Shown: positions 1 through 64,000, counted from the stretch's first letter. The stretch is DNA of 64,000 nt from Patescibacteria group bacterium (GCA_041670805.1 JBAXYM010000002.1:1309-65308), one strand, 5' to 3'. Translations and numbers: made by a program. Notes: a model not told the origin generated them from the letters alone.

Positions 1-104
1 GCCACGATAATTTCATAATCAGTAAAACTCTGCCGCTTGATGCTTTCCAAAAGTTTAGGCAGATATTTTTCTTCGTTCTTGGTTGGGATAACTATTGACA
101 ACAT
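1..104 (-). CDS. Partial CDS: N-terminus of a family-2 (GT2) glycosyltransferase, continuing beyond the window start.
   Basis: Minus-strand translation from the ATG at 102-104 gives MLSIVIPTKNEEKYLPKLLESIKRQSFTDYEIIVA, a typical GT2 N-terminal pattern (hhIPTxNEE...EIIVVDD-like). Confidence 0.45.
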   Translation of the reverse strand, partial: MLSIVIPTKNEEKYLPKLLESIKRQSFTDYEIIV

Positions 105-142
105 ATGTTTGCATTTTCCAAATTAGTTTTAACAGTTATATT

Positions 143-1306
143 TTATTCTTCTTTTTTCTTCCGAATCAAATCCTTATATAGCGCAACTATTTTGTTCGCC
201 CAGGGAGCAATACAGAATTCCCGGGCGTTGATGCGCGCGCTTGCGGACATCTTGTTGCGAAGTTCGCCGTCCTCAATGAGCCTGACAGTATTGGCGGCAA
301 AATTATCCTCCGTGTTGTCCGTCAAGATCCCGTCTTGTCCGGACTTGATCATATCCTCAATCCCGCTGGCCTTTACCGCGACTACCGGCAGACCAGCCGC
401 CATCGCTTCCACCGCCACCAGCCCCTGCGTCTCCGTCAGCGAGGCGAAAACAAATATATCGCCGGCCTGATAATGCGCGATCATTCCTTCTTTGTCCAAC
501 AGCCCCGTAAAAATGACACAATCCTCCAACTGCAATTCCTTGACCAAAGCCTCGAGCTCGTCGCGAAAACTGCCCTCGCCGACAATCATCAGTTTCGCGT
601 CTTTCCGCGTCTTGCGGATGATTGCAAAAGCCCGCACCAGAAAATCGATGTTTTTTTCCGGCACCACCCTGCTGGCAGTAACAAGCAGCACCTCGTTTTC
701 TTTCACGCCGTATTTGCCGCGAAGCTCCGTCCGCCTGCCTGCGTCCTCGGCGAACTGATCGATATCAATGCCGCTCGGAATGACATAAACGGATTTTTTT
801 ATGCCGTCGTCAAAGAGTAACTGCTTGATGGCGCCGGAAGGAGCGATCACCGCATCGCACTTCCTGCAATTGCGATTGACTATGTAGCGAATGATTTTCT
901 GCGAAATCTTTTTGGGAATCAGCATTACGTAATGGTAATAATCCGTATACTTGATATGGTAAGTAAGCACGACCGGAATATTGAGCTTTCTGCCGAACTT
1001 GGTCGCCTCCCAGCCCAAAGAAAACGGCTGATGGCTATGAATGATATCAAGGCTCAAAGAGCGGACGACATCTTCCATTTTAGATAGCGGTGGCACTGGA
1101 ATGGCATAAAGAAAATCGTCATAGTTGAAACAAAACGATTTGTAGCGAAAAACATTTTTTTCTTTCTCCTCCCAATTGGGATAGCTGGGACAAAAGATGA
1201 AGACCTCATGCCCGGCTTCCTGAAGACCCTTGCTCAAGTTAATAACCGACGTTTCCATACCCCCTCTGGAAGGAGTATAGTAATTGATAAACATTCCGAT
1301 TCGCAT
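143..1306 (-). CDS. Glycosyltransferase, family 4 (GT-B fold, glycosyl transferase group 1).
   Basis: 387 aa ORF with a C-terminal E-x7-E-like GT4 motif (ASLTETQGLVAVEAMAAGLPVV) and an N-terminal GT4-type domain. Confidence 0.8.
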   Translation of the reverse strand: MRIGMFINYYTPSRGGMETSVINLSKGLQEAGHEVFIFCPSYPNWEEKEKNVFRYKSFCFNYDDFLYAIPVPPLSKMEDVVRSLSLDIIHSHQPFSLGWEATKFGRKLNIPVVLTYHIKYTDYYHYVMLIPKKISQKIIRYIVNRNCRKCDAVIAPSGAIKQLLFDDGIKKSVYVIPSGIDIDQFAEDAGRRTELRGKYGVKENEVLLVTASRVVPEKNIDFLVRAFAIIRKTRKDAKLMIVGEGSFRDELEALVKELQLEDCVIFTGLLDKEGMIAHYQAGDIFVFASLTETQGLVAVEAMAAGLPVVAVKASGIEDMIKSGQDGILTDNTEDNFAANTVRLIEDGELRNKMSASARINAREFCIAPWANKIVALYKDLIRKKKEE

Positions 1307-1325
1307 GGCCGTAAATGGTTACTGA

Positions 1326-1787
1326 TTATTTTATCTTGAAAATTCTTTTTGTCTCTTTTTCAAAGTGGCGCCAAAAATAATACCAAAGGGAAGAAAAATA
1401 AACAACATTTATGAAAAACAGCGAAATAAGTATAATGGCATCATAGCTGGCACGCACCCAATAATCGTTTTCCAATTTAAACCACATCCCGAATTCGTCG
1501 AAAGTAAGTCCCAGCCCGACACCGTAGAGAACGCCGATTTTCAGACGATTCTTCTCATTTTGAAAAACCAGCGCCAAAAATCCGGCGATGGCCATAATGC
1601 CGATTCCATAATTGAGATGATGGATGTGATAGCCTTTGATATACAAATAGGGATCTTCTATAATTCCAAAAGTCGCGGAAAGCACATAAAGCCTGGCGAT
1701 AATGAACGTAAAAAGAAAAGCGACCAGCACGACAAAACTGACTTTTTTCTTGTGTTTCTCAATAAGATTATCGTGGACTCTCCCCAT
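1326..1787 (-). CDS. Hypothetical integral membrane protein.
   Basis: 153 aa ORF with several hydrophobic segments and no recognisable motif. Confidence 0.45.
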   Translation of the reverse strand: MGRVHDNLIEKHKKKVSFVVLVAFLFTFIIARLYVLSATFGIIEDPYLYIKGYHIHHLNYGIGIMAIAGFLALVFQNEKNRLKIGVLYGVGLGLTFDEFGMWFKLENDYWVRASYDAIILISLFFINVVYFSSLWYYFWRHFEKETKRIFKIK

Positions 1788-1872
1788 TTTGCTTTTAAGA
1801 ATGAGATAAAATTAAAACAATACGCCACAAGTCCTTTGCCTGATGCAAGGACTTGTGGCAGACAGAAATAAA

Positions 1873-2244
1873 TTACTCCAGCGCTTCCATCCTAATCGCC
1901 TTCACTGGGCAGTCATTGGCGCAGATGCCGCAGCCCTTGCAGTAGTCAAGATCGATTTGATCAATGATGCTCTTTTTGCCGCCTTTTTCATCCGCGACTT
2001 CTTTGATTTTGATCGCCATCTCGGGACAATAGGCGGCGCAGCGCAAACACCCTACGCAATCGTTTTTTGAAAAGACCGGTTTTTGCGATTTCCAACCGCC
2101 GGTTTTCACTTCTTTGGAATTCCCCGCCTCGGTAATTTTGCCGCCGATTGAAATTTCTTTCGCTGTTTTAAGCTTCATATATGTAAAAGTTAATGTTTTA
2201 TCTAACCCCCGGCAAAAACAATCAGCGCCCTTCGACTTCTTCAT
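1873..2244 (-). CDS. porD: Pyruvate/2-oxoacid:ferredoxin oxidoreductase delta subunit (2x[4Fe-4S] ferredoxin-like).
   Basis: Two CxxCxxCxxxCP clusters (CVGCLRCAAYCP and CKGCGICANDCP). It overlaps porG by 23 nt in the typical porG-porD arrangement. Confidence 0.7.
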   Translation of the reverse strand: MKKSKGADCFCRGLDKTLTFTYMKLKTAKEISIGGKITEAGNSKEVKTGGWKSQKPVFSKNDCVGCLRCAAYCPEMAIKIKEVADEKGGKKSIIDQIDLDYCKGCGICANDCPVKAIRMEALE

Positions 2245-2797
2245 AACCTCTTTGCAAAGCTTCCAGATTTTTGTCTATCATTTCCCGGGTCATCTTGGCA
2301 CCGAATTTATTTTGCAGCTGATTCGCAACTTCTTTGTAGGGAATTTTTGAATAAAGCTTGGCGATAGCGCCGACTATTACCGTGTTGGGAAGATCTTTTC
2401 CCAAAAGCTCCTTGGCAATACCGCTGGCATCAAGAGTATATATTTTGCAATTTTTATTCGTGATATGGATGGCAATCTCTTTTTCGGATTTGGGCGTATT
2501 GACGAGCAAGATTCCGTCCTTCTCAATTCCGTCCGCAACGTCCACGCTCAATAAAAGAGAAGCGTCCATCACCACCGCCATATCCGGTCGCTCCACGTCG
2601 CCGTGCAACCGGATTTCTTGGTCGCTGAGCCTCACGAAAGTTTTCATCGGCGCGCCGGAACGCTCCGGACCGTATTCTGCAAAAGTCTGCGCAAACTTTC
2701 CATCCGCGATAAAAGCTTTGGCAATTACGATGCCCGCCGTCTTCGCGCCCTGCCCGCCCCGACTGTGAATCCGGATCTGATAAATATTTTCTATCAT
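2222..2797 (-). CDS. porG: Pyruvate/2-oxoacid:ferredoxin oxidoreductase gamma subunit.
   Basis: 191 aa with IHSRGGQGAKTAGIVIAKAF..EYGPERSGAP, the signature of the POR gamma family. Confidence 0.8.
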   Translation of the reverse strand: MIENIYQIRIHSRGGQGAKTAGIVIAKAFIADGKFAQTFAEYGPERSGAPMKTFVRLSDQEIRLHGDVERPDMAVVMDASLLLSVDVADGIEKDGILLVNTPKSEKEIAIHITNKNCKIYTLDASGIAKELLGKDLPNTVIVGAIAKLYSKIPYKEVANQLQNKFGAKMTREMIDKNLEALQRGYEEVEGR

Positions 2798-2862
2798 AAT
2801 TTTTATGTTATAAAATTATTTTTCTTTCTTGGAATTTATATGCCGAAATAATATCCAAAAAA

Positions 2863-4938
2863 TCACACAATAATTCTCACGTCCACCGCCTTGCATCCTT
2901 CGCCTTCCTTTTGCACTATCAGCGGATTTATATCCATCTCTTTGATTTCCGGGTGATGCACGACCAGGCTCGAAAGCCCCACCAAAGCATCAGCGAGCGC
3001 CTCAATGTCCATCTTGGGAAATTCCCGATACCCCGTGAGCGTCTTGAACGATTTTGTTTCCCGTATCATCTCCAGTGCCTCGTCCCGGTCAATGGGAGCG
3101 AAACGAAAAGCCACGTCTTTGACGACTTCCGTATAAACTCCGCCCAGACCGAACATCAGCATATGCCCGAAATTTCCCTCTTTTGTGACACCCAAAATTA
3201 TTTCCCGCCCGGCGACCATCGGCTGCAAAATCATTCCGTCAAGCTCATCTCCAAGCTTGCTTTTAATTCTATCAAAATATTCACAAACCTCCAAATCATT
3301 TTTGATATCAATCTTCACGCCTTCAACCTCCGTTTTGTGGCTGATTTTTTTGGAAAAAATTTTCATCGCCACCGGATAGCCTATCTCTTTCGCAATTCGC
3401 ACTGCCTCATCGCCGCTGTACGCGACTTTCGACTTTGCAACAGAAATGCCGTGATCCTGCAAAAGCTGAAGAGCTTCTATGAAATCAGGATTCTGCTTGA
3501 GCACGGCAGATTCATGTTCCTCCTGATTTGCCACCGCGCTCATCCGGCAGGAAGCCAAATATTCTCTCGCTTCCTCTTTGTTCTTTTCACATTCCCATAT
3601 TTTTCCCAAGGCATTGATTGCGGAAGAAAGATGGTTATAGGTCGCAAGCGAACTTTTCTTGAGCTTCGGAATCGTTTCCTGCATCAGCTCTCCACCGATA
3701 AAGCTCACCGTGATCGGCTTGTCCGTTCGCTTGGCGGCATCAATCAAAACCTTGGCGGTCTTCTCTATTTCAGTGCCTCTTTGCGGCGTAAGAATAAACA
3801 CGATGCCGTCGACATTTTTGTCTTCCAGCAAAACATCCAGCGCGATTTTAAACCTGTCTTCTTTGGCGTCCCCCATCACGTCCACCGGATTGTGAATGTT
3901 AGCTTCCGCCGGCAGATTCGCCTTTAGAATATCCGTTGTTTTTTTGGACAGCGACGCCAGCCGAAGTCCACACTCTTCAATCTCGTCCGTCGCAAGCACC
4001 CCCGGTCCGCCGGCGTTGGTGATAATCGCAATGCGATTGTTTTTCAGTCCCGGGTAACGCGAGAGAAAATTCGCCGCGCCGAAAAGCTCCTGCATATTTT
4101 TGACCCGCGTCGCTCCCGTCTGCGCAAACGCCACTTTCACCGCCGCGTCCGCACCGGCAAGCGCGCCCGTGTGAGACTGCATCGCTTTTTGCGAGGACTT
4201 GGAAACGCCAGGCTTGATGATGACCAGCGGCTTGACTTTCGCCAATTCCGCCGCCGCTTTCATAAATTTTTCGCCGTCCTTGATGCTCTCGAGATATGCC
4301 AGCACCGCCGTGGTTTCATCGTCATCTTTGAAATATTCCAGCAGTTCCGTTTCCGACACGACAGCCTTGTTGCCGATACTAACAAACCGCGAAAATCCCA
4401 CGCCGCTAGCATTGGCCCAGTCCAACATCGCCGAGCAGATAGCACCCGATTGAGAGATAAACCCCAAGCTTCCTTTGCGCGTCATACCGTTGGCAAAAGA
4501 TACGTTGAGCTTGTTGATAGAGTCCGCCAGTCCCAGACAGTTCGGACCGATAATTTCGATATCAAATTCCCGGGCAATCGCCTGCATCTCCGCCTCCAAC
4601 TTGGCGCCTTCCTTGCCGGTCTCTTTAAATCCCGCCGAGATGACAATGACATTGCCGATGCCTTTTTCTCCGCACTCTCGCAAAGCGGCGTTTACAAAAG
4701 GCGCCGGAATGACAATGACCGCCAAATCGACTTTCTCTTTTATTTCCAAAACCGACGGATAAGCCCTAAAGCCCAAGATTTTTTTGGCTTTCAAATTAAC
4801 GGGATAGATATTCCCTTTGTATTTTCCCTCAACAAGATTTTTCAAAATTCCGTAGCCGATTTTGCTTTTGTCCGCTGACGCGCCGATAATCGCCACCGAC
4901 TTCGGAGAAAAAAATTTTTCAAGTTTGGTTTGTGACAT
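2863..4938 (-). CDS. Acetyl-CoA synthetase (ADP-forming), fused alpha/beta (acetate--CoA ligase, NDP-forming).
   Basis: 691 aa with an N-terminal CoA-binding domain (VAIIGASADKSKIGY), succinyl-CoA-synthetase-like flavodoxin and ligase domains, and a C-terminal ATP-grasp region. Confidence 0.85.
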   Translation of the reverse strand: MSQTKLEKFFSPKSVAIIGASADKSKIGYGILKNLVEGKYKGNIYPVNLKAKKILGFRAYPSVLEIKEKVDLAVIVIPAPFVNAALRECGEKGIGNVIVISAGFKETGKEGAKLEAEMQAIAREFDIEIIGPNCLGLADSINKLNVSFANGMTRKGSLGFISQSGAICSAMLDWANASGVGFSRFVSIGNKAVVSETELLEYFKDDDETTAVLAYLESIKDGEKFMKAAAELAKVKPLVIIKPGVSKSSQKAMQSHTGALAGADAAVKVAFAQTGATRVKNMQELFGAANFLSRYPGLKNNRIAIITNAGGPGVLATDEIEECGLRLASLSKKTTDILKANLPAEANIHNPVDVMGDAKEDRFKIALDVLLEDKNVDGIVFILTPQRGTEIEKTAKVLIDAAKRTDKPITVSFIGGELMQETIPKLKKSSLATYNHLSSAINALGKIWECEKNKEEAREYLASCRMSAVANQEEHESAVLKQNPDFIEALQLLQDHGISVAKSKVAYSGDEAVRIAKEIGYPVAMKIFSKKISHKTEVEGVKIDIKNDLEVCEYFDRIKSKLGDELDGMILQPMVAGREIILGVTKEGNFGHMLMFGLGGVYTEVVKDVAFRFAPIDRDEALEMIRETKSFKTLTGYREFPKMDIEALADALVGLSSLVVHHPEIKEMDINPLIVQKEGEGCKAVDVRIIV

Positions 4939-5053
4939 ATATTATTTCATTAAATAAAAATCTAAAATGTTTTGGTCTCTAAGTGACGGATGCCTCTGAT
5001 ATACAAAACTTTTTCTCCTGAGAAAAACCGGCATTTTGTCATCCTCATAAGAA

Positions 5054-5251
5054 CCCTGACCCGTTTGCACTTTGAAATCGCTTATTTCAGCCAAATCAAA
5101 AGATAAAATCAATCTTTATTTGTCATTCCAGAATTTCGGTACTCCGAAATATCCGGAATCCCGTAGCTATGCAAAACAAGCATTGTATTTCATTTTTACC
5201 GGCTTGGTAACGGGATCCCGGATATTTGCTGCGCAAATTCCGGGATGACAA
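5054..5251. mobile_element. Family-B MITE-like element (A-less copy, right end truncated).
   Basis: Left TIR CCTGACCCGTTTGCACTTTGAA, then two internal hairpins: TCCGGAATTTCGGTACTCCGAAATATCCGGA and TCCCGGATATTTGCTGCGCAAATTCCGGGA. Confidence 0.7.
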
Positions 5252-5290
5252 GTTAGTGGATTTGATAAAATATTCTCATCTTAATAATCT

Positions 5291-6316
5291 TCACCCCTCC
5301 AGACTTACTTTTTTCACTTCAACCATTTCCAGTTTCTCCTCAATCTCCTCCCGCGACATGACCCCTCTTTCGGCGCCGTATTCCGTAACCTCGCCGCCGC
5401 CGTTGATAACACCGAATTTAAGCGCCGTTTCAAAATTTTCCGTAAGCATATATCCCGCAACCAAACCGGAACCGAAAGCGTCTCCCGCGCCGGTGGTATC
5501 CGTCTGCCGCATCGCGTAGGCGCCCGACTTGAAAATTTCTTCGCCCGCAAAAAAGCAAGCGCCTTTTTTGCCGTCAGTGATGACAACATTAGCCGCGCCC
5601 CAAGACTTGATCGTTTTTATCAATTTAACAATGTCATTGAAATCTTCGCCCGCCAATCCGGAAGAAGCGTCGCTCTTCGCAAGTTCAATCGCTTCGTCTT
5701 TATTGATAATCAAAAGATATGTGAATTTCATAAACTCAAGAAGTTTTTCCTTGCCGGATGAGATTTCCGTTTCGCCCGGATTCCATGCCAGCCTGATACC
5801 GCGGCTCTTCACAACCTCCCCTATCTTACGGAGATTATTTTCAAAATTGTCGCCCAAGGAAGTCAGGTAAATCCATTTGACGCCTTCAATTTCCTCCGGG
5901 TGAATTTCCAAACTGTTAGCCGCACCTTTGTGCGTAAAAATCACCCGCTCCTCCTCCCGGTCGACGGCGTTCAAAACGATAAAAGAAAAAGCGGAGCTCC
6001 GCGCTTCGTCAAGCTGCATCAAGTCGGTGGAAATACCGCGCTTTTGCAAATTTTCCAAAATCGATTTGCCGTTGCCGTCGTTGCCAACCCGTGAAATCAC
6101 CGCCGCGTTCAGCCCCAGCTTGGCAAAAGTCGCCGCTGCATTGCAAGCGCCGCCGCCGAAATTCATCCGCACTTCTTCGCTGCGAATTTTTGCGCCATAC
6201 TCGAAAGCCAGCAACCGCTGAGAAATCAAGTCCTCCGGCGTTTCAATCACTTTCCCCCGATCGGTCAAAAATGTTATGTCGCGAGTCGCCCCGCCAATCG
6301 TAATGATATCAAGCAT
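5291..6316 (-). CDS. PfkB-family carbohydrate kinase (ribokinase-like).
   Basis: DTTGAGDAFGSGLVAGY motif and IITIGGATRD N-terminus. The ORF track extends to 6439, but the conserved N-terminus begins at MLDIITIGG (start at 6316), which avoids overlap with the upstream gene. Confidence 0.75.
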   Translation of the reverse strand: MLDIITIGGATRDITFLTDRGKVIETPEDLISQRLLAFEYGAKIRSEEVRMNFGGGACNAAATFAKLGLNAAVISRVGNDGNGKSILENLQKRGISTDLMQLDEARSSAFSFIVLNAVDREEERVIFTHKGAANSLEIHPEEIEGVKWIYLTSLGDNFENNLRKIGEVVKSRGIRLAWNPGETEISSGKEKLLEFMKFTYLLIINKDEAIELAKSDASSGLAGEDFNDIVKLIKTIKSWGAANVVITDGKKGACFFAGEEIFKSGAYAMRQTDTTGAGDAFGSGLVAGYMLTENFETALKFGVINGGGEVTEYGAERGVMSREEIEEKLEMVEVKKVSLEG

Positions 6317-6413
6317 ATAGCTTCCGATTAATATTCTTGAATATATTATAGCAATTAAAAACGTTTTAATCCAATTATTATGAAAAATCAAAAAGCACCC
6401 GAAAAAATCGCCC

Positions 6414-7052
6414 TCAGCACATTGTATACCATTGTCCATCCAGAGGATCGGTGTACCCTATAAAAGCCAAGATGCTGTTGACTATCACCCATGCGGCAAG
6501 AACATAACCAAAGCCCATAAGCGCCGAACCCAGCACCGATTTGATTTTGACCATTACATCGGTCTCTCCGACGGCCGTCATGGCAATCAGCTGTCCAAGT
6601 ATGATTGCCAGCACCGTAACCACGCCGACTATTTTTATCAGATAATTCAGCACGAGCTGAAGCGTCAGAGGGATAGCGCAGAAATCGCACGCCTTGCATT
6701 CGTCCCACGACGTGTCCGGATCATTAAAATATTTTCCGCAAGGAATAAGCCCGCCCGAACCCGATATGTCGCTGCATTCTGTCGTTGCGGTAGCAGGAGC
6801 GTCGCCGGACTCGGGATAAAGCGGCGCAGGCTCGGATTCCGCAGGAACAACGGCGGCGGGAGTATCGCTATCCGTAGAGGATGCCGGGGTCTGGGCGGGA
6901 GTGTTGCTGTCCGTCGCAAAGGCGGTCGGAGTCGGACTAAATAAAAAAGAGTGCATTTCGTCGGAACGGATATTCGAAGCCGCGCCGTTTTGCAGACTTA
7001 AAAAACCGCACACGAGCACAAGCGCCAAAACCAACATTTTTTTCATATACAC
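6414..7052 (-). CDS. Secreted/membrane protein, possibly a TrbC/VirB2-like conjugative pilin.
   Basis: Signal peptide (MKKMLVLALVLVCGFLSLQ), Thr/Pro/Ser-rich low-complexity linker, Cys-rich stretch (CGKYFNDPDTSWDECKACDFC), then two long hydrophobic helices. This architecture resembles T4SS pilin subunits. Confidence 0.4.
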   Translation of the reverse strand: MYMKKMLVLALVLVCGFLSLQNGAASNIRSDEMHSFLFSPTPTAFATDSNTPAQTPASSTDSDTPAAVVPAESEPAPLYPESGDAPATATTECSDISGSGGLIPCGKYFNDPDTSWDECKACDFCAIPLTLQLVLNYLIKIVGVVTVLAIILGQLIAMTAVGETDVMVKIKSVLGSALMGFGYVLAAWVIVNSILAFIGYTDPLDGQWYTMC

Positions 7053-7160
7053 AACTTAACGTATAAATATTTGAAGCTTTTCCATATTTTAACGATAGGC
7101 GGTTCAGGCACAGACACTATTTCTCCCGAAATAAACTCCGGATTTTGCCATCCTCAATGT

Positions 7161-7238
7161 GGATCACATCAGAAATGATGTGAACAACGCAGGACAAAAC
7201 GTTTTCGCGCAGCATTCACACCATTTCTGGTGTGATCC
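7161..7238. repeat. Family-A palindromic element, copy 1.
   Basis: GGATCACATCAGAAATGATGTGAA...TTCACACCATTTCTGGTGTGATCC, a near-perfect 24-nt inverted-repeat pair around a ~30-nt AACGTT-centred core. Confidence 0.9.
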
Positions 7239-7388
7239 AAATACAAAATTGGTATTTGTTACAAAAACATGTTAATTGTACATAGGGAATCCTTACAGGA
7301 CAAAAGGAATAAATCAGTGCGGGAATTATAAAAAAATTATTTTATATAATCCAAACGCGTAAATCCCGATACGATAGATCCGCCCAAT

Positions 7389-8948
7389 CTATTTCTCTAT
7401 CAAACTTCCCAAGACCATCGCCTTGGGCTTCGGAACGTTCAACACGTCCAGGAGCGTTGGAGCGACATTTCCCAAGACTCCGTTTTTATTAAGCCTGCAA
7501 TTTTTCTTCGTCAGACCCTTTTTCACAATGATAAAAGGCACCGGATTTTTGCTGTGCATTGTGGAAATATTTCCCGTCTCGGGATCCAGCATCTCGTCCG
7601 CATTGCCGTGATCGGCGGTAATAATCGCCGCGCCGCCGCTTGCCAAAACTTCGCTCACTACTTTTTCCAAACACTTGTCCAGAAATTCCACCGCGCAGAT
7701 GGTGGCTTTCAAGTTCCCCGTGTGCCCCACCATATCGGCATTGGCATAATTGACCAATATAAAATCATATATGCTGTGTTCAATATTGGAGACGATAACA
7801 TCCGTAATGTCTCCCGCGGACATTTCCGGTTTTTGGTCGTAAGTAAATACGTTTTTGGAGATAATTCTCTCGCGATTCTCCGAAGCGATCGGCTCGCTGT
7901 GCCCGCCATTGATGAAATAAGTTACGTGCGGATATTTTTCCGCTTCGGCGATATAGAGCTGTTTGAATTTTTGCAATACTTTAGGCAAAGTATCCTCCAC
8001 CGCCTGCGAGGCGTAAGCTATCTGCACCGGCAAATCCTGCCCGAAATCAGTCAACGTACACATAAAAACATTGTGCAGAATATGCTTGCGATTCTCGTAG
8101 TCTCGCATCTCCGGCGCGATCAGCATCTTGGTCATCTGACGCGCGCGATCCCCGCGTAAATTAAAAAATATCACCGCATCGTTGTCCTTGATCGTAGCGA
8201 CCGGTCTTCCTTCTTTGTCTACGATAGTGGTCGGAATTATAAACTCGTCAGTGAGTCCGTGGTTGTATGCGTCCTTTATCACCTGCTCGGCGGAATTTCC
8301 TCTGGCGCCTTCGCCCAAAACCATGGCGTCATAAGCGCGCTGCAGTCTGTCCCAATGTTTGACTCGATCCATCGCATAATATCTCCCGCCGATGCTCGCA
8401 ACTTTTCCAACTCCGATTTCTTTGATTTTGTCATTAAGTGCCCGCAAAAACACCAAAGAACTCTTCTCAAAAGCATCGCGACCGTCGGTGAAAAGATGAA
8501 GATAAATTTCCTTGACCCCGCTGTCTTTCGCCATCCGCATCAGAGCAAAGAGATGTTCGGGATCGCTGTGGGGACTGTCCGAATCCGACAAAAGCCCCAT
8601 CATATGCAAATCGGTCTTTTGCGTGAGTGCATGATTGATAGTCCGGCGAATACGCGGATTTTCGAAAAATTTTCCCGACTGGATATCCTCGTTTATGATT
8701 TGCGAATCTTGTTTGATAATTCTGCCCGCTCCGATATTGACATGCCCGGCCTCGCTCCCACTCCGTTCGTTCTCGCTCAATCCGACCGCCAACCCGGTGG
8801 CGTTGAGCTGTGTGTAAGGATATTTGGCGACCAGACTGTCGAAAAAGGGCTTCTTGGCAAGCTCAATTGCATTGCCTTCCGATTTGGGAGCCACCCCCCA
8901 GCCGTCCAGGATAATCAGCATATTTGTAGGTTTTTTCAATTCGGTCAT
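7389..8948 (-). CDS. gpmI: 2,3-bisphosphoglycerate-independent phosphoglycerate mutase (iPGM), copy 1.
   Basis: 519 aa with LIILDGWG at the N-terminus, the catalytic-Ser motif SGSEAGHVNIGAGR, and a C-terminal metal-binding domain (ADHGN). Confidence 0.9.
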   Translation of the reverse strand: MTELKKPTNMLIILDGWGVAPKSEGNAIELAKKPFFDSLVAKYPYTQLNATGLAVGLSENERSGSEAGHVNIGAGRIIKQDSQIINEDIQSGKFFENPRIRRTINHALTQKTDLHMMGLLSDSDSPHSDPEHLFALMRMAKDSGVKEIYLHLFTDGRDAFEKSSLVFLRALNDKIKEIGVGKVASIGGRYYAMDRVKHWDRLQRAYDAMVLGEGARGNSAEQVIKDAYNHGLTDEFIIPTTIVDKEGRPVATIKDNDAVIFFNLRGDRARQMTKMLIAPEMRDYENRKHILHNVFMCTLTDFGQDLPVQIAYASQAVEDTLPKVLQKFKQLYIAEAEKYPHVTYFINGGHSEPIASENRERIISKNVFTYDQKPEMSAGDITDVIVSNIEHSIYDFILVNYANADMVGHTGNLKATICAVEFLDKCLEKVVSEVLASGGAAIITADHGNADEMLDPETGNISTMHSKNPVPFIIVKKGLTKKNCRLNKNGVLGNVAPTLLDVLNVPKPKAMVLGSLIEK

Positions 8949-9080
8949 AATTTTTTATTTTTATCTTAATCAAATTTTTATCTTATATTGATGCATTATA
9001 CTAAATCACTTTCAAATTTTGTACAATATGGAAATCTGCACTAAGCTCTACAGGGATTGTCTTCGAAGAATTTTGCATTC

Positions 9081-9159
9081 GGATCACACCGGAAATGGTG
9101 TGAAATGCTGCACGAGAACGTTTTGTCCTGCGTTGTTCACACCATTTCTGGTGTGATCC
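9081..9159. repeat. Family-A palindromic element, copy 2 (core inverted relative to copy 1).
   Basis: Same arms, flanked by the outer stem TTTTGCATTC|...|G.AAAT. Confidence 0.9.
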
Positions 9160-9183
9160 GTAAATTCAGAATACATTATTTTT

Positions 9184-9321
9184 TGTCATCTCGAAGGAGT
9201 ACTCGACTGAGAGATCTGGGAAATGCACGAAGCTGTGCCGATGTTATTTTCACAGTAAGATTATATTTGCATAGTATTGTTCCCGGATTTCTCAATCGGA
9301 GTACCTCATTTCGAAATGACA
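9184..9321. mobile_element. Family-C MITE (about 140 bp, imperfect ~40-bp TIRs).
   Basis: TGTCATCTCGAAGGAGTACTCGACTGAGAGATCTGGGAA ... TTCCCGGATTTCTCAATCGGAGTACCTCATTTCGAAATGACA. Confidence 0.8.
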
Positions 9322-9351
9322 GATATTGATTGTTTCTTTTAACAGGAGTGC

Positions 9352-9385
9352 CTTCTCGCAACGACAGGCTAAACGCGTAAGTCCT
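9352..9385. repeat. Short repeat CTTCTCGCAACGACAGGCTAAACGCGTAAGTCC adjacent to a family-C MITE. An inverted copy lies at the window end.
   Basis: Matches the reverse complement of 63961-64000 (CTTCTCGCAACGACAATCTAAACGCGTAAGTCCCAGAATC). Confidence 0.6.
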
Positions 9386-9387
9386 AA

Positions 9388-10653
9388 TTATAATTCTCTC
9401 TCAATCTCCATCAATCTGTTATATTTCGCCAGTCTCTCTCCGCGCGACAGCGAGCCGGATTTGATAAAATCCGCGCCTGAGGCTACCGCCAAATCGGCGA
9501 TAAAATCATCGCAAGTTTCTCCGCTGCGATGCGAGACGATTATTTTCCATCCCGAAGCCTGCGCCTTTTTAATGCACTCCGCCGTTTCCGTCAAACTTCC
9601 GATCTGATTTAATTTTATGATAATGGCATTGGCGGCATTTTTCTTCGCAGCCGCCTCAACTCTGGCAGGATTAGTTACAGTAAGATCGTCAGCCACAATG
9701 ATAAAATCTTTTTTAACCGCCGACAGTCTCTTTTTCATCTCTTTCCACCCGGAAAGATCATTCTCATTCAAACCGTCCTCAATGGAAAGAATCGGATATT
9801 TACCAATCCATTCCGAATAAAGCGCAATCAGCCGATTGGCGTCGAGGCAAGCATTGCCGGGATTGATAACATACTGATTCTCTTTGGGGAAATAGAAAGA
9901 ACTTGAAGCCGCATCCAGCGAAATAAAAACGTCCTTTCCCGCTTCGTACCCGGCCTGTTCGACGGCTTTCAGAATCGATTCAATCCCCTGCTCGATACTG
10001 TCCAATTTCGGCGCAAAACCGCCTTCATCCCCCACGCCCGTTGCGTATCCGCCGCCGGCAAGGATTTTTTTAAAACTGTGGAAAATCTCGCTCCCTGCGC
10101 GAATCCGATCTTTGCCGCTGGCAATCCCAAGCGGCACAATCATAAATTCCTGAATGGAAAGTCCGCTGTCGGCGTGCTTGCCGCCATTGAGAATATTAAA
10201 CATAGGCACCGGCAAACGAAACTTGTCCGCAAAGCCGTAAGTCTTGGCGAGATATTTGTAAAGCGGCTTGCCCTGCGAGGTCGCCGCGGCGCGAGCACAC
10301 GCCAAAGAAACACCCAGAATCGCATTCGCCCCCAGATTTGACTTGTTTTCCGTTCCGTCCAATTTGAGCATCAGCGCATCGATTTTTTGCTGCGATGTTA
10401 CGTTTTGTCCCGCCAGAATCGGAGCGATTTTCTTGTTCACATTCTCACAGGCCTGCAAAACACCGTTGCCGCCGTAGCGTTTTTCGTTACCATCGCGAAG
10501 TTCAAGAGCCTCAAACTCGCCCGTAGATGCGCCGGAAGCCACCGACGCTCTTGCCTTGACTTTGTTGTCCAGAGTTACCTCCACCTCCACTGTAGGATTG
10601 CCACGCGAATCAAGAATTTCCCGGGCAATTATTTTGGTTATTTTTACAGGCAT
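9388..10653 (-). CDS. eno: Enolase.
   Basis: 421 aa with the canonical enolase N-terminus (ITKIIAREILDSRGNPTVEVEV) and SHRSGETED-like motif (SHRSGETCD). Confidence 0.95.
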   Translation of the reverse strand: MPVKITKIIAREILDSRGNPTVEVEVTLDNKVKARASVASGASTGEFEALELRDGNEKRYGGNGVLQACENVNKKIAPILAGQNVTSQQKIDALMLKLDGTENKSNLGANAILGVSLACARAAATSQGKPLYKYLAKTYGFADKFRLPVPMFNILNGGKHADSGLSIQEFMIVPLGIASGKDRIRAGSEIFHSFKKILAGGGYATGVGDEGGFAPKLDSIEQGIESILKAVEQAGYEAGKDVFISLDAASSSFYFPKENQYVINPGNACLDANRLIALYSEWIGKYPILSIEDGLNENDLSGWKEMKKRLSAVKKDFIIVADDLTVTNPARVEAAAKKNAANAIIIKLNQIGSLTETAECIKKAQASGWKIIVSHRSGETCDDFIADLAVASGADFIKSGSLSRGERLAKYNRLMEIEREL

Positions 10654-10772
10654 ATATTTTAGCTATGATTGAAATTGATTAACAAAAAGAGTATTTTGGG
10701 ACCATGCGCGATATTATGACTCTCCGAACAGACAATCCCAACATATCTGTTGTATTTTGAATTGTAGATTAT

Positions 10773-10853
10773 GGATCTCATGGCAGAAATGGTGTGAACA
10801 ACGCAGGACAAAACGTTCTTGCATAATATTTCACACCATCTCTGGTGTGATCC
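10773..10853. repeat. Family-A element, copy 3, with a degenerate left arm and the conserved ~70-nt right extension (to about 10925).
   Basis: Right arm TTTCACACCATCTCTGGTGTGATCC, then GGATATAAAGCTGGATTT...CCATAAAACCATATATATG. Confidence 0.8.
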
Positions 10854-10931
10854 GGATATAAAGCTGGATTTATGAATGTTGGATTTTTAATATCTGCCAT
10901 AAAACCATATATATGACTATTTTGTTATAAA

Positions 10932-12089
10932 TCAGTTCAGTGCCTCAATTCCCGGAAGTTTTTTGCCCGAGAGGAACTCCAACATCGCGCCGCCGCCGGT
11001 GGAAACATGCGTCATCTTATCAAGATAGCCGAAATTGGCAAGTGCCAAAATCGTATCGCCGCCGCCGATTATCGTCTCAGCCGAAGATTCCGCCATCACC
11101 TTTGCTATTTCCCGAGTGCCTCGCGCGTACGCCTCTTCTTCAAAAAGCCCGACCGAACCGTTCCAAACGACAGTAGCGGAATTTTTTATAATCTCCGCGT
11201 ACTCCGCCAAACTTTTTTCGCCTATATCCAATATACGGAAATCCCCCACTTTTTCTGTCGCCAAATCAACATCTCTCTTGTCGGGATTGTCCGTCACTAC
11301 GTCAACGGGAATATAAATCTTGGGATTTTTCAGATCAATTTTCTTTGCCTCGTTGATATCCAAATCGTCCTTGACCGATTTTCCGATATCAACACCGTCG
11401 GCTTCCAGCAAAAAATTCGCAATCACGCCGCCAATCAAAATATTATCGAATTTATCAATAAGAAAATTGATAACCGGAAGCTTGGTCTCCGCTTTGAGTC
11501 CGCCCATAATGATCGTGGCCGGACGAGCGGGATTTTCTATGACTTTTGAAAGCACGCCGATCTCTTTTTCCAGTCCCAGCCCCGCATAAGCCGGCAAAAG
11601 ATGGGCAATCGCCTCCACGGAAGCATGCGCGCGATGTGCCGCGGAAAAGGCTTCATTGACATAAATATCGCCGAGAGCCGCCAGCTTTTTGGCAAACTCC
11701 ATATCATTTGCCTCCTCTTCGCTGTGAAAACGCAGATTTTCCAAAAGCACAATCTCGCCTTCCTGCATATCTTCCACGGCTTCCTCCGCCAATTCGCCCA
11801 CGCAATCGGGAGTCTTGATTACCGACAATTCCAGCATTTCAGAAAGCCGATCCTGCACCGGGCCCAAGCGAAATTTTTCGACTACCTGCCCGTCCGGTCT
11901 GCCCAAATGTGACATCAGAATTATTCTGGCATCATTTTCCAAAAGAAATTTGATAGTCGGCAGCGCAGCCGTGATGCGCCATGCCTCGTTCTCGTCCACT
12001 ACGCCGTCGTCCCCGAGCGGCACGTTGAAATCCACCCGCACCAAAACTCTTTTGCCCTTCAAATCTCCGGCTTCTTTTATGCTTTTCAT
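10932..12089 (-). CDS. pgk: Phosphoglycerate kinase.
   Basis: 385 aa with RVDFNVP, IILMSHLGRP and GGGD/GGGA motifs. Confidence 0.95.
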   Translation of the reverse strand: MKSIKEAGDLKGKRVLVRVDFNVPLGDDGVVDENEAWRITAALPTIKFLLENDARIILMSHLGRPDGQVVEKFRLGPVQDRLSEMLELSVIKTPDCVGELAEEAVEDMQEGEIVLLENLRFHSEEEANDMEFAKKLAALGDIYVNEAFSAAHRAHASVEAIAHLLPAYAGLGLEKEIGVLSKVIENPARPATIIMGGLKAETKLPVINFLIDKFDNILIGGVIANFLLEADGVDIGKSVKDDLDINEAKKIDLKNPKIYIPVDVVTDNPDKRDVDLATEKVGDFRILDIGEKSLAEYAEIIKNSATVVWNGSVGLFEEEAYARGTREIAKVMAESSAETIIGGGDTILALANFGYLDKMTHVSTGGGAMLEFLSGKKLPGIEALN

Positions 12090-12098
12090 AAGAAATTA

Positions 12099-12440
12099 TT
12101 ATTTAAAGAAATTATTACTTGCGTCGATAAATTCGATAAGATTGCCATCGATATCCCTGATAAAATTTTGTAATTTATCTTCCGAGAAATCAAAAACTTC
12201 CACACCTTTTTCTTTCAGTTTCTCAAGATACAGAGGAAGGTCATCTATTTCTACCGCAAAATGATAGAAAGTGCCGGGCACCGGCTCGCCTGAATTCTCG
12301 GTGATATGGAGATATTGGTCTCCTATTTTTATCCAGAGGTAATCATTCGATTCTTTCTTTTCAAAACCGAGAACTTCAGTATAAAATCTTTCGGACTCCC
12401 TTCTATCTTTGACGAGCAAAGTCACGTGATTTATTTTCAT
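12099..12440 (-). CDS. VOC (vicinal oxygen chelate)/glyoxalase-bleomycin resistance family protein.
   Basis: 113 aa with the INHVTLLVKD...FYTEVLGF pattern typical of glyoxalase I-like proteins. Confidence 0.65.
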   Translation of the reverse strand: MKINHVTLLVKDRRESERFYTEVLGFEKKESNDYLWIKIGDQYLHITENSGEPVPGTFYHFAVEIDDLPLYLEKLKEKGVEVFDFSEDKLQNFIRDIDGNLIEFIDASNNFFK

Positions 12441-12491
12441 AGCGTTTCTATTTTACCTAAAGCGATATAATTTTCTGCCATCCTAATGTAT

Positions 12492-12633
12492 TGTCATTCC
12501 GAAATGAGGTACTCCGATTGAGGAATCTGAGAATAGCAGAAAGTGCTTATGATGTTTTATTGTGGATATAATGTTTTTAAGAATCTTATTTATCTCTCAG
12601 ATCCCTCAGCCGAGTACGACTTTCGAGATGACA
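12492..12633. mobile_element. Family-C MITE, opposite orientation.
   Basis: TGTCATTCCGAAATGAGGTACTCCGATTGAGGAATCTGAGAA ... TTCTCAGATCCCTCAGCCGAGTACGACTTTCGAGATGACA. Confidence 0.8.
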
Positions 12634-12713
12634 GACCAAAAAGACTTCTATCATGTAAATATAAGATCAACTATCTTGGCACGTCCCCTCTCCGCTAAAA
12701 ATATTATTTGTAA

Positions 12714-13124
12714 TCAGTAAAATCTATTTTTCAAAAAATTATTTATGAATTTCGCGCTCGGGACGAACAAGGGCGAGGGAAGATTGTCCAAATCATACCA
12801 GTCCCATCTCTCAAATTTATCCCACTCCGCCACCTTCGCTTCTCCCGTAAACTTTTCGGCAACCAGCCCGACAGTGACATAGTGTTTCTCGTAAGCGACA
12901 TCGTTGGCCAAAGATACAACTTCAAAATCCGAACCGTCCAGATCGGTTTCTTCTTTCAGTTCTCTCCGCGCGCACTGTTCCAGTGTTTCTCCGAATTCAA
13001 GATGCCCGCCCGGAAGTGAAAAGGTACTCTCCCCGAGCTTGCTTTTCCTTTTTCCCAACAAAACTTTTCCTTCCAGGTTCAAGACCAGAACCCCGACTCC
13101 GACACGCACGATTTTATCTGGCAT
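12714..13124 (-). CDS. NUDIX hydrolase.
   Basis: Nudix box GGHLEFGETLEQCARRELKEETDL. Confidence 0.85.
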   Translation of the reverse strand: MPDKIVRVGVGVLVLNLEGKVLLGKRKSKLGESTFSLPGGHLEFGETLEQCARRELKEETDLDGSDFEVVSLANDVAYEKHYVTVGLVAEKFTGEAKVAEWDKFERWDWYDLDNLPSPLFVPSAKFINNFLKNRFY

Positions 13125-13157
13125 AGTTTTATTATTTACAGTTGAATTTTAAATTGT

Positions 13158-13219
13158 GGATCAACAACGCGGGACAGAACGTTATTGTGTAATACCTCAC
13201 ACCATTTCCGGCGTGGTCC
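13158..13219. repeat. Family-A element, copy 4 (left arm truncated).
   Basis: GGATCA|ACAACGCGGGACAGAACGTT...CTCACACCATTTCCGGCGTGGTCC. Confidence 0.7.
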
Positions 13220-13252
13220 GAATACAAAGATAAATTTCTGAGCCCCCAAGGT

Positions 13253-13702
13253 TTACCTCTCCAAAATCTCAAAATTGATTTCATCTCCATGCTCATCCTG
13301 CAAATCTCCCCAAACAAGAATCACTTCCAAATCCGGATATTTCTCTTTCAAGATCTCGCGCGATTTTTCCATATCCTCGACCTGCCGGAACTTCTCCTCT
13401 TCCTTGGACGCAAAGACGTTTTCCTTGGCATAAGCCCCGCAGTCGCTGTGATGAAAAATAACCACCCGACTGGCACGATGAAGATCCGTCGAAACACTTA
13501 CCTGCTGCAAAAAGAAATCTTTAATCTCATAACTGCCGTCCGCCAAGCTCTTGCTCGCACCCGCAAGCGAAATAACGTCAAAACCGCCCTCAAAAAGCCC
13601 GCTTTCGTCCACCCATTTCATCAGCTCGCCACGCAGGCGAAAGTCCATGCAGCGAATTAACAAATTTTTGCAATTGTGTGACATAAATTTTGAAATAGCC
13701 AA
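13253..13702 (-). CDS. Beta-class carbonic-anhydrase-like protein (short).
   Basis: CxDxR (CMDFRL) and HxxC (HSDCGA) zinc-ligand motifs at the spacing seen in beta-CAs. Only 149 aa. Confidence 0.45.
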   Translation of the reverse strand: MAISKFMSHNCKNLLIRCMDFRLRGELMKWVDESGLFEGGFDVISLAGASKSLADGSYEIKDFFLQQVSVSTDLHRASRVVIFHHSDCGAYAKENVFASKEEEKFRQVEDMEKSREILKEKYPDLEVILVWGDLQDEHGDEINFEILER

Positions 13703-13746
13703 TTAATAAAATTCCGATTGCATATTATTTTAACGAAAATCACCGA

Positions 13747-14787
13747 CTACCCGATTGAATCCGCCACCATCTTTGCCATATCCACCAAACGGCAGGAATA
13801 TCCGTATTCATTGTCATACCAAGCGCAAACTTTGACGAAATTGCCGTTTGCGTTGGTAAGAGGAAGGTCCACAATCGACGAGAGCGGATTGGCTTTGAAA
13901 TCGACGGAAACCAGCGGCTCGGAAGTCACACCCAAAATACCTTTCATCTCACCATTGGCGGCATCGGTAAAAAAATTGTTTAGCTCTTCAATCGAAGTGT
14001 CTCTTTTCAGAATTGCTACAAAATCCACAATGGAGACCACCGAGGTCGGCACGCGCATCGCAAAGCCGTCAAGCTTGCCTTGCAATTCCGGAATAGCCTT
14101 GGCCACCGCCTTGGCCGCATTAGTCGTGGTCGGAATGATGGAAACCGCCGCCGCGCGCGCGCGCCGAAAATCCTCGTGCGGCAAATCGAGAATCCGCTGG
14201 TCATTGGTGTAGCTATGCACCGTAGTCATAAAACCTTTTTCAACCCCGATTTTGTCGTTGAGAACTTTTACGACCGGTGTCAAGCAATTGGTGGTGCAAG
14301 AACCGTTGGAAACGATATTATGCTCCGACGGATTATAGTCGCCTTCATTGACACCCATAATCAAAATTGGAATGCCCTCGCCCTTGCCGGCGGCGCTGAT
14401 CACGACTTTCTTCGCGCCCGCCGCAAGATGCTTGCCCGCACCCGCGCTATCCAAGAAGAAGCCGGTGCATTCCAGCACCACGTCCACGCCCAAATCTCGC
14501 CAGGGAAGATTGACCGGATCTTTTTCCGCCAAAACGCGGATATTTTTGCCGTCCACGATTATATTCTCTTCGTCGAATCCGATTTCCTTGTCATAGACGC
14601 CGTAATTGGAATCATATTTCAAAAGATGAGCCAGAGTTTTGGTGTCGGTCAAATCATTGACCGCAACAATCTCCAAATCCGGATTATCAAAGGCGATGCG
14701 GAATGAAATCCTGCCGATACGCCCGAAACCATTGATCGCAATTTTTTTTGCCATACGGAAAAATTTAATATTTAAAACAACATCCAC
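13747..14787 (-). CDS. gap: Glyceraldehyde-3-phosphate dehydrogenase.
   Basis: INGFGRIGR NAD-binding motif and SCTTNCL active site. The ORF begins with GTG at 14787, and an internal ATG (MAKKIAING) at 14754 matches the conserved N-terminus better. Confidence 0.9.
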   Translation of the reverse strand: MDVVLNIKFFRMAKKIAINGFGRIGRISFRIAFDNPDLEIVAVNDLTDTKTLAHLLKYDSNYGVYDKEIGFDEENIIVDGKNIRVLAEKDPVNLPWRDLGVDVVLECTGFFLDSAGAGKHLAAGAKKVVISAAGKGEGIPILIMGVNEGDYNPSEHNIVSNGSCTTNCLTPVVKVLNDKIGVEKGFMTTVHSYTNDQRILDLPHEDFRRARAAAVSIIPTTTNAAKAVAKAIPELQGKLDGFAMRVPTSVVSIVDFVAILKRDTSIEELNNFFTDAANGEMKGILGVTSEPLVSVDFKANPLSSIVDLPLTNANGNFVKVCAWYDNEYGYSCRLVDMAKMVADSIG

Positions 14788-15031
14788 CCTTTATTCTAAA
14801 TTTTATTATACTCCATTTTTTTCAAAAAACCTAGAGGGAGTCTGCCTGACCCACCCACGCTTTGAGTCGCTTTTTTTAGCCAAATCAAAAGGTAAGATTA
14901 ATCTTTATCTGTCATTTATCTGTCATTCCGAAATTTCGGTACCCCGAAATATCCGGAATCCCGCAACTATACAAGGCAAGTATTGTGTTTCATTTTTATG
15001 AAAGCATTTTGCATTATGGATTCTAGATTTC

Positions 15032-15110
15032 GGATCACACCAGAAATGGCGTGAACCATGCAGGACAAAACGTTCTTGCGCAATATACCGCACCATTTCT
15101 GGTGTGGTCC
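15032..15110. repeat. Family-A element, copy 5 (nested in the family-B composite).
   Basis: Full arms. Confidence 0.9.
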
Positions 15111-15150
15111 GGATGCAAAAAGGCATTTTGGATTCTGGATTTCGGATTTC

Positions 15151-15230
15151 GGATCACACCAGAGATAGTGTGAACCACGCGGGATAAAACCGTTCTTGCG
15201 TAGCATTTCACACCATTTCTGGTGTGGTCC
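15151..15230. repeat. Family-A element, copy 6 (tandem with copy 5 inside the same family-B element).
   Basis: Full arms. Confidence 0.9.
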
Positions 15231-15417
15231 GAATACAAAGCCGGGACAGTTTTTTAGAAAGCAATAGAAAGGCGTCGGGAAGTGCAGGTGGATCAGGGAA
15301 TTCTGCCGATTGCCAATATTTTTATCTAGTCGAGACACAACAAAAAAACGACCATTACGAAAGATCACGCCTACTCCCCACAACAATCTTTTTTCCAACT
15401 TCACGCTTCGCCATCGG

Positions 15418-16344
15418 CTAGTCATCAAACCTGAAGCTGGCAAGCATTTCTTTGTCATAGCCCGTCCCTTCGCCGGAAGACAGTATATCGTTCTTAGGAA
15501 GATATAGATACACGAGTTTATCTTTGGAAGGATTATATAAGATGTACGACACTTGGTCCGCCGCGCAAGCAATTTCTTTACCCAAACTGCTTTTTTCTCC
15601 CGTATTTTTGATTTCCAGCCGATAAACCCCCTCTTGATTAGGCCATGCCTCCTTTTTCACTAAAGTACATCCCTGACCAAAAACGCGTTCTATAAAAAGG
15701 TTAAGCCCTTCCGTGCTGCCAATCGTTACCATACGCAACGAAACCCCCGCAAACGGATTGCCTAAAAGCGGTATGTTACTGTTTACGTCCTCTCTACCTA
15801 ATATTTCTCGCTTCACGAGGGATAAAGTGTAGATTTTTTTTCTGCAATCAAACACTCCATCACCGTCAGTATCGGAAAGGTTGGGATCTCCCGTATCGGT
15901 AGTATCATCCTCCTCGAAGGTGATATTTCCCGAATTATTTGCAGTCTGCGTCGTATCGGAAGTGTCTTTGTCAAAATAATATTCCGGCACGATGAACACA
16001 GCGCTTGTGTATTCATCCTCAAGTATCACGACAGAAGCCTCGAATTTCGTGCTTTTGCAATTGTCGACACCCAAAACCTTTTTCGGCACATTCAGCGAAA
16101 ATCCCAAATCTTTATTCTTGTAAATTTTCCAAGACGCCGGCTCTGCAATGTTATCCAGATTACCATTGAGCACATCCGCCGAAGGAGCAAAACTGCTATC
16201 GTCCGGATTCGTATTTTCCTCCTGCGAAAGAGTCTGCCCATCGGAAAAATTTTGCGCACTCTTCCATTGCCACAGCGAATAAATCGCCGCCGCAAAAAGC
16301 GCAAAAGCGATAGCAAACATCAGTAGCCTTTTTATTTTCCCCAT
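15418..16344 (-). CDS. Secreted hypothetical protein with a DxDxDG calcium-binding-like motif.
   Basis: Signal peptide/TM (LLMFAIAFALFAAAIY), a DTDGDGVFDC motif and low-complexity Asp/Thr-rich regions. Confidence 0.5.
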   Translation of the reverse strand: MGKIKRLLMFAIAFALFAAAIYSLWQWKSAQNFSDGQTLSQEENTNPDDSSFAPSADVLNGNLDNIAEPASWKIYKNKDLGFSLNVPKKVLGVDNCKSTKFEASVVILEDEYTSAVFIVPEYYFDKDTSDTTQTANNSGNITFEEDDTTDTGDPNLSDTDGDGVFDCRKKIYTLSLVKREILGREDVNSNIPLLGNPFAGVSLRMVTIGSTEGLNLFIERVFGQGCTLVKKEAWPNQEGVYRLEIKNTGEKSSLGKEIACAADQVSYILYNPSKDKLVYLYLPKNDILSSGEGTGYDKEMLASFRFDD

Positions 16345-16588
16345 AGTTTGAATTACGGATTAAAGGTAAAATTAAAAAACAACCGCGCTGTTCTTATATG
16401 TTTTATTATAACGTTATTTTTTGCAGACACAATTTCTTTCCCCGTCAACTCTCTCCATTAAAATATAGAATTCGTGATTCATCAAACTGTAGCTTTCTCG
16501 AAGACAGTCCCTAAAGAGCTTGGCGCAGATTTCCATATTGTGCCGAATTTGAAAGTGATTCAGTATTCAAAAATCCGGTTTTGCATTC

Positions 16589-16667
16589 GGATCACACCAG
16601 AAATGGCGTGAACTACTGCACAAGAACGTTCTGTCCTGCGTTGTTCACACCATTTCTGGTGTGATCC
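16589..16667. repeat. Family-A element, copy 7.
   Basis: Full arms with TTTTGCATTC|...|GAAAAATGCA outer stem. Confidence 0.9.
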
Positions 16668-16768
16668 GAAAAATGCATCGGCCAGATATTCAAGATAAAA
16701 AACATTATTTTGTAATAATAAAACAAATCTCATAGCATTTATAAACGCAAGCCGGCATATTATTACCC

Positions 16769-17557
16769 TCACTTCGCAAATTTCTCCACAATCCCCACGA
16801 ATTCCCGCGGCACCAGAGACGCACCGCCGACTAAGAGTCCGCGCAGTCCGGTCTTGTCCACCAGATCAAAGCAATTCCGGCTGGACACGCTGCCGCCATA
16901 AAGGATGGGCGTACTCTCAACGATTTCGCGACCGTATAATTTGCTGATGATTTTCTTAATCAAAAGTCCGACACTCATAATATCGTCCGTCAGAGGCGTC
17001 GTCCCGGAACCGACAACTCCGGAGCTGATGGCCCAAACCGGTTCATAAGCAACCAAGAGCTTACCGCGCACGAGATCCTCGGAAATGCCCAAAAGCGCCT
17101 GTTCAAGCTGACTGACAATAATTTCGCCGGTGTCCCCCCTTTGTTTCTCCTCCGCAGTCTCGCCCACGCACAGTATCGGCCGCAGTCCCCCGGCGAGGCA
17201 CGCTTTCATTTTCAGATTTACCATCTCGTCCGTCTCACCGAGATACTTTCTTCTTTCCGAGTGTCCGACGATCGCATATTTGACGCCGACTTTGCGAAGC
17301 ATCTCGGCGGAGATTTCTCCCGTATAAGTGCCGCGGGTTTCCCAGAAAAGATTCTGCGCGCCCAGTTTTATTTCGCCGTCGGAATCAAAATCGGACAGAA
17401 AAATATAGGGCATGCAGACAACCACCTCCACTTTGCCGCTGCGCATCTTGTAGACGTCATTTTCCATCTCGTCAAAAATCGTTTCCGCGTCACCCAAGGA
17501 CAGCGGGTTCATTTTCCAGTTGCCCACGATATAAATTTTTTCTTTTTCCGAAGTCAT
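16769..17557 (-). CDS. tpiA: Triosephosphate isomerase.
   Basis: AIVGHSERR, YEPVWAI and GGASL motifs. Confidence 0.9.
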   Translation of the reverse strand: MTSEKEKIYIVGNWKMNPLSLGDAETIFDEMENDVYKMRSGKVEVVVCMPYIFLSDFDSDGEIKLGAQNLFWETRGTYTGEISAEMLRKVGVKYAIVGHSERRKYLGETDEMVNLKMKACLAGGLRPILCVGETAEEKQRGDTGEIIVSQLEQALLGISEDLVRGKLLVAYEPVWAISSGVVGSGTTPLTDDIMSVGLLIKKIISKLYGREIVESTPILYGGSVSSRNCFDLVDKTGLRGLLVGGASLVPREFVGIVEKFAK

Positions 17558-17654
17558 TGCGTTGATTTTATGATTTACACCTTAAAAAGTGAAACGATAA
17601 GAATATTTTTCAGTGCTCTGCATTTTGCATTCTGCATTCTGCATTCCGCATTCG

Positions 17655-17733
17655 GGACCACACCAGAGATGGTGTGAACCACGCAGTACAGAACGTTCTT
17701 GCGCAGCATTCCACACCGTTTCCGGTGCGATCC
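17655..17733. repeat. Family-A element, copy 8.
   Basis: GGACCACACCAGAGATGGTGTGAA...CCACACCGTTTCCGGTGCGATCC. Confidence 0.85.
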
Positions 17734-17761
17734 AAACTCACAAAGGCCCGTTGCATCGCAT

Positions 17762-19021
17762 TTATAAATTCCTCCTTAGTTTCTCCGCCTTAGCAACCCG
17801 CTCCACTGCGATCGCGTAGGCGGCGAGCCGCAAGCTGCAATCCGACGTACAGCATTTTTTGTTCCAAACCTCGTCAAAAGCATCCTCGATAATCGCCTTG
17901 AGCCGGGAAATATTTTCGTTCTCGCTCCAATAGAAATTCTGCAAATTCTGCACCCATTCAAAATAGCTCACGATTACGCCGCCGGCATTTGCCAGAATAT
18001 CCGGCACTACCGTCACGCCTTTTTTCTCGAGTATCCGATCGGCTTCCGGCGTCACCGGACCGTTGGCAAGCTCTACGATAAGTTTCGCTTTGATCCTGTC
18101 TGCATTTTTTTCCGTAATGACATTTTCGAGCGCGGCGGGCATCAGCACGTCCACATCAAGCTCCAGCAGTTCTTCGTTGGTAATTTTTCGCGTATGCGGA
18201 TACCCTACCACGCTGCCAGTCGCTTCCTTGTATTTCAAAACCTCCTTGGCATTCAAAGTTTTTTCTTCTTCATCGTCTTCCAAAACAATTCCACCCTTGG
18301 AATCGGACACAGCCACCACATTGTATCCCAAGGCGCACAAAATATCCGCGGCAAAATACCCCACGTTGCCAAAGCCTTGGATGGCGATTTTAATTTGTTC
18401 GGAATCAAGCTCCAGTTTCTCCGCAATCTTTTCAAAAACGTAAACTCCGCCCTGCGAAGTGGAAAATTTCCGCCCCCGCGTGCCTCCGACCTCAATCGGC
18501 TTGCCCGTCACTACGCCGGGGACGTTGTAACCGCGCAATCGGCTGAATTCGTCCATCATCCACGCCATAATCCGCGGATCCGTATTGACATCCGGCGCGG
18601 GAATATCTTTCTCGGGACCGATAAAATCCCGCAACGCCTGCACATATCCGCGCGACAGCCTCTCCAACTCTCCTTGCGATAGTTTTCCAACGTCCACAAT
18701 CACGCCGCCTTTGCCGCCACCGTAAGGAATGCCCACCACTGAACATTTCCAAGTCATCCACGCTGACAGCGCTTTCACTTCGGACAAATTGACGTCGGGA
18801 TGAAAACGAATCCCGCCTTTGAAGGGACCGAGCGCGTCGTTGTATTGGGAACGATAGCCTTTGAAAATTTCGATTTTCCCCGAGTCCATCTTTACCGGAA
18901 TATTGACTGTCATAATTCTTTTCGGATGTTTCAGAATTTCCAAAATGGACTCATCAATATCGATGATTTTGGAAACATTCTCCAGTTGCTTTAAGGCATT
19001 TTTAAAAGCGTCGTCTTTCAT
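17762..19021 (-). CDS. gdhA: Glutamate dehydrogenase (NAD(P)+).
   Basis: KGGIRFHPDV and GGGKGG motifs, 419 aa. Confidence 0.9.
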   Translation of the reverse strand: MKDDAFKNALKQLENVSKIIDIDESILEILKHPKRIMTVNIPVKMDSGKIEIFKGYRSQYNDALGPFKGGIRFHPDVNLSEVKALSAWMTWKCSVVGIPYGGGKGGVIVDVGKLSQGELERLSRGYVQALRDFIGPEKDIPAPDVNTDPRIMAWMMDEFSRLRGYNVPGVVTGKPIEVGGTRGRKFSTSQGGVYVFEKIAEKLELDSEQIKIAIQGFGNVGYFAADILCALGYNVVAVSDSKGGIVLEDDEEEKTLNAKEVLKYKEATGSVVGYPHTRKITNEELLELDVDVLMPAALENVITEKNADRIKAKLIVELANGPVTPEADRILEKKGVTVVPDILANAGGVIVSYFEWVQNLQNFYWSENENISRLKAIIEDAFDEVWNKKCCTSDCSLRLAAYAIAVERVAKAEKLRRNL

Positions 19022-19075
19022 ATTTTCTGAATTTAGATTGGATTAAATTGATCCTGTTATATTTTTGAACTATGG

Positions 19076-19155
19076 ATTCACGCCAGAAATGGCATGAAAT
19101 GCTACAAAAGAACGTTTTACCCTGCATTGTTCACACCATCTCTGGTGTGATCCGA
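19076..19155. repeat. Family-A element, copy 9.
   Basis: GGATTCACGCCAGAAATGGCATGAA...TTCACACCATCTCTGGTGTGATCC. Confidence 0.85.
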
Positions 19156-19245
19156 ATACAAAAAACGAAATTCTCATTCTTGTTATCAGTATTTAAACAC
19201 GCGTTCAGCCGTCATTAAATTGGTTTTGAATACCCGCTCCGGCAA

Positions 19246-20208
19246 CTACTTGGCTTTCAAAAAATTATATACGCTGCCGACACTGATCATTCCTTCCGCA
19301 CTCGCCGAGAGAACCTGCCGGATGCCGTTGGAACCGCTACTCACATCTCCCGCAGCGTAAAGTCCCGCGACATTCGTGGCGCAAGCCGCATCCACCATAA
19401 TATGCCCCGAAGCGTCAATGTCCACCCCCAGATCTTTCAAAAGCACACCGTTCGGAATCATCCCGATTTCCACAAAAATTCCGTCGAGCGGAAGTTCTTC
19501 GCTGCCTGCGTATTCCTTGTCCAGGATGATTTTTTCAACTTTCTTGTCGCCTTTTATCTCTTTGATATTAAACCCCGCAAGAATCTCAATTTTCGGATTC
19601 GATTTCGCCCTTTCCAGCATTATCGGTTCCGCCCGAAAATTATCACTGCGATGAATGAGATAAACCTTGCTCGCATGCTCGGAAAGCATCAGCGCCGCCA
19701 TCACCGCCGAGTTGCCACCGCCCGCCACCGCCACCATTTTCATTTTGAAAAACGCCGCGTCGCAGATCGCGCAATAGCTCACGCCGCGCCCCAAAAATTC
19801 TTCCTCGCCCGGAATGCCCAGCCTTTTTTCTTTGGTACCCGAGCAAATAATCACGGTTCGCGCTTCCAAAGTCTTATTCTGCGAAGTCTTAATTTTGAAA
19901 ATTTCCCCTTCTTTTTCAATGGCGACCATATCTTCCGGCAAAATCTCTCCTCCCAAACTCTTGGCTTGCTCGTAAAATTTATTGAGCAAATCAAACCCGC
20001 CGATGGATTTTTCACCCGGCCAATTCTCGATAAGATGCGCTTTACCCAAGGCACTGCCGCACATATCCCCCAACACCAAATGGTTTATCTTATATCGGGA
20101 AGCGTAGATGGAAGCGGTAAGTCCCGCCGGTCCCGCGCCCACTATTATCAAATCGTACATATTTTTCACTTTTACTTTTAAGCGCAAAGGAGGAACGCCT
20201 TTGGACAA
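19246..20208 (-). CDS. trxB: Thioredoxin-disulfide reductase.
   Basis: FAD GxGxxG (IIVGAGPAG), redox-active CAIC motif and NADPH site (VAVAGGGNSA). The true start is probably MYDLIIVG at about 20160. Confidence 0.9.
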   Translation of the reverse strand: MSKGVPPLRLKVKVKNMYDLIIVGAGPAGLTASIYASRYKINHLVLGDMCGSALGKAHLIENWPGEKSIGGFDLLNKFYEQAKSLGGEILPEDMVAIEKEGEIFKIKTSQNKTLEARTVIICSGTKEKRLGIPGEEEFLGRGVSYCAICDAAFFKMKMVAVAGGGNSAVMAALMLSEHASKVYLIHRSDNFRAEPIMLERAKSNPKIEILAGFNIKEIKGDKKVEKIILDKEYAGSEELPLDGIFVEIGMIPNGVLLKDLGVDIDASGHIMVDAACATNVAGLYAAGDVSSGSNGIRQVLSASAEGMISVGSVYNFLKAK

Positions 20209-20270
20209 ACAAGCGTCGCAAAAGGTTATTCCTCCTTAAAGACCATAGTCCGCGATAAATATCCTCTATT

Positions 20271-20391
20271 TGTCATTCCGGAATTTCGGTATCCTGAAAT
20301 ATCCGGAATCCCTGTGTTGTATGACTGAACAGACGTTACATATCTTCGTAAAGGGATCCCGGATATCCCCCTCCGGGGATTCCGGGATAAC
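20271..20391. repeat. Family-B core fragment (hairpin pair) between trxB and the ferredoxin gene.
   Basis: TGTCATTCCGGAATTTCGGTATCCTGAAATATCCGGAATCCC...GGATCCCGGATATCCCCCTCCGGGGATTCCGGGATAACAC. Confidence 0.65.
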
Positions 20392-20415
20392 ACGAAAAGA
20401 GAGGATGGTCAAAAC

Positions 20416-20607
20416 CTATTCTTCCGTTACTTTGATCGCTCCTACCGGACAACTGTTTGCCGCCACTTCCACGTCGCCGCTCGCTCCGTTTGCATCAATC
20501 ACTTCCGACTTGCCGTCGTTACCCAAAGAAAAAACCTTCGGACACAGGTTGGCGCAAGCGCCGCATCCGATACAAAGTTCCTGGTCCACTGTTACTTTTT
20601 TTGCCAT
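20416..20607 (-). CDS. Ferredoxin, single [4Fe-4S] cluster type.
   Basis: 63 aa with CIGCGACANLCP and a distal CP (ANSCPVGAI) as the fourth ligand. Confidence 0.75.
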   Translation of the reverse strand: MAKKVTVDQELCIGCGACANLCPKVFSLGNDGKSEVIDANGASGDVEVAANSCPVGAIKVTEE

Positions 20608-20616
20608 AAATTTATT

Positions 20617-21012
20617 TTATTTACCAATTAAATCCTTAATTTTTTCCACCAACGCTTCTCTGGGCTGCAGCCCGGTCATCTCATCAACCACTTCTCCTTT
20701 CTTGAAAAATTTAAGCGCGGGAATGCTCAAAATCTCATACTTACCGGCAATGTTCGGGTTATCATCGACATTCACTTTGCGCACTGTGATTTTCCCTGCG
20801 AATTCTTTCGCCGTCTCTTCCAAAATCGGTCCCATCATTTTACACGGACCGCACCAAGGAGCCCAAAAATCCACCAGCACGACACCGTCATTTTGCAGAA
20901 CTTCCTTGTCGAAACTCTCTTCGTTTATATCCATTTCCATACGTTTTTGCCTTTCTTCAAGATTAGGGTTAAAATTCTCCATCCGATGATCCTTTTCCGC
21001 TTTTGTTAACAA
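20617..21012 (-). CDS. trxA: Thioredoxin.
   Basis: WAPWCGPCK active site. The start is probably downstream of the ORF-track start (about 20940). Confidence 0.85.
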   Translation of the reverse strand: MLTKAEKDHRMENFNPNLEERQKRMEMDINEESFDKEVLQNDGVVLVDFWAPWCGPCKMMGPILEETAKEFAGKITVRKVNVDDNPNIAGKYEILSIPALKFFKKGEVVDEMTGLQPREALVEKIKDLIGK

Positions 21013-21112
21013 TATAAAGGACGGATAATTTAGTTGAACCGAAATCCATACTTAATTTGATTAAATTATGCTATAATCCATATAAGCTAATAATATAATA
21101 TTTGAGAAAAAG

Positions 21113-22177
21113 ATGCAAACAAAAAAGAAAGTCGTGATTGTAGGCGGCGGACCGGCGGGACTAAGCGCGGCATCGGAGCTTGCGCGAAACGAAAATTTCG
21201 AGGTCACCGTTCTGGAAAAGAACCCTAAACCGAGCTACAAAGTCTGCGGCGGAGGCGTTCACCCCGATTTCTTCAAAACTCTTGTTTCGCCGGATATTAT
21301 GGACCGCGAATTCGAAATGCTCCTTCTTAAGACGCCGAAGAGCCGCTTCCCTTTGAGCTACGGCAAAAAAGTTTTTATGGGTACTTTGAGTCGCAAGAAG
21401 CTCAACGAGAGACTGACGGAAAAGGCGCAAGCCGCGGGAGCGCAAGTCCTTTTCGGCAAAACCGTGAAAGAGATCGGAAAAGACAAGCTCATTACTTTCA
21501 ACGGCGAGGAATTTCCTTTTGACTATTTAATCGGCGCTGACGGAGCCACTTCCGCGGTGCGCAAAAGCCTGGGGCTGCCGACCGAAGAATTCATAATCGC
21601 TTACCAATATATGATTCCGGGTGATTATAAAGATATTGAGATAGAGGTCGACTTCAAAAAATTCGGGCTCACCTACAGCTGGATATTTCCGCAAAAAGGC
21701 GTCATCTCCGTCGGTACCGGATACGCCGCAAAAGACGAGAAAACCCCGGAAGAGATCAAAAAGCTGCGCGAAAATTTTGACGCGTGGTGCAAAGAACGCT
21801 TCTCTCTGGAAGGCGCCCGCTTCGAAGGCTTCACCATCAATTACGATTATCGCGGCTTCGAATTCGGCAATGTCTATCTCTGCGGAGACGCGGGCGGTTT
21901 CTCCTCCGGGCTTACCGGCGAAGGAATAAAACCGGCCGTTCGCTCCGGCATTGATGTGGCGCGCAGAATACAGGATCCGAATTACAGATGCGTCAACATC
22001 GAAAATTGCTTGGCTATCAAAAAGAGAGAGGACGGCATCTTGCGACTGCTCCTCAGCCGCCCCTGGGGCAGATTTCTCACTCCCGTCGCTTCCGCTTTAT
22101 TTGATTCCAACCGGATCAAAAAGGCACTGATCAAATTCGTTGACGTATGCACAAAAACGGAAAAAACCGACTCGTAA
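21113..22177 (+). CDS. FAD-dependent oxidoreductase, geranylgeranyl reductase family.
   Basis: VVIVGGGPAGLSAA dinucleotide-binding motif and KVCGGGV motif typical of GGR-family flavoproteins. Confidence 0.6.
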   Translation: MQTKKKVVIVGGGPAGLSAASELARNENFEVTVLEKNPKPSYKVCGGGVHPDFFKTLVSPDIMDREFEMLLLKTPKSRFPLSYGKKVFMGTLSRKKLNERLTEKAQAAGAQVLFGKTVKEIGKDKLITFNGEEFPFDYLIGADGATSAVRKSLGLPTEEFIIAYQYMIPGDYKDIEIEVDFKKFGLTYSWIFPQKGVISVGTGYAAKDEKTPEEIKKLRENFDAWCKERFSLEGARFEGFTINYDYRGFEFGNVYLCGDAGGFSSGLTGEGIKPAVRSGIDVARRIQDPNYRCVNIENCLAIKKREDGILRLLLSRPWGRFLTPVASALFDSNRIKKALIKFVDVCTKTEKTDS

Positions 22178-22190
22178 AGTCGGTTTTTGC
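22161..22190 (+). terminator. Rho-independent terminator; the stop codon of the upstream oxidoreductase lies in its loop.
   Basis: AAAAACCGACT-cgtaa-AGTCGGTTTTT hairpin followed by a T-run. Confidence 0.6.
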
Positions 22191-22325
22191 TTAGTTCAAA
22201 AAATAAATGTTTCCATATCTTGCGGAAATGGATTATTATCCGTCTCGTTGTGAAAAGAAATATTTTAACGAGATATGTTTGATAATAATCATCTGTCATT
22301 GATAGAGATTTGATCTTGACGCATT

Positions 22326-22404
22326 CGGATCACACCAGAGATAGTGTGGAATGCTACATAAAAACGTTTTGTCCTGCGTTGTTCACATCATTTCTGATGT
22401 GATC
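22326..22404. repeat. Family-A element, copy 10.
   Basis: Full arms (right arm is the CTGATGTGATCC variant). Confidence 0.9.
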
Positions 22405-22414
22405 CAAACCCTTT

Positions 22415-23323
22415 TTACCCTTCAAAAAGATCCGTACTTAAATATCTTTCTCCCGAATCCGCCAAGAGTGTCACGATTCTTTTTCCCCTGCCCAATTCCT
22501 TGGCCTTGCGCACCGCCGTATACATAGCCGCGCCGGAGCTCATTCCTGAGAGAATTCCTTCCTCGCGCGCCAGTCTTCGGGAAAATTCGTGAGTGAGAGG
22601 GATTTCCTCGGGAGAAAGTTCTATCATCTCATCGAAATATTCAGCGGAGTAAATTTTGGATCCGTTTTCTTCTCTGGGATTTCTAAGTCCCTGAATGGAA
22701 GTCCCCAGTTCCGGCGTGACGCCTACGATCTTTATATCCGGATTGCGCGCTTTTAGTTTCTTCGAAATGCCGATGCCCGTCCCCGCCGTGCCTACCGCAA
22801 TGACCACCATATCGATTTTTCCGTCCGTGTCCCGCCAAATTTCTTCGGCCGTAGTCTCAAAGTGCGACAAGATGTTGATCTCACTGCCGAACTGGTTAAG
22901 GGGAATGTATTTTTCCGGTTCTTTCGCAACCATTTCATCCTTGAGGGTGATTGCCCCGCCCGTGCCCTTGTTGCCGGGAGACAAAATCAGTTGCGCGCCA
23001 TATGCCTTGATAATTTTTCTCCGTTCGATACTCACGGATTCAGGCATTACAATCGCAATTTTATAGCCTTTCACCGCGCCAATCATAGCCAATCCGATTC
23101 CCGTATTCCCTGAAGTGGCTTCGATAATGATTTTATCCTCAATATCCGGATGATTCTTCTTGGCATCTTCAACAAGATAGAGCGCCAGCCGATCTTTCAC
23201 AGACCCGCCGATATTCATCTTCTCCAACTTAACCAAAATCTCTGCGTCTTCCGATCCGACCATTTTATTAATTCGAGCCATCGGCGTGTTTCCGATAAGA
23301 TTCAAGATACTGTCATAAATCAT
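22415..23323 (-). CDS. cysK: Cysteine synthase (O-acetylserine sulfhydrylase).
   Basis: PLP-lysine motif (GGSVKDRLA), glycine-rich GTGGT loop, 302 aa. Confidence 0.85.
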   Translation of the reverse strand: MIYDSILNLIGNTPMARINKMVGSEDAEILVKLEKMNIGGSVKDRLALYLVEDAKKNHPDIEDKIIIEATSGNTGIGLAMIGAVKGYKIAIVMPESVSIERRKIIKAYGAQLILSPGNKGTGGAITLKDEMVAKEPEKYIPLNQFGSEINILSHFETTAEEIWRDTDGKIDMVVIAVGTAGTGIGISKKLKARNPDIKIVGVTPELGTSIQGLRNPREENGSKIYSAEYFDEMIELSPEEIPLTHEFSRRLAREEGILSGMSSGAAMYTAVRKAKELGRGKRIVTLLADSGERYLSTDLFEG

Positions 23324-23534
23324 GAAAAGTGATAATTAAAAAATAATAAAAAAATCGTCCGAAAGGTCGATTTATTGCTATGCGAACAAAAAAACCAACC
23401 TGTCTTGAAATAACGTCATACCGAGACAGAAACCTTACAACAACAGATAAGCTGATTTTTCATATGAAATATAACAATCATAAGCTTGAAAAAATAATAG
23501 CACTCTTGGCTCTATTGTCAACAATTAAGACGGA

Positions 23535-23666
23535 CTGACCCACCTGCACTTTAAATTACTTATTTTTTTGCTTTCTAAAGGCTGTCATCCCGGAATTTGC
23601 GCAGCAAATATCCGGGATCCCGTTGCTAAGCCGGTAGAAATAAAATACAATACTTGCCTTGCTCCG
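23535..23666. repeat. Family-B fragment (inverted orientation) joined to A copy 11.
   Basis: CTGACCCACCTGCACTTT...GCTTTCTAAAGGCTGTCATCCCGGAATTTGCGCAGCAAATATCCGGGATCCCG. Confidence 0.65.
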
Positions 23667-23683
23667 TTATTATCCTGAATTAT

Positions 23684-23762
23684 GGATCACACCAAAAATG
23701 GTGTGAACGATGCAGGACAAAACGTTTTTTGCGTAGCATTCACACCATTTCTGGTGTGATCC
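23684..23762. repeat. Family-A element, copy 11 (adjacent to a family-B fragment).
   Basis: Full arms. Confidence 0.9.
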
Positions 23763-23962
23763 ACAAATGCAGTCTGAACATTGCCGGTGTTTTCTAAGAC
23801 AGTAAGAACAGTCCTTTTGATTCCGTAAGAACTGTCCTTTCCCCCTGTATTATTCCGGTAAGCAATCCGACTTTTACTCAGACACAAAGCTTTTTCTCCT
23901 GAAATAAAACACGCTTTTTGTCATCCTCGTAAGGATCCCTTAAGCCACTTAATAACCCGGCC

Positions 23963-26188
23963 TTAATCATCAAACCTAATCACTTCTCCCGGCTTGATTT
24001 CTTTCGCTTCTTTTTTGGTTTCGCCTGCGGGAATGTTCTGCGTATCAATAATAGGGCTTTCCCTCTTCGGAATCGCAACCGGTTTTGCGATCCGGGGTTT
24101 CGGCAAAATAATTTCTTGTTTTTTGACAGCGGCAACGAAAACCTCCTCAATTTCGTTTATCCGCGTCACCTCGGGAGCAGACGGCTCGGAGACAATGGGA
24201 ATGGCAGGCGTTATTTTTTCATCCGTCCGCATTTCTTGAGGAACGGCATTTGCAGTTTCGCGACTTGCAATTTGTTTCCTCCGCCCCTCCGCCGCCAGCC
24301 GCTTCCGCTCGTAAAATTCAATCATTTTTTGCGGGTCGTAAGAAAATTTTTTCTGTTCGATTTTGGGCGCTACAGCCTCCGCACTTTCCTTCTTCAAAAC
24401 ATCAATGGGCTGTGTTTTCTTCTCCGCAACGGTTTCTCCGCTCTCCATCCGGACAGGTTCCTCTTTTGGCATCGCCCCTGGCACGACTTCCAGTGTCTGA
24501 GGATGAATCGAAGCAGGCGGAACAGAAGGAGCGACAACGGGCGCACTCTCCATTATCGGCGTAACAATTGAAGACTGGGATGGTGGCACTTCCGTTTCTT
24601 TCTGCAAAACCGGAGCCGCCGCCTCAACGGGCGCGGCAGGCTGCTGAACGATTTGAGGTTGTGAAAACTTCGCGCTCTCCGTCGGCTGCTGGCGGGCTTT
24701 CAAAAGACAATCCTTGCAGTATGTCGCACGCGCCGGATCCGGCTGAAAAGGAACTTTTATCGCCGTACCGCAAGTCGCGCAAACGGCATCCCACATCTCG
24801 CGATTATCCGTTTTTTCTTTTTTCTCTCCCGGCGCGGAAGGCTCGTTTCGCAATTCACCGCTCTCCTCGTCTTTGACATATCCCGACCAGCGCGCGACTT
24901 TGTCCTCCACTTCCTCTCTTTTCTTGGTGTAGCGCTCGCGCGATACTCGAATAATTTTTTCCGGATCGCTCTTTTCCGTAATTTCAATCGGCGGCAATGA
25001 AGTGGCGCTGAAAGCGTCGCCGGACACGCCATCGATCATCAGCTTCAAGTACATATCATATTTAGCCAAATTGACCAAATCATTCATCATAAAAATCGGC
25101 TCGAATTCCTTTTCCAAAAATTCCGCATCCGTGGCTCCCACCCGAAAACTGACAATGGTTCCGACATTGCCGAAGATGGCATCACTCACCGTCTCTTCCA
25201 ATTGACCGATATATTGGTGCGCCACGATCAGATCCAGACGATACTTGCGCGCCTCGGACAAAATTCCCGCGAAAGATTCCGTGGCGAAATTTTGGAACTC
25301 ATCGACGTAGAGATAAAAATCCTGACGCTCCTCTTCCGGCGTATCCACGCGCCCCATCGCCGCCAACTGGATCTTGGTGATAATCATCGCCCCCAGCAAG
25401 GCGCTGTAATCTTCCCCGATTCTTCCCTTGGAAAGATTAACGATAAGAATTTTGCGATTGTCCATTATATCGCGCATATCGATGGAAGAATGCGGCTGCG
25501 AAACGATGTTACGCACCAAGGAGCTCGACAAAAACTGCCCGACCTTGTTCTGAATCGGAGAAATCGCTTCAACCGTAAATTGTTTGGAATACTTCGTAAA
25601 TTCGTCCGTCCAGAAAGTCTTCACCACAGGATCGGAAATCTTGCTCACCACTTTCTTGCGATAATCGTCATCGATAAGCAGGCGCGGCACTCCCAAAAGA
25701 GTGCTGTCCGGATATTCCAAGAGCGCCAAAATCGTATTTCGCAAAAGATACTCCAGCCGAGGACCCCAAGAATCCGCCCAAATTTTCTTGAAAACTCCGA
25801 TGAGCCCCGAGGCGATGAGATGGCGATATTTTGGATCAACGTGCTCCATCACATTAAAAGCAATCGGATAATCTATATCCGCCGGATTGAAATATATGAC
25901 GTCGTTGACTCGGGACGGAGGAATAAAATTCAGAACCTCCTCCGCCAGATCTCCGTGCGGATCAACTACCGCCAGCCCCTGTCCGCTTTGAATATCGGAG
26001 ATGATCATATTCTCCAAAAGGGTGGTCTTGCCCATACCGGTCTTTCCAATTACATACATATGCCGGCGACGATCCTCCCGCTTGATGCCGAAGACATGTT
26101 CCTGTCCGCGAAAATTGGTCTTGCCGAAATAGGTAATATCGTTCTTTTCCATAATTTTGTTTATTTGAATATATCCCTCCATTGTCAC
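23963..26188 (-). CDS. VirD4/TraD/TrwB-family type IV coupling-protein-like ATPase, with no N-terminal TM, plus a C-terminal Zn-ribbon and a Pro/Ala-rich tail.
   Basis: Walker A in T4CP context (YVIGKTGMGKTTLL...GLAVVDPHGDL), Walker B (LYVDEFQNF) and the conserved VAHQYIGQL motif. The C-terminus has CATCG...CKDC and a low-complexity region. Confidence 0.55.
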   Translation of the reverse strand: MTMEGYIQINKIMEKNDITYFGKTNFRGQEHVFGIKREDRRRHMYVIGKTGMGKTTLLENMIISDIQSGQGLAVVDPHGDLAEEVLNFIPPSRVNDVIYFNPADIDYPIAFNVMEHVDPKYRHLIASGLIGVFKKIWADSWGPRLEYLLRNTILALLEYPDSTLLGVPRLLIDDDYRKKVVSKISDPVVKTFWTDEFTKYSKQFTVEAISPIQNKVGQFLSSSLVRNIVSQPHSSIDMRDIMDNRKILIVNLSKGRIGEDYSALLGAMIITKIQLAAMGRVDTPEEERQDFYLYVDEFQNFATESFAGILSEARKYRLDLIVAHQYIGQLEETVSDAIFGNVGTIVSFRVGATDAEFLEKEFEPIFMMNDLVNLAKYDMYLKLMIDGVSGDAFSATSLPPIEITEKSDPEKIIRVSRERYTKKREEVEDKVARWSGYVKDEESGELRNEPSAPGEKKEKTDNREMWDAVCATCGTAIKVPFQPDPARATYCKDCLLKARQQPTESAKFSQPQIVQQPAAPVEAAAPVLQKETEVPPSQSSIVTPIMESAPVVAPSVPPASIHPQTLEVVPGAMPKEEPVRMESGETVAEKKTQPIDVLKKESAEAVAPKIEQKKFSYDPQKMIEFYERKRLAAEGRRKQIASRETANAVPQEMRTDEKITPAIPIVSEPSAPEVTRINEIEEVFVAAVKKQEIILPKPRIAKPVAIPKRESPIIDTQNIPAGETKKEAKEIKPGEVIRFDD

Positions 26189-26263
26189 TGCAAACTCTCA
26201 ATCGCACAGCATCCTGAGGTCGAAGGATCTTGAGCTAAAATTCGCCCAGTTTTGTGTTCTTTC

Positions 26264-26821
26264 CTAGCTTCCATCAGCGGTTGCATCCCGATAACAGCCG
26301 GGGCAAACCCATGCATTATTACCACCACCACATCCGGAACCATAAGGACTGCCGAGAGTGGTCGCAGACGAAGCTCCATTGGATCCGACACAATAAAATT
26401 TTTGCGCCCCCGGCAACCAAACCAATATGGTAAATTTGGGGTAAGGCGCGCCCGCCGTATATGCAAAAACACGATATCCACTTGAAGATCCTATATTATT
26501 TACGATGCTTTTACATGCAACTCTAACACTTGCAGGATTAGAGGTGGAGCCGAATTGTGCATCACAAACCTGATTAGCAGTCCCCGCCCAATCAAAGAAA
26601 TAATATGCTGAATAATCCTGCGATGCGGTAGCGTCTATCTGCGCCGCTTTCATTATGGAATCTGCCGACTGCATTATCGCCGCATCCTTCGCTTTCAACC
26701 GCGCCCCATTTAGCGAAGTCATCGCAATAGTAGACAACACGCCGATAATGGAAATCACCACAAGAAGCTCAATGAGAGTAAAACCGTTTCTTGAATACCT
26801 TAAATATTGTTTTCTCTTCAT
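26264..26821 (-). CDS. Type IV pilin / pseudopilin (prepilin-type N-terminal cleavage/methylation domain).
   Basis: N-terminus RNGFTLIELLVVISIIGVL (class III signal peptide with the conserved Glu at +5). Confidence 0.8.
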   Translation of the reverse strand: MKRKQYLRYSRNGFTLIELLVVISIIGVLSTIAMTSLNGARLKAKDAAIMQSADSIMKAAQIDATASQDYSAYYFFDWAGTANQVCDAQFGSTSNPASVRVACKSIVNNIGSSSGYRVFAYTAGAPYPKFTILVWLPGAQKFYCVGSNGASSATTLGSPYGSGCGGGNNAWVCPGCYRDATADGS

Positions 26822-26896
26822 CTTTAATCTCTTATAAATTAATCTTTATCGGCACCGTTTGCACATTAAAAAACGCATCAACCGCAGACTAATATG

Positions 26897-28165
26897 TCAT
26901 ATTGGCAAAGTTGCCGGCGGCTTGCCTTTTTTGGCTTCCACTTTCGGCACCAGCGAGCCTCTGACTTCTTTGGTTGGAAAGTGATAGAGAGTCGCCAACT
27001 CGTCCGAAGTCATTATATAGCTTTTGAAATCCAAAGTTCTGTCCTTGTATTTCCGCAGTATCGCTCTTTTTTTTACTTTCTTTCTCGCGTCGGGAAAGAA
27101 ATAATAGGCGCTGGTTTTCGTTCTTGCGTCCGGTCGGATGCTATTCATCAGATCACTCCCAAACTGCGTAAAATACGCAAAGAACTGCGCGTTGGCTTTT
27201 GCTTTATTAAAAGCGCTCCTTTTTGCGGCATAAATATAGCGGATGTCGGTTTCAAACCCCGGTCTTTTCAGTTTTTCATCAATGGCATCAATAACCGCCC
27301 TTTCTCCCGAAGACAAGTGTAGCATCATACTCGGCAGATCATTGCTCTTTTTCTCCGCCGGCGCAGTTTCGCCCGTACTGAAAAAACCGGAGATCCCTTT
27401 CACCGCGCTGCTTAGCATCTCCGACCAAAATCCCGGTTTGGGTTCCGGCACCGCTCTTCCCGCTAATTTCAAAACTGTGTTTTGGGCGCTTTTCTTCCAC
27501 TCCTCGCTGGTAGGTCGCACCAGAATCTGAATCCAAAACTGTTCTCCCGGCCCCAGAGCGTTAACACCCTCCACGATGACACTCAGAGGATCAATAAACT
27601 CTCCCGAGGCGATATCTTCGAACTCCTTGTATGTCCGAATAGGATACGCATTGTCTTTGCTCAGTTTCATATCCGTCCCCCAAATATCATAGTCTTCATT
27701 GGGAATGTCGTCGGGAATGCTGGTGACGTATTCTTCCGCCTCTTGGATTTCCGCATCGGGATATTGCGCGTAAATATGAGATTTGACGAAAGGCAGATCT
27801 CCATCCATCACGCGGATATAAAAATGCACGTCACCCTCAAAGCTGACGATTTCAAAACTGAACCAAGACTCAACCACACCGTCGATATAGGTATCATAAA
27901 GAGTATCTATCGCGGCATCAAGACCGCTCGACAGCGCCGTAAAAAATTCCTCCATCGTCTTTGGTCTGATTTCCACTCCGGAAGGAACTTTGATTTCCAG
28001 AAGATGCCATTTTATATTTCTGATGTTTTTTTCCTGCACATAAACCGTCCAAAAATAATGGAACATCGGCCACATTACAAAAAAAGAAAAAAACCACCAA
28101 TATTCAAGGTAAACGCGGAGCGCCCCCTTGATGGATTCGTAGATGATAACGGAAAAACTTATCAT
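26897..28165 (-). CDS. Hypothetical membrane-anchored protein of unknown function, in the pilin/T4CP operon.
   Basis: 422 aa with an N-terminal hydrophobic region (WWFFSFFVMWPMFHYFWTV) and no recognisable catalytic motif. Short intergenic gaps to its neighbours (19 and 75 nt). Confidence 0.5.
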   Translation of the reverse strand: MISFSVIIYESIKGALRVYLEYWWFFSFFVMWPMFHYFWTVYVQEKNIRNIKWHLLEIKVPSGVEIRPKTMEEFFTALSSGLDAAIDTLYDTYIDGVVESWFSFEIVSFEGDVHFYIRVMDGDLPFVKSHIYAQYPDAEIQEAEEYVTSIPDDIPNEDYDIWGTDMKLSKDNAYPIRTYKEFEDIASGEFIDPLSVIVEGVNALGPGEQFWIQILVRPTSEEWKKSAQNTVLKLAGRAVPEPKPGFWSEMLSSAVKGISGFFSTGETAPAEKKSNDLPSMMLHLSSGERAVIDAIDEKLKRPGFETDIRYIYAAKRSAFNKAKANAQFFAYFTQFGSDLMNSIRPDARTKTSAYYFFPDARKKVKKRAILRKYKDRTLDFKSYIMTSDELATLYHFPTKEVRGSLVPKVEAKKGKPPATLPI

Positions 28166-28184
28166 ATTTTGTTTTATGCCTAAA

Positions 28185-29327
28185 TTATTTCAGGCGATAG
28201 ACTTTGTTGGGGAGTTTCTCAAAATTTTTCTTGTTCTGCAAGTTGAGAATGATCGTGTTTCTCTTGACCTGCCTTCTTCCCATAACTTCTTTGACGATTT
28301 CCTCCTGATCCATTGTCCCGCCCTTTTCTCTCATTACTTCCATTATAACATCAAGTACCACTCCAGGTCTATATCCCCATTCTTTGAGAGCGTAAATTCC
28401 GCGTCCGATCAGCACAAACCGTCCGTCCTTGATAACCTCATTGTGAACGGTCTGATTGTTGGTCTGCTTCTTGCTTGTCCAAAAGCTGTTGATTCTTTCG
28501 GTAATATCCGTAAAATGCAACGGCTTGTCTTCCCGCTTGAGCGCGAGATATGCCTTGTCCTTGACGCTCTTGGGATTGATGTGCGGCCATTTGTGATGCC
28601 CCCACTGTCCGAGAATATTTTCCAGCACCAATTTGTTTACATCCAAATAAGAACGGATCGACTCGTGAGAAAATTCATTGACCCCTTCCTTCTTCACGCT
28701 CTTTTGCGCCAGCACCACCAGATCGTCAAAGCTCAGACTCTTCTTGGTTTCCCGAAAATAATCTTCCAAAATCTCCAAAGTCTTTTCAAAAAGTTCCACG
28801 CCGCTTACTTCGTAGAAATAGAATTTTTTGTGGCTCGGGCTCTCTTTGGATTTTTTGATCGAATCGTCCAAATCCAAAAGCAAAACCACAATCTGCTTGT
28901 TCAGATCCTTGTCACCTTCCGCAAAAAGATTTTTAACTAATTTGTCTTCCCCCACCAATCCACCGCTTTCCTCGATGATTTTCTTCACATAATCAAAGAC
29001 TCTCTCCAAATCATATTTCCCGACGCTCGCCTTGAGCTTGGCAACCGATTCCGTTTCAATCTGTCTCACTCTCTCGCGCGTAATGTCGTAGTCCTTGCCG
29101 ATACTGTCCAGCGTCTGCGCGCCCTCTCCGTTCAGATTGTATCTTTTAATGATTATATTGCGTTGTCTGTCGTTCAATATTTTGAGCATTTCAAAAACCA
29201 GTTTGTTAAGGTCGACGTTTAAATCGCCTCTTTCTTCTAATTTCTTGTTCATATTATTTGTATAAGTTAACCCAATCTGCAAAAAATAGCACTGCCATAA
29301 TATATCACGATTAAAAAGGCGTGTCAA
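28185..29327 (-). CDS. DNA-binding protein combining a sigma-70 region-4-like HTH with a C-terminal HARE-HTH domain.
   Basis: LNDRQRNIIIKRYNLNGEGAQTLDSIGKDYDITRERVRQIETESVAKLK resembles sigma-70 region 4. The C-terminal DGRFVLIGRGIYALKEWGY resembles the HARE-HTH of the RNAP delta subunit (DGRF..L....WGLR.WY). The likely start is MNKKLEE at about 29250. Confidence 0.5.
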   Translation of the reverse strand: MTRLFNRDILWQCYFLQIGLTYTNNMNKKLEERGDLNVDLNKLVFEMLKILNDRQRNIIIKRYNLNGEGAQTLDSIGKDYDITRERVRQIETESVAKLKASVGKYDLERVFDYVKKIIEESGGLVGEDKLVKNLFAEGDKDLNKQIVVLLLDLDDSIKKSKESPSHKKFYFYEVSGVELFEKTLEILEDYFRETKKSLSFDDLVVLAQKSVKKEGVNEFSHESIRSYLDVNKLVLENILGQWGHHKWPHINPKSVKDKAYLALKREDKPLHFTDITERINSFWTSKKQTNNQTVHNEVIKDGRFVLIGRGIYALKEWGYRPGVVLDVIMEVMREKGGTMDQEEIVKEVMGRRQVKRNTIILNLQNKKNFEKLPNKVYRLK

Positions 29328-29361
29328 GATCTTGGGCTGAACATTTGTTATTATTTGTATC

Positions 29362-29500
29362 TGTCATTCCGGAATTTCGTTTCGTCGAAATATCCGGAAT
29401 CCCCGTGCCATACAAGACCAATCCTCGACTTGTTGTCTCTCGCCACCGACTTTGTCATCCCGAAAGGCGTACTCGCTTGATAAATCCGAGAAATATGCAA
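29362..29500. repeat. Family-B hairpin fragment plus a family-C-like TIR fragment, upstream of the pilin/T4CP operon.
   Basis: TGTCATTCCGGAATTTCGTTTCGTCGAAATATCCGGAATCCCCG, then TTTGTCATCCCGAAAGGCGTACTCGCTTGATAAATCCGAGAAATATGC. Confidence 0.55.
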
Positions 29501-29578
29501 GACTCTGTCAAGCTGGATCTTGAACCCCCCGTATCAAGCTGCCTAAACACCATTCCCGATATAAACCTCCATTTTTTT

Positions 29579-29810
29579 GCGGGAGCAGGTTTAAACCTGC
29601 TCCCTATGATTTTATTTCAAGACCGGCGATGTTTGTTTCTAACTGCCCATGCTGCTTTGTTACGATTAAATCAATAATAAAACATTCCGAAGCTTAAAAC
29701 CCTATGGAGCGGGTAAATACCCGCTCCCGCAAATACGGACACAAAAAAACAGCGGACCCGAAAATCCGCTATTTTTATCCTATACGCGGGAGCAGGTTTG
29801 AACCTGCTCC
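29579..29810. repeat. Cluster of three short family-G perfect-palindrome hairpins (GCGGGAGCAGGTTTAAACCTGCTCCC and variants).
   Basis: 29579-29604 GCGGGAGCAGGTTTAAACCTGCTCCC; 29706-29727 GGAGCGGGTAAATACCCGCTCC; 29786-29810 GCGGGAGCAGGTTTGAACCTGCTCC. Spacings of about 127 and 80 nt. Confidence 0.8.
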
Positions 29811-29897
29811 TTAATAAACACCTTCAAACTTTCACTTGAAGGCTTTTCCAAAACCGCAAAGGTTTGTGGGCTTGAAAAAAGTTAAGAAAAGAGTATT

Positions 29898-30284
29898 TTA
29901 CTCTTTTCTTTTTGGTTTTATAAGCATTTGGTCTATTCCCCAAAGATAGACCATCATTACCGATGCGCCAAGGACGGAGACAACTTTCCCGAGAAAAGGC
30001 ATCGACATGACCGCAACGATTTGTATTACCGTTGCTAATGTGAAAATCAAAGTCACATTCCACGCTACCTCTTTTCTGATGTTAGCTCTTTTTTCTTTTT
30101 CGAAGAGAAGCATGTCCATCAGGCAAAGAACGCTTTCAAGAAGTGCTGTCAGAATTATCGAATTTAGGATAATCCTGTTCACGATAATAATTTCTACCTC
30201 AAGCATGTAACCGGCCATATATAACAAGGCCGCAACACAAAAAACAAAAGCTACAAATTTTGGGATTCTTTTTATCATTGTCAT
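29898..30284 (-). CDS. Hypothetical small membrane protein (3-4 TM).
   Basis: 128 aa, hydrophobic throughout. Confidence 0.4.
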   Translation of the reverse strand: MTMIKRIPKFVAFVFCVAALLYMAGYMLEVEIIIVNRIILNSIILTALLESVLCLMDMLLFEKEKRANIRKEVAWNVTLIFTLATVIQIVAVMSMPFLGKVVSVLGASVMMVYLWGIDQMLIKPKRKE

Positions 30285-30357
30285 ATAGATTTCTCCTTCC
30301 TCGGGTCATCTACTTTTCTAAATTTTACAACCCAAGATTAGCCTTACTGCAAAAACA

Positions 30358-30420
30358 CCGTCTCTGCAGCGACTAAATTATAATTAAGCCGTTGCAGAGC
30401 GCCTTTTGTTTTTATTATTT
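30358..30420 (+). terminator. Possible intrinsic terminator or insulator hairpin upstream of the atp operon.
   Basis: CTCTGCAGCG...CGTTGCAGAG stem with an ~18-nt loop, followed by TTTTGTTTTTATTATTTTTTT. Confidence 0.3.
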
Positions 30421-30570
30421 TTTTCAAAGAACCCTCTTCATAATCCGGAGAGGACAGCAAAGGCGATTTTATGTTTCTGACAGATAAGTAGGAACTGTAA
30501 TATAATTTATGTCCTGTCCGATCAGATTCTCTCTCCTTTGCAATTCTCGCCGGTTTATATCATAAGAACG

Positions 30571-30679
30571 CGGAGTAGCATGGCTTTAGCCTGCGCTGCT
30601 ATCCAATGCGGACAGAGCAAACGTATGCGATGCATCTCTTGGCTTGGGACAACCGCGCAGGCTAAAGTCATGCTACTCC
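30571..30679. repeat. Family-D GC-rich palindromic element, copy 1 (in the atp leader).
   Basis: GGAGTAGCATGGCTTTAGCCTGCGC...(variable ~45 nt)...GCGCAGGCTAAAGTCATGCTACTCC, with an inner stem TCCAATGCG/...TTGGGACA. Confidence 0.85.
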
Positions 30680-30776
30680 ATTGCCATAACAATAAAGAAT
30701 GCGGCACTATTTTTCATTTATGACTCGTCAGCATAGCATGGTATTCGTTATCTGTCAAGTATTTTTCTCGCAACCC

Positions 30777-30805
30777 TTGACTTCTTGCTAAAAATCAACT
30801 AGAAT
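30777..30805 (+). promoter_or_regulatory. Sigma-70-type promoter for the atp operon.
   Basis: TTGACT - 17 nt - TAGAAT, about 40 nt upstream of the atpB start. Confidence 0.55.
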
Positions 30806-30845
30806 GGGTCTGTTGTCATTAAGTAAGTAAAGTAAAACGGAAGAA

Positions 30846-31589
30846 ATGGAAATTTCCATCGCGGCAGAAACAGTCACTCATATATTGGGAATACCGGTTA
30901 CGAATTCCCTGCTGGCTTCGCTGCTCACCACGGTAGTGCTGGTAACCATAAGCTATTTTGCCACCAAAAATCTAAAGGAAGTCCCGAAAGGCATTCAAAA
31001 TATCATAGAGTACGCAGTCGAAAGTCTTTACAATATGATTCAGGACGTGACAAGAGACAAGAAAAAGACTTACAAGTTCTTTCCTTTCGTAGCCACGATT
31101 TTTTTGTTTGTGATGACTTCCAACTGGATGGGGCTTTTGCCGGGATTTTCCACGATAGGCGTCAAAGAAGAAACGGCGGGCGGACACGAGATTGTGGTCG
31201 GATTTTTCCGATCCGCCAACAGCGATCTCAATTCCACCATAGCGCTGGCGGTCGTTTCGGTGCTGTCAATCCAGATTATGGGAATTGCGATGTTAGGCTT
31301 TGCGAAATATGGCAAAAAGTTTATCAACTTGAGCTCCCCTATCGCTTTTTTCATCGGCATTCTGGAAATTATCAGCGAGGTTGCCAAGATGATTTCTTTT
31401 TCGTTCAGGCTTTTCGGAAATATATTCGCCGGCGAGGTTTTGCTTACCGTTATAATGACTATCGCGCCTTTCATTGCGCCGGTGCCGTTTTTCGCGCTGG
31501 AACTCTTCGTGGGAGCGATTCAGGCTTTGGTGTTCGCGATGCTCCTGCTCGTCTTTATGAATACGGCGACGATGTCGGAAGAGCACTAA
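30846..31589 (+). CDS. atpB: F0F1 ATP synthase subunit a.
   Basis: 247 aa polytopic protein with the conserved Arg in the penultimate helix (SFSFRLFGNIFAGE). Confidence 0.9.
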   Translation: MEISIAAETVTHILGIPVTNSLLASLLTTVVLVTISYFATKNLKEVPKGIQNIIEYAVESLYNMIQDVTRDKKKTYKFFPFVATIFLFVMTSNWMGLLPGFSTIGVKEETAGGHEIVVGFFRSANSDLNSTIALAVVSVLSIQIMGIAMLGFAKYGKKFINLSSPIAFFIGILEIISEVAKMISFSFRLFGNIFAGEVLLTVIMTIAPFIAPVPFFALELFVGAIQALVFAMLLLVFMNTATMSEEH

Positions 31590-31650
31590 ATCAAAAAACT
31601 AATAGATTTATATATAGTTTAAGTTAATTAATTTTATCAAAAGAAAAAAT

Positions 31651-31884
31651 ATGGAACTAACGAAAGAATCACTGCAGATCATTTTCGCGTCAGCAACAAT
31701 CGTCATCGGTGCTATCGCTCCGGCAATGGCTATTGGAAAAATCGGTACCGCCGGATTGGAAGCAATCGGACGCAACCCGGAAGCGGCCGGAGATGTAAAA
31801 GGAACTATGATCTTGGCAGTAGCTTTTGCGGAAGCAATCGCTATCTATGCTTTGGTGGTAGCTCTTATCATCAAGTTTGTATAA
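31651..31884 (+). CDS. atpE: F0F1 ATP synthase subunit c.
   Basis: 77-aa hairpin proteolipid with GAIAPAMAIGKIGTAG and the conserved carboxylate helix (AFAEAIAIYALVVALII). Confidence 0.9.
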   Translation: MELTKESLQIIFASATIVIGAIAPAMAIGKIGTAGLEAIGRNPEAAGDVKGTMILAVAFAEAIAIYALVVALIIKFV

Positions 31885-31984
31885 TAAACCGGGGCTTGTC
31901 CCCCTTTTATGTTAGAACATATATTTATGTTCTAAATAAGCGACAAACCGTTATTAATGAGCGAAGCGGAAATCTAATTGATGT

Positions 31985-32095
31985 CGTCCCGGAATTTGCG
32001 CAGCAAATATCCGGGATCCCCGACATGTAAGATAAAACTTTATTGGCTTAGTAGCGGGATTCCGGATATTTCGCAGTAGCGAAATTCCGGAATGA
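31985..32095. repeat. Family-B hairpin pair inside the atpE-atpF spacer.
   Basis: TGTCGTCCCGGAATTTGCGCAGCAAATATCCGGGATCCCC...GGGATTCCGGATATTTCGCAGTAGCGAAATTCCGGAATGACA. Confidence 0.7.
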
Positions 32096-32152
32096 CACCT
32101 TTTTTGTCGCTGATTCGGAATATAAAAATTAATAATTTAAAAGATAAAGACT

Positions 32153-32653
32153 ATGGCATCGGAGATATTTAGCAAGCTGGGAATCAACGGGGCTCTTTTG
32201 ATTTCGCAAATTGTCAATTTCGTTCTTCTTATAATTCTTCTCAAAAAATACGCCTACGGTCCGGTTTTGAAGATACTCAACGACCGCGCGGAGAAAATCG
32301 AGAGGAGCCTCAAGGAAGCGAAAAAAATCGAAGAGGAGCTCAAGAACACCGAAGAAACCAAAGTGGCGGAGATAAGAAAAGCTAAGGAAGAAGCGGCGGA
32401 AATCGTCAAGAAGTCCTACGACGTTGCGCAGGCAAATGCCGAGAAAGCCATCGACGAAACTCGCAAGAAGACGCAGGAAATCGTTGCCAAGGCGAAGGAA
32501 GAAATTCAAGACGAAAAAGAAAAATCCGTAAAAGAAGCCGAGAAAGAAATCGCCGACTTGGCCATCCAAATTGCGGAGAAAATCATCCGCAAAAACTTGG
32601 ACGGCGCCGTCGAGAAAAAGCTGGCGGAAGAGACTTTGTCCAAGATAAAATAG
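32153..32653 (+). CDS. atpF: F0F1 ATP synthase subunit b.
   Basis: N-terminal TM followed by a long charged helix (EKIERSLKEAKKIEEEL...). Confidence 0.8.
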   Translation: MASEIFSKLGINGALLISQIVNFVLLIILLKKYAYGPVLKILNDRAEKIERSLKEAKKIEEELKNTEETKVAEIRKAKEEAAEIVKKSYDVAQANAEKAIDETRKKTQEIVAKAKEEIQDEKEKSVKEAEKEIADLAIQIAEKIIRKNLDGAVEKKLAEETLSKIK

Positions 32654-32659
32654 AAACTT

Positions 32660-33046
32660 ATGAAGATAACACCCAAACAATACGCCATCAGCCTCTTTGA
32701 GATTACCAGAGGCGCGAGCAAAGAAGAATCATCCGAGCTGATAAAAAGTTTCGTAGACCTCCTGCGCTTCAATAACAATCTTTCCATGGAGAAAAAAATT
32801 ATTGAAGAGTATCAAACTTACTGCCGCAAGCAAAAAGGAATTTCCAAGGTGAAAATCAGCAGCGGGGAAAAGCTGAGCCCGGAAATCGTGAGCGACATCG
32901 TTAACCGCTTCGCCGGACAGGTGGAACTCGAAGAGGAAGTGGATCCGGATCTCATCGGCGGCATCGCGGTCGTAATCAACGACGACACGCTGATTGATGG
33001 CAGCATCAGGAAAAAGCTGGCGGATATGAAGCAGACCATAAGTTAG
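32660..33046 (+). CDS. atpH: F0F1 ATP synthase subunit delta (OSCP), short form.
   Basis: C-terminal [22 protein letters not shown] matches the delta C-terminal domain. Only 128 aa. Confidence 0.65.
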
Positions 33047-33075
33047 ATTTAAATATTTATAAAATAAAAGAATAT

Positions 33076-34608
33076 ATGAACAGCTATATCATAGAAAATC
33101 TCAAGAAGCAGATCGCCGGAGCCAAGACGGAATCCCAAGTGGAAAAAGTCGGCAAGGTCATCAAAATCGGAGACGGGGTCGCCACTCTGAACGGCATCAG
33201 CGAAGTTATGAGCGGCGAGCTTTTGGAATTTTCAAACGGCGTTGCCGGCGTGGCACTGAACTTGGAAGAAGACGGGGTCGGTGTTATGATTATGGGAGAT
33301 TACAAGAAAATCAAGGAAGGCGACGTGGCGAAAAGCACCGGCAGGATTTTGGAAGTACCGGTGGGAGAGGCTATGGTAGGACGGGTAGTGAACGCTCTCG
33401 GGGAACCGATAGACGGGCTGGGAGAGATCAAGACGGATAAATTTTATCCGGTGGAAAAGATTGCGCCGCGCGTTATCACCAGAAAATCCGTAGACACTCC
33501 GCTTCAAACCGGAATCAAGGCCATCGATTCGATGATACCGATCGGGAAAGGACAGCGTGAACTCATTATCGGTGACCGCCAGATCGGAAAAACCGCCATC
33601 GCTATCGACACGATTATCAATCAAAAGGGCAAGGACGTGACCTGTATCTATGTCGCTATCGGACAGAAAGAATCCAAGATTGCCAAAATCGTCACCAAGC
33701 TCAAGGAGGCGGGCGCGATGGAACATACCATCATCGTGCTGGCAGGCGCTTCCGACTCGGCGGCTATGTCATACATCGCTCCTTACGCCGGATGCGCGAT
33801 GGGAGAATATTTTATGGACAAAGGCAAGGACGCACTTATCATTTACGACGATCTCACCAAACACGCGCAAGCTTACCGCCAGATATCGCTGATTCTCAGA
33901 AGACCGCCGGGACGCGAAGCTTACCCGGGAGATGTTTTCTATCTTCACTCAAGACTCTTGGAGCGCGCCGCCAAGCTGGATGAAAAATACGGAGGCGGAT
34001 CATTGACCGCGCTGCCTATCATCGAGACGCAGGCGGGAGACGTGAGTGCCTACATTCCGACCAACGTAATTTCCATTACGGACGGGCAAATCTTTTTGGA
34101 AACCGACCTCTTCTATCAAGGCATCAGACCGGCTATCAACCCGGGCATCTCGGTGTCTCGCGTCGGTTCCGCCGCCCAGACCAAAGCGATGAAGAAAGTC
34201 GCAGGCAAACTGCGATTGGAGTTGGCGCAATTCCGTGAAATGGCCGCTTTCGCACAATTTTCCTCCGATCTCGATAAAGAAACCAAAAGCAAGATCGACA
34301 GAGGAATGCGACTTACGGAAGTGCTCAAGCAAGACCAATACTCCCCTCTCTCCATTTCCCAGCAAGTAACAATAGTCTTCGCAACCATCAACGGTTTCTT
34401 GAACGAAGTAAAAGTGGAAGACGTGCGAAAATTCGAGGCGGAACTCCTGACATACGTCGGCGAGCAAAAGGCTGAAATTTTTGAAAATATCGAGAAAGAA
34501 CAAACCATTTCCGAAGACACCGACAAGATGCTGCGCGAAACTATCGAGGATTTCAAAAATTCTTTCTTGGACCAAAATGCACCGGAGAAACCGGAAGAGA
34601 AAAAGTAA
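33076..34608 (+). CDS. atpA: F0F1 ATP synthase subunit alpha.
   Basis: [14 protein letters not shown]-loop, 510 aa. Confidence 0.95.
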
Positions 34609-34611
34609 ATC

Positions 34612-34652
34612 TTTGTCATCCTGAGCGGAGCGGAGCGCAGTCGAAGGATCCC
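34612..34652. repeat. Family-E short element in the atpA-atpG spacer.
   Basis: TTTGTCATCCTGAGCGGAGCGGAGCGCAGTCGAAGGATCCC. Confidence 0.7.
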
Positions 34653-34777
34653 TTCACTATCGCCCAAACCCATAATGGCATCGTAGTTCTACCGAGTAAT
34701 AGAAACTTCTCCTAACGTCGGACAAAAAAGTCTGCGTATTAAAACCATAAACAGACCCCAAGCAATAAGTTAATTCT

Positions 34778-35680
34778 ATGCAATCGACCCGAATTATAAA
34801 AAGACAAATCCAGTCTACCAAAAACATCGCCAAGATCACCAAAGCGATGCAGATGGTTTCGGCTGCCAAAATGAGGAAAAGCCAAACGGCGGCGCTTATC
34901 GCCCGACCTTATGCGGAAGCGGCGCTCAAACTTCTGGGCAACGTCAGCAATTCCTTGGAATCGCAAAAGGACTATCCCCTCACCCATAAGCGCGAAGTCA
35001 AAAAGCTTTGCCTCATGGTCATCACTTCCGACAAAGGGTTGTGCGGAGGACTTAACAGCTCGGTGCTCAAAGAAGCGAATAGAATCATTGCGGAAAATCA
35101 AGATAAAGAAATCTGCCTGGTCACTATCGGCAAGAAAGCGGAAAAATTCTTCCGCGGCAAGCAGAACATCGTCGCCATTTTTGACGGCATCGGCGATACA
35201 GTGGAATTGATGGAAACTTTGCCCATCTCGCGCCTTCTGATGAAAGATTTTTTGGCGGAAGATTACGACAAGGTCATTGCCGTCTACACCAACTTTGTTT
35301 CTACACTCAAGCAGACCGTGGAAACAAGGGCATTGCTCCCTATCAGCCAAAAGAGCATCAAGAAAACGATTGATGAACTGGGAGAAGACGAAATCGGACG
35401 TACGAAGAAAATGAAAGACGCGACGGAATATGTTTTCGAGCCGTCGCCGGAAGAAGTCCTCAAAAAACTTCTGCCGAATCTGGTAGAGACGCAAGTTTTC
35501 CACATAGTTTTGGAATCCAATGCCTCCGAGCACAGCGCGCGTATGGTGGCAATGAAAAACTCCACCGACAGCGCGCGGGATTTGCTGGAAGATCTCCAAC
35601 TTTATTACAACAGCGCGAGACAAGGGAAGATTACGCAAGAAATGACAGAAATTGCAGCAGGAGTTGCGGCGCAAGAATAA
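34778..35680 (+). CDS. atpG: F0F1 ATP synthase subunit gamma.
   Basis: N-terminal IKRQIQSTKNIAKITKAMQMVSAAKMRK and a C-terminal conserved helix. Confidence 0.9.
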   Translation: MQSTRIIKRQIQSTKNIAKITKAMQMVSAAKMRKSQTAALIARPYAEAALKLLGNVSNSLESQKDYPLTHKREVKKLCLMVITSDKGLCGGLNSSVLKEANRIIAENQDKEICLVTIGKKAEKFFRGKQNIVAIFDGIGDTVELMETLPISRLLMKDFLAEDYDKVIAVYTNFVSTLKQTVETRALLPISQKSIKKTIDELGEDEIGRTKKMKDATEYVFEPSPEEVLKKLLPNLVETQVFHIVLESNASEHSARMVAMKNSTDSARDLLEDLQLYYNSARQGKITQEMTEIAAGVAAQE

Positions 35681-35756
35681 AATTAGGATATTTGTCTTTC
35701 TGTGGGGTTCCTCTTCCTCATAATAGGGGAATCCGATCAGGGAAATAAACCGCTAT

Positions 35757-35887
35757 TGTCATCTCGAAGGAGTACTCGACTGAGAGATCTGGGAATTGCA
35801 CGCAAACTGGAAAGGTTCAATATGAAGACTTAAACTTTTCGCCATTCCGTACATTCCCCAGATTTCTCAATCGGAGTACCTCATTTC
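35757..35887. mobile_element. Family-C MITE inside the atpG-atpD spacer.
   Basis: Same TIRs as 9184-9321 (TGTCATCTCGAAGGAGTACTCGACTGAGAGATCTGGGAA ... CCAGATTTCTCAATCGGAGTACCTCATTTCGAAATGACA). Confidence 0.8.
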
Positions 35888-36187
35888 GAAATGACAAATA
35901 GAAATTTGATTTCAATAAAGCACGTTAAAAATTTAGAGATTGAGTTTTGGAATAAAAAAGGAGGTGATAAAAATCACAGGCGAGCACATAAAAGAAACAA
36001 GGGAAGATTTAAAATTCAGGAGATTCTATTATAAAGACCTAGCTCTCCACAACGGAAAAACTGTTTTGGAAAAGCTAGAATATTTAATCAGATATTTTTT
36101 AAGTTTTTTCTAAAAAATCTTCCCCAACTTTTTTTCCAAAACCCAATTTCTAAATTAAAATTTTACACATACATTAAACACTTATAG

Positions 36188-37573
<1,386 letters not shown>

Positions 37574-37635
37574 TTTGGAACCTGCCTCTGTCGTTTGCGA
37601 GGAACAATGACGAATATAGAGTTTAAAATAAAATT

Positions 37636-38058
37636 ATGAAAATAGATTTACAAGTAGTCACTCCGGAAAAAATCGCCTTTGAGGGAGAAATCGATCAAAT
37701 CTCGCTTCCGACCAAGAATGGACAGATTACCATACTGCCCAAACATATTTCTTTGGTGAGCACCGTTAAGAGCGGCGAGCTCGTTATCAAAAACGGCGAA
37801 GAAGAAATCTTGATGGCGGTTTATGGCGGCTTTGTGGAAGTACGAAAAAATCAAGTACGGGTTATGACCGATGTCGCGGAAAGGGTGGATGAGATTGACG
37901 AAGAAAAAGCACAGAGGGCTCGCGACGAGGCGCAAAGAAAACTCCAAGAAAAAGACCGGATGGACGATGTTGACTTCGCCGACGCGGTAAGGCAACTGGA
38001 AAAATCTTTGGCTCTGCTGAAAGCCGTCAAGAACATAAAGCGAAGAGGGATAAAATAA
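37636..38058 (+). CDS. atpC: F0F1 ATP synthase subunit epsilon.
   Basis: 140 aa with an N-terminal beta-sandwich and a C-terminal helical hairpin. It follows atpD in the operon. Confidence 0.85.
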   Translation: MKIDLQVVTPEKIAFEGEIDQISLPTKNGQITILPKHISLVSTVKSGELVIKNGEEEILMAVYGGFVEVRKNQVRVMTDVAERVDEIDEEKAQRARDEAQRKLQEKDRMDDVDFADAVRQLEKSLALLKAVKNIKRRGIK

Positions 38059-38067
38059 GTTTTTAAG

Positions 38068-38967
38068 ATGAATCCAAAAACGGCGATTGTTTACGCAAGC
38101 GCGAAATTCAGAGAAAAAGGCATAACTTCCGCACCACTGGATGCGGAAGTTTTGCTATTGGAAGCGATTAACGGAGGCGAAAAAAACAGAAGCTGGCTGT
38201 ATCTTAATTTCGAAAAATATATTTTATCACGAGAAGAAGAAAAAACATTCAGAAGTTTCATCCGGCGCCGGGAAAGATATGAGCCGGTCGCCTACATCAT
38301 CCGCAAGAAAGAATTCTGTGGCTTCGATTTCTTCGTCGACAAGAATGTTTTAATCCCCCGCCCGGAAACTGAAATCATCGTGAGGGAAGTTTTGGACATT
38401 ATCAAAAATGCCGAGACGCCTCTCACACTGATCGATATCGGCACCGGCTCGGGATGCATTCCTGTCAGCATTCTCAAATCTTCCGACACTGACAAATCGT
38501 CTTCCAAAATAAGGAAAGTCTACGCCAACGATATTTCAGAAAAAGCTCTGGATATCGCAAAGATAAATGCCAAGAAGCACAGGGTATCTTCCCGAATGAC
38601 TTTTTTGAAATGCGATCTGGAAATCGCGCTGGAAAAAATCAAAGATTGCAAGAACTTGATCCTGACTGCCAACCTGCCCTACATCACTCCGGAAGATTAT
38701 GAAAAACTCAATGCGAACGTTAAAAATTTCGAGCCCAAAATCGCCCTGACAACGAAAGACAAAGGTCTCTACCACATTGCGCGACTTATCAAAAAATTCG
38801 GCGCCTTGAGTGCGAATATGAGTTCCTATCACATTTTCCTGGAAGCGGACCCGAAACAGATGAGAGGTATTGAAATTTTTACCAAGACAAATCTTCCAGA
38901 CGCAAACGTGGAAACAATCAAAGATTTGCGAGGCAAAAAAAGAGTGGCAAAGCTTTGGAAAAGATAA
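38068..38967 (+). CDS. prmC: HemK/PrmC-family protein-(glutamine-N5) methyltransferase.
   Basis: SAM-binding motif (LIDIGTGSGCI) and NxPY-type substrate motif (TANLPYI). Confidence 0.65.
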   Translation: MNPKTAIVYASAKFREKGITSAPLDAEVLLLEAINGGEKNRSWLYLNFEKYILSREEEKTFRSFIRRRERYEPVAYIIRKKEFCGFDFFVDKNVLIPRPETEIIVREVLDIIKNAETPLTLIDIGTGSGCIPVSILKSSDTDKSSSKIRKVYANDISEKALDIAKINAKKHRVSSRMTFLKCDLEIALEKIKDCKNLILTANLPYITPEDYEKLNANVKNFEPKIALTTKDKGLYHIARLIKKFGALSANMSSYHIFLEADPKQMRGIEIFTKTNLPDANVETIKDLRGKKRVAKLWKR

Positions 38968-39020
38968 AAGTGCATAAATTATACGATACAAAATTCACAG
39001 ATCATATGCACTTTGCATGT

Positions 39021-39099
39021 GGACCACACCAGAAATGGTGTGAACTGCTGCATAAAAACGTCCTGTCCTGCGTTGTTCACACCATTTCCGGTGTGGTCC
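39021..39099. repeat. Family-A element, copy 12.
   Basis: GGACCACACCAGAAATGGTGTGAA...TTCACACCATTTCCGGTGTGGTCC. Confidence 0.9.
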
Positions 39100-39130
39100 G
39101 CAAACGTCCAACTCCGATTATTTCTGCCCT

Positions 39131-39175
39131 AAAATAAAACCAGCCGCTACGAGAGCGGTTGGTTTTATTTTTGAA
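39131..39175. terminator. Bidirectional rho-independent terminator between the prmC (+) and histone-like (-) genes.
   Basis: AAAACCAGCCGCT-acgag-AGCGGTTGGTTTT with an A-run upstream and a T-run downstream. Confidence 0.6.
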
Positions 39176-39192
39176 AGTTTTGTCCGGAAAAA

Positions 39193-39393
39193 TTACTTTT
39201 TCTTTGCAGCGACTTTCTTTTTTGCAGCCGGTTTCTTAGCAGCAACCTTCTTCACGGTCTTCTTCACGGCTTTCTTGACTGCAGGCTTCTTAGCAGCTAC
39301 CTTTTTCTTCGGAGCGGCTTTCTTTACAACTTTCTTGGCAGCTACTTTCTTCTTCGGAGCAGCTTTCTTGACTGTTGTCTTTTTTGTTACCAT
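39193..39393 (-). CDS. Histone H1-like lysine/alanine-rich DNA-binding protein.
   Basis: 66 aa made of AAKK/KKAA/PKKK repeats (Hc1/AlgP/BpH1-like composition). Confidence 0.55.
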   Translation of the reverse strand: MVTKKTTVKKAAPKKKVAAKKVVKKAAPKKKVAAKKPAVKKAVKKTVKKVAAKKPAAKKKVAAKKK

Positions 39394-39600
39394 TTAAAAC
39401 ACCTCCTTTCTGTCTTTTTATTTCTTTAAGATAAAATTATCTTGAATGTTTTTACAAAAATGCAAAATGAAAATCAAATACAATTTAATTATACAACAAA
39501 AAAAATAACTTACAATATTTTGTCAAGACTTTCCATTATGAAAATATTATTTTTTATTTTTTTAAAAATTTTTGGAAAATATTTTTTGAAAAGAAAGAAT

Positions 39601-39679
39601 GGATCACACCAGAGATGGTGTGAACAACGCAGGCCGGAATATTCTTGTATGGCAGTTCGCATTATTTCTGATGTGATCC
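39601..39679. repeat. Family-A element, copy 13, with right extension to about 39765.
   Basis: Full arms, followed by GAATGCAAAGCTGGATTTCTGATT...GCTATAAAAACATATAT. Confidence 0.9.
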
Positions 39680-39952
39680 GAATGCAAAGCTGGATTTCTG
39701 ATTTCTAATTAATACGAATTTTGGTGTTTGCTATAAAAACATATATTGCGTATGAGTCCAAAGAATATCGAACGCGATCAACTTTAAAAACATATTACCA
39801 AAATAAATTCCGCGCCGCGAAAATGTTTGGTTCTCTCATTTTTGGCTAAAACTTGCCATTTCTTGCCATTATGATAAACTCTAATCAAGAGAAAATACGA
39901 TTTTTTAGATATCTAAAATCATAAATTTTAAAAGGAAAGGAGGTGTTTTAAA

Positions 39953-40618
39953 GTGCCCGAAGAAGAAATCGAGTTATCAGCCTCCGAAGAAAAAGGATGG
40001 CTGGGAAAAATCAAGGACAGTGTTTATCAAAATTGGCAAACCATACTGGTCGCCCTTATCGTCCTGATAGTGGGAATCAGCGCCTACAACTACAACGAAA
40101 AGACAGGAGCCAATCCTGCCGGAAATGTAAATCAAGAGCAGCAAGGAGCAAAGACCGACGCAGCCGCGACGACGGAGAACAAAGAGGAAACCGCCGAAGC
40201 AAAAGATCAGGCAGCGGCCGCAACCGATAATACGGAGCAACAGACTCAAGAGACGGCTACTCAGACCGACAGCAATGTTGCGCAGCAAACTCAAGAAACA
40301 AAAATCGAAGAAACAAAGACAAATACAGTGGAAAGCAACGGCGAGGGTTATAAAGTCGTGGCAGAAAAAGGAGATGGCATCACGCATCTGGCGAGAAAGG
40401 CCCTCGCACAATATCTGTCAGAAAATAACGACAGCGAAATAACCGCTCTTCACAAGATATACATTGAAGACTATTTGCAAAATGGGATAGGAAATCAAGT
40501 AATTGAAATAGGTCATGCTGAAACCATTTCAAAAGCTTCTATTCAAGAAGCGGTTGCCGCTTCGAAAAAGCTTTCTCAAAACTCGCTGGACAATCTAAAA
40601 AAATACTCAGCAGAGTAA
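39953..40618 (+). CDS. Hypothetical membrane-anchored protein with an acidic low-complexity linker and a possible LysM-like C-terminal region.
   Basis: GTG start with a strong SD (AAAGGAGGTG, 7-nt spacer), a single TM (ILVALIVLIVGISAY), a TQET-repeat region and a C-terminal YKVVAEKGDGITHLARKAL. Confidence 0.5.
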   Translation: MPEEEIELSASEEKGWLGKIKDSVYQNWQTILVALIVLIVGISAYNYNEKTGANPAGNVNQEQQGAKTDAAATTENKEETAEAKDQAAAATDNTEQQTQETATQTDSNVAQQTQETKIEETKTNTVESNGEGYKVVAEKGDGITHLARKALAQYLSENNDSEITALHKIYIEDYLQNGIGNQVIEIGHAETISKASIQEAVAASKKLSQNSLDNLKKYSAE

Positions 40619-40667
40619 AAATATACGCTCCGGAATAAAACGCATTTAGATATCAAAACGCATTAAC

Positions 40668-40698
40668 AAAACCCCGATAGATTCGGAGTTTTGTTTTG
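40668..40698 (+). terminator. Rho-independent terminator after the 39953-40618 gene.
   Basis: AAAACCCCGA-tagat-TCGGAGTTTT followed by GTTTTG. Confidence 0.5.
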
Positions 40699-40748
40699 TA
40701 TTCAACTGTGCGGAGTAGCAAATTGTTTTTTTTGCATTTTGGATTCTC

Positions 40749-40826
40749 GGATCACACCAGAGATGGTGTGAATGCCACATAAAAACGTTCTATCCTGCAT
40801 GGTTCACACCATTTCTGGTGTGATCC
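40749..40826. repeat. Family-A element, copy 14.
   Basis: Full arms. Confidence 0.9.
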
Positions 40827-40891
40827 ATACTGCAAAATACAACATATAAAAAATAAAATACGACAAATTTTTTGATAAACCAAAAGAAAAA

Positions 40892-41146
40892 CGGAGTAGC
40901 AGGTGGAGTAGCATGGCTTCAGCCTGCGCCGCTGTCCAATGCAAAAAAGAACAAACGCATATACGTTCGTTCCATCAGCTTGGAACAACCGCGCAGGCTA
41001 AAGCCATGCTACTCCGAGAATTATTCCGTTTTAACATAAACAAAAGACGCGATAAATCGCGTCTCTACAAAGATACGGAAGGTTATTCCCGCATTGGACA
41101 GCAGCGCAGGCTGAAGCCTGCTACTCCGTTTGTCATGCTACTCCAC
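40892..41146. repeat. Family-D element, copy 2 (one full unit plus a partial second unit).
   Basis: GGAGTAGCAGGTGGAGTAGCATGGCTTCAGCCTGCGCC...CGCGCAGGCTAAAGCCATGCTACTCC, then ...GCATTGGACAGCAGCGCAGGCTGAAGCCTGCTACTCC. Confidence 0.85.
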
Positions 41147-41165
41147 ACCCGACTCTCTGTTTTTA

Positions 41166-42533
41166 TCACCCGTTCAATTCTTTCTCATACAAATCCGCAT
41201 AATACATTACCTTGTCCGGATAGAACTTAAATCTCTGCCAGTTGTTGCCTGCAAGATATCTTCCCGCCGCCTCGTACTCGGCGTTATAATTGGCGGAAGA
41301 AACGCCGTTTACCTGCGAGAGTTTGATTGCCATCGCCGCAATCGCATCGGTCAGATTCCAAGGATCAGCCGGAGTGTGTCCGGTCAGCGCCGAAACCTGC
41401 CCGCGGTAAGATATCCAAGTGGTTGGCATCATCTGAGCCGGACCCATCGCCCCTCCCCAGCCGGAATAATTTTTGGGCTTCTTGCTTACCGGCATGGCGT
41501 TGGGATCGTATCCCAACTCCTGCGCGATTGCCTCAAAGATCGGTCGCTGACCGGGATTCATATCCACGGAATAAGTTCCTCCGCCTATATTAGTCCCCAA
41601 TCCGGATTCCACCCGAAGAACACCAAGCAGAAAGGCCGGTCGCACCCCCGTTGCCTCGCCCACATATTTGGCGGCTGAAATCGCATCGTCAAATTGGATA
41701 TTTTGCCCCAAACTCTGCAAGTCCCGCAGCTCCGCCCGAAGAGACGGCAACAAGCTGCGATTTGCGGCGACCAGCGCCCGATATTTTTCTTCTTCGCCGT
41801 TGGTAGCTTCCAAAATCTCGTTTTTCTGCGCTTTCAAATTTTCCAGCGCCGCGTTCTGTTCGTAGCGCATACTTATCAGTCCCTCATAGGTCTGCTGTGT
41901 TTCCTCCAGCTCTTTAGTGCGCTTGTCCAGTACTTCCCTCTCCTGCTTGAGCGCAACAACCGCGCTTAAGACTTTGTCCTGCGCCGCTTCCAGCGCGTTA
42001 ATCTCATTAAAAAAGTCCGAGATGTTTTCCCTGGTTACCAAGATTTCCAGAAAAGAATCGTCCTGATGAGTGTAGAGTTCCTGCAAAAAACTCTTGAGAG
42101 CTTCCCTGTTCTTTTCAATCTTTACCCTGTCTTCCTCAATTTGGTTCTGGGATCCCTCCATTTCTATCTCCGCCTTTTCGATGTTGAGCTTGGTTTCCCG
42201 AATCTCCAGCTGATTTTGCGATATGTTGTCGTCAAAAATCTCAATCTCGTTTTCCAGCGTATTTCCCTCCATACGTTTCGCCTTGCTATCCGCCTGATAT
42301 TTGGCGATATCGTCCTGTATCTTTTTTATTTCCTCAAGCTTTCGATTGACAAGCTCCTGATTTGGAGCCGCCGCGGTCGTCGACGAAGCTGCAATCGATG
42401 CGCCGCCCTCCTCGGCAAAAGATACTACCTTCAGAAAAGGCAACAGAAAAAAACCGAGCAACAGAAAACCGCACAGCCACCCGGCTCTGCGGTTTCTTTT
42501 GTGCACGAAAGATTTTTTATGAACAGAATCCAT
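41166..42533 (-). CDS. Membrane-anchored coiled-coil protein with a C-terminal lytic murein transglycosylase (SLT_2/MltB-like) domain.
   Basis: N-terminal TM, about 230 aa of heptad-rich coiled coil, then VESGLG...GAMGPAQMMPTTW (MltB-family catalytic Glu and GAMGxxQFMPxTW motif). Confidence 0.55.
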   Translation of the reverse strand: MDSVHKKSFVHKRNRRAGWLCGFLLLGFFLLPFLKVVSFAEEGGASIAASSTTAAAPNQELVNRKLEEIKKIQDDIAKYQADSKAKRMEGNTLENEIEIFDDNISQNQLEIRETKLNIEKAEIEMEGSQNQIEEDRVKIEKNREALKSFLQELYTHQDDSFLEILVTRENISDFFNEINALEAAQDKVLSAVVALKQEREVLDKRTKELEETQQTYEGLISMRYEQNAALENLKAQKNEILEATNGEEEKYRALVAANRSLLPSLRAELRDLQSLGQNIQFDDAISAAKYVGEATGVRPAFLLGVLRVESGLGTNIGGGTYSVDMNPGQRPIFEAIAQELGYDPNAMPVSKKPKNYSGWGGAMGPAQMMPTTWISYRGQVSALTGHTPADPWNLTDAIAAMAIKLSQVNGVSSANYNAEYEAAGRYLAGNNWQRFKFYPDKVMYYADLYEKELNG

Positions 42534-42566
42534 ATTTGTTTTCTCTCCTAAAAATTATTCTGATTT

Positions 42567-43241
42567 TTATTTTTTCTCCGCTTTCTTGTCCGCAACCGGA
42601 GCTTCTTTTTCTTCCTTTACGGCGCCTTCCACTTTACCGACGTTCTCTTCCGGCTTTTCTTCCAGATCCTCCATCTCCGCGTCACTGCGTTGAGGAACGA
42701 CACTTACGATCACGTTTTCCTCTTCATCAAGAACCTCGATGGTTCCCGGCAGCGCCAAATCTTTTACCCTGATCATATCGTCAAGCTTCTCAAGCTTGCC
42801 CAAATCGATTTCAACTTCCTGAATAAGATCTTTCGGCAGACATTTGATTTCCAGCACATCCATACCTTTTACCAGCACTCCGCCTTCGTTCTTCACCGCC
42901 GGTGATTCACCGATGAAAGTGATGTCCACATTTACGATCAATTTCTCGCTCATCTTAATCTTGTGAAGATCGAAATGGGTGATTGAGCCGTTAATTGGAT
43001 CTACCTGATAGTCCTTGATGACTACATTTCCGATTTCCTTGTCGCCTATCTTCAAGTCAATCAAAGTGCTTTCTCCCGCCTCGTCCAAAGTATTTAAGAA
43101 TTCTTTCCTGCCTACTTTTACCGAGACGCTCTCGAAACCGTGTCCATAAACCACGCCGGGAATAAAACCTTCCGCCAAAATATTCTTTGCTCTTGTTTCT
43201 TCCGCATTTCTACTTTCCGCGGAGATTACTATCTTGTTCAT
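42567..43241 (-). CDS. rplY: Ribosomal protein L25 / general stress protein Ctc.
   Basis: RNAEETRAKNILAEGFIPGVVYGHG N-terminus and a C-terminal acidic/lysine-rich tail. Confidence 0.85.
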   Translation of the reverse strand: MNKIVISAESRNAEETRAKNILAEGFIPGVVYGHGFESVSVKVGRKEFLNTLDEAGESTLIDLKIGDKEIGNVVIKDYQVDPINGSITHFDLHKIKMSEKLIVNVDITFIGESPAVKNEGGVLVKGMDVLEIKCLPKDLIQEVEIDLGKLEKLDDMIRVKDLALPGTIEVLDEEENVIVSVVPQRSDAEMEDLEEKPEENVGKVEGAVKEEKEAPVADKKAEKK

Positions 43242-43257
43242 AATTATATATTATTTC

Positions 43258-43641
43258 TTAATTATCTTTCAAAAATTTGTACATTTCCAACACGTCGTCG
43301 CAACTGATGATGTTATTGCCGTTTATCTTTCCAAGGTCTTCCTCGGTGATATCCGTAGGAATGCTGATGGAGGTCACGCCCATCGGTCCTGCCATAAGGA
43401 GCATAACTACCGAGCTTTTGCAGCGACTGCAGCTTAAATATATGGACAAAGACCCGTCATTTTTGTTTATGACTTTTATGTCGTCTTTTTTGTAATTTGC
43501 GCTGCACATCGGGCATTTGGTCATTATTTGCAAATTGGGAACGGGATTGGACTTGGATTTTGACATGGCTGTAGAGTTAGGTAAATCAATGTTCTTTTTC
43601 GTTTCCGGCTTGAAAAAGCCATTTTTTGTGTCAGAACACAC
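43258..43641 (-). CDS. Hypothetical small Zn-ribbon protein.
   Basis: CPMC...(24 aa)...CSRC motif. The start may be the internal MSKSKSNP. Confidence 0.4.
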   Translation of the reverse strand: MCSDTKNGFFKPETKKNIDLPNSTAMSKSKSNPVPNLQIMTKCPMCSANYKKDDIKVINKNDGSLSIYLSCSRCKSSVVMLLMAGPMGVTSISIPTDITEEDLGKINGNNIISCDDVLEMYKFLKDN

Positions 43642-43728
43642 AATGACATAATTTATATTATAGCATCAGGAGCTCCCTGTCAAGCAAGAAAATCCGATCG
43701 GGAAACGGGGAAAAACAGAGAGTTGACG

Positions 43729-43860
43729 CGGAGTAGCAGGCTTTAGCCTGCACGATTGTCCAATGCGGAAAACAAACGTATGCGAAAGTTTTTGCGGCTT
43801 GGGACAGCGGCGCAGGCTAAAGCCTGCTACTCCAACCTGCCACTCCGCCATGCCACCTCG
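43729..43860. repeat. Family-D element, copy 3.
   Basis: GGAGTAGCAGGCTTTAGCCTGCACG...GGCGCAGGCTAAAGCCTGCTACTCC. Confidence 0.85.
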
Positions 43861-44002
43861 ACCTGCTGCTTTTATCCTGCGAAATAATATGTATTGACTG
43901 TTTTTATTAGCCATAGTACAATGAAGACTTGCGAATGAGGAGACGGACATTTTAAAATATTTTTATTTTGTCCGCTATGCAAAAGTAGAAATAAAAACAG
44001 AA

Positions 44003-45400
44003 TTACAAAACCGGGAGGGAACGCCCCGTGTTTTTGTTTTGGAGACTTTGCGCATTTAATACCGACGCTCCCTGCTCGCGCAAAAGCCCTCGCGCTATTT
44101 CCCGATCATCCCACGGGATTTTTTTGTCGCCAAAAATCATAAACTGCTCGCACCCTTTGCCGGTAATAACCACCAGGTCGTCCGGTCGCGCCGAATCGAA
44201 AGCTTTGCGCATCGCTTCCTTGCGGTCGCTGATGCGAAAAAGATTTTTATCAAGCGTCTTGTTTTTGATGCCGGACATTACCTGGTCGATGATATCTTCC
44301 ACGTCCTCGCTGTAAGGAACCTCATTGGTCACAATCACAATATCGGCAAATTCCGCCGCCAGCTCTCCGCCGCGCGCGCGATAAGTTTTGTCCCTGTCAC
44401 CGGTGCCGCCCAGTACCGCAATTATCCTGCCTTTGACGCGGGGTCGAAGTACGCCATAAACTTTTTGCAGAGACTCGGGAGAATGGGCATAGTCCACGAC
44501 CACCTCAAAATTTTGCCCTTCGTCTATCTTCTCCAGCCGACCGGGAATATTTCCCACGACTGCCAGATTTTTCACAATGTCCGCCATGGCAACGCCCTCG
44601 ACCCGACACGCCAGAATCGCCCCCAAAGCATTGTAAACGTTGAACTCGCCTATCAGCGGCAAGGCAATCGCACATTTCTCTCCGCCAAACAAGAAGTCAA
44701 AAGACGATCCGAATTCCTCGATTTTAACATTTTCCGCGCGCGCCAAGTTTATGCCGCCGGGTTGCGAAATATTCCAGAGAGTAAAAGCAATCTTCTCAAA
44801 AGCGCCCGGCAAGGTCAGCATCTCGTGCGTATTGGGTTCGTCATAATTGACGATAACGCTCTTTGTCTTTTTTCCCACCAGACCGTAATGGGAACTTTTG
44901 TAATTCTCAAAAGTCTTGTGATAGTCCAGGTGGTCGCTAGTAAGATTGGTAATGACAACCGTCTGAAAATCAATTCCCCAATAACGCGACTGAACCATTC
45001 CGTGCGATGACGCTTCCAAAATCGCATACTCGCAATCCGCCTCCACGGCCTTTTTGAGAAAACTCTGCACGTATGCCGGCGAGGGCGTTGTCAGTTTGAC
45101 ATTATTGAGCCATTTCTTTTCGCCGATTTGAAAATTGGCGGTGGAAAGCATCGCAACCTTGTGGCCGCTGCCCTCGAGAATGCGCGCAATCATATTGGTC
45201 GTGGTGGTTTTGCCCTTGGTGCCGGCAACGGCGATTATTTTCAGCTTCCGCGCCGGAAAACCGTATCTGCAGTTCGCGTAGACAACCCGGACTTTGTGAA
45301 TGAAAAGGATCAAAGAGTAAGGCACGATTTTCCTAAAAATATTTTTGATTTCGTACAGCATAATTTTATTCTTTCCGCTTATCTTTTTTAATAAATGCAT
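44003..45400 (-). CDS. Mur ligase family protein (MurE-like).
   Basis: IAVAGTKGKTTTT P-loop and a C-terminal DYAHSPESL motif (MurE-type DYAHTP). The N-terminal domain is short, so the exact Mur family is uncertain. The start is probably at MLYEI (about 45361), leaving a 4-nt gap to the upstream gene. Confidence 0.6.
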   Translation of the reverse strand: MHLLKKISGKNKIMLYEIKNIFRKIVPYSLILFIHKVRVVYANCRYGFPARKLKIIAVAGTKGKTTTTNMIARILEGSGHKVAMLSTANFQIGEKKWLNNVKLTTPSPAYVQSFLKKAVEADCEYAILEASSHGMVQSRYWGIDFQTVVITNLTSDHLDYHKTFENYKSSHYGLVGKKTKSVIVNYDEPNTHEMLTLPGAFEKIAFTLWNISQPGGINLARAENVKIEEFGSSFDFLFGGEKCAIALPLIGEFNVYNALGAILACRVEGVAMADIVKNLAVVGNIPGRLEKIDEGQNFEVVVDYAHSPESLQKVYGVLRPRVKGRIIAVLGGTGDRDKTYRARGGELAAEFADIVIVTNEVPYSEDVEDIIDQVMSGIKNKTLDKNLFRISDRKEAMRKAFDSARPDDLVVITGKGCEQFMIFGDKKIPWDDREIARGLLREQGASVLNAQSLQNKNTGRSLPVL

Positions 45401-48053
45401 ATTTGATGACTTCTATCATAACCACCGTCAAGAGACCCGCAGCGGCAACGACCCCCCAGTCGCCAAGGCTCAGCGCCTTCGTTTTCAAAATATTCTGAAA
45501 GAACGGAACATAAATCGCAATCAGCTGGAAAGCCAAAGCCAGAACGAGCGCCGCGATGAGATACGGATTGGAAAACGGATTTTGCCTGAATACCGAGCGG
45601 CGCAACGAACGAAGACTGAACACGTAAATCAGGGAGTCGACAGCCAAGAGGGAGAACACGACAGAGCCTGCCCTGCGCAAATCGCCGGTTGCGGCGTTAA
45701 TGTATTCGAAAATCGGGAGCGCGACGATTCCAGACGCTATGCTGATTGCGGCTACAAGCGTTTTCATTTCCGCATTAAGCAGCGGCTCGTTCTTCTTCCG
45801 AGGTTTTTGCCGCATTACACCCTCCTCCTCAGGCTCCTGTGTCAAAGCGATATTCGGCAAGCCGTCGGTAACCAAATTTATCCACAATATCTGAGCCGCG
45901 GTGAGCGGCATCGGCAACCCTGCCAAGAGGCTGCCTCCCACAATTACGACTTCGCTGAAACTATCCGAAATGAGATACAAAATAACTTTCCTGATGTTGT
46001 CGAAAATGGATCTCCCCTGCCGAATTGCCATTATGACAGTCTTGAAATTATCGTCAAGCAGCACGAGGTTGGCGGTCTCTTTGGCGACTTCAGTGCCGCT
46101 GCCAAGCGCGATGCCAATGTCGGCCTTTTTAAGAGCCGGCGCGTCATTCACTCCGTCTCCCGTCATTGCCACCACCTCGCCGCGTGCTTGCCAGGCCTCC
46201 ACGATGCGCAGTTTGTGCCGCGGGGAAACGCGGGCGTAGACTTTTATCTTCGACACTATATTATTGAAATCCCCGGTGCTCATTCGATCCAGCTCGACCC
46301 CTTCGAGAATATTTTCTTTCTCCACTCGCATTCCCAGTTCGTTGGCAATCGCTTTTGCCGTCAGAGAATTGTCCCCCGTAATCATTATCGTCCGGATGCC
46401 GGCCTCTTTGGCCGTATCCAGCATATTTTTGGCTTCCTCCCGAAGAGGATCTTTGAGAGCGATCAGACCCACCAGAACCAGATTATTTACAACGTCTTCC
46501 TCGTTGCTCTCCTTGAAAAGCGGAATTATCCGCTTGTCCGTTTTCTTAAATGCCACGCCCAGCACTCTCAGACCTTCCCGGCTCATATCCTCCTGCTTCT
46601 GCCGCATACGGCGCAGGTCGTCCTCGTTCATCTCCCTTGCTTTCCCTCTGACAAAAATATGCCGAGAGCGATTGATGATTTCTTCCGCGGCGCCTTTGAC
46701 ATAAATGACATATTCTTCGCCTTCTTTGTTGAGCGTCGCCATCAATTTCCGATCCGAGCTGAAAGGAATCTCATTGATCCGCGCCGATTCTTTATTGAGA
46801 CTTTCCGGATCAAACCCCGCACAAAGCCCCGCCCACAGAAAAGCTTTCTCCGTATATTCTCCGTGAATAATCCAATCCTCCAATTTCGCCGCAGGATTTT
46901 CCACCACCGCGTCATTGCAAATCATACCGATTTTGAGCGCAGTTACACGCTCCCTCTCCTCCTCGCTTTCTTCCCGTTTGTTATTCCGGCAATTGTTATT
47001 TATCGTAAAGAAAGAATCCAGCGTGACGATATGGTCAACCTGCATCGTGCCTTTGGTCAAAGTCCCCGTTTTGTCGGTGCAGATAATGCTCACGCTCCCC
47101 AGAGTTTCCGCCGCCACCAGCTTGCGCACCAGCGAGCCGCTTTTGAGTATTCGCTGCATCCCCACTGCCAGAATAATAGTCACCGCTACCAGCACCCCTT
47201 CCGGAATGGCAGCGACCGCCATAGCCACGGCAGTCGTGAAAATGTCCAGAAACGGAACGGAACGGTACAGCCCTATCGCCATCACGATAACCAAAATCAT
47301 AAAAGTAATTTTGCCGAAAGACCGGCTGAATTTTGTAAGCTCAATCTGCAAAGGAGTATCGGCATCCTCGGTCCTGTCCAAAAGATCGGCTATCTGTCCG
47401 AATTTGGTATCAAGAGCAATACCGGTGATAACCGCCAGCCCGCGCCCTTTCACAACGGACGACCCCATATATACCATATTTTTCTTGCTCTCCCCCTCGC
47501 CTTCCTGATCAAGCCCTTTCACAATCTTCTTGACCGGCACCGACTCTCCCGTCAAAACCGCCTCGTCTATTTCCATCTCATAATTTTCCAGCAACCGCCC
47601 ATCGGCCGGCACCCGCCCGCCGGACTTGAGTACGACGATATCCCCCAAAGTGACATCCGCCGTGTCAATTTCTTTTTCAATGCCATCGCGAATGACATAA
47701 GTCTTGTGCGCCACGACGCCGCTGAGTGCCGCAAGCGCCGTTTCCGCTTTGACCTCTTGGATAAATCCCACAACCGTGTTCAGAAAAACCGCAAACAGTA
47801 TTACGCAGACATCGATATAATCGCCGAGCAGGAAAGAAACCAATGCCGCCGCAAACAGCACATACACCATCGGGCTTTTGAACTGCGACAGCGCTATGCC
47901 CCAATAAGTAAACCTTTTCTTCTCGGGCAGCTTGTTTCGCCCGTATTTGACAATCCTCTTCTGCGCCTCTTTTTCCGAAAGCCCGGTTTTGGAAGTCTTA
48001 AGGGTCTTAAGAGTCTCCTGCACGCCCAGACCATGCCAATTCTTACTTTGCAT
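45366..48053 (-). CDS. Cation-transporting P-type ATPase (P2-type, Ca2+/Mg2+-like).
   Basis: CTDKTGTLT phosphorylation site, MITGDN, GDGVNDAPAL, and ten predicted TM segments. Confidence 0.9.
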   Translation of the reverse strand: MQSKNWHGLGVQETLKTLKTSKTGLSEKEAQKRIVKYGRNKLPEKKRFTYWGIALSQFKSPMVYVLFAAALVSFLLGDYIDVCVILFAVFLNTVVGFIQEVKAETALAALSGVVAHKTYVIRDGIEKEIDTADVTLGDIVVLKSGGRVPADGRLLENYEMEIDEAVLTGESVPVKKIVKGLDQEGEGESKKNMVYMGSSVVKGRGLAVITGIALDTKFGQIADLLDRTEDADTPLQIELTKFSRSFGKITFMILVIVMAIGLYRSVPFLDIFTTAVAMAVAAIPEGVLVAVTIILAVGMQRILKSGSLVRKLVAAETLGSVSIICTDKTGTLTKGTMQVDHIVTLDSFFTINNNCRNNKREESEEERERVTALKIGMICNDAVVENPAAKLEDWIIHGEYTEKAFLWAGLCAGFDPESLNKESARINEIPFSSDRKLMATLNKEGEEYVIYVKGAAEEIINRSRHIFVRGKAREMNEDDLRRMRQKQEDMSREGLRVLGVAFKKTDKRIIPLFKESNEEDVVNNLVLVGLIALKDPLREEAKNMLDTAKEAGIRTIMITGDNSLTAKAIANELGMRVEKENILEGVELDRMSTGDFNNIVSKIKVYARVSPRHKLRIVEAWQARGEVVAMTGDGVNDAPALKKADIGIALGSGTEVAKETANLVLLDDNFKTVIMAIRQGRSIFDNIRKVILYLISDSFSEVVIVGGSLLAGLPMPLTAAQILWINLVTDGLPNIALTQEPEEEGVMRQKPRKKNEPLLNAEMKTLVAAISIASGIVALPIFEYINAATGDLRRAGSVVFSLLAVDSLIYVFSLRSLRRSVFRQNPFSNPYLIAALVLALAFQLIAIYVPFFQNILKTKALSLGDWGVVAAAGLLTVVMIEVIKYAFIKKDKRKE

Positions 48054-48118
48054 TTTTATTTTTTAGCTTATGTCTATTCATTATAAGATAAAAAACGATA
48101 ATTGTGAAATGAAAAAAC

Positions 48119-48286
48119 GCGGAGCACGCAACCCGCGCGAAGTAGCATGGCGGAGTGGCAGGTGGAGTAGCGGGTGGAGTAGCATGGCTTTAGCCTGCGC
48201 GGTTGTCCCAAGTCGCAAAAACTTTCATATACATTCGTTCTCTCCGTATTGGACAGCGGCGCAGGCTAAAGCCGTGCTACTCCGCG
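48119..48286. repeat. Family-D element, copy 4 (left arm reiterated).
   Basis: AGTAGCATGGCGGAGTGGCAGGTGGAGTAGCGGGTGGAGTAGCATGGCTTTAGCCTGCGCGGTTGTCCCAAG...GGACAGCGGCGCAGGCTAAAGCCGTGCTACTCC. Confidence 0.85.
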
Positions 48287-49086
48287 GATGGTTTATTCAA
48301 TAAAACTTTATAAAAAATAAACAGCGGAATGCCGCAAAGCAGCACCCATTGCGTCAAGGTCAAACCGTAAAAACGCGCATCGCAAAAAGTCAAGTCGTCG
48401 CATCGCAAAAAGTCGGCGCCAAAACGAAAAATCGCATATGACGCGATAAAAGCCAAAAAAATATGTCCGTCGCGTTTCCGTTTTGATTTCAATTCGTATA
48501 TCACGCCCGATAAAAATATCAGAAACAATATTTCGTACGAAGCAACCGGATGTCGCAGCGTGCCGTCTGCAAATTCCATTCCCCACGGCAGCGTCGTGAT
48601 TTTGCCGATATGATCACCAATCAAAAAACAACCGAGGCGCACGAAAATGAGCGCGACGACAAAACCGGGGGTCAAAATATCAAACACTTTTTTAAAATCC
48701 CGCTTTTTGTTTTTCAAATAAAGCAGGCTCAAAACTCCGGTCAGCGCCACACCGCCCGCGAGCGAAAAACCGCCATGCACGCCGGTCAAAACGGCGACGC
48801 TTTTTTCCGGACTTGAAAGAAAATAAAAAATACGCCCGCCCACAATCATTCCCGCCAATGAAATAATCATCACGTCCCAGACTGTTTCATCCGCAAGGCG
48901 GGCCTTGCGCGCTTCCTTCAAAGAAATCGCAAGTGCCGCAACAAAACCGAGGGCGACAAAAAGCCCCCATACTTGCAAGGTGAGCGCGCCCAGGTTTATT
49001 TCAGTAAAAGAAAAATACGAAAGCATTTTTATAAAAACAACGGATAACGCGGAGTAGCATGGCTTTAGCCTGCGCGGTTGTCCCAA
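48277..49086 (-). CDS. lgt: Prolipoprotein diacylglyceryl transferase.
   Basis: RLGCFLIGDHIGKITTLPWGMEF matches the Lgt signature (RxGNFxNGELxG...LPWG). The first ~20 codons of the ORF overlap a family-D repeat; the true start is probably MLSYFSF at about 49026. Confidence 0.7.
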   Translation of the reverse strand: MGQPRRLKPCYSALSVVFIKMLSYFSFTEINLGALTLQVWGLFVALGFVAALAISLKEARKARLADETVWDVMIISLAGMIVGGRIFYFLSSPEKSVAVLTGVHGGFSLAGGVALTGVLSLLYLKNKKRDFKKVFDILTPGFVVALIFVRLGCFLIGDHIGKITTLPWGMEFADGTLRHPVASYEILFLIFLSGVIYELKSKRKRDGHIFLAFIASYAIFRFGADFLRCDDLTFCDARFYGLTLTQWVLLCGIPLFIFYKVLLNKPSAE

Positions 49087-49170
49087 GCAAAGAAAACGAT
49101 TGAATATGTTTGTTCTTCCCGCATTGGACAGCGGCGCAGGCTGAAGCCTGCTACTCCGCCATGCTACTCC
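49050..49170. repeat. Family-D element, copy 5 (overlaps the ORF-track N-terminus of lgt).
   Basis: GGAGTAGCATGGCTTTAGCCTGCGCGGTTGTCCCAAGC...GCATTGGACAGCGGCGCAGGCTGAAGCCTGCTACTCC. Confidence 0.85.
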
Positions 49171-50405
49171 GTCCGTAAAACTTTTTTCTTAAATTTCGCA
49201 CCTCTCAATTTTCGATGATACCCTATCGCAAAGCGGTGTGACTCGTCGCGGACTTTCTTTATCAACTCTACGTCGGGAAAAATAAAACTTTTGGGACCGG
49301 AGAAAAAAAGTTTTTCACCCTTGCGGTCGGGTCCCTTGGCGATACCCACGATGGGAATTTCCAGACCCAGTTTTTTCAAGATAGTCTTGGCGACATTGGT
49401 CTGCGTGAGGCCGCCGTCCATCACGATAACATCCGGCGCCCGCCAATCGTGATGATTGCCGAATCTCCTTTCCAAAACCTCATACATCATCGCTGGATCA
49501 TTGGCACCCTCGACGGTTTTGATTTTAAATTTGCGATACTCGTCTTTGTCCGGCCGTCCGCGGCGAAAAACCACCATCGAACCCACAGCATCCTCGCCGC
49601 CGATGTTGGAAATGTCATAACCTTCAATCCTTTCGAACGTGCCGGCGTTGTCTTCCAAAAGCAGATCCTCTTTACGCAGAAACGCCGTGTCGCGAATATG
49701 CCGGAGCGCAAACAGTTGGTCGCGGATTTCCGCCGCTTTCTCGAATTCATTTTTGCGCGCCGCACTTTGCATCTCTTTTTCCAGCTTCTTGATGATCCCA
49801 GATTTTTTGCCTTCCAAAAAAGATCTGATATAAGAGATTATTTTTGCATAGTCCTCCTGCGAAATGTCGCCCGTTTTTCCCGAATTGTAGCCCTTGATAT
49901 AGTATTGGCGATAAAGGCCGGATGTCGCGCTCGACTCGCCGCGGCGGCAGAAAATCTTGACCAGAAAATCGATTACTTTTCCGGCATCATACTTGCTGGT
50001 ATACGGACCGAAAATGTGTTTGGCTTTTTTCTTTTTTTCGTCAGTCGCACGCACGATGAGCACGCGCGGATATTTTTCATCGGTGATGATGATATTCACG
50101 AAATATTTGTCGTCCTTGAGCTTGATGTTGTAATAAGGTTTATGAAGGTTGATGAGATTGGCTTCCAAAATCAGCGCCTCCATCGCGCTGTCGGTAGTGC
50201 GAAAATCTATGCCCTTGATGCTCTCAACCAGTTTTTCCGTCTTGGCATTCAAAGCGCGATTAAAATACGAGCCCACTCGTTTTTTGAGAGAAGTCGCTTT
50301 GCCGATATAGATAATTTCCTCTTCTCCGTCTTTCATAATATACACCCCGGGAGAATCCGGAAATCCCCTTACCGCCTCTTTTATTTTTACATCATATAGC
50401 GCCAT
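49164..50405 (-). CDS. uvrC: UvrC-like excinuclease (GIY-YIG plus RNase-H-like endonuclease domain), C-terminally short.
   Basis: N-terminal GIY-YIG (GVYIMKDGEEEIIYIGKATSLKKRVGSYF) and the RNase-H-like domain (IEGYDISNIGG...VMDGG). At 413 aa it lacks the C-terminal (HhH)2 region. Confidence 0.6.
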   Translation of the reverse strand: MALYDVKIKEAVRGFPDSPGVYIMKDGEEEIIYIGKATSLKKRVGSYFNRALNAKTEKLVESIKGIDFRTTDSAMEALILEANLINLHKPYYNIKLKDDKYFVNIIITDEKYPRVLIVRATDEKKKKAKHIFGPYTSKYDAGKVIDFLVKIFCRRGESSATSGLYRQYYIKGYNSGKTGDISQEDYAKIISYIRSFLEGKKSGIIKKLEKEMQSAARKNEFEKAAEIRDQLFALRHIRDTAFLRKEDLLLEDNAGTFERIEGYDISNIGGEDAVGSMVVFRRGRPDKDEYRKFKIKTVEGANDPAMMYEVLERRFGNHHDWRAPDVIVMDGGLTQTNVAKTILKKLGLEIPIVGIAKGPDRKGEKLFFSGPKSFIFPDVELIKKVRDESHRFAIGYHRKLRGAKFKKKVLRTE

Positions 50406-50510
50406 ATGCGAAAATTAATTTGGATTGATTTATCGCGTACTTCAAACCGGATGTGCACTCAAGTCCAATAAAGAAACGGGATATGTATTCAAAATACATA
50501 TCCGATCCCA

Positions 50511-51083
50511 TTATCTCACAATCTTATCCACAATCCCATATTTCTTCGCTTCCTCCGCGTCCATATAGAAATCACGATCGGAATCTTGCTCAATCTTGGA
50601 AAGCGGCTGGCCGGTATTCTTTGCCAAAATTTTGTTAAGATTCGCCTTGACGCGCAAAATTTGGCGCGCGGAAATTTCGATGTCGCTCGCTTGTCCTTCG
50701 GCGCCGCCCATCACCTGGTGAATCATAATCTCCGCATTGGGAAGTACAAGCCGCTTGCCTTTCGCCCCGCTGGAGAGCAGCAGAGACGCCGCCGATGCCG
50801 CCATACCCACGCATACGGTGGACACGTCGGCTTTGATGTAATTCATTGTGTCATAAATCGCCAGCGCGGAAGAGACCACTCCGCCCGGAGAATTGATATA
50901 AAGACTGATGTCGGTTTTCTTGTCCTGCTTGTCCAGAAAAAGAAGCTGCGCAATGATATTGTTTGCCACGGCGTCGTTGATCGGACCGCCCAGCATAATG
51001 ATGCGGTCTTTCAAAAGACGCGAGTAAATGTCATAAGCCCTTTCTCCATCGCTGGACTTTTCGATAACTGTTGGAATTAACAT
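50511..51083 (-). CDS. clpP: ATP-dependent Clp protease proteolytic subunit.
   Basis: Ser-His-Asp triad context ([17 protein letters not shown]) and the INSPGG motif. Confidence 0.9.
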
Positions 51084-51371
51084 ATATTTTATAGTTAATG
51101 ATTATGGGTTAATTATAATGTTTTTTGTGGTTTTTGCAAAGGATACATATGTTGTTTGTCACTGCGACTAACATTATGCGGGAGCGGGTATTCACCCGCT
51201 CCTTTTTAGTTCGATTTCAAAGATAAACAAAATCTATTTCCAAAATTGTTATCCGCCTGCGGTAAAATCAATTGTAATAAACGTATAATCTCCCGCGAAT
51301 AGCTTCCTTTTTTGGTTATCGTAAAGGGATTGCCACGTCGGAGTACCTCCTCGCAATGAACAGGTAAGACA

Positions 51372-51404
51372 ACGAAAAAAGCAAAAATGAATTTGCTTTT
51401 CTCT
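51372..51404 (-). terminator. Rho-independent terminator downstream of tig.
   Basis: On the minus strand, AAAAGCAAA-ttcattt-TTGCTTTT followed by TTCG. Confidence 0.5.
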
Positions 51405-51427
51405 CAATATTTCGTCAAACAATAAAC

Positions 51428-52711
51428 TTAGTTTTTTTCCGCCAAATCCTTCAAAAATTTCACCACTTTTACACGCAGCAAATCTCCTGCGATATAATCG
51501 CGGAAACGAACCATATCAATCTTGCCTCGGATTTCTTCCGCGTTCGGATAATATTTCAAAGTCTCGTCCACTTTCTCGGTAATTTCATTTTCCTCCGCTT
51601 TGATATTCTCGCGCAGAGCAACCTCGCGTACCGCCAAATGCTCTTTCACTTTTTTCTCCGCCAGAGGCTTCCATTCTTCGCGAATGCTTTCCACGGTAGC
51701 GTTGGCATTTTTCAAGTACTCGTCAAAATCCATTCCCGCCTGGCTGATATTACCCTTGAATTCCGCAACCATATTGGTAACCTCGGAATCAATCAAAACA
51801 TCAGGGATATCCGCTTCCATATCTTTCACCACTTGATCGATAAGTTCGTGCTCCAACTCGTGATCGGCGTGCGCATCTTCTTCCGCTTCCATGCTTTTGC
51901 GAATATTCGACTTGAGTTCCGCCAAGTCCTTGATCTGACCGAAACTCCGGGCAAATTCATCGTTGATTTCCGGCTTTTCGACTTTTTGCACCAAATCCAT
52001 TGTCACTTTGAAATTGGCCACCTTGCCGGCCAAGCCTTCCTTGTAATCATCCGGAAATTTAAGCTCAAACTCTTTGATGTCATCCTTCTTCATCCCGACC
52101 AGCCGGTCTTCAAAACCGGGAATAAATTTATTTTCCCCGATAATCAAAGGATGATTCTTGCTCTCCCCGCCCTCGATTTTCACACCGCCGACGCGCACCT
52201 CAAAATCAATCTCCGCCCGATCGTCTTTCGCCGCCGGCTCGTCTTTGGTGATATAAGCCGCGCGCCTGTTCTGCAGACTTGCGAGCTCCTTGTCGATTTG
52301 TTCCTCCTCGATTTTTTTCACCTCTTTCTTGCCGGTAACTTTTTTGTAGTCGCCCAGCTTTACCGCCGGCATTACCGAGATTGTCATCTTGTATTCAAAA
52401 TCATTCCCCGGCGCCATCTTGGTAATTTCCGCGCGCGGCTGACCCAGAGGAATCATTTCCGGTGAGGCTTTCAGAATTTCCAGATAGGTTCTTTCGATAG
52501 CCATATGCGTCGCCTCTTCGTAGATCTTCGCCTCGCCGACTTTCCGCTTCACAACGTCCTTGGGCGCTTTGCCTTTGCGAAATCCGTCCAGTTCCACGTT
52601 TTTGGCAATATCTTCGGTCGCTTTCTCGACATATTTTTGCATCTCTTCGTTTGAAATCTTAACCGAAATTTCTTTCTGCGATTTTTCCAAATCCTTGATC
52701 GTATTTTCCAT
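51428..52711 (-). CDS. tig: Trigger factor.
   Basis: GFRKGKAPK ribosome-binding signature and an FKBP-type PPIase domain (IPGFEDRLVGMKKDD). Confidence 0.9.
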   Translation of the reverse strand: MENTIKDLEKSQKEISVKISNEEMQKYVEKATEDIAKNVELDGFRKGKAPKDVVKRKVGEAKIYEEATHMAIERTYLEILKASPEMIPLGQPRAEITKMAPGNDFEYKMTISVMPAVKLGDYKKVTGKKEVKKIEEEQIDKELASLQNRRAAYITKDEPAAKDDRAEIDFEVRVGGVKIEGGESKNHPLIIGENKFIPGFEDRLVGMKKDDIKEFELKFPDDYKEGLAGKVANFKVTMDLVQKVEKPEINDEFARSFGQIKDLAELKSNIRKSMEAEEDAHADHELEHELIDQVVKDMEADIPDVLIDSEVTNMVAEFKGNISQAGMDFDEYLKNANATVESIREEWKPLAEKKVKEHLAVREVALRENIKAEENEITEKVDETLKYYPNAEEIRGKIDMVRFRDYIAGDLLRVKVVKFLKDLAEKN

Positions 52712-52736
52712 AATTTTCTCTATTAATTTGTCATTC

Positions 52737-52776
52737 TGAACGCAGCGATAGCGGAGTGAAGAATCCCGTTATCATA
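52737..52776. repeat. Family-E element, forward copy upstream of tig.
   Basis: TTGTCATTCTGAACGCAGCGATAGCGGAGTGAAGAATCCC. Confidence 0.7.
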
Positions 52777-52839
52777 CGGACAAAACTTTATATAAGGTTG
52801 TATTAATTATAGTAACCGGAGCTAGCTCATTCTTTTCGC

Positions 52840-52983
52840 GAGAACAGGTTTAAACCTGTTATCAATAGTTCTGTTTCAAAATAAAATAATATGATTGGGC
52901 AAAAAGATATCCGGCACTTTTTATCCGTTCAACATTTTTCTTCTTGAAATCAAACCCCGGAGAGCAGGTTTAAACCTGCTCCC
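52840..52983. repeat. Pair of family-G hairpins between tig and ppaC, with a related copy at 51181-51203.
   Basis: GAGAACAGGTTTAAACCTGTT and GGAGAGCAGGTTTAAACCTGCTCCC; also GGAGCGGGTATTCACCCGCTCC at 51181. Confidence 0.75.
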
Positions 52984-53001
52984 GCAGCCTATGTCTATAC
53001 G

Positions 53002-53934
53002 TCACTTCGTAAAATAGCTCACCAGCGGCGGCACCATTTGCTTCTTGCGAGAAACCACGCCTTTCAAAAACGCCATATCGCCTTTCGTTTCAACCCCGAA
53101 CACCGTTTTCACAAGACCGCTTTCCGGCTCTCCTATAATGTAGCAATAGGAATTGTTTTTAAGAATGTCCACCACTCCGAACAATATATAGTCCAACTTC
53201 TCGTTTACTTTTTTTACCTGCAACAGGCTCATAATTTTAGCGGCGCTTGAGTTAACGCTCTCCGGGTTGGTGGTCTCCCATACGCCGATGCCGACTTTCT
53301 TCCCGCCCATTTCATATTCTTTATAGTCGCTTTCCACCACCCTGCTCAAGGAAATCCCCTTCAAACTGGACTTAGCCGCAAAAAGGTCAGCGGTAAATTT
53401 TTTGACATCTACCTTGGCAATTTGCGCGAGCTCTTTCAGAAACGCCTTATCCTCCGCCGTAGTTATGGGCGAAGTCAGATTCAAAGTGTCGGAAACTATT
53501 CCCGCCATTGCCAGCGTCGCAGTTTTTTTGTCTGCTTTGACGCCTTTTTCTTTCAAAATTTTATAGACCAAAGAGCAAACGCAGCCGATATTTTCCGCCC
53601 GCACATAAATCGCCTTCGAACTTTTAAGCCCGCCCAAATTGTGATGATCGATAATTCCCACCAGATTGTCTTCGGTCAAACCTTCGATAATCTGCCCCGG
53701 CTCGGTCGTGTCCACCAAAACCACGTTCTCGGTCGTGATTTTCTTGATAGGCTTCGGTTTGGATTCTTTGACCAGATCCAAAATATACTTGGTCTCATTG
53801 TTCACATCCCCCGCAATCCTGCTTTCCACTTCAAAGCCCAAGATTTTCTTGGAAAATTTGGAAACCAAAATCGCCGATAAAACAGAATCAGTATCAGGGT
53901 TCTTGTGCCCCACAACAATAGTTTTCGTTGCCAT
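53002..53934 (-). CDS. ppaC: Manganese-dependent inorganic pyrophosphatase (family II, DHH).
   Basis: VGHKNPDTDS, IIDHHN, and a C-terminal LKGVVSRKKQMVP that is near-identical to the B. subtilis PpaC C-terminal motif. Confidence 0.85.
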   Translation of the reverse strand: MATKTIVVGHKNPDTDSVLSAILVSKFSKKILGFEVESRIAGDVNNETKYILDLVKESKPKPIKKITTENVVLVDTTEPGQIIEGLTEDNLVGIIDHHNLGGLKSSKAIYVRAENIGCVCSLVYKILKEKGVKADKKTATLAMAGIVSDTLNLTSPITTAEDKAFLKELAQIAKVDVKKFTADLFAAKSSLKGISLSRVVESDYKEYEMGGKKVGIGVWETTNPESVNSSAAKIMSLLQVKKVNEKLDYILFGVVDILKNNSYCYIIGEPESGLVKTVFGVETKGDMAFLKGVVSRKKQMVPPLVSYFTK

Positions 53935-54003
53935 TTTTATCTATTAATAAATTATGGATTAAGTTTACCAAACGCCACACACCCACCAGCACACTATATT
54001 ACG

Positions 54004-54033
54004 CGTCATCCTGAGGTACTTCGAAGGATCCCG
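54004..54033. repeat. Family-E-like short copy.
   Basis: CGTCATCCTGAGGTACTTCGAAGGATCCCG; similar pieces occur at 23918-23939 and 26197-26220. Confidence 0.55.
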
Positions 54034-54102
54034 CCACTATGCCAATTAATTATACAACAATACGATTGTCCTATTATAATGTTTATCCGCATGGCAAAGA
54101 GA

Positions 54103-54137
54103 TTCTTCACTTCGCTCCGCTACGTTCAGAATGACAG
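54103..54137. repeat. Family-E element, inverted copy downstream of nusA. With 52737-52776 it brackets ppaC.
   Basis: ATTCTTCACTTCGCTCCGCTACGTTCAGAATGACAG, the reverse complement of the 52737 copy. Confidence 0.7.
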
Positions 54138-54151
54138 AAATAAGTAAATTA

Positions 54152-55318
54152 TTACACCTCCGTCTCCGCTTCCTCTTCCGCTTCCTCAACCGCCTGCACC
54201 GCTTCTTTCTTCTTCTCCACCACATCTATTTTCCATCCGGTCAGCTTGGTTGCCAAACGGACGTTCTGTCCCTGCTTGCCGATGGCGAGCGAGAGCTGAT
54301 CTTCGGCGACAAATGCCGTCGCCAATTTCTTTCCGTCGTCCAAAATAATGCTGGCGACTTTTGCCGGTGAAAGCGCGTGCTGAATATATTTTTTCGCATC
54401 GTCATTCCATTCAATAATGTCGATTTTCTCTCCGCCCAATTCATTGATAATGGTCTGGATGCGCGCGCCCCTTTGCCCCACGCACGATCCCACCGGATCA
54501 ATCCCCTCCTCGTTGGAAGCCACCGACACTTTGCTTCTGGACCCGGCTTCCCGGGCAACGCCTTTGATCTCCACCGTCGCGGCGTAGATTTCCGGCACTT
54601 CCAATTCGAAAAGCTTCTTTACAATTTCTTCGCTGGTTCGAGACAAGACAAGATTTGCCTCTTTGGTTTCCTGAGAAACTTTGGAAATATACACCTTGAG
54701 CCGCTGCCCCACCTGATATCTCTCGCCGTTAATCTGCTCCGCCGGATAGAGAATTCCCACCGCTTTCCCGACGTCAATCAAAACATTCCTGCCCTCAACG
54801 CGCTGCACGGTGCCATTCACGACTTCGCCTTCCTTGTCTTTGAATTCCTCAAACACCGCCTCTTTTTCCGCCTCGCGAATTTTCTGAATCATAACCTGCT
54901 TGGCAGTCTGCGCGGCAATGCGGCCGAAATCGCTGTGCGGCGGCAACTCGATGCGGACCTCGTCGCCCAGTTTGGCGTTCTTGTCGATTTTTTCCGCGTC
55001 CTCCAATGTAATATTTTTCTCCGGATTGAATTTCTTCTTCGGCTCTCCGTCGTCTTCGCCAATCTCTTCAGTTTCCCCTTCATCATATTCTTCATCGTCT
55101 TCATCACCGGTCATCTCCGCCACCACTTTGACCTGAAAAGCCCTGACATCGCCAGTCTCTTCGTCGAAATGAGTTTCGATCACCTGCCCCTTTTCCCCGT
55201 AATCTTTTTTGTAAGCCGCCGCGATCGCCGCCTCCACAATTTCCATCGCTTTCCTTTTGGGAATCCCCTTCTCCTCGCAAATCTGGTTGATTGCCAACGC
55301 GAATTGTTTTTGTTCCAT
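54152..55318 (-). CDS. nusA: Transcription termination/antitermination factor NusA.
   Basis: N-terminal domain, S1 domain and two KH domains (GQRGARIQTI, GKQGQNVRLATKLTGWKIDV). It also has an unusual acidic insertion (DEDDEEYDEGETEEIGEDDGE). Confidence 0.9.
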   Translation of the reverse strand: MEQKQFALAINQICEEKGIPKRKAMEIVEAAIAAAYKKDYGEKGQVIETHFDEETGDVRAFQVKVVAEMTGDEDDEEYDEGETEEIGEDDGEPKKKFNPEKNITLEDAEKIDKNAKLGDEVRIELPPHSDFGRIAAQTAKQVMIQKIREAEKEAVFEEFKDKEGEVVNGTVQRVEGRNVLIDVGKAVGILYPAEQINGERYQVGQRLKVYISKVSQETKEANLVLSRTSEEIVKKLFELEVPEIYAATVEIKGVAREAGSRSKVSVASNEEGIDPVGSCVGQRGARIQTIINELGGEKIDIIEWNDDAKKYIQHALSPAKVASIILDDGKKLATAFVAEDQLSLAIGKQGQNVRLATKLTGWKIDVVEKKKEAVQAVEEAEEEAETEV

Positions 55319-55372
55319 GATTTTTAGTTACTTTTTTCTAAATTACGCATTATTGTTCTCTCATTCTTTAAT

Positions 55373-55561
55373 CTGTCGAGTACGACTTTCGCAATACCCG
55401 TTATAAAGAAGCAGTTAATATTTGTCATTTCGAAATGAGGTACTCCGATTGAGAAATCTAGGAACAATACTATGCAAATATAATCTTACTGTAAAAACAA
55501 TACCGACAAAGTCTTCGTGCATTTCTCAGATCTCTCAGTCGAGTACTCCTTCGAGATGACA
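55373..55561. mobile_element. Family-C MITE plus an adjacent TIR fragment, upstream of nusA.
   Basis: CTGTCGAGTACGACTTTCGCAATACC fragment, then a full copy: TGTCATTTCGAAATGAGGTACTCCGATTGAGAAATCTAGGAA ... TCAGATCTCTCAGTCGAGTACTCCTTCGAGATGACA. Confidence 0.75.
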
Positions 55562-55744
55562 AATAGGATTGGTCAAGTTCCGGTATCGGGATTGCCGCGT
55601 CGCCCGGAGTACCGGCTCCTCGCAATTCGAGAGTACTGCCTTTGATTTAAAAAAAACCAATCCGCCGGAAGGTTTTCTCAGAATCAGTCTAAAACTAATA
55701 ACATTATAGCAGATTGATTTTCGGTGTCAAATTGCACCTTGACC

Positions 55745-56170
55745 CACTTGAACTTTGAATCACTTTTTTTGCCGAATTGAAAGGTAAAAAACAATCTTTT
55801 TTGTCATTCCGGAATTTCGGTACTCCGAAATATCCGGAATCCCGTAGCTATGCAAGGCAAGTATTGTATTTCATTTATATGAGAGTATCTTGCATTATGC
55901 ATTATGGACCACACCAGAAATGGTGTGAACCACGCGGGACAAAACGTTCTTGCATAATATTTCACACCATTTCTGGTGTGGTCCAAATGCAAAGCTGGAT
56001 CTCTGATTGATACAGATTTTGATGTCTGTTATAAAACCATATATTTGCGCATAACCCATTTTTATCGGCTTGGTAACGGGATCCCGGATATTTGCTACGC
56101 AAATTCCGGGATAACATCTCTTTAGAAAGCTATAGATAAGCGTCGGGAAGTGCAGGTGAAGTAGAATATG
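55745..56170. mobile_element. Family-B composite element with a nested extended family-A element (the best-preserved full copy).
   Basis: Left TIR CTTGACCCACTTGAACTTTGAA, both internal hairpins present, and a right end CTTTAGAAAGCTATAGATAAGCGTCGGGAAGTGCAGGTGAA. Confidence 0.75.
55906..55984. repeat. Family-A element, copy 15 (nested in a family-B element, with left and right extensions about 55882-56064).
   Basis: Full arms. The insertion is bounded by CATTTATA|...|TCGGCTTGG, whereas the A-less family-B copy at about 5180 reads CATTTTTAC|CGGCTTGG. Confidence 0.9.
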
Positions 56171-56250
56171 AGAATAATTGACAGATAAACGAAAATCATA
56201 TATTTTGTATTATACAAAATAAAAAAAGCTGACAAAAAAGGAGGAATTAC

Positions 56251-56619
56251 ATGAATGCCGAAAACAAAATTCCTATTGGCAGTTCAATCGTTCTGCTAGT
56301 TATCGGAGCAATAGCAGCTCTGATAAACGAAATAACGCTGGACGATGTCACACCGGCGATAACTGTCGTCGCTTTTATAGGGTGCTGTTGTCAATTAACA
56401 AAATTCGCTACATTTGGCAGGGCATCAAAAACGGAAAAGGTAATAGCGGGAGGTCTTGGATGCTGTGCAATTGTCGCTATATATGAGATTGTAACAATTC
56501 TCAATATAGAAATATTAAGTGAGAGCCTGATGAAACACATTGGAATCATATTTATATTCTTAAATGTTTCTTCTATATTATTCAATCTATCAAAAATGAT
56601 AGAAGGAACATCGCAATAA
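56251..56619 (+). CDS. Hypothetical small membrane protein.
   Basis: Strong SD (AAAAAAGGAGG, 6-nt spacer) before the ATG. 122 aa with 3-4 hydrophobic helices. Confidence 0.45.
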   Translation: MNAENKIPIGSSIVLLVIGAIAALINEITLDDVTPAITVVAFIGCCCQLTKFATFGRASKTEKVIAGGLGCCAIVAIYEIVTILNIEILSESLMKHIGIIFIFLNVSSILFNLSKMIEGTSQ

Positions 56620-56643
56620 ATTTTTCAAGCACATTTTATCTTC

Positions 56644-57936
56644 TCATAAATTACGCTTTTCCTTTCTCAGAATACTCATATTCTGAGGCTTTTTATTTAT
56701 CCCAATAAATACCTCTCGCCCCTGCCCGCCGTGCGCCGACTCCAATTTTTCCAAAGTCTTATCGTCATAAATCGCTCGGATCTTGCAAAAAAAGTTTTCG
56801 CCTCGGGGCTGCAAAACTTGAATTTTATCTCCGCGAAAAAGCGCGTTATGGACGCGGATTTTTACACGGCAAGGACAGCCCTTTGGATGCGGTAAGGACT
56901 GTCCTTCTGCCCATCCTTCGGCGCTCACGACTTCGCCCACGAATTCATATTTTTCTTCGAGATGAGAGAAATTTGTTTCCTGTCCGCTTTCTTTGCACTC
57001 GCCAAAAAGAAATCCGGTCGTATATCCGCGATTCACTATTTCCGTCAGCTCTTTTTTGATCTTGCGGATTTTTTGTTTTCTGCTCTTGTCGCCCGGCTTG
57101 ATATCCAGCGCGGTGCGATAAGACTTCACCGCCTGCGCGAGATAGGAGACGCTTTTTGCCCGACCCTCGATCTTGAAAGAAGTTATCCCCGCATCTTTTA
57201 GCTCATCCAAATATTCCACCAGACACAAATCCTTGGAATTGAGCAGATAAGATCCGAAATTATCCTGCTCGACCGGAATATATTCCCCCGGTTTCTTTTC
57301 TTCAACCAGCGCGTAGCCGAAGCGGCAATTTTGCGCGCAATCACCCAAATTGGAACTCCGCCCCGTCTGCCAAGCGCTTAGAAAACAGCGGCCGGAATAC
57401 GCCATACACATCGCGCCGTGGACGAAATATTCCAGCTCCATCGCCGGCACCGCCTCGTGAATCTCGCGGATTTCTTCCAGAGAAAGCTCCCGCGCCAGAA
57501 TAACCCTGGTCGCGCCGTATTTTTTCCAAAACTTGACCGCCTCCGCATTGGTCGTGTTGGCCTGAGTCGAAACATGTATCGGCACCTTGGGATAGACTTT
57601 TCTAATCGTTTCCATTACGCCGATGTCCGAAACGATAAACGCATCCGGCAGACAGTTTTTATAAATCTTCAGATGCTTTTTCAGTTCAACCAAATGACGA
57701 TTATGCGCAAAGATATTCGCCGTCAAATAGATTTTCTTTTTCTTTTTATGTACAAAATCTATCGCCTCCAAAATATTCTCGTCGTCAAATCCGCGAATTC
57801 TCGACCGCAGCGAAAAATCCGGCACGCCCGCATAGACCGCATCCGCCCCGAACTCCAACGCGTACTTTATTTTTTCCAAATTTCCCGCCGGAGCGAGAAG
57901 CTCAAATTGTTTATTATTTTTTTTGGCTGTTTTCAT
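56644..57936 (-). CDS. U32-family peptidase (collagenase-like / YhbU-YegQ-type).
   Basis: ELLAPAGNLE N-terminus and U32 signature (E..VHGAMCMAYSGRCFLS). Confidence 0.85.
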   Translation of the reverse strand: MKTAKKNNKQFELLAPAGNLEKIKYALEFGADAVYAGVPDFSLRSRIRGFDDENILEAIDFVHKKKKKIYLTANIFAHNRHLVELKKHLKIYKNCLPDAFIVSDIGVMETIRKVYPKVPIHVSTQANTTNAEAVKFWKKYGATRVILARELSLEEIREIHEAVPAMELEYFVHGAMCMAYSGRCFLSAWQTGRSSNLGDCAQNCRFGYALVEEKKPGEYIPVEQDNFGSYLLNSKDLCLVEYLDELKDAGITSFKIEGRAKSVSYLAQAVKSYRTALDIKPGDKSRKQKIRKIKKELTEIVNRGYTTGFLFGECKESGQETNFSHLEEKYEFVGEVVSAEGWAEGQSLPHPKGCPCRVKIRVHNALFRGDKIQVLQPRGENFFCKIRAIYDDKTLEKLESAHGGQGREVFIGINKKPQNMSILRKEKRNL

Positions 57937-58064
57937 AGAATGAAGTTCATTAACAGTTTATTTTATTAAAATTGCACCGCAGAAACAAGCGAAGTGACTT
58001 TCCTTTGCTTTTGCTCAAAAATATATTATCATTAAATACAGTTAAAGGCTAATTTCAAAAGGAA

Positions 58065-59429
58065 ATGAAAGAAGATACGAATTACGATGCAATTGTCGCG
58101 GGAGCCGGCATCAGCGGACTCTTGACCGCTCTGGCGCTCAGCAAGGAAGGCAAGAGAGTTTTGGTCATAGAAAAAAGCGACGTGCTGGGGGGAAACTGCC
58201 GCACCTATGAAGTCGACGGCTATCATATCGATACCGGACCGCACGCCATTACCGGGCTGGACGACGGACCTCTGCAAATTTTGATGGACAAATACTTCGA
58301 CAGGCAGCCGAAGTTTGTGCCGATTGGCAATTACTATGTCCGCGACGGAAAGGATTTCCAAGAGATACCGTTTACAGTCGTACAATTGGCAAATTTCAGT
58401 ATACTTTCCAAAATCGACCGCATGCGTTTCCTTGCGATATTGATTGACGGCATCGCATCCTCGTCAAATTCGATTACAAAACACAGATTGCAGACAAATG
58501 TGTATGATTTTATAAAAAGCTACGGTTTTTCAACCAAGGCATTGCATTATATGGATGCTCTCGCCTATTTCCTGAGCGGCAAGTCCATGCAAGAAACCCC
58601 TGCATGGAGAATGCTCGGCGGATACGGCGGTCTCGACGAAAAAAAAGGGCAATCGATTAAAAGCAAAAGGCCCGCGGAAAGAATCAAGAAATTTTTTGTA
58701 AATGATTTTAAAACTCACGGTTATCCCATGGGAGGCCTTCAAGCGATCACGGATGCGCTTCTCGAGTCTATGCCGAAAGACAAGGTCGCTTTTCGAAAAA
58801 ACGAAGAGGTCAAAGAAATCATCACCGATCGGGGCCGCGTCACGGGGGTCAAAACCGATAAAGGCAGCTACGCTTCCGACCTCGTCATTTATTCCGGATT
58901 TACAAAAGACCTGCCCAAAATTGTAAAAGGTCTGGAAAATTCCTACAAAGCGAATTTGGATAAAATAGAACAGTCTCACAGTATGGTTTTGTGGCTTGGG
59001 CTTAAAGAAAAAATGCCGGAATTCTCTTACGTCGGCTCGGAGGTGTATTTCAATACGAACACACCCTACTGGGCAATCCCGATTACCAACTATGATCCCG
59101 GTATGGCTCCGAAAGGCAAACAGCTGATCGGTTTTATGGCGGCATTCATAGAGGACAGCGAACAAAAACAATTGCAAAAACTTCGTGGCGTAATTTACAA
59201 GGCCATCCCCGAGATAAAATCCAAAATAGAATTCGAGCACGTCCAAGTGACCATTCCTGAAAAAGCCGCTATCACTGTCAACGGAAGATTTCCTTCACCC
59301 AAATCTCCCATCGACGGACTTTACCTGGTAGGTACCGACACCGACACCCGTTCCATGGGCGTGACCCGCGCCTCTTACTCGGTCTCGGAAGCGCTAAAAT
59401 TTATGAGAGAAGACGGCGTTTTGAAATAA
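58065..59429 (+). CDS. FAD/NAD(P)-dependent oxidoreductase, phytoene-desaturase/amine-oxidase-like family.
   Basis: YDAIVAGAGISGLLTALALSKEGKRVLVIEKSDVLGGN dinucleotide-binding fold. Confidence 0.6.
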   Translation: MKEDTNYDAIVAGAGISGLLTALALSKEGKRVLVIEKSDVLGGNCRTYEVDGYHIDTGPHAITGLDDGPLQILMDKYFDRQPKFVPIGNYYVRDGKDFQEIPFTVVQLANFSILSKIDRMRFLAILIDGIASSSNSITKHRLQTNVYDFIKSYGFSTKALHYMDALAYFLSGKSMQETPAWRMLGGYGGLDEKKGQSIKSKRPAERIKKFFVNDFKTHGYPMGGLQAITDALLESMPKDKVAFRKNEEVKEIITDRGRVTGVKTDKGSYASDLVIYSGFTKDLPKIVKGLENSYKANLDKIEQSHSMVLWLGLKEKMPEFSYVGSEVYFNTNTPYWAIPITNYDPGMAPKGKQLIGFMAAFIEDSEQKQLQKLRGVIYKAIPEIKSKIEFEHVQVTIPEKAAITVNGRFPSPKSPIDGLYLVGTDTDTRSMGVTRASYSVSEALKFMREDGVLK

Positions 59430-59440
59430 AATGTTTATCA

Positions 59441-59469
59441 AAAAAACAGACACAGGTTCTGTTTTTTTG
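59441..59469. terminator. Bidirectional terminator hairpin between the convergent genes.
   Basis: AAAAAACAGA-cacaggt-TCTGTTTTTT. Confidence 0.45.
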
Positions 59470-59487
59470 TTTACCCGAGCAGCATTC

Positions 59488-59563
59488 GGACCACACCAGA
59501 AATGGTGTGAAATGCCGGATGGAACGTTCTTGTGCGGCATTCACACCATTTCTGGTGTGGTCC
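59488..59563. repeat. Family-A element, copy 16.
   Basis: Full arms. Confidence 0.9.
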
Positions 59564-59570
59564 GAAATCA

Positions 59571-60119
59571 TTACTCGAACATCTCTTTCAATTCCAAAAA
59601 CCTCCCAAACGACTCCTCTCCGTATCCCCTGAATTCCTCCTCAATCGTTTCCAGAGTGTCTTTCTTCCCCGGTGTTTTGCTGCTGAATTTATCGGCGTAG
59701 CAAATAATCTTTTCCTCCAAAGAAACCGGCAGAAAATCTTCGTGCGGCAAATTCCAACCATTGGCGATAATATCCTCTTTGGCAAGCCCCGAACCGGTAT
59801 GCCGTTTGGCGATAAACGATTCTTTTTCCAAACCTTCTCTTGCCAAAATCTCCGCGCCGATAATGCCGTGTCGAATATAGTTTTTCAGATCGGGCACGCC
59901 CCTCTTTTGAAAATCCTCGTCCGCGAAAAATTCCAGTGCGCCGATGTCGTGCAAAATAGATCCGGAAATTATCAGATCAAAATCTACCTTGTCGTACAGC
60001 TTTTTTCGATTCACGATTTCTATGCTTTTTGCGAGCACCTCCAGACTGTGGCGAAGCACGATCTCAAAGGCCTTCTCCGAGGTCGAATATTTTTTCAAAA
60101 TTTCAAAATTTTTATTCAT
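59571..60119 (-). CDS. HD-domain (HDIG) phosphohydrolase.
   Basis: H...HD motif (ILHDIGALE) with downstream His and Asp residues. Confidence 0.65.
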   Translation of the reverse strand: MNKNFEILKKYSTSEKAFEIVLRHSLEVLAKSIEIVNRKKLYDKVDFDLIISGSILHDIGALEFFADEDFQKRGVPDLKNYIRHGIIGAEILAREGLEKESFIAKRHTGSGLAKEDIIANGWNLPHEDFLPVSLEEKIICYADKFSSKTPGKKDTLETIEEEFRGYGEESFGRFLELKEMFE

Positions 60120-60142
60120 AAATTGTTTATAACCGGCTTAAA

Positions 60143-60151
60143 TGATATAAT
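60143..60151 (+). promoter_or_regulatory. Extended -10 promoter element (TGaTATAAT) upstream of the second gpmI.
   Basis: TGATATAAT about 40 nt upstream of the ATG. Confidence 0.4.
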
Positions 60152-60189
60152 CATATTAGCAATTTAAGCTCTAAGTGTAAATAATCAAA

Positions 60190-61758
60190 ATGCAAAAAGT
60201 AATTCTCGTCATATTGGACGGCTGGGGCATAAGCAGGGAGGTGGCGGGAAACGCCATCAGGAACGCCCGAACTCCCAATATGGATATGCTGATGTCGTAT
60301 TTTCCCAATACCGTTTTGCAGGCCTCGGGAATCTCCGTCGGGCTGCCTTGGGGCACGATGGGAAATTCCGAAGTCGGACACCTCACTATCGGCAGCGGAA
60401 AAGTGGTGTATCAGAGCCTGCCACGCGTGACCATTTCCATTCAAGACGGCTCTTTTTTCGAGAAAGAGGCGTTGCTGCAAAGTATAAAACACGCCCAAGA
60501 AAACAATTCCTGCATTCACCTCCTCGGACTGTTGAGCGCGGGCAGCGTCCACAGCCACATCAACCACCTTTACGCGCTCTTAAAGCTCTTGAAGATGAAA
60601 AATTTTCCCGCCGAAAAAGTGCTGATACACGTTTTTACTGACGGCAGAGATGTCGACCTTCACTCGGGAATAGATTACATCGCCGAGCTGGAAAAAAATA
60701 TCAAGACGGAGGGCTTCCCGGGAAGGATCGCCAGTGTGATGGGAAGATATTACGCGATGGATCGCAATGAGAATTGGGACCGAACGGCGAAGGCTTACGC
60801 TTGCATGGCAAAGGGCGAGGGTAAACAGGCGGATACGGCGCGCGCGGCGATACTGGAATCTTACGATCGAGAAAAAAGCGACGAATTCGTCGAACCGGTA
60901 ATCATCAAAGACGCAACGGGAAAAGTCAGCACTGTCGGATACGGAGACTCGGTTATACTTTTCAATATCCGCGAAGACCGCGCCCGGCAAATCACCAAAG
61001 CGTTTGTCCTTGACGATTTCAATCATTTTGCAAGGGGAGAAAAAATAGAGGGACTGAATTTTACCACAATGATAGAATATGAAAAAGATTTGCCCGTAAA
61101 TGTGGTTTTTCCTCCCGAGAAAGTAGAAGCGCCTCTGGGCAAAATGTTAAGCGTAGCGGGAGTAAAACAACTCCGAATTGCGGAAACGGAAAAATATGCC
61201 CACGTCACTTACTTCTTCAACGGCGGCGAAGAGAAGCCTTACCCCGGAGAATTTCGAATGCTCGTCCCTTCTCCCAATGTCGAAAGCTACGACCAGACGC
61301 CTCGAATGAGCGCCGAAGAAGTAACCAATAATGTCATCGGGGCGATAGAAGGAAAAGAATACGGTTTTATTTTGGTAAATTTCGCCAACCCCGATATGGT
61401 CGGGCACACGGGAAATATCAAAGCGGCAATAGAAGCGATAGAATTTGTGGATGGATGCGTCGGAAGTATTTATAAGAAAGCCGCAGAAAATGATACAGTG
61501 CTAATTGTAACCGCCGATCACGGCAACGCGGAGGAAATGATCAACACCCGCACCGGCGAAATACTCACCGAACACACCACCAATCCCGTACCTTTCATTT
61601 TGGCAGACCCCCGCCGTCGATTTGAATATCCGCAAAAGCTCGGGCAGAGCAAAGACATAAACGGAATATTGAGTGACATCGCCCCCACGATTTTGGATAT
61701 TATGGAAATCCCCGAACCGAAAGATATGACGGGAACGAGTTTGTTGAGAAGTATGTAA
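60190..61758 (+). CDS. gpmI: 2,3-bisphosphoglycerate-independent phosphoglycerate mutase (iPGM), copy 2 (divergent paralog).
   Basis: VILVILDGWG, GNSEVGHLTIGSGK catalytic Ser, HVFTDGRD, ADHGN. Confidence 0.85.
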   Translation: MQKVILVILDGWGISREVAGNAIRNARTPNMDMLMSYFPNTVLQASGISVGLPWGTMGNSEVGHLTIGSGKVVYQSLPRVTISIQDGSFFEKEALLQSIKHAQENNSCIHLLGLLSAGSVHSHINHLYALLKLLKMKNFPAEKVLIHVFTDGRDVDLHSGIDYIAELEKNIKTEGFPGRIASVMGRYYAMDRNENWDRTAKAYACMAKGEGKQADTARAAILESYDREKSDEFVEPVIIKDATGKVSTVGYGDSVILFNIREDRARQITKAFVLDDFNHFARGEKIEGLNFTTMIEYEKDLPVNVVFPPEKVEAPLGKMLSVAGVKQLRIAETEKYAHVTYFFNGGEEKPYPGEFRMLVPSPNVESYDQTPRMSAEEVTNNVIGAIEGKEYGFILVNFANPDMVGHTGNIKAAIEAIEFVDGCVGSIYKKAAENDTVLIVTADHGNAEEMINTRTGEILTEHTTNPVPFILADPRRRFEYPQKLGQSKDINGILSDIAPTILDIMEIPEPKDMTGTSLLRSM

Positions 61759-61809
61759 AACTTTCCCAGTGTTTTGAATTATGGAAGATATGGCATCCGT
61801 TCCCTTACA

Positions 61810-62040
61810 TGTCCCGGAATTTGCGCAACAGAAAGCCAGCATTTGCATCCGGACCACACCAGAAATGGTGTGAAATATTACGCAAGAACGTTTTGTCCTG
61901 CGTGGTTCACACCATTTCTGATGTGGTCCATAAATCCATAATGCAAAATACACTCGTAAAAATGAAATACAACACTTGTCTTGCACGGCTACGGGATTCC
62001 GGATATTTCGGAGTACCGAAATTCCGGAATGACAGATAAT
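61810..62040. repeat. Family-B half-elements flanking A copy 17.
   Basis: Left ATGTCCCGGAATTTGCGCAACAGAAAG; right GGGATTCCGGATATTTCGGAGTACCGAAATTCCGGAATGACAGATAAT. Confidence 0.65.
61851..61929. repeat. Family-A element, copy 17 (nested between family-B half-elements).
   Basis: Full arms. Confidence 0.9.
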
Positions 62041-62129
62041 TGATTTTATTTTTTAATTTGGCTAAAAGCAGCGATTCAAAATGCAGATGGGTCAGGGATT
62101 TTTCGACAAAAAAATAACCGCCAGTCCGG

Positions 62130-62819
62130 TTATTTTTTTGCTTCTTTATCGCGCCAGTCCTTAATTTTCCGATGGTGTCCGCTTAAGAGTATCTCGGGCA
62201 CTTCCCATTTGACTCCCCGCTTGGGAGAAAAAACTTCCGGCTTGGTGAACTGCGGATACTCCAAATATCCCTCACTGGAAAAAGATTCCTCCACGATTGA
62301 CTCCTCGTTGCCCAAAACCCCGGGCAGAAGTCGCACAACCGAATCCACAACCGCCATCGCCGGAATTTCCCCGCCGGTCAAAACATAATCGCCGATAGAA
62401 ACTTCTTCATCCACCAGATATTTTGCCACGCGCTCATCCACGCCTTCATATCTGCCGCAAATGAGGACGACTCTTTCAAGCTTGGCATAATCCCGTGCTT
62501 TTGCCTGAACATATCGTTCCCCTTTGGCGGAGAAAAGCACTATCTTGGTTTTTGATTTTTTGCTTTTTCGCCAACATGGCAAATTATTTTTCCCCACAAC
62601 AGAAACCAGCGCTTTGTAAATCGGCTCCAACTTGAGCACCATCCCCGCGCCGCCGCCATAAGGAGTATCATCCACGGTCAAATGTTTGTCCTCCGTAAAA
62701 TCGCGCAAATTATGCACCACGACTTCGACAGCCCCCTGCTTTTGCGCGCGCGCGACAATACTCTCGCCAAAATACGAATCAAAGATTTCCGGAAAGATGG
62801 TTATGATATCGAAACGCAT
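62130..62819 (-). CDS. trmD: tRNA (guanine37-N1)-methyltransferase.
   Basis: [12 protein letters not shown]-terminus and a SPOUT-knot C-terminal region ([20 protein letters not shown]). Confidence 0.9.
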
Positions 62820-63052
62820 AAAAATAATTGATAATTAATAATTGAAAACCTGTAACTGATCGCCCACCCCGAAAGACACTGCCAAAAAGATTCCGTCCCG
62901 CATCAGAACTCCGGATTCGCCATGCGAAGTTTATCGGTCCATATATGCAAGCGGTAACATAATCCCAACCGTATGTATCCAATCAAAACCCACATATCCG
63001 AAACAAGGTCATATGCAATATATTGTATTACAACAAACACCGACTTTGCATT

Positions 63053-63131
63053 CGGACCACACCAGAAATGGTGTGAAATACTGCGCAAGAACGTCTTATC
63101 CTGCGTGGTTCACACCATTTCTGGTGCGATC
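63053..63131. repeat. Family-A element, copy 18.
   Basis: Full arms with TTTGCATTC|...|CATAATTCAAAATAC flanks. Confidence 0.9.
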
Positions 63132-63267
63132 CCATAATTCAAAATACACCGGATATGTCAGAGATCGTTTATCGGATCAGAACCCATAAATTACGTATAA
63201 TCCAAAATATTCAAAACTTTATCTCAAACATTCAAAATTTCTTTTCTTGTGCGATAGAACCTCGGCA

Positions 63268-63897
63268 TTAAAACAAACTGCCTTGTTTAAAAAGCTTCTT
63301 CTCTTCTTTTACCGCCGCCGGAATGTCTATGATTTTCTTTTCCCTGAGCGCGAAAAAACATCTGGCGCAGGCACTTGTGTCCACCAGCGCATCATGCGCA
63401 TCCTCGAAATCTTTGCCGAAAAGCTTAATATGCAACTCGGAAAGTCTGGGCCATTTGTACCCGCCGCTGGTGGAAGATATGGCACAAAAATCTACCGACG
63501 CAAGCATGGTGCAAAGACGCTCAGTCTGAAAAAGCCCGTTTTCCATCTCGCCGCGCAAAAACTCCGCTCCCATAATTTTTTCATCAAAGCTCATATTGTG
63601 CGCCACCAACAAGTCCGCCTCGCTGATCTTTTTGGAAAATTCCTCCAGCACGAAACGCAAATCTTCGCCCTCGGTCAGAGCCCGCTCGTTGGTTATGCCG
63701 TGAACCTTTGCGGATTCGAGCGGTATCACAAACCCCTCGGGCTTGACGATATGCGCGCCCTCGTCCAGTTTATCGCCGCTTTCGTCATACAAAATCCATG
63801 CCAGCTGCACCAGGCGCGGCCAGTTGTTCAACTGCGTAACCGGCGCGTTCCAATCGCGTGGCAATCCCGTAGTTTCCGTATCAAAAAATAGATACAT
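63268..63897 (-). CDS. DnaQ-like 3'-5' exonuclease (DEDDh).
   Basis: Exo I FFDTETTG, Exo II (HNMSFD) and Exo III (HDALVDTSA). Confidence 0.8.
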   Translation of the reverse strand: MYLFFDTETTGLPRDWNAPVTQLNNWPRLVQLAWILYDESGDKLDEGAHIVKPEGFVIPLESAKVHGITNERALTEGEDLRFVLEEFSKKISEADLLVAHNMSFDEKIMGAEFLRGEMENGLFQTERLCTMLASVDFCAISSTSGGYKWPRLSELHIKLFGKDFEDAHDALVDTSACARCFFALREKKIIDIPAAVKEEKKLFKQGSLF

Positions 63898-63960
63898 AGA
63901 GATTCAATAATTTATTACTTTTCCATTATAGGATAAATTCGGCAAAAATGGAAATCTAAT

Positions 63961-64000
63961 GATTCTGGGACTTACGCGTTTAGATTGTCGTTGCGAGAAG
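63961..64000. repeat. Inverted copy of the 9352 repeat, truncated by the window edge.
   Basis: GATTCTGGGACTTACGCGTTTAGATTGTCGTTGCGAGAAG. Confidence 0.6.

Follow-up and report, generated by a model that had tools for sequence, protein, structure and literature searches.

Solo and inverted-pair (C/T)GTC-tagged hairpin repeats, probably read by an Ssn-type nuclease encoded elsewhere, in a Patescibacteria-like lineage

The window, by which we mean the whole 64,000-nucleotide stretch of DNA analysed here, contains housekeeping genes, among them an ATP synthase operon, with spacers that are often filled by short repeats. Pfam scans of its approximately 50 largest ORFs gave housekeeping families only, and the unannotated ORFs resemble membrane or low-complexity proteins. 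In agreement with the preliminary description, the window yielded no gene for a transposase, an integrase or a reverse transcriptase; six-frame searches returned neither a Y1 transposase nor a small GIY-YIG gene. By self-BLAST, 9% of the window (5.9 kb) falls into 50 repeated segments. A GTAG-tagged family of the RAYT-associated type (family D) is also present. The repeats considered here belong to families B, C and E and comprise ten inverted pairs and eight solo units, as follows (+ denotes the strand as given; inverted pairs carry no strand):

5037-5058, +: degenerate mini-module TGTCATCCTCATAAGAACCC, at the left edge of a conserved flank (5053-5120) found ahead of three B elements
5121-5250, no strand: B/B' inverted pair, left TGTCATTCCAGAATTTCGGTACTCCGAAATATCCGGAATCCCG, right (reverse complement) TGTCATCCCGGAATTTGCGCAGCAAATATCCGGGATCCCG, with a conserved spacer of ~50 nt
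9184-9321, no strand: C/C' inverted pair (TGTCATCTCGAAGGAGTACTCGACTGAGAGATCTGGG ... CCCGGATTTCTCAATCGGAGTACCTCATTTCGAAATGACA)
12492-12633, no strand: C'/C inverted pair in the nudix-glyoxalase spacer
14921-14998, +: partnerless B module and its spacer, with two A-family elements after it and a short duplication, TGTCATTTATC, before it at 14910
20271-20392, no strand: B/B'' inverted pair, the right module TGTTATCCCGGAATCCCCGGAGGGGGATATCCGGGATCCC having the same outer stem and a different inner stem
23583-23655, +: B' module and spacer, then an A-family element (23656-23785)
23919-23940, +: mini-module TGTCATCCTCGTAAGGATCCCT, 5-bp stem and 4-nt loop, homologous copy at L056 4331
29362-29404, +: solo B module
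29453-29490, +: solo C-like module TGTCATCCCGAAAGGCGTACTCGCTTGATAAATCCGAG
31982-32097, no strand: B'/B inverted pair within the ATP synthase operon, left tag decayed to TGTCGT
34614-34653, +: solo E module TGTCATCCTGAGCGGAGCGGAGCGCAGTCGAAGGATCCCT, 5 nt past the atpA stop codon
35757-35896, no strand: C/C' inverted pair between atpG and atpD
52729-52768, +: solo E module TGTCATTCTGAACGCAGCGATAGCGGAGTGAAGAATCCCG
54004-54136, no strand: E inverted pair, left module with the canonical CGTC tag (CGTCATCCTGAGGTACTTCGAAGGATCCCG)
55423-55561, no strand: C'/C inverted pair
55802-56116, no strand: B/B' inverted pair whose spacer holds a nested A-family element (A half-sites 55906 and 55984), right tag decayed to TGTTAT
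61810-62034, no strand: B'/B inverted pair, likewise with an A-family element nested in it, left module degenerate (TGTCCCGGAATTTGCGCAACAG)

On both strands of the window the pattern TGTCATYC occurs 20 times, compared with 3.47 +/- 1.85 (maximum 8) in dinucleotide shuffles. Sixteen of these occurrences lie inside intergenic repeats, and the other four, at 778, 4707, 47690 and 52078, are chance matches within genes. C-family elements are not caught by this pattern because they end in TGTCATCT or TGTCATTT. We also defined a module by structure: a [CT]GTC tag had to be followed directly by AT as the start of a perfect stem (5 bp or more), and the closing AT by a C. This definition returned 24 modules, compared with 0.93 +/- 0.91 (maximum 4) in 100 shuffles of the window, and all 24 are intergenic, either standing solo or paired in inverted elements of 120-140 bp. 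The tag, the AT at either end of the stem and the C that comes next do not vary among B, B', B'', C, C', E and the mini variants. Directly 5' of the stem the tag reads TGTC in 23 modules and CGTC in one (54004), while the tail after the stem begins with C in every module, continuing as CCC or CTG in the window and as CCA in two relatives (L115 and L117). The common TGTCAT terminus that the preliminary description attributed to families B, C and E is therefore real, and at the ten inverted pairs the right ends are, as it had said, the reverse complement of the left.

When folded as single-stranded DNA, the element at 5121-5250 gave -14.3 kcal/mol for its B module (z -5.2), -12.6 for B' (z -5.1) and a z of -5.6 as a whole; B and B' stems are 13-14 bp long with a bulge, closed by a loop of 3-4 nt. 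The C and E modules consist of a 5-bp AT clamp around an interior of about 18-22 nt and alone showed no significant ssDNA fold (z about 0), although the C/C' element at 9184-9321 folds as a whole with a z of -5.3. Mini-modules have a 5-bp stem, and the one at 23919-23940 folds with a z of -2.8. A cross-phylum scan with a 19-mer from the B module as query matched more than 102 loci and found the same module in many phyla; the closing arm was present in 85 of 105 matches, though the search pattern did not demand it. The inner segments comprise 61 distinct sequences, and a perfect stem of at least 4 bp was found in 87% of them, as against 0% after shuffling. This inner stem covaries across phyla, with more than 15 different arm pairs, all of them Watson-Crick. 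The hairpin families look unrelated owing to their variable interior, and what they share is the frame TGTCAT...ATC.

The presence of the copies is lineage-specific. The nudix-glyoxalase spacer measures 273 bp in the window and 18 bp in a syntenic relative (L111), and more generally syntenic relatives have spacers of 18-25 bp where the window has repeat-filled spacers of 200-270 bp. The copies are therefore not an ancient vertical inheritance; inheritance at identical positions, which the preliminary description had named as counting against its own reading, was not what the comparison returned. The comparison with syntenic relatives shows rapid gain or loss of the repeats, which bears on the question of whether CGTC-type repeats are mobile and what moves them.

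Repeats with a CGTC or TGTC tag form a REP superfamily that includes dRS3/NTS of Neisseria and RPE-4 and RPE-6 of Rickettsia (Di Nocera, De Gregorio & Rocco 2013, BMC Genomics 14:522; PMC3733652); bulged or atypical units escaped the published search. Such repeats were tied in 2025 to Ssn, a GIY-YIG nuclease of ~95 aa, and are now called Ssn-related motifs, or SRM (Chenal et al. 2025, Nat Commun 16:2388; PMC11893778). The NTS, CGTCATTCCCGCG..GCGGGAATCYRG, is bound and cut by SsnA as ssDNA only and on one strand only, the C after the palindrome being key to binding and the 3 nt before it key to cutting. Binding and cleavage specific for ssDNA and for one strand were shown for four Ssn homologues, and 42% of ssn genes have the motif on both sides (PMC11893778).

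Small GIY-YIG genes are present in 5 of 102 module loci. In the contig of a close relative (L189), which comes from another sample and has the window's A and B families, a 97-aa GIY-YIG gene (Pfam PF01541, 63 bits) lies between two B modules, the second of them inverted. A B module lies on either side of the gene in L189 and L190; the gene is bracketed by modules in L191, L195, L047 and L050, and has a module on at least one side in L196, L043, L019 and L025. Across nine ssn loci, a tag occurs within 375 bp of the gene in all nine and tag-outward bracketing within 205 bp in five. In relatives the gene adjoins murA, and its product shares 43-55% identity with alphaproteobacterial homologues whose genes have canonical repeats beside them; NCBIfam yielded no model fitting the protein, and a search for a solved structure found none. 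The window and 20 kb of its flanks (~84 kb of the contig in all) contain no ssn gene, and the link to this genome therefore rests on the relatives that share its repeat families. C and E modules were never seen beside an ssn gene, so that their link to Ssn is through the shared frame only.

We consider it probable that the elements of families B, C and E, first described as MITEs, are solo units and tag-outward inverted pairs of a single CGTC/TGTC-tagged REP class whose frame is read by an Ssn-type nuclease encoded elsewhere. Since close relatives flank a GIY-YIG gene with the same repeat, the shared TGTCAT end is most likely the recognition tag of an Ssn-like GIY-YIG protein and not a transposase binding site. 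Each unit would present an unpaired (C/T)GTC tag, a stem starting AT and closing AT, and then a C, and the TGTCAT...ATC frame so formed would be what a small Ssn-type endonuclease with a single GIY-YIG domain recognises. This enzyme would bind the folded hairpin on one strand of ssDNA and nick just upstream of the tag. The nuclease gene is predicted to lie elsewhere in the chromosome, in single copy and bracketed by B-type modules. We infer that the substrates of this lineage's enzyme include C and E modules as well as B modules, and that single-strand events initiated by the nuclease, not transposase cut-and-paste, dispersed the copies. To our knowledge, GIY-YIG nucleases have no strand-transfer chemistry, and therefore the nuclease alone does not explain dispersal.

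A more tentative proposal, to which we give well below even weight, derives the B inverted pairs from the ssn gene that B modules bracket: this gene would be their autonomous parent, and the pairs derivatives without the gene. The spread of TGTC-tagged repeats would then be a single-strand process, free of duplication and begun by the GIY-YIG nuclease. The ssn locus and the B pairs have in common both the modules and the adjacent spacer sequence, the spacer adjoining ssn matching that of B in L189 and that of B' in L191. If this were true, it would represent a class of prokaryotic mobile element without a DDE, HUH, serine or tyrosine recombinase, and the lineage, since its syntenic relatives differ from one another at nearly all spacers, would be well suited to observing such spread as it happens.

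It could also be supposed that the repeats are structural elements selected by the host, acting as transcript 3'-end stabilisers, terminators or operon punctuation, with no dedicated enzyme and copied by recombination only. All copies are intergenic, several lie within the ATP synthase operon or just past stop codons and must therefore be transcribed, and REPs are known to have such roles (PMC3733652). However, this explanation accounts neither for the conservation across phyla of an unpaired tag and flanking C around a free stem interior nor for a GIY-YIG gene repeatedly bracketed by the motif, and close relatives do with spacers of 18-25 bp at the same sites. We regard it as improbable as a full explanation, though a host role of this kind is compatible with the Ssn reading as a secondary one.

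Another candidate is the REPIN, an inverted hairpin pair that owes its movement to a RAYT, an HUH tyrosine transposase whose single-copy gene lies elsewhere. REPINs share the architecture seen here, with an oriented tag and hairpin, inverted pairs, a conserved spacer and no duplication (PMC3116915), and family D in the window is of the RAYT-associated type. The tag here, however, is (C/T)GTC, where a REPIN has GTAG; a search of 1.7 Mb of loci, a small sample of each genome, gave no Y1 transposase; no RAYT was flanked by CGTC repeats in any species surveyed (PMC3733652); and the gene that is in fact bracketed by B modules encodes a GIY-YIG nuclease. REPINs are thus a very improbable identity for these pairs.

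The preliminary description had proposed that a single transposase type acts in trans on MITEs, that is, on internally deleted IS copies with TGTCAT terminal inverted repeats, which in the classical case are moved by a DDE transposase. The inverted ends, small size, many copies and intergenic sites agree with this, and in a sister assembly an ISL3-family IS, with its transposase gene, is situated ~4 kb outside the window, past its start (L105 5259-6678). That element, the only IS seen, has ends (GGGTCATACGC... / GGGTCATACGCAATATATGGTTCTAACC) unrelated to those of the modules and a clear 8-bp duplication. In contrast, direct repeats of 2-8 bp at offsets of -4 to +3 around 29 non-redundant elements were no commoner than in permuted flanks (for k=2 at offset 0, 1 observed and 0.9 expected), so that the elements lack the common target-site duplication suggested earlier, at every offset and length. 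No transposase family recurs near modules in the 102 loci, drawn from many genomes, and the published survey of this repeat class found no associated transposase (PMC3733652). Solo modules are common, stem covariation is unexpected where a DDE transposase recognises dsDNA ends, and the gene that carries these ends is the 97-aa GIY-YIG nuclease. The MITE reading is already largely refuted and in our view has hardly any probability left; what survives of the earlier proposal is a non-coincidental terminus and, most plausibly, its recognition in trans by a single protein family with its gene elsewhere.

With the Ssn reading, the puzzle of many apparent MITE families with one terminus and no transposase becomes a testable match between a repeat class and a specific small nuclease. 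The Ssn/SRM system described in 2025 would thereby be extended to a Patescibacteria-like lineage and to hairpins that are long, bulged or weakly paired. Genome surveys using the SRM pattern would undercount repeats, because the pattern does not detect such hairpins. Each pair of enzyme and hairpin is also a candidate site-specific reagent for cutting ssDNA.

Among known systems, DDE-derived bacterial MITEs such as Correia/NEMIS and RUP are similar in size, inverted ends, intergenic position and copy number, but they carry target-site duplications and descend from an IS that shares their ends, and neither was found for the window elements. REPIN-RAYT systems (Bertels & Rainey 2011) are also inverted pairs of tagged hairpins without duplication, served by a single-copy, vertically inherited, repeat-bracketed gene that acts on many gene-less copies; they differ in the GTAG tag and in the class of enzyme, RAYT being an HUH tyrosine transposase that forms a covalent intermediate, which a GIY-YIG nuclease does not. 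The CGTC-tagged REP superfamily shares with our modules an unpaired CGTC/TGTC tag at one end (the family definition being CGTC, or TGTC/CCTC), a stem that opens with A-T then T-A (24 of 24 modules in the window start AT and close AT), a short unpaired tail beginning with C, a preponderance of inverted dimers with often conserved spacers of 20-100 bp, frequent heterodimers, and intergenic sites with no adjoining transposase gene. Published stems are 8-9 bp with loops of 4-5 nt, whereas in the window B has a bulged stem of ~13 bp, C and E a 5-bp clamp around ~20 nt and the mini-modules 5 bp; the tail consensus is CCA and not CCC or CTG, and our host, not an alphaproteobacterium, appears to be a Patescibacteria-like lineage. 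The SRM pattern HGTCWYN(0-2)YYVSBRHN(0-5)WNVSBRGN(0-2)RNCYNB has one match in the window, within a gene, and fits none of the 24 modules, because these are longer or shorter than it permits. Several hairpin families share one tag here, whereas Chenal et al. 2025 report one motif per enzyme; the gene of the Ssn system is not in the window itself, and the activity of this lineage's enzyme is a predicted one. In common with NTS/SRM and Ssn, however, are the repeat frame of (C/T)GTCAT, a hairpin and then ATC, a single-domain GIY-YIG gene of ~95 aa bracketed by its own inverted repeat (here in relatives), and repeats that far outnumber the gene.

The TGTCAT end that the preliminary description noted in several repeat families is real, as TGTCATYC occurs 20 times in the window against 3.5 expected. 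Sixteen of the 20 sites lie within intergenic repeats, and the other four are chance matches inside genes. More than the hexamer is held in common: the stem of each repeat copy opens with the AT of TGTCAT and ends in a closing AT, followed by C. The best explanation is that the shared end represents the tag and the base of the stem in hairpin repeats related to Ssn, a small GIY-YIG single-stranded DNA nuclease, and not transposon inverted repeats.

TGTC-tagged modules of the window
B module: TGTC-ATTCCGGAATTTCGG-tact-CCGAAATATCCGGAAT-CCC
B' module: TGTC-ATCCCGGAATTTGC-gca-GCAAATATCCGGGAT-CCC
C module: TGTC-ATCTC...GAGAT-CTG
E module: TGTC-ATCCT...AGGAT-CCC
Mini-module: TGTC-ATCCT-cgta-AGGAT-CCC

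Using a structural definition, we found 24 modules in the window, compared to 0.93 +/- 0.91 in shuffled sequences. They are arranged as ten tag-outward inverted pairs of 116–142 bp, two of them lengthened by a nested element of the A family (a further, untagged repeat), plus solo units. Folded as single-stranded DNA, B and B' are strongly structured (z about -5), unlike isolated C and E modules, which have only a 5-bp clamp (z about 0); whole C elements nevertheless form long hairpins. An Rfam search, at the gathering score and also at E <= 5, returned only meaningless miRNA-precursor-like matches on long hairpins, a literature search for the module sequences themselves found unrelated primers only, and a BLAST search of 72,556 plasmids with the B' module gave zero matches. 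Three TGTC elements interrupt the ATP synthase operon (30846–38058) and, being placed inside it, must be co-transcribed with essential genes.

TGTC elements in the ATP synthase operon
31982–32097: B'/B pair
34614: solo E, 5 nt past the atpA stop
35757–35896: C pair

The longest open reading frame at 20270–20989 (+) opens inside a B module, its translation starting LSFRNFGILKYPES. It is low-complexity, unnatural-looking and without a Pfam match, and is probably either a spurious call or the antisense of a real minus-strand gene at 20617–21012, an example of TGTC repeats seeding false gene calls.

The repeats had been taken for MITEs moved in trans by one transposase type. As stated in the preliminary description, the window encodes neither a transposase nor an integrase or reverse transcriptase (Pfam scans, ORF checks and six-frame searches). 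Neither the target-site duplication nor the insertion sequence with TGTCAT ends that this reading predicts was found in the window and the loci compared. Direct repeats of 2–8 bp at the element flanks, with the boundary shifted from -4 to +3 nt, were no commoner than in permuted flanks across 29 non-redundant inverted pairs drawn from the window and from related loci; the sole flank signal was a T at -1 (71%) and at -2 (59%). Just past the window start, approximately 4 kb beyond position 1, a sister assembly (L105, 5259–6678) carries an ISL3-family element, inside which the 154.8-kb contig breaks. Its 28-bp inverted ends, GGGTCATACGCAATATATGGTTCTAACC, are unrelated to TGTCAT, and it is flanked by a clean 8-bp duplication, ATATTTTC, so such duplications can be recognised in this genome where they exist. 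The unrelated ends and the 8-bp duplication rule this element out as the mobiliser of the TGTC modules; its transposase gene looks truncated, since only a 328-aa ORF was called. A search of 1.7 Mb of loci with three seed proteins gave no Y1/RAYT gene, a weak negative.

Vertical inheritance of the copies, the other outcome that would have undone a mobile origin, does not hold. The metagenome relatives L110 and L111 (GAPDH 84% and 82% identical) share the window's gene order between cysK and acs.

Intergenic spacers in the window and its relatives
trxB-gdh: window 224 bp, with an A-family element; L110 25 bp; L111 19 bp
nudix-glyoxalase: window 273 bp, with a C pair; L110 without the glyoxalase gene, not comparable; L111 18 bp
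gdh-tpi: window 204 bp, with an A-family element; L111 20 bp

Of the three spacers, the nudix-glyoxalase one alone contains a TGTC-tagged element (273 bp in the window versus 18 bp in L111); the remaining two bear on the A family, which is untagged, and so show fast spacer turnover in general. At the corresponding site, the nudix-pgk spacer of L110 carries different TGTC-module families. On the sequences compared, the copies do not go back to old vertical inheritance. Strain-level contigs (98.5–99.9% identical) show no indels between them and thus provide no filled and empty pairs at nucleotide resolution from which to place the exact junctions.

The module is not confined to the window's lineage. 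Scanning one genome per species (596 Gb, both strands) for TGTCATYCCGGAATTTSSG gave at least 102 loci, with about 35 chance matches estimated under uniform base composition. The closing arm WATCCGGR, which is outside the search pattern, continues 85 of 105 matches among those listed. Module-bearing genomes among the matches listed belong to Hyphomonadaceae, Rickettsiales, Bdellovibrionales, Planctomycetia, Anaerolineae, Ignavibacteria, Saccharibacteria and Paceibacterota; genomes of the Hyphomonas type carry them as tag-outward inverted pairs of 85–115 bp with no duplication. The outer stem, CCGGA...TCCGG, does not vary among 131 B-type modules, but the inner segment occurs in 61 distinct versions, 87% of which have a perfect stem of at least 4 bp from the base, compared to 0% when shuffled. 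More than 15 different inner arm pairs occur, all of them Watson-Crick (TTTGC/GCAAA, AGCGC/GCGCT, AGCTC/GAGCT and others). What is conserved is the hairpin and not its sequence, which points to a folded single strand as the recognised form.

Clustering all ORFs of the 102 module-bearing loci listed at a 100-aa cut-off gave no dominant family of neighbour genes because the relevant gene is shorter. When the search was repeated with ORFs of at least 40 aa, small GIY-YIG genes appeared in five of 102 module loci among those listed (L019, L025, L047, L050 and L043), far above expectation for a single-copy gene in 8-kb samples. A homologue of the Saccharibacteria-MAG protein from L043 (81% identical), the 97-aa P0002, is encoded on a metagenome contig, L189 (ENA ERZ27247350), whose accession number is near that of the window's contig. 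The order on L189 is TTTGTCATTCCGGAATTTCGGTACTCCGAAATATCCGGAATCCCGTTACGATGCAAAACAAAC, about 140 bp, the 97-aa gene (4401–4694), about 60 bp, and GCGGGATTCCGGATATTTCGGGGTACCGAAATTCCGGAATGACAC; that is, the window's own B module stands on either side of ssn, tags outward. The first 20 or so nucleotides of the adjacent spacer match the B spacer, and on L191 the spacer upstream of ssn matches that of B'. L189 also has two A-family copies of the window type, absent from L110 and L111, and so comes from the window's lineage or one very close to it. The adjacency of murA to ssn in L189, L190, L191–194 and L196, together with identities between L189 and L191 of about 90% for GlmS and MurA and 76% for Ssn, indicates a single-copy, vertically inherited ssn locus. 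A TGTC module lies within 375 bp of ssn in all nine ssn loci, and five of the nine are bracketed, tags outward, within 205 bp, one of these being a Patescibacteria genome from NCBI whose long hairpins are quite different. P0002 scores 63 bits against Pfam GIY-YIG; NCBIfam offers no specific model for it and the PDB sequences no solved relative. It is 43–55% identical to alphaproteobacterial homologues lying among canonical repeats. An ORF/GIY-YIG search of the approximately 84 kb covered of the window's contig found no ssn gene. That one protein acts in trans on several families, as first proposed, remains plausible, but with ssn bracketed by B modules it would be a GIY-YIG ssDNA nuclease and not a transposase; C and E modules have only the frame in common with these B modules.

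The window corresponds, in reverse complement, to a section of a 154.8-kb metagenome contig (ENA ERZ27249489 k141_939646), and Pfam scans of its ORFs show the gene content of an ordinary bacterial chromosome: glycolysis, the F1Fo ATP synthase operon, nusA, tig, clpP, uvrC, lgt, a Mur ligase, a P-type ATPase, a type IV pilin and a VirD4-like ATPase, with no tRNAs in the window. Two paralogous cofactor-independent phosphoglycerate mutase genes (7389–8948, 519 aa; 60190–61758, 522 aa) cross-match at the DNA level. Repeated DNA makes up about 9% of the window (50 segments, 5.9 kb) and is 100% intergenic. The labels of the nearest genome-collection matches disagree (Saccharibacteria, Paceibacterota, 'Patescibacteria group' and one 'Dehalococcoidales' MAG), and we therefore call the host Patescibacteria-like and no finer. 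The closest genome-collection relative, L056 (clpP 94% identical), is the one labelled Dehalococcoidales; its repeat families also occur in MAGs labelled Saccharibacteria and Paceibacterota, and at about 2200–3700 it has a B element behind a 16S rRNA gene.

Other repeats accompany the TGTC modules. The A family (7161–63132), the most abundant repeat of the window, has no TGTC tag and consists of inverted pairs of GGAYCACACCAGARATGGTGTGAA with halves about 55 nt apart, each half a hairpin (31 half-sites against 0 expected). It is also found in L189 and L190, and copies nested in B elements imply that it is or was mobile. The half-sites of the D family, GGAGTAGCAKGGCTTYAGCCTGCGC, have a GTAG tag and then a short hairpin, and by sequence the family looks like the GTAG-tagged, RAYT-associated REP superfamily; if so, both tagged superfamilies are in one genome. 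Several B elements have repeated flanks, CCTGACCC...AATCAAAAGGTAA on one side and TTTAGAAAGCNATAGATAAGCGTCGGGAAGTGCAGGTG on the other, so either B lies within a larger composite unit or it has landed repeatedly beside the same sequence; the right-hand repeat also stands behind a truncated C element in L105. An untagged perfect hairpin, GCGGGAGCAGGTTTAAACCTGCTCCC, could be a terminator or belong to a different class of repeat.

Other repeated features of the window
9081–9159, 15032–15230, 55906–55984: A-family examples
55802–56116, 61810–62034: A copies nested in B elements
30572–30679, 40905–41015, 48176–48283, 49051–49158: D family
5053–5120, 14845–14920, 55736–55801: repeats just left of B elements
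15253–15290, 56118–56158, 23540–23582: repeats just right of B elements
29567–29620, 29774–29827, 51166–51219, 52826–52879, 52942–52986: untagged hairpin

Among the closest described systems is the Neisseria repeat CGTCATTCCCGCG..GCGGGAATCYRG, the target that SsnA binds and cuts; SsnA has a single GIY-YIG domain and is described only as small (Chenal et al. 2025, PMC11893778). It acts on ssDNA only, and on one strand only; binding depends critically on the C that follows the palindrome, and cutting on the three bases that precede it. The motif brackets 42% of ssn homologues, and this repeat-ssn-repeat layout is IS-like; a role for Ssn in spreading the repeats is put forward there as a hypothesis (PMC11893778). 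The published regular expression for the Ssn-related motif matches zero of the window's 24 modules, and this is the main addition of the locus to what is known. Di Nocera et al. 2013 (PMC3733652) defined a superfamily of CGTC-tagged REPs, including Neisseria dRS3 and Rickettsia RPE-4/-6, with a 3-nt tail, mostly in inverted dimers with spacers of 20–100 bp and with no association with transposase genes. The window modules depart from its 8–9 bp stem and 4–5 nt loop, but share its tag, the AT at the start of the stem, the tail and the dimeric arrangement.

Follow-up and report, generated by a model that had tools for sequence, protein, structure and literature searches.

The window analysed here is a stretch of 64,000 nt from a Patescibacteria group bacterium, and it carries 18 copies of a short repeat, designated Family A, every one of which lies between called genes (Table 1). 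The 24-nt arm of the repeat, GGATCACACCAGAAATGGTGTGAA, occurs 29 times in the window at up to three mismatches (and not once in 100 shuffles) and 34 times at up to five. A covariance model built from 128 copies recovers exactly the 18 known window copies and nothing else. The arms assemble into 17 full elements (76-81 nt, mostly 79 nt) and one half element. A first-pass annotation of the same DNA had described 18 copies of a genuine, dense and entirely intergenic repeat family, and both the arm search and the model bear this out, with one of the copies reduced to a half; the right-hand extension that it saw at 10773, 39601 and 55906 is likewise common to these three, at about 60-70 nt. The density is about one 79-nt copy per 4 kb. 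Eleven copies lie in tandem spacers, five in convergent and two in divergent ones, and both orientations of the element are seen. In the tandem pair at 15032-15230 the order is arm, 31-nt core, arm, 40-nt linker, with a period of 119-120 nt, and the same order is found at two further loci (L009 and L016), where the tandem copies are again separated by the linker GGATGCAAAAAGGCATTTTGGATTCTGGATTTCGGATTTC.

Table 1. Family A elements and accompanying repeat features of the window.
Feature	Coordinates	Strand	Evidence or remark
Family A, full, 78 nt	7161..7238	+	covariance model, 97.7 bits
Family A, full, 79 nt	9081..9159	-	covariance model, 104.2 bits
Family A, full, 81 nt, 2-nt insertion in left arm	10773..10853	+	85.2 bits
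Right-hand extension module (GRATRYAAAGCTGGATTT...ATAAAACCATATAT)	10854..10915	+	repeat comparison
Family A, half: core and right arm, left arm absent	13158..13219	+	57.3 bits
Family A, full, first member of tandem pair	15032..15110	+	arm search and covariance model
Conserved 40-nt linker (GGATGCAAAAAGGCATTTTGGATTCTGGATTTCGGATTTC) between tandem elements	15111..15150	+	119-120 nt spacing
Family A, full, second member of tandem pair	15151..15230	+	arm search and covariance model
Family A, full	16589..16667	-	arm search and covariance model
Family A, full; TGCATTC x4 just ahead at 17624-17654	17655..17733	+	covariance model
Family A, full, one arm degenerate	19075..19153	-	arm search and covariance model
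Family A, full	22327..22405	-	arm search and covariance model
Family A, full	23684..23762	+	arm search and covariance model
Family A, full	39021..39099	-	arm search and covariance model
Family A, full, right arm degenerate	39601..39679	+	arm search and covariance model
Right-hand extension module	39680..39749	+	repeat comparison
Family A, full, 78 nt	40749..40826	-	arm search and covariance model
Single GTAG-tagged REP (GTAGAGACGCGATTTATCGCGTCT)	41045..41068	-	same family flanks RAYT gene on another contig
Family A, full	55906..55984	+	covariance model, 106 bits
Right-hand extension module	55985..56047	+	repeat comparison
Family A, full, 76 nt, shortened nearly symmetric core	59488..59563	+	82 vs 70 bits
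Family A, full, between two hairpins of another repeat module	61851..61929	-	covariance model
Family A, full, orthologous copies in strains L048 and L100	63054..63132	-	covariance model

The same Patescibacteria (CPR) lineage, sampled among others in the material behind ENA ERZ27249489 and JGI Ga0172377/78/81, yielded at least 124 more distinct loci from metagenome contigs. Arms and doublets were counted in 714 kb of related contigs, where 356 of 398 arms form inverted doublets; the 178 inverted pairs span 75-91 nt, and exactly 79 nt in 125 of them. Only 13 good arms lack a partner, several of these being cut at contig ends or hybrids, so that doublets exceed singlets in raw counts. Family A is confined to one clade: its exact 20-mers have no match in 185,579 GTDB species genomes, and it has none in viral contigs or plasmids. 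In Rfam no family matches the window at gathering thresholds, and in E-value mode there is only sub-threshold noise from miRNA-type hairpins (no score above 20.8 bits, where the cut-offs are 56-100). The earlier statement that the repeat resembles no named family therefore holds for Rfam; it does not hold for architecture, which is that of REP doublets (REPINs) and BIMEs as these are described in PMC3116915, PMC3733652 and PMC2817692.

The 17 full window copies share a mean pairwise identity of 83% (range 72-96%), about 17% apart rather than the few percent first estimated. This divergence also bears on whether the repeats could have been produced by assembly or binning, as collapsed or chimeric sequence. 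The window does come from a short-read metagenome assembly. However, the same copies with the same flanks recur in independent JGI, ENA and NCBI WGS assemblies, and the copies differ from one another both in sequence and in their flanks, each standing in a unique gene context. An artefact is vanishingly improbable.

Anatomy and constrained structure of the unit

Read in the orientation of its core, a Family A element consists of a left flank with runs of the heptamer GGATTTY, a left arm, a directional 31-nt spacer (CCACGCAGGACAGAACGTTCTTGCGTAGCAT), an inverted arm and a one-sided tail, GAATRCAAAG, which occurs solely 3' of the right arm. The arm comprises a head of 4 nt, GGAY, which is GGAT or GGAC in over 90% of cases, together with a stem of 7 bp (CACACCA/TGGTGTG) and its 4-nt loop. 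The arms fold individually, and the first-pass annotation was right to treat each 24-nt arm as a hairpin in itself. Its wider picture of a near-perfect palindrome, forming a perfect hairpin of about 45 bp with an added outer stem, has to be given up. Oriented cores show 2-14 differences from the consensus when read one way and 18-25 when read the other way, and the covariance model gives scores near 100 bits for one strand and near 60 for its complement, so the core is directional; only at 59488..59563 is it nearly symmetric, and the orientation of that element is accordingly weakly defined. In the predicted fold of the whole element, a stem of 24 bp encloses a loop of 31 nt that is itself partly structured. 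As for the outer stem (TTTGCATTC/GAATGCAAA), the flanks do not pair in individual copies: pairing at 7 or more of 9 bases is seen in 1% of 183 copies, and the window copies reach 0-5 of 9.

The predicted long hairpin has a free energy of -49 to -67 kcal/mol (z -7.7 to -15.9), and covariation supports the intra-arm stems only. Within the arms, 54 compensated cells were counted against 11.0 +/- 2.8 in shuffles (0/500). At columns 8-19, 99 copies have A-U and 24 have G-C; at columns 9-18, 101 copies have C-G and 17 have U-A. Swaps of both kinds recur in the right arm, in 6 and 3 copies. The inter-arm helix has 10 compensated cells, compared with 24.6 in shuffles (471/500), and so receives no support as the functional form. 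Since the compensatory changes occur within each arm and are not mirrored in the other, the constrained structure is two small, REP-like stem-loops rather than a long hairpin between the arms.

No T-run follows the hairpin at the copies, and Family A is therefore not a canonical intrinsic terminator. Scans for promoters and terminators found nothing consistently at the copies, terminator-like sites being no commoner than in shuffles. Several other classes of element were considered and rejected. An integron attC site does not fit, as the ends read GGAYC.../...GRTCC and not RYYYAAC...GTTRRRY, there is no integrase, the neighbours are syntenic housekeeping genes, and the copies occupy convergent and divergent spacers as well. 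A CRISPR array, a riboswitch and an sRNA were rejected for their anatomy, for the mixed orientation of the copies and for want of partner genes. The arm's 7-6-7 arrangement also brought a Xer-type tyrosine-recombinase site to mind, for which there is no supporting evidence.

Copying and persistence among relatives

Family A multiplied by copying. A G8-C19 variant occurs at 23 distinct loci and is linked to the loop base G14 (19/23 vs 12/94, Fisher P = 2e-10), and this linkage, like the presence of a sub-family with three linked changes at at least 19 loci, indicates that the family spread in a copy-and-paste manner. One way in which this could happen is that of the classical MITE, which derives by deletion from an insertion sequence and in this case would have terminal inverted repeats of 24 bp and depend on a DDE transposase for its movement. 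Such an origin would suit a short, non-coding, multi-copy element of uniform length bounded by two inverted 24-nt arms, and a lineage-specific family with sub-families. Bacterial MITEs such as the Correia elements of Neisseria are, like Family A, small, intergenic and of high copy number, with inverted terminal arms. IS-derived MITEs, Correia elements among them, produce target-site duplications. Unlike them, Family A has none: 183 copies compared with shuffled pairs showed no excess of direct repeats at offsets of 0-15 and lengths of 2-8. Moreover, there is no inverted adjacent pair of arms more than 91 nt apart in the 714 kb, no arm-bounded coding element, and no transposase in the window or the next 10 kb; the hypothetical proteins adjoining the copies have no transposase or recombinase domains. 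The arms vary independently of each other, and compensatory changes keep a hairpin in each of them, for which a DDE enzyme binding double-stranded DNA would have no need. We consider a MITE origin very unlikely.

Comparison among strains shows persistence. Orthologous copies are kept in strains about 5% and 11% diverged, which, with the divergence between copies, lends no support to the recent spread first proposed. Neither presence/absence polymorphism nor an excision product was seen, all shared sites being filled in strains 97%, 94.6% and about 89% identical, so that these comparisons give no sign of current mobility. Empty sites had been expected to define the ends of the element together with any target-site duplication. 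A flank-joining search with 192 copies found no orthologous empty site among strains, only matches between other repeat modules. Two syntenic relatives, L106 and L107 (AtpD 93% and 91% identical), lack Family A arms altogether, and with only 72-83% identity the intergenic DNA of these relatives is too diverged for base-precise insertion points.

Persistence could also mean that the copies primarily serve the host, with arm hairpins that are binding or processing sites kept by selection in intergenic spacers (protection of mRNA 3' ends, RNase processing in operons, or sites for nucleoid- or recombinase-type proteins), copying being only their origin. A copy stands in nearly every spacer of a co-directional run of glycolytic genes at 5-24 kb, the hairpin is kept through compensatory change, and orthologous copies persist; in L100 (about 11% diverged, 88% identical in the aligned stretch) each arm differs at one position and the core at 8 of 31. 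For the REPs of E. coli, effects on mRNA stability and binding of IHF and gyrase are known (PMC2817692). However, the relatives that share the gene order and lack any copy indicate that these genes can do without it. Within a single direction of transcription the element is found in both orientations (7 '+' and 3 '-' in a minus-strand array), some copies are in divergent spacers, where no 3' end exists, and the T-run is missing. Nor are the arms clearly more conserved than their surroundings, with 13/192 differences against 170/2239 in the flanks, although only four orthologous pairs were usable for this count. On balance, a role primarily in the service of the host is an unlikely explanation of the family.

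Relation to REP doublets and a RAYT gene

The same ENA assembly contains one gene for a RAYT (REP-associated tyrosine transposase), with a Pfam Y1_Tnp score of 23.9 bits (cut-off 23), the HUH motif PNHIHG and the motif RIREYICNNP. A REP insert lies in frame within the gene. Its homologues number in the thousands, some named RayT by JGI, at E-values of about 1e-55 to 1e-64. A profile of 118 such homologues found this locus only, and no second RAYT or remnant, in about 0.9 Mb of partly redundant sequence from an incompletely sampled genome. Its contig also holds Family A copies, the nearest about 1 and 2.6 kb from the gene. The gene itself is flanked not by Family A arms but by a GTAG-tagged REP, GTAGAGACGCGATTTATCGCGTCTCTAC, of the family to which the single window REP GTAGAGACGCGATTTATCGCGTCT belongs; Family A arms have neither a GTAG nor a CGTC tag. 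The flanking REP is a low-copy sequence common to many phyla, and outside groups 2 and 3, RAYTs show no association with large REPIN populations (PMC5581495). These points tell against the reading preferred below, and this RAYT would be no more than a candidate for acting on Family A arms.

The spacers tell of a connection. Scored against the Family A core profile, those of the RAYT-flanking REP doublets exceed nearly all, or even all, of the 124,020 background positions, in register, and the covariance model also detects the spacer of the RAYT-flanking doublet in L115. Five stretches hold hybrid doublets, in which a Family A arm and core are followed by an arm of another GTAG-REP family (GGAGTAGC...); hybrid doublets between REP families have been described (PMC3733652). 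From the homologous spacer and these hybrids, and thus on sequence grounds, Family A is evolutionarily tied to the REP/RAYT system of its genome.

Several known systems offer a comparison. REPINs of P. fluorescens and other bacteria (PMC3116915) consist, like Family A, of inverted short palindromic units around a spacer, in a 71-nt register for the P. fluorescens GI family as against 79 nt here. In both, doublets far exceed singlets and are extragenic only, tandem clusters of near-identical units and quasispecies-like sub-families are found, copies persist vertically at orthologous sites, and the genome has a single-copy RAYT (PMC3116915). Unlike REPINs, Family A has a well conserved and directional spacer, and the RAYT found here is flanked by another REP; compensatory changes, reported across the long hairpin in P. 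fluorescens (PMC3116915), are restricted to the arms. The GTAG and CGTC REP families (PMC3733652) are also similar, being stem-loops of 20-40 nt in head-to-head dimers with conserved spacers of 20-100 nt (31 nt in Family A) and hybrid dimers between families. CGTC families without a dedicated flanking transposase and untagged REP-like families exist as well (PMC3733652), and Family A resembles them in both respects, its head being GGAY where the tagged super-families have GTAG or CGTC. The sharing of a spacer with GTAG-REP doublets beside the RAYT of the same genome has no counterpart in the literature searched. BIMEs of Enterobacteria (PMC2817692) are built of REPs whose orientation alternates and which are joined in turn by two kinds of conserved linker; Family A is alike in this, its two linkers being the 31-nt core and the 40-nt linker, and in being mixed with other repeat modules into intergenic mosaics. 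It has no sequence relationship to BIMEs, which are known to bind IHF, gyrase or Pol I.

With moderate confidence, we therefore view Family A as lineage-specific REP doublets, REPIN-like and, in tandem, BIME-like, of uncultured Patescibacteria (Paceibacteria/Parcubacteria-type). The type of element is thus familiar and its host unexpected, Patescibacteria not being represented in the REPIN literature searched. By analogy with what is proposed for REPINs, the copies probably moved as single-stranded hairpin DNA, acted on in trans by an HUH tyrosine transposase of the RAYT type, which may be the RAYT found here or one outside the sampled sequence. The copies would mostly be selfish or neutral passengers of intergenic DNA, and mRNA stability or DNA-binding proteins would be affected, if at all, only in a secondary way.

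A more specific origin, which we regard as doubtful, is that of an 'arm-swapped' REPIN, in which a RAYT-flanking GTAG-REP doublet kept its spacer, gained new untagged hairpin arms and then expanded, to a copy number extrapolated at about 240 in a genome assumed to be of about 1 Mb. If so, either a widely distributed RAYT, whose own 28-nt REP is cross-phylum and low-copy, can mobilise a hairpin quite unlike that REP, or some unknown enzyme is responsible, and a streamlined, probably episymbiotic bacterium tolerates hairpins as punctuation between its genes or makes use of them.

Whichever history applies to its arms, the reading of Family A as REP doublets has a bearing on genome streamlining. 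Work on REP and REPIN populations has dealt almost exclusively with Proteobacteria, and Patescibacteria genomes are thought to be small and stripped down. The same lineage also carries at least four other hairpin repeat families; together with the RAYT gene and a density of about one Family A element per 4 kb, they indicate that streamlining does not exclude a rich intragenomic repeat population. Such repeats fragment short-read CPR assemblies and yield spurious small ORF calls. Family A itself provides a clean natural experiment, in that a close relative of the same gene order is free of copies, the spacer is shared with the REP doublets of the RAYT while the arms differ, and hybrids exist. 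Taken together, these features could help to show how new REP families originate and what RAYTs recognise. Among the individual loci, L234 has a 50-aa 'gene' called across a Family A copy.

Anatomy and constrained structure of Family A

By architecture and behaviour, the intergenic repeat named Family A is a REP doublet family. A search allowing up to 3 mismatches finds its 24-nt arm, GGATCACACCAGAAATGGTGTGAA, 29 times in the window and not once in 100 dinucleotide-preserving shuffles; with up to 5 allowed, the window count rises to 34. The 18 copies reported by the first-pass annotation were all recovered at their positions, as 17 full elements (76-81 nt, mostly 79) and one half element. That annotation had proposed a covariance-model search, and a model trained on 128 distinct copies returned exactly these 18 loci in the window, with no others below the cut-off of E = 0.1. 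Gene calls from the source contig (ENA ERZ27249489, contig k141_939646; 154,793 nt), on which the window occupies roughly positions 88.9-152.9 kb, reversed, place 18 of 18 copies between genes, as first described: 11 in tandem, 5 in convergent and 2 in divergent spacers. In the co-directional run of glycolytic genes at 5-24 kb, almost all spacers contain one copy.

The nature of the fold proved different from the near-perfect palindrome first proposed. Rather than diverging by a few percent, copies in the window have a mean pairwise identity of 83% (range 72-96%). The 31-nt core is not palindromic: oriented cores deviate from the consensus CCACGCAGGACAGAACGTTCTTGCGTAGCAT at 2-14 positions, the reverse orientation at 18-25, and the covariance model scores a copy at ~100 bits on one strand and ~60 bits on the other. 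Copies are predicted to fold not as a 45-bp perfect hairpin but as a 24-bp stem with a partly structured 31-nt loop. The outer stem is absent from individual copies: 7 or more of the 9 flank bases are complementary in just 1% of 183 (0-5 in window copies), and a copy's own two flanks are less complementary than randomly re-paired ones. The copies at 10773, 39601 and 55906 do share a right-hand extension. In the core-oriented frame, the motif GAATRCAAAG lies 3' of the right arm only, while the left flank consists of GGATTTY heptamers; between tandem elements the two jointly form a conserved 40-nt linker, giving a 119-120 nt period. Heptamer runs are also seen immediately 5' of left arms (see table). 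The GGATTTC unit is similar to the arm's opening bases, GGATCAC, a likeness that slippage or repeated joining at this end may have produced.

Covariation was assessed on an alignment of the 128 distinct copies with 500 shuffles. In the two intra-arm stems (columns 5-11 with 16-22, and 58-64 with 69-75), 96.8% of cells are paired and the covariation score is 0.147 vs 0.099. Cells changed on both sides, which are not independent events as the copies share descent, number 54 vs 11.0 +/- 2.8 in shuffles, none of the 500 reaching the observed value; yet at least four separate compensated swaps are seen. At columns 8-19, A-U has become G-C in 24 copies, and at columns 9-18, C-G has become U-A in 17; the right arm independently shows both kinds of swap, in 3 and 6 copies. 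The 24-bp inter-arm helix gave no covariation signal (10 cells vs 24.6 +/- 12.3; 471 of 500 shuffles at or above the observed value), and a change in one arm leaves a G-U pair or mismatch opposite the other. Compensation within but not between arms indicates that each arm behaves as an independent REP-like stem-loop.

Spread by copying within one clade

The window's ATP synthase beta subunit (AtpD) is identical to an NCBI protein of a Patescibacteria group MAG, and its relatives come from Pacebacteria, Paceibacterota and Parcubacteria MAGs. Syntenic regions of relatives with 93% and 91% identical AtpD contain zero Family A by pattern or covariance model, and copies at orthologous sites are retained in strains 97%, 94.6% and about 89% identical. 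Family A therefore expanded within one clade and has persisted since. The exact arm 20-mer has no match in 185,579 GTDB species (one genome each) or in IMG/VR viral contigs, and blastn did not find the arm in plasmids. The 20-mer does occur in JGI metagenome contigs, where more than 102 stretches contain it, nearly all of them from three related samples (Ga0172377, Ga0172378 and Ga0172381). These stretches, 714 kb in all, contain 398 arms, 356 of them in inverted doublets, with a doublet size of exactly 79 nt in 125 of 178. When clustered by their flanks, the copies fall into 124 distinct loci. Sequence that was not picked for containing the repeat, made up of the window, the adjoining 9.9 kb and 20.7 kb from a further contig of this assembly, has 23 full copies in 94.6 kb, ~1 per 4 kb. 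An assembly artefact is excluded, as independent assemblies recover Family A and its copies are diverse.

A G8-C19 variant is found at 23 distinct loci, where the loop base is G14 in 19 of 23 vs 12 of 94 (Fisher P = 2e-10). A three-character haplotype repeated at ~20 unrelated loci is the pattern that variant source elements leave when they are copied. No target-site duplication was detectable at offsets 0 to 15 and lengths 2 to 8. There are no inverted arm pairs more than 91 nt apart in the 714 kb, and thus no arm-bounded coding element was seen; nor is there a transposase in the window or the next 10 kb. Dispersal as a DDE-type MITE is disfavoured by this absence of a target duplication and of a parent element, together with the intra-arm covariation. 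A mainly host-directed function, for instance in mRNA punctuation or protein binding, is likewise hard to maintain as the primary explanation: close relatives with the same gene order do without Family A, copies stand in both orientations and also in divergent spacers, and the hairpin is not followed by a T-run. Such functions are possible as a secondary role. As a REP doublet, Family A would have moved in the form of hairpins of single-stranded DNA, with a RAYT-type enzyme acting on them.

A RAYT gene with its own GTAG REP

Searching all ORFs of the fetched loci with E. coli RayT gave a sole match, L056:3123-3812 in one of the fetched stretches. Its sequence is the same as that of L113:10001-10693 on k141_1375650, a contig of the ENA assembly named above which bears Family A copies too. 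The gene encodes HUH (PNHIHG) and tyrosine (RIREYICNNP) motifs, scores 23.9 bits against Pfam Y1_Tnp (cut-off 23) and has thousands of homologues (E down to 1e-64), several named "REP element-mobilizing transposase RayT" by JGI. A profile of 118 homologues found no second RAYT locus in ~0.9 Mb. The gene's own REP, on both flanks and in an in-frame interruption, is a 28-nt perfect palindrome with a classical GTAG head, GTAGAGACGCGATTTATCGCGTCTCTAC; judged by the flanking sequence, Family A is accordingly not its cognate REP. The interruption is an insert of ~55 codons (residues ~95-150) composed of copies of this REP and core-like spacers, and an 85% identical homologue in stretch L115 has a similar insert.

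The spacers of the RAYT-flanking doublets are homologous to the Family A core in the same register (for example GAACGCAGGATTTAACGTTTTGATGCGATAA), and 4 of 6 are matched or outscored on the core profile by at most one of 124,020 background positions. The Family A covariance model found the same spacer in L115. In other phyla, doublets of GTAGAGACGCGATTTATCGCGTCTCTAC have unrelated spacers, so the core-like spacer is a local feature. By sequence, Family A is linked in this way to the genome's REP/RAYT system. Spacers are conserved in head-to-head REP dimers, and some REP families have no dedicated flanking transposase (Di Nocera et al., PMC3733652).

Over 118 stretches (L116-L233) from GTDB species genomes of very different phyla contain an exact 24-mer of GTAGAGACGCGATTTATCGCGTCTCTAC, including Nostoc and other Cyanobacteria, Bacteroidota, Omnitrophota, Cloacimonadota, Chlorobiota, Methylococcaceae and several CPR groups; most 8-kb stretches have one or two occurrences. 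For a non-coding hairpin, such sequence conservation across phyla is striking. Large REP populations are not associated with RAYT groups other than 2 and 3 (PMC5581495), which, together with the low-copy, cross-phylum occurrence of GTAGAGACGCGATTTATCGCGTCTCTAC, calls for caution in regarding this RAYT as the driver of Family A.

Family A is REPIN-like by the published definition (PMC3116915) and, when tandem, BIME-like as BIMEs are outlined in PMC2817692. One defining feature of a REPIN-RAYT pair, a RAYT flanked by the same REP, was not found for Family A in ~0.9 Mb, and it is therefore filed under the REP/REPIN kind and not as a demonstrated REPIN-RAYT system. A full-text literature search found no paper linking REP, REPIN or RAYT to Patescibacteria. 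This kind of element is well known; what is new is the host, how densely copies lie in a small genome, the GGAY head and the sharing of a spacer with the RAYT's own GTAG doublets.

Neighbouring repeat modules and genes

REP families form hybrid dimers with one another (Di Nocera et al., PMC3733652), and in five stretches (L011, L025, L028, L036 and L090) a Family A arm and core are joined to a GTAG-tagged arm, GGAGTAGCATGGCTTTAGCCTGCGC, that belongs to a third family. The latter also occurs in L106, a relative without Family A, which makes it the older family. In some composite modules, a Family A element lies between the hairpins and takes the place of ~50 nt of the middle part found elsewhere, so the intergenic DNA is a patchwork of modules.

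Repeat modules and other features of the window
Feature	Position	Strand	Remark
Second doublet family, GTAG-tagged arms GGAGTAGCATGGCTTTAGCCTGCGC ... inverted	30572-30679, 40905-41015, 48176-48283, 49051-49158		~35-40 nt spacer
Composite module	5121-5250, 14921-14962, 20271-20312, 29362-29403, 31986-32097, 55802-55843, 56057-56116, 61993-62034		two different hairpins, ATCCCGGAATTTGCGCAGCAAATATCCGGGAT and GGGATTCCGGATATTTCGGAGTACCGAAATTCCGGAATGACA
Short G+C-rich hairpins GCGGGAGCAGGTTTAAACCTGCTCCC	29579-29606, 29786-29813, 52838-52863, 52958-52985		repeated in intergenic spacers; may be terminator-like
RAYT-flanking GTAG REP GTAGAGACGCGATTTATCGCGTCTCTAC	41045-41068
Heptamer run TGCATTC x4	17624-17654		5' of left arm
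Heptamer run GGATTYC x3	15130-15150		5' of left arm
Lys/Ala-rich ORF	39193-39393	-	66 aa; between two Family A copies
Phosphoglycerate mutase, cofactor-independent	7389-8948	-	519 aa
Phosphoglycerate mutase, cofactor-independent	60190-61758	+	522 aa

The Lys/Ala-rich ORF weakly matches the histone H1-like nucleoprotein HC2 (PF07382, E 0.004, below cut-off) and could be a small nucleoid protein. Both phosphoglycerate mutase paralogues lie within one 64-kb stretch of a small genome. In another fetched stretch, public gene calls place a 50-aa 'gene' (L234:7434-7586) over a Family A copy with arms at 7454 and 7508; the repeat has probably given rise to a spurious ORF here.

Follow-up and report, generated by a model that had tools for sequence, protein, structure and literature searches.

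A DUF8128 membrane protein and a coupling protein-like ATPase as a putative two-piece secretion-type motor in Patescibacteria

Introduction

Which apparatus, if any, is encoded by four closely packed genes that place a type IV coupling protein (T4CP)-like ATPase beside a type IV pilin, a membrane protein and a sigma-like DNA-binding protein? The genes were located on the minus strand of the window, the whole 64-kb stretch of Patescibacteria DNA that was analysed, and the initial annotation joined all four into one unusual apparatus. In Patescibacteria, 5,713 VirD4-type T4CP homologues have been reported in 2,918 genomes, with only 148 near virB4 (PMC12102498).

Gene organization and start sites

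ORF calling in the 64-kb window verified four co-directional minus-strand ORFs at 23963-29327, and the domains claimed for them held. The features were as follows.

29299-29327, minus strand: extended -10 promoter of the sigma-70 type at the head of the unit (TTGACA, 17 nt, TGaTATATT)
28185-29252, minus strand: sigma-like DNA-binding protein, 355 aa (Sigma70_r4, HARE-HTH and family alignment)
26897-28165, minus strand: DUF8128 membrane subunit, 422 aa (PF26449 by homology)
26264-26821, minus strand: type IV prepilin gene, 185 aa (N_methyl, IV_pilin_GFxxxE)
23963-26152, minus strand: T4CP-like (VirD4/TrwB-type) soluble P-loop ATPase, 729 aa (Pfam and motifs, conserved ATG)

The sigma-like gene most likely started at ATG 29252, giving a protein of 355 aa that matched the homologues. 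The TTG at 29327 was the -35 hexamer of the conserved promoter. The promoter scored 11/12 in the scan, plus the TG, and lay in a block of about 45 nt that was identical in the relatives L088 and L007 while the surrounding DNA diverged. Most loci of the close clade had TTGACA-17-TG-TATA(C/T)T 5′ of the homologous gene, and distant loci had a weaker form. The ATPase most likely started at ATG 26152 (MEKNDITYF, 729 aa); this ATG and the GGAGG 5′ of the gene were both kept in relatives. With this start, the spacer between the pilin and ATPase genes is 111 nt instead of 75 nt. No terminator-like site was found between the genes on the minus strand, and the only ones before 23545-23528 were within the ATPase ORF. 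The GC content of the locus showed no deviation.

Conserved neighbourhood

The locus was compared with 80 related loci, a biased sample because they were fetched by two peptide patterns. In 55 of 69 evaluable genomes the sigma-like gene immediately preceded DUF8128, and the ATPase adjoined DUF8128 in 43 of 73, while the next commonest neighbour family was found in just 30 of 83 loci. DUF8128 was also downstream of the sigma-like gene in all three loci sampled from the sigma-like side. The conserved unit consisted of three genes, encoding the sigma-like protein, DUF8128 and the ATPase; this much of the proposed four-gene module was conserved, but the pilin was not. Among the 63 fully evaluable genomes, 23 had DUF8128 and the sigma-like gene but no ATPase within 10 kb, and therefore DUF8128 may act independently of the ATPase.

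The pilin itself was correctly recognized, with matches to N_methyl (1e-8), TIGR02532 (4e-9) and IV_pilin_GFxxxE and a class III signal peptide (G|FTLIELLVV). It was present between DUF8128 and the ATPase in this window alone and in 0 of 80 related genomes. The close relative L088 had the same flanking synteny and no pilin, and in L088 and L004 a DUF8128-ATPase spacer of about 188 nt was found at the position of the pilin. Other lineages carried unrelated inserts in the same spacer, namely a cupin-like gene, a TM protein and a block from a ROK kinase to MurJ. The pilin was a recent lineage-specific insertion into the spacer, unrelated to the unit, and the argument that a T4CP was paired with a pilin fails because the pilin was missing in 80/80 loci and L088. 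It was the sole prepilin-like ORF of the 64-kb window by prepilin regex, and PilB, PilC and VirB4 were not seen in the 64 kb by this search and by reading the ORF translations, in agreement with the initial annotation. A new pilus machine was rejected, since the pilin was a one-off insertion and no genes for assembling a pilus were observed in the window.

Genes for ATP synthase, cysK, thioredoxin and glycolysis, whose synteny was shared, made up the flanks. The ATPase was 77% identical to that of the relative L001, compared with 51-57% for TPI, CysK, TrxR, DUF8128 and the sigma-like protein; because it was more conserved than the adjacent glycolytic enzymes, it was regarded as a core gene and not as part of a mobile element. 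We read the locus as a chromosomal operon that Paceibacteria-type Patescibacteria inherit vertically. Relaxase or T4SS mating-pair genes were seen neither in the 64-kb window nor within 10 kb on either side in relatives with Pfam-annotated flanks. No VirB3, VirB6 or VirB8 homologues adjoined the ATPase or DUF8128, whose neighbours were SecDF, LeuS, CysK, PGK, YceG and ATP synthase. The repeats that had been taken as boundaries of the module were real, but they belonged to window-wide families of intergenic palindromes (D1, 8 copies between 9072 and 63148; D11, 4 copies) and therefore did not delimit it.

The ATPase

HMM searches placed the ATPase with the VirD4/TrwB-type proteins, as had been proposed. 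The Pfam matches were TrwB_AAD_bind (4e-11; 42.7 bits, cut-off 20.5), T4SS-DNA_transf (1.5e-6; 27.8 bits, cut-off 20.1), TraG-D_C (9e-6; 26.0 bits, cut-off 22) and DUF87 (3e-6). All sequence matches pointed to TrwB, DotL and TraD, those in the PDB being TrwB and DotL, and PF10412 was carried by all of the at least 120 homologues listed. Neither the ATPase nor the 120 homologues listed matched Pfam AAA_10 or CagE_TrbE_VirB, and the score against NCBIfam VirB4_plasma was 20 bits with a cut-off of 590. The previously described motifs (GKTGMGKTT, VVDPHGDL, VDEFQNF and VAHQYIGQL) were all found in the sequence. Walker A (GKTGMGKT) was at 26024-26047 and Walker B was YVDEF; GKTGMGKT and the DEF motif were invariant across the family alignment. 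The C-terminal Zn-ribbon was confirmed as a treble-clef zinc finger (zf_Tbcl_2, residues 463-497) with CxxC-x17-CxxC at 24707-24781. The lack of an N-terminal TM anchor was also borne out, as Kyte-Doolittle analysis found no strongly hydrophobic segment and the maximum (1.41) was in the ATPase core. The tail, described as Pro/Ala-rich, was rich in Pro, Glu and Ala. It was disordered and variable in sequence, yet ended in a conserved short motif, KPGEVIRFDD (23966-23995). An AF2 model, weak (pLDDT 61) and used without residue-level superposition, placed helices at residues 119-243, between Walker A and Walker B.

DUF8128 and its fusion to the ATPase

The 422-aa membrane protein, for which no recognisable domain had been reported, probably belongs to DUF8128 of the newer Pfam. 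The assignment was made through homologues (41-98% identity) that carry the precomputed PF26449 annotation; the Pfam copy scanned gave no match and apparently lacks that model. A single Trp/Phe-rich membrane segment at residues of about 22-40 (28046-28102) was kept in 31/31 family members, and the conserved motifs were EELATLxHFPT and a tail of the form ...KKGKPPxxLPI. The cytoplasmic domain was predicted to have a fold like the VirB4 N-terminal domain. The 13 best Foldseek matches of the model were all TrwK chains, and the VirB4 structure 4ag5, which holds the CTD only and was in the Foldseek library, was missing from the matches; the likeness of the model would therefore be to the N-terminal domain. 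Sequence comparison matched DUF8128 neither to TrsD nor to a PDB chain, and DUF8128 was not found in the viral contigs of IMG/VR.

The two proteins were found as single polypeptides elsewhere. In phrog_5156 (824 positions), DUF8128 spanned positions 77-359 and the ATPase 387-805. In an 883-aa protein from a Shouchella clausii plasmid, the DUF8128 profile matched residues 47-311 (hhalign 97.6%, E 3e-12) and the ATPase matched residues 326-704 (BLASTP 1e-43). A fused paralog of 783 aa was encoded in one Patescibacteria genome (L078:1-2352). All of these had the same module order as the window, with the junction exactly at its gene split, whereas the window pair was encoded by two genes. The contexts also differed. 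On the plasmid (NZ_CP012476), the fused protein WP_248290882 was followed by a Replic_Relax relaxase, the transfer genes TcpC and TcpE and an AAA_10 VirB4, and in Bacillus phage G the fused gp156 (phrog_5156) adjoined the VirB4-like gp155, whereas the window pair was located among housekeeping genes. Fusion in a Bacillota conjugative plasmid, phage G and one Patescibacteria paralog argues that the window pair is the split version, in which DUF8128 and the T4CP-like ATPase appear to make up a split, membrane-anchored ATPase of the VirD4/VirB4 superfamily. The membrane protein would then be the detached N-terminal half of the ATPase, which had been overlooked.

The sigma-like protein

The combination of a sigma-70 region-4-like HTH and a C-terminal HARE-HTH was reproduced in Pfam (Sigma70_r4, 8e-13; HARE-HTH, 2e-9). 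The primary-sigma-type region 4 was at about 29031-29186 and its match spanned residues 23-74 of 355; the remainder consisted of the HARE-HTH (about 28377-28568) and uncharacterised regions, including a conserved C-terminal region. The PDB matches were limited to region 4 of RpoS/SigA/RpoD, the type to which its region 4.2 was nearest among RNA polymerase sigma factors. Its HARE-HTH scored above the NCBIfam cut-off for the RNAP delta domain (47.1 bits vs 42). The order of region 4, middle region, HARE-HTH and conserved C-terminal region differed from that of sigma factors and RNAP delta. Since sigma regions 2 and 3 were absent, the protein cannot be a sigma factor, and a DNA-binding role as regulator or adaptor is most likely; the NCBI name is 'sigma factor-like helix-turn-helix DNA-binding protein'.

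Discussion

What was computed here comprises the gene content, how the fused and split forms are related, the similarity of the folds, the statistics on conservation and the housekeeping context on the chromosome; the oligomeric state, docking, substrate and T4SS link are what we infer. The reading towards which we lean slightly is a two-piece secretion-type motor, in which DUF8128 and the T4CP-type ATPase are encoded in one operon with a sigma-like partner and have a putative T4SS coupling role. DUF8128 would provide the membrane-embedded segment and the VirB4-N-terminal-domain-like scaffold, both missing from the ATPase, and the ATPase would provide the T4CP-type motor domain, the zinc finger and the disordered tail, with the sigma-like protein presumably co-transcribed from the conserved strong promoter. 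The ATPase may form a hexamer docked on membrane-bound DUF8128 and, driven by ATP, pass its substrate, nucleic acid or protein, on to a channel in the membrane. This channel would most likely be an MPF-FATA-like T4SS of Patescibacteria whose genes are located elsewhere in the genome, and of which the pair would be the coupling ATPase or an exapted derivative. As no T4SS channel genes, VirB4 or relaxase were seen in the 64-kb window, this T4SS link is drawn by analogy.

The same comparative data bear on the reading that the pilin and the other three genes together make one apparatus, which would serve in DNA uptake, DNA transfer or host contact. The genes are co-directional and tightly spaced without an intervening terminator-like site, and there are known T4CPs that cooperate with a type IV pilus, for example in PAPI-1-type elements (PMC12857230). 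However, the pilin was missing from 80/80 related genomes, L088 had identical synteny with a bare 188-nt spacer, unrelated genes occupied the same spot in other lineages and genes for pilus assembly were not observed in the window, so that this reading is already largely refuted and very improbable. From the initial annotation, the ATPase lacking its own membrane anchor, the membrane-protein partner and the sigma-r4/HARE-HTH neighbour were retained, and the pilin membership and repeat boundaries were not. A locus left over from an integrated conjugative or phage-like element, or an ATPase for anti-phage defence (mad8 / HerA / DptH type), is equally improbable in view of the lack of integrase, relaxase, methylase or nuclease partners, the chromosomal synteny kept across many species, the conservation of the ATPase above its metabolic neighbours, the normal GC content and the absence of the family from IMG/VR.

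Two further readings concern what the ATPase is. A divergent split VirB4, with DUF8128 as the N-terminal domain and the downstream gene as the ATPase domain, like TrsD and TrsE of pGO1, seems quite doubtful: the ATPase resembled TrwB, DotL and TraD and, like its 120 listed homologues with PF10412, lacked the Pfam VirB4 models, a separate VirB4-type ATPase coexisted with the fused protein in the plasmid and phage G, DUF8128 had no sequence similarity to TrsD, and VirB3, VirB6 and VirB8 genes were not adjacent. Somewhat less unlikely is a core system of Paceibacteria, vertically inherited and independent of a T4SS, that translocates nucleic acid; it would be an exapted coupling protein keeping the VirB4-type N-terminal module and serving, for example, in DNA uptake, chromosome handling or nucleic-acid export to the host. 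The sigma-region-4/HARE-HTH protein would then act not as a simple regulator but as an adaptor recognising RNA polymerase or DNA. The very high sequence conservation, the housekeeping context, the zinc finger with its conserved DNA-binding neighbour and the lack of a nearby relaxase or T4SS are consistent with it, and exaptation was explicitly left possible in PMC12102498. On the other hand, an adjacent ATPase is missing from many genomes that have both DUF8128 and the sigma-like gene, and the conserved C-terminal motif of the ATPase was not correlated with the presence of the sigma-like gene. If true, such a translocator would be a living intermediate between the VirB4 and VirD4 architectures.

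Orphan T4CP homologues of Patescibacteria are known from an earlier survey (Quinonero-Coronel et al. 2025, PMC12102498); like the window ATPase they were far from virB4 and without relaxases, and they are probably the same gene set. In S. epibionticum, a T4CP homologue that may or may not belong to the present ATPase family was reported to be non-essential while the T4SS genes were essential, which counts against the preferred reading, and the authors raised exaptation (PMC12102498). No membrane partner, split/fusion relationship or sigma-like neighbour was described in that survey, whereas all three were present here; they appear to be undescribed, and a full-text search returned no papers naming DUF8128.

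The preferred two-piece motor combines features of two known families. With the type IV coupling proteins (VirD4 / TrwB / TraD / DotL), the ATPase shares the P-loop motor by sequence and, if the weak AF2 model is right, may also have the helical insertion between the Walker motifs, and its variable C-terminal extension is similar to those of TraD and DotL. Coupling proteins carry an N-terminal transmembrane domain with a two-helix anchor in the same chain, whereas the window ATPase would be anchored in trans by DUF8128, with a VirB4-NTD-like module instead; it also differs by the added zinc finger, the core chromosomal context and the lack of a relaxase or T4SS nearby. The DUF8128 model resembles the N-terminal domain of VirB4 / TrwK (R388), while the ATPase domain is nearer to the T4CPs by sequence. 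In VirB4, the N-terminal domain is membrane-embedded and serves as the anchor of the hexamer (PMC12857230), and TrsD and TrsE of pGO1 provide a precedent for an N-terminal module that has its own gene immediately before that of the ATPase.

Gene content and starts of the unit

The locus is a split, chromosomal and highly conserved T4CP/VirB4-hybrid ATPase, the membrane half of which is the uncharacterised protein DUF8128. The four minus-strand ORFs of the initial annotation were all present among the ORFs of the window, and the starts of two of them, the sigma-like gene and the ATPase, needed to be moved. With the revised starts the genes were as follows.

28185-29252, minus strand: sigma-like gene
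26897-28165, minus strand: DUF8128 membrane protein, 422 aa
26264-26821, minus strand: pilin
23963-26152, minus strand: T4CP-like P-loop ATPase

In Pfam, the 741-aa ORF of the ATPase scored above threshold with TrwB_AAD_bind, T4SS-DNA_transf, DUF87, TraG-D_C and zf_Tbcl_2, a treble-clef zinc finger, and NCBIfam gave partial TraD/VirD4-type matches together with a CxxC-x17-CxxC domain. The 185-aa ORF was a class III prepilin in both Pfam and NCBIfam, and the 380-aa sigma-like ORF carried Sigma70_r4 and HARE-HTH domains in Pfam. The 422-aa protein had been described as lacking a recognisable domain; it indeed gave no match in the local Pfam copy, but its homologues bear the precomputed annotation PF26449 (DUF8128).

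A promoter scan recovered TTGACA-17-TGaTATATT with its -35 hexamer at the TTG of 29327, the previous start of the sigma-like gene, and this promoter recurred throughout the clade 5' of the sigma-like homologues. Since this TTG is the conserved promoter -35, the gene most likely starts at ATG 29252, and the resulting 355 aa matched the length of the homologues (342-355 aa). The ATPase start was the conserved ATG 26152 (MEKNDITYF). Around the promoter (29255-29330, minus strand), a block of ~45 nt was 100% identical in the window and two other genomes (L088:7390-7440 and L007:8840-8890), with divergent flanking DNA and proteins only 74-86% identical among the three. The block spanned the -35, the extended -10 and the first ~20 nt beyond (CTTGACAC..CTTTTTAATCGTGATATATTATGGCAGT.CTATTT), and its identity hints at an operator or 5'-leader element besides the promoter. 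Rfam and tRNA scans of the unit region were empty. Within the 1.5-kb repeat-rich gap between this promoter and atpB lay a putative gene of 128 aa (29898-30284, minus strand), several stretches of which were hydrophobic; it was a singleton (c619) that clustered with nothing from the comparison loci.

DUF8128 and the ATPase as two halves of one protein

Several homologues carried both proteins in one chain. In phrog_5156, a PHROG profile of 824 positions, positions 77-359 matched DUF8128 (2e-17) and positions 387-805 matched the ATPase (4e-63). An 883-aa "DUF87" protein of a Shouchella clausii plasmid aligned with the DUF8128 profile over residues 47-311 (hhalign 97.6%, E 3e-12) and with the window ATPase over residues 326-704 (29% identity, 1e-43). 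Downstream of its gene came a relaxase (Replic_Relax), TcpC, TcpE and a VirB4-type ATPase with AAA_10; the gene therefore filled the coupling-protein slot of a Tcp-type conjugation locus that also has a VirB4 of its own. A further fused member was gp156 of Bacillus phage G, encoded beside the VirB4-like gp155, and a fused paralog of at least 783 aa was found in one Patescibacteria genome (L078:1-2352, contig CAWBLF010000003.1). In all of the fused forms the junction came after a conserved EELATLxHFPT ... PPxxLP stretch, the exact split point of the two genes in the window. Judged from these alignments, DUF8128 and the ATPase represent the two halves of a single protein, and this Rosetta-stone fusion ties the one to the other. 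In the genome of this jumbo phage (JN638751), two T4SS-type ATPases are thus paired, gp155 (89194-90843, VirB4/TraG-P-loop-like) and gp156 (90859-93336, annotated "MsbA-like"). The patescibacterial locus L078, of the LeuS flank type described below, held two copies of the system, with a stand-alone sigma-like / DUF8128 / YceG set 7.6 kb downstream of the fused paralog.

The DUF8128 family comprised 2,917 clusters at 50% identity (E <= 1e-3), almost all of 400-550 aa. Among species-representative genomes it was found only on patescibacterial-looking contigs, some with record titles labelled otherwise. A single Trp/Phe-rich segment near residues 17-41 was present in 31/31 aligned members, with a Wimley-White octanol free energy of -13 to -22 kcal/mol; the Kyte-Doolittle scale underrates this segment. 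The P-loop was absent from the family. No PDB chain was matched by sequence at E <= 10. In a Foldseek search with the predicted model, thirteen chains of TrwK, the VirB4 of R388, topped the list (E 2e-5 to 2e-3), from fold searches reported without residue ranges and a predicted structure of moderate confidence (that of the ATPase was poor). The C-terminal ATPase domain of VirB4 alone (4ag5) was in the library searched and was missing from the matches, so the modelled likeness is to the VirB4 N-terminal domain. This domain sits in the inner membrane, and contacts with VirB3 and VirB8 anchor the VirB4 hexamer (PMC12857230). The TrsD protein of pGO1 is a stand-alone VirB4-N-terminal-like protein, and membership of DUF8128 in its family was not supported, at an hhalign probability of 0.2 against a single-sequence template of limited sensitivity. 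DUF8128 might also be an anti-sigma factor for the sigma-like protein encoded upstream, but this reading was dropped in view of its VirB4-NTD-like fold and of the forms fused to the ATPase.

Searches of the PDB with the ATPase, both as a single sequence and as a profile, returned the coupling proteins TrwB and DotL only. All 120 listed ATPase homologues matched PF10412, and none of the 120 matched AAA_10 or CagE_TrbE_VirB. The Walker A and Walker B motifs, one conserved glutamine and four zinc-finger cysteines were invariant in the family. The sequence evidence favours a T4CP. Alignment of the ATPase profile by hhalign with the pGO1 proteins TrsE (VirB4) and TrsK (T4CP) covered the P-loop or Walker-B stretches alone, so this comparison does not discriminate. 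The motor and the C-terminal extension resemble those of a T4CP, whereas the N-terminal module, encoded in trans as DUF8128, resembles that of VirB4. The extreme end of the ATPase (23966-23995, minus strand) and the C-termini of homologues in L001-L043 carried a [KP]GE[VI][VI][KR]F(D) motif. It was present in ~30/45 homologues after an unalignable tail of ~40 to 250 residues, and looks like a candidate docking peptide for a partner. Docking on the sigma-like protein was not supported, as the motif was kept in lineages without an adjoining sigma-like gene and was missing in some with one.

Conservation of the neighbourhood and insertion of the pilin

A total of 80 species-representative loci were retrieved with DUF8128 by two peptide patterns. 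ORFs in these loci were called with our own ORF caller and partners were placed with phmmer, the loci rather than whole genomes being inspected. The sigma-like gene lay directly 5' of DUF8128 on the same strand in 55/69 evaluable loci, and the ATPase directly 3' in 43/73. Both sides could be evaluated in 63 loci, of which 27 had both partners, 23 the sigma-like gene only, 8 the ATPase only and 5 neither; the next commonest neighbour family, SecD/SecF, occurred in 30/83 loci. Starting from the sigma-like side, DUF8128 was immediately 3' in 3/3 homologues chosen from long contigs. The gene pairs were kept despite differing flanks, as in SecDF / sigma-like / DUF8128 / ATPase with cysK or pgk next in line, and in LeuS / sigma-like / DUF8128 / YceG / MnmA. 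DUF8128 is therefore the hub of the sigma-like and ATPase pairings. In some lineages (L002/L003/L027/L028 and L034/L035) DUF8128 stood alone, with the sigma-like gene and the ATPase both absent within 10 kb; in the first four it lay 5' of a DUF348/G5/DPBB_1 protein, and in L002/L003 it was preceded by a ROK kinase. Such loci suggest that the function of the membrane subunit, or its set of partners, may extend past the ATPase.

The tempting hypothesis of a "T4CP + pilin" module proved wrong. No prepilin-like ORF lay between DUF8128 and the ATPase in 80/80 related loci, and the pilin was ruled out as a unit member by this absence and by that in L088, a close relative (ATPase 93% identical). There the spacer was 188 nt and the gene order was that of the window: ATP synthase on the opposite strand, sigma-like gene, DUF8128, ATPase, cysK and thioredoxin. 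In L087 (75% DUF8128 identity) the ATPase began 57 nt past DUF8128. In other lineages this spot was taken by unrelated inserts, namely a cupin-like gene, the gene of a membrane protein, and a block running from a ROK kinase to MurJ, and 26264-26821 was the sole prepilin-like ORF in the 64-kb window. By comparison of these gene orders, the pilin is an insertion.

The ATPase was the best-conserved local gene when compared with the same genomes. Its identity to L001 was 77%, against 51-57% for TPI, CysK, TrxR, DUF8128 and the sigma-like protein, and its identity to more distant genomes was 59-62%, versus 44-45% for PGK. Housekeeping genes made up the surroundings (those of glycolysis, ATP synthase and the thioredoxin system, with trigger factor, ClpP and NusA), and GC content was uniform across the window. 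Similarities to PADLOC mad8, PHROG and the DptH fold might point to a mobile element or a defence system; they arose because the ATPase fold is shared. No defence partner genes were present at the locus, no relatives were found in IMG/VR viral contigs, and an origin of either kind was rejected on these grounds. The ATPase is a core gene, not a mobile element.

Proposed function

The computation described a promoter-led unit of a sigma-r4/HARE-HTH DNA-binding protein, a VirB4-NTD-like subunit embedded in the membrane and a T4CP-type ATPase predicted to be catalytically intact, which bears a zinc finger and has a disordered tail. The initial interpretation held for the T4CP-like ATPase without an anchor of its own and for its conserved partners, and failed for the pilin and the repeat boundaries. 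By analogy with TrwB, DotL and VirB4, the ATPase would assemble as a hexamer; it would dock on DUF8128 at the membrane, as on the N-terminal module of the fused proteins, and ATP use would drive substrate hand-over to a channel.

Patescibacteria have an MPF-FATA-like T4SS whose genes usually lie close to dnaA, and relaxases are almost absent in those surveyed (PMC12102498). That survey of 2025 counted 5,713 VirD4-type homologues in 2,918 genomes, of which no more than 148 had virB4 nearby, and the role of those apart from the T4SS was left open; in S. epibionticum the T4SS genes were essential and the T4CP homologue was not (PMC12102498). As a fused homologue is the coupling protein of a plasmid that is conjugative and Patescibacteria have this T4SS, the most economical reading is that the pair serves as the coupling ATPase of the MPF-FATA-like T4SS or is an exapted descendant of one. 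A full-text search found no paper naming DUF8128. The only descriptions found of orphan Patescibacteria T4CPs were those of the survey and of a review, both from 2025. The orphan ATPase of the survey (PMC12102498) gains an anatomy, namely a membrane subunit, a fusion, and a sigma-like partner with a conserved promoter, and a likely role is proposed for DUF8128, a family of ~2,900 clusters at 50% identity with no assigned function. The hybrid also bears on the divergence of VirD4 and VirB4. The testable pairings are those of DUF8128 with the ATPase, of the sigma-like protein with its DNA target, and of the C-terminal motif of the ATPase with its partner.

With region 2 missing, the sigma-like protein cannot itself be a sigma factor. 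Its region 4 belonged to the primary-sigma type, which recognises TTGACA, and its own promoter carried a perfect TTGACA, with which autoregulation would be compatible, as a speculation.

Intergenic repeats and other features of the window

The repeat clusters, initially taken as the bounds of the module, belonged to families of the same palindromic repeats that were spread over most intergenic regions of the window. Several REP/MITE-like families were present, D1 with 8 copies and D2-D6 with 5-7 copies each. Repeat-filled examples were as follows.

9072-9175: intergenic repeats
15001-15252: intergenic repeats
23574-23785: intergenic repeats
29353-29418: intergenic repeats
29567-29827: intergenic repeats
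40749-41128: intergenic repeats
48158-48289: intergenic repeats
55793-56158: intergenic repeats

Some of the repeats yielded spurious small ORFs with a common "...GSHQKWCE..." peptide. The intergenic repeat density was notable for a small patescibacterial genome. Two ORFs of ~520 aa with similar ...ILDGWG... N-termini (7389-8948, minus strand, and 60190-61758, plus strand) looked, by eye, like paralogs of each other, both cofactor-independent phosphoglycerate mutases encoded in the same 64 kb.
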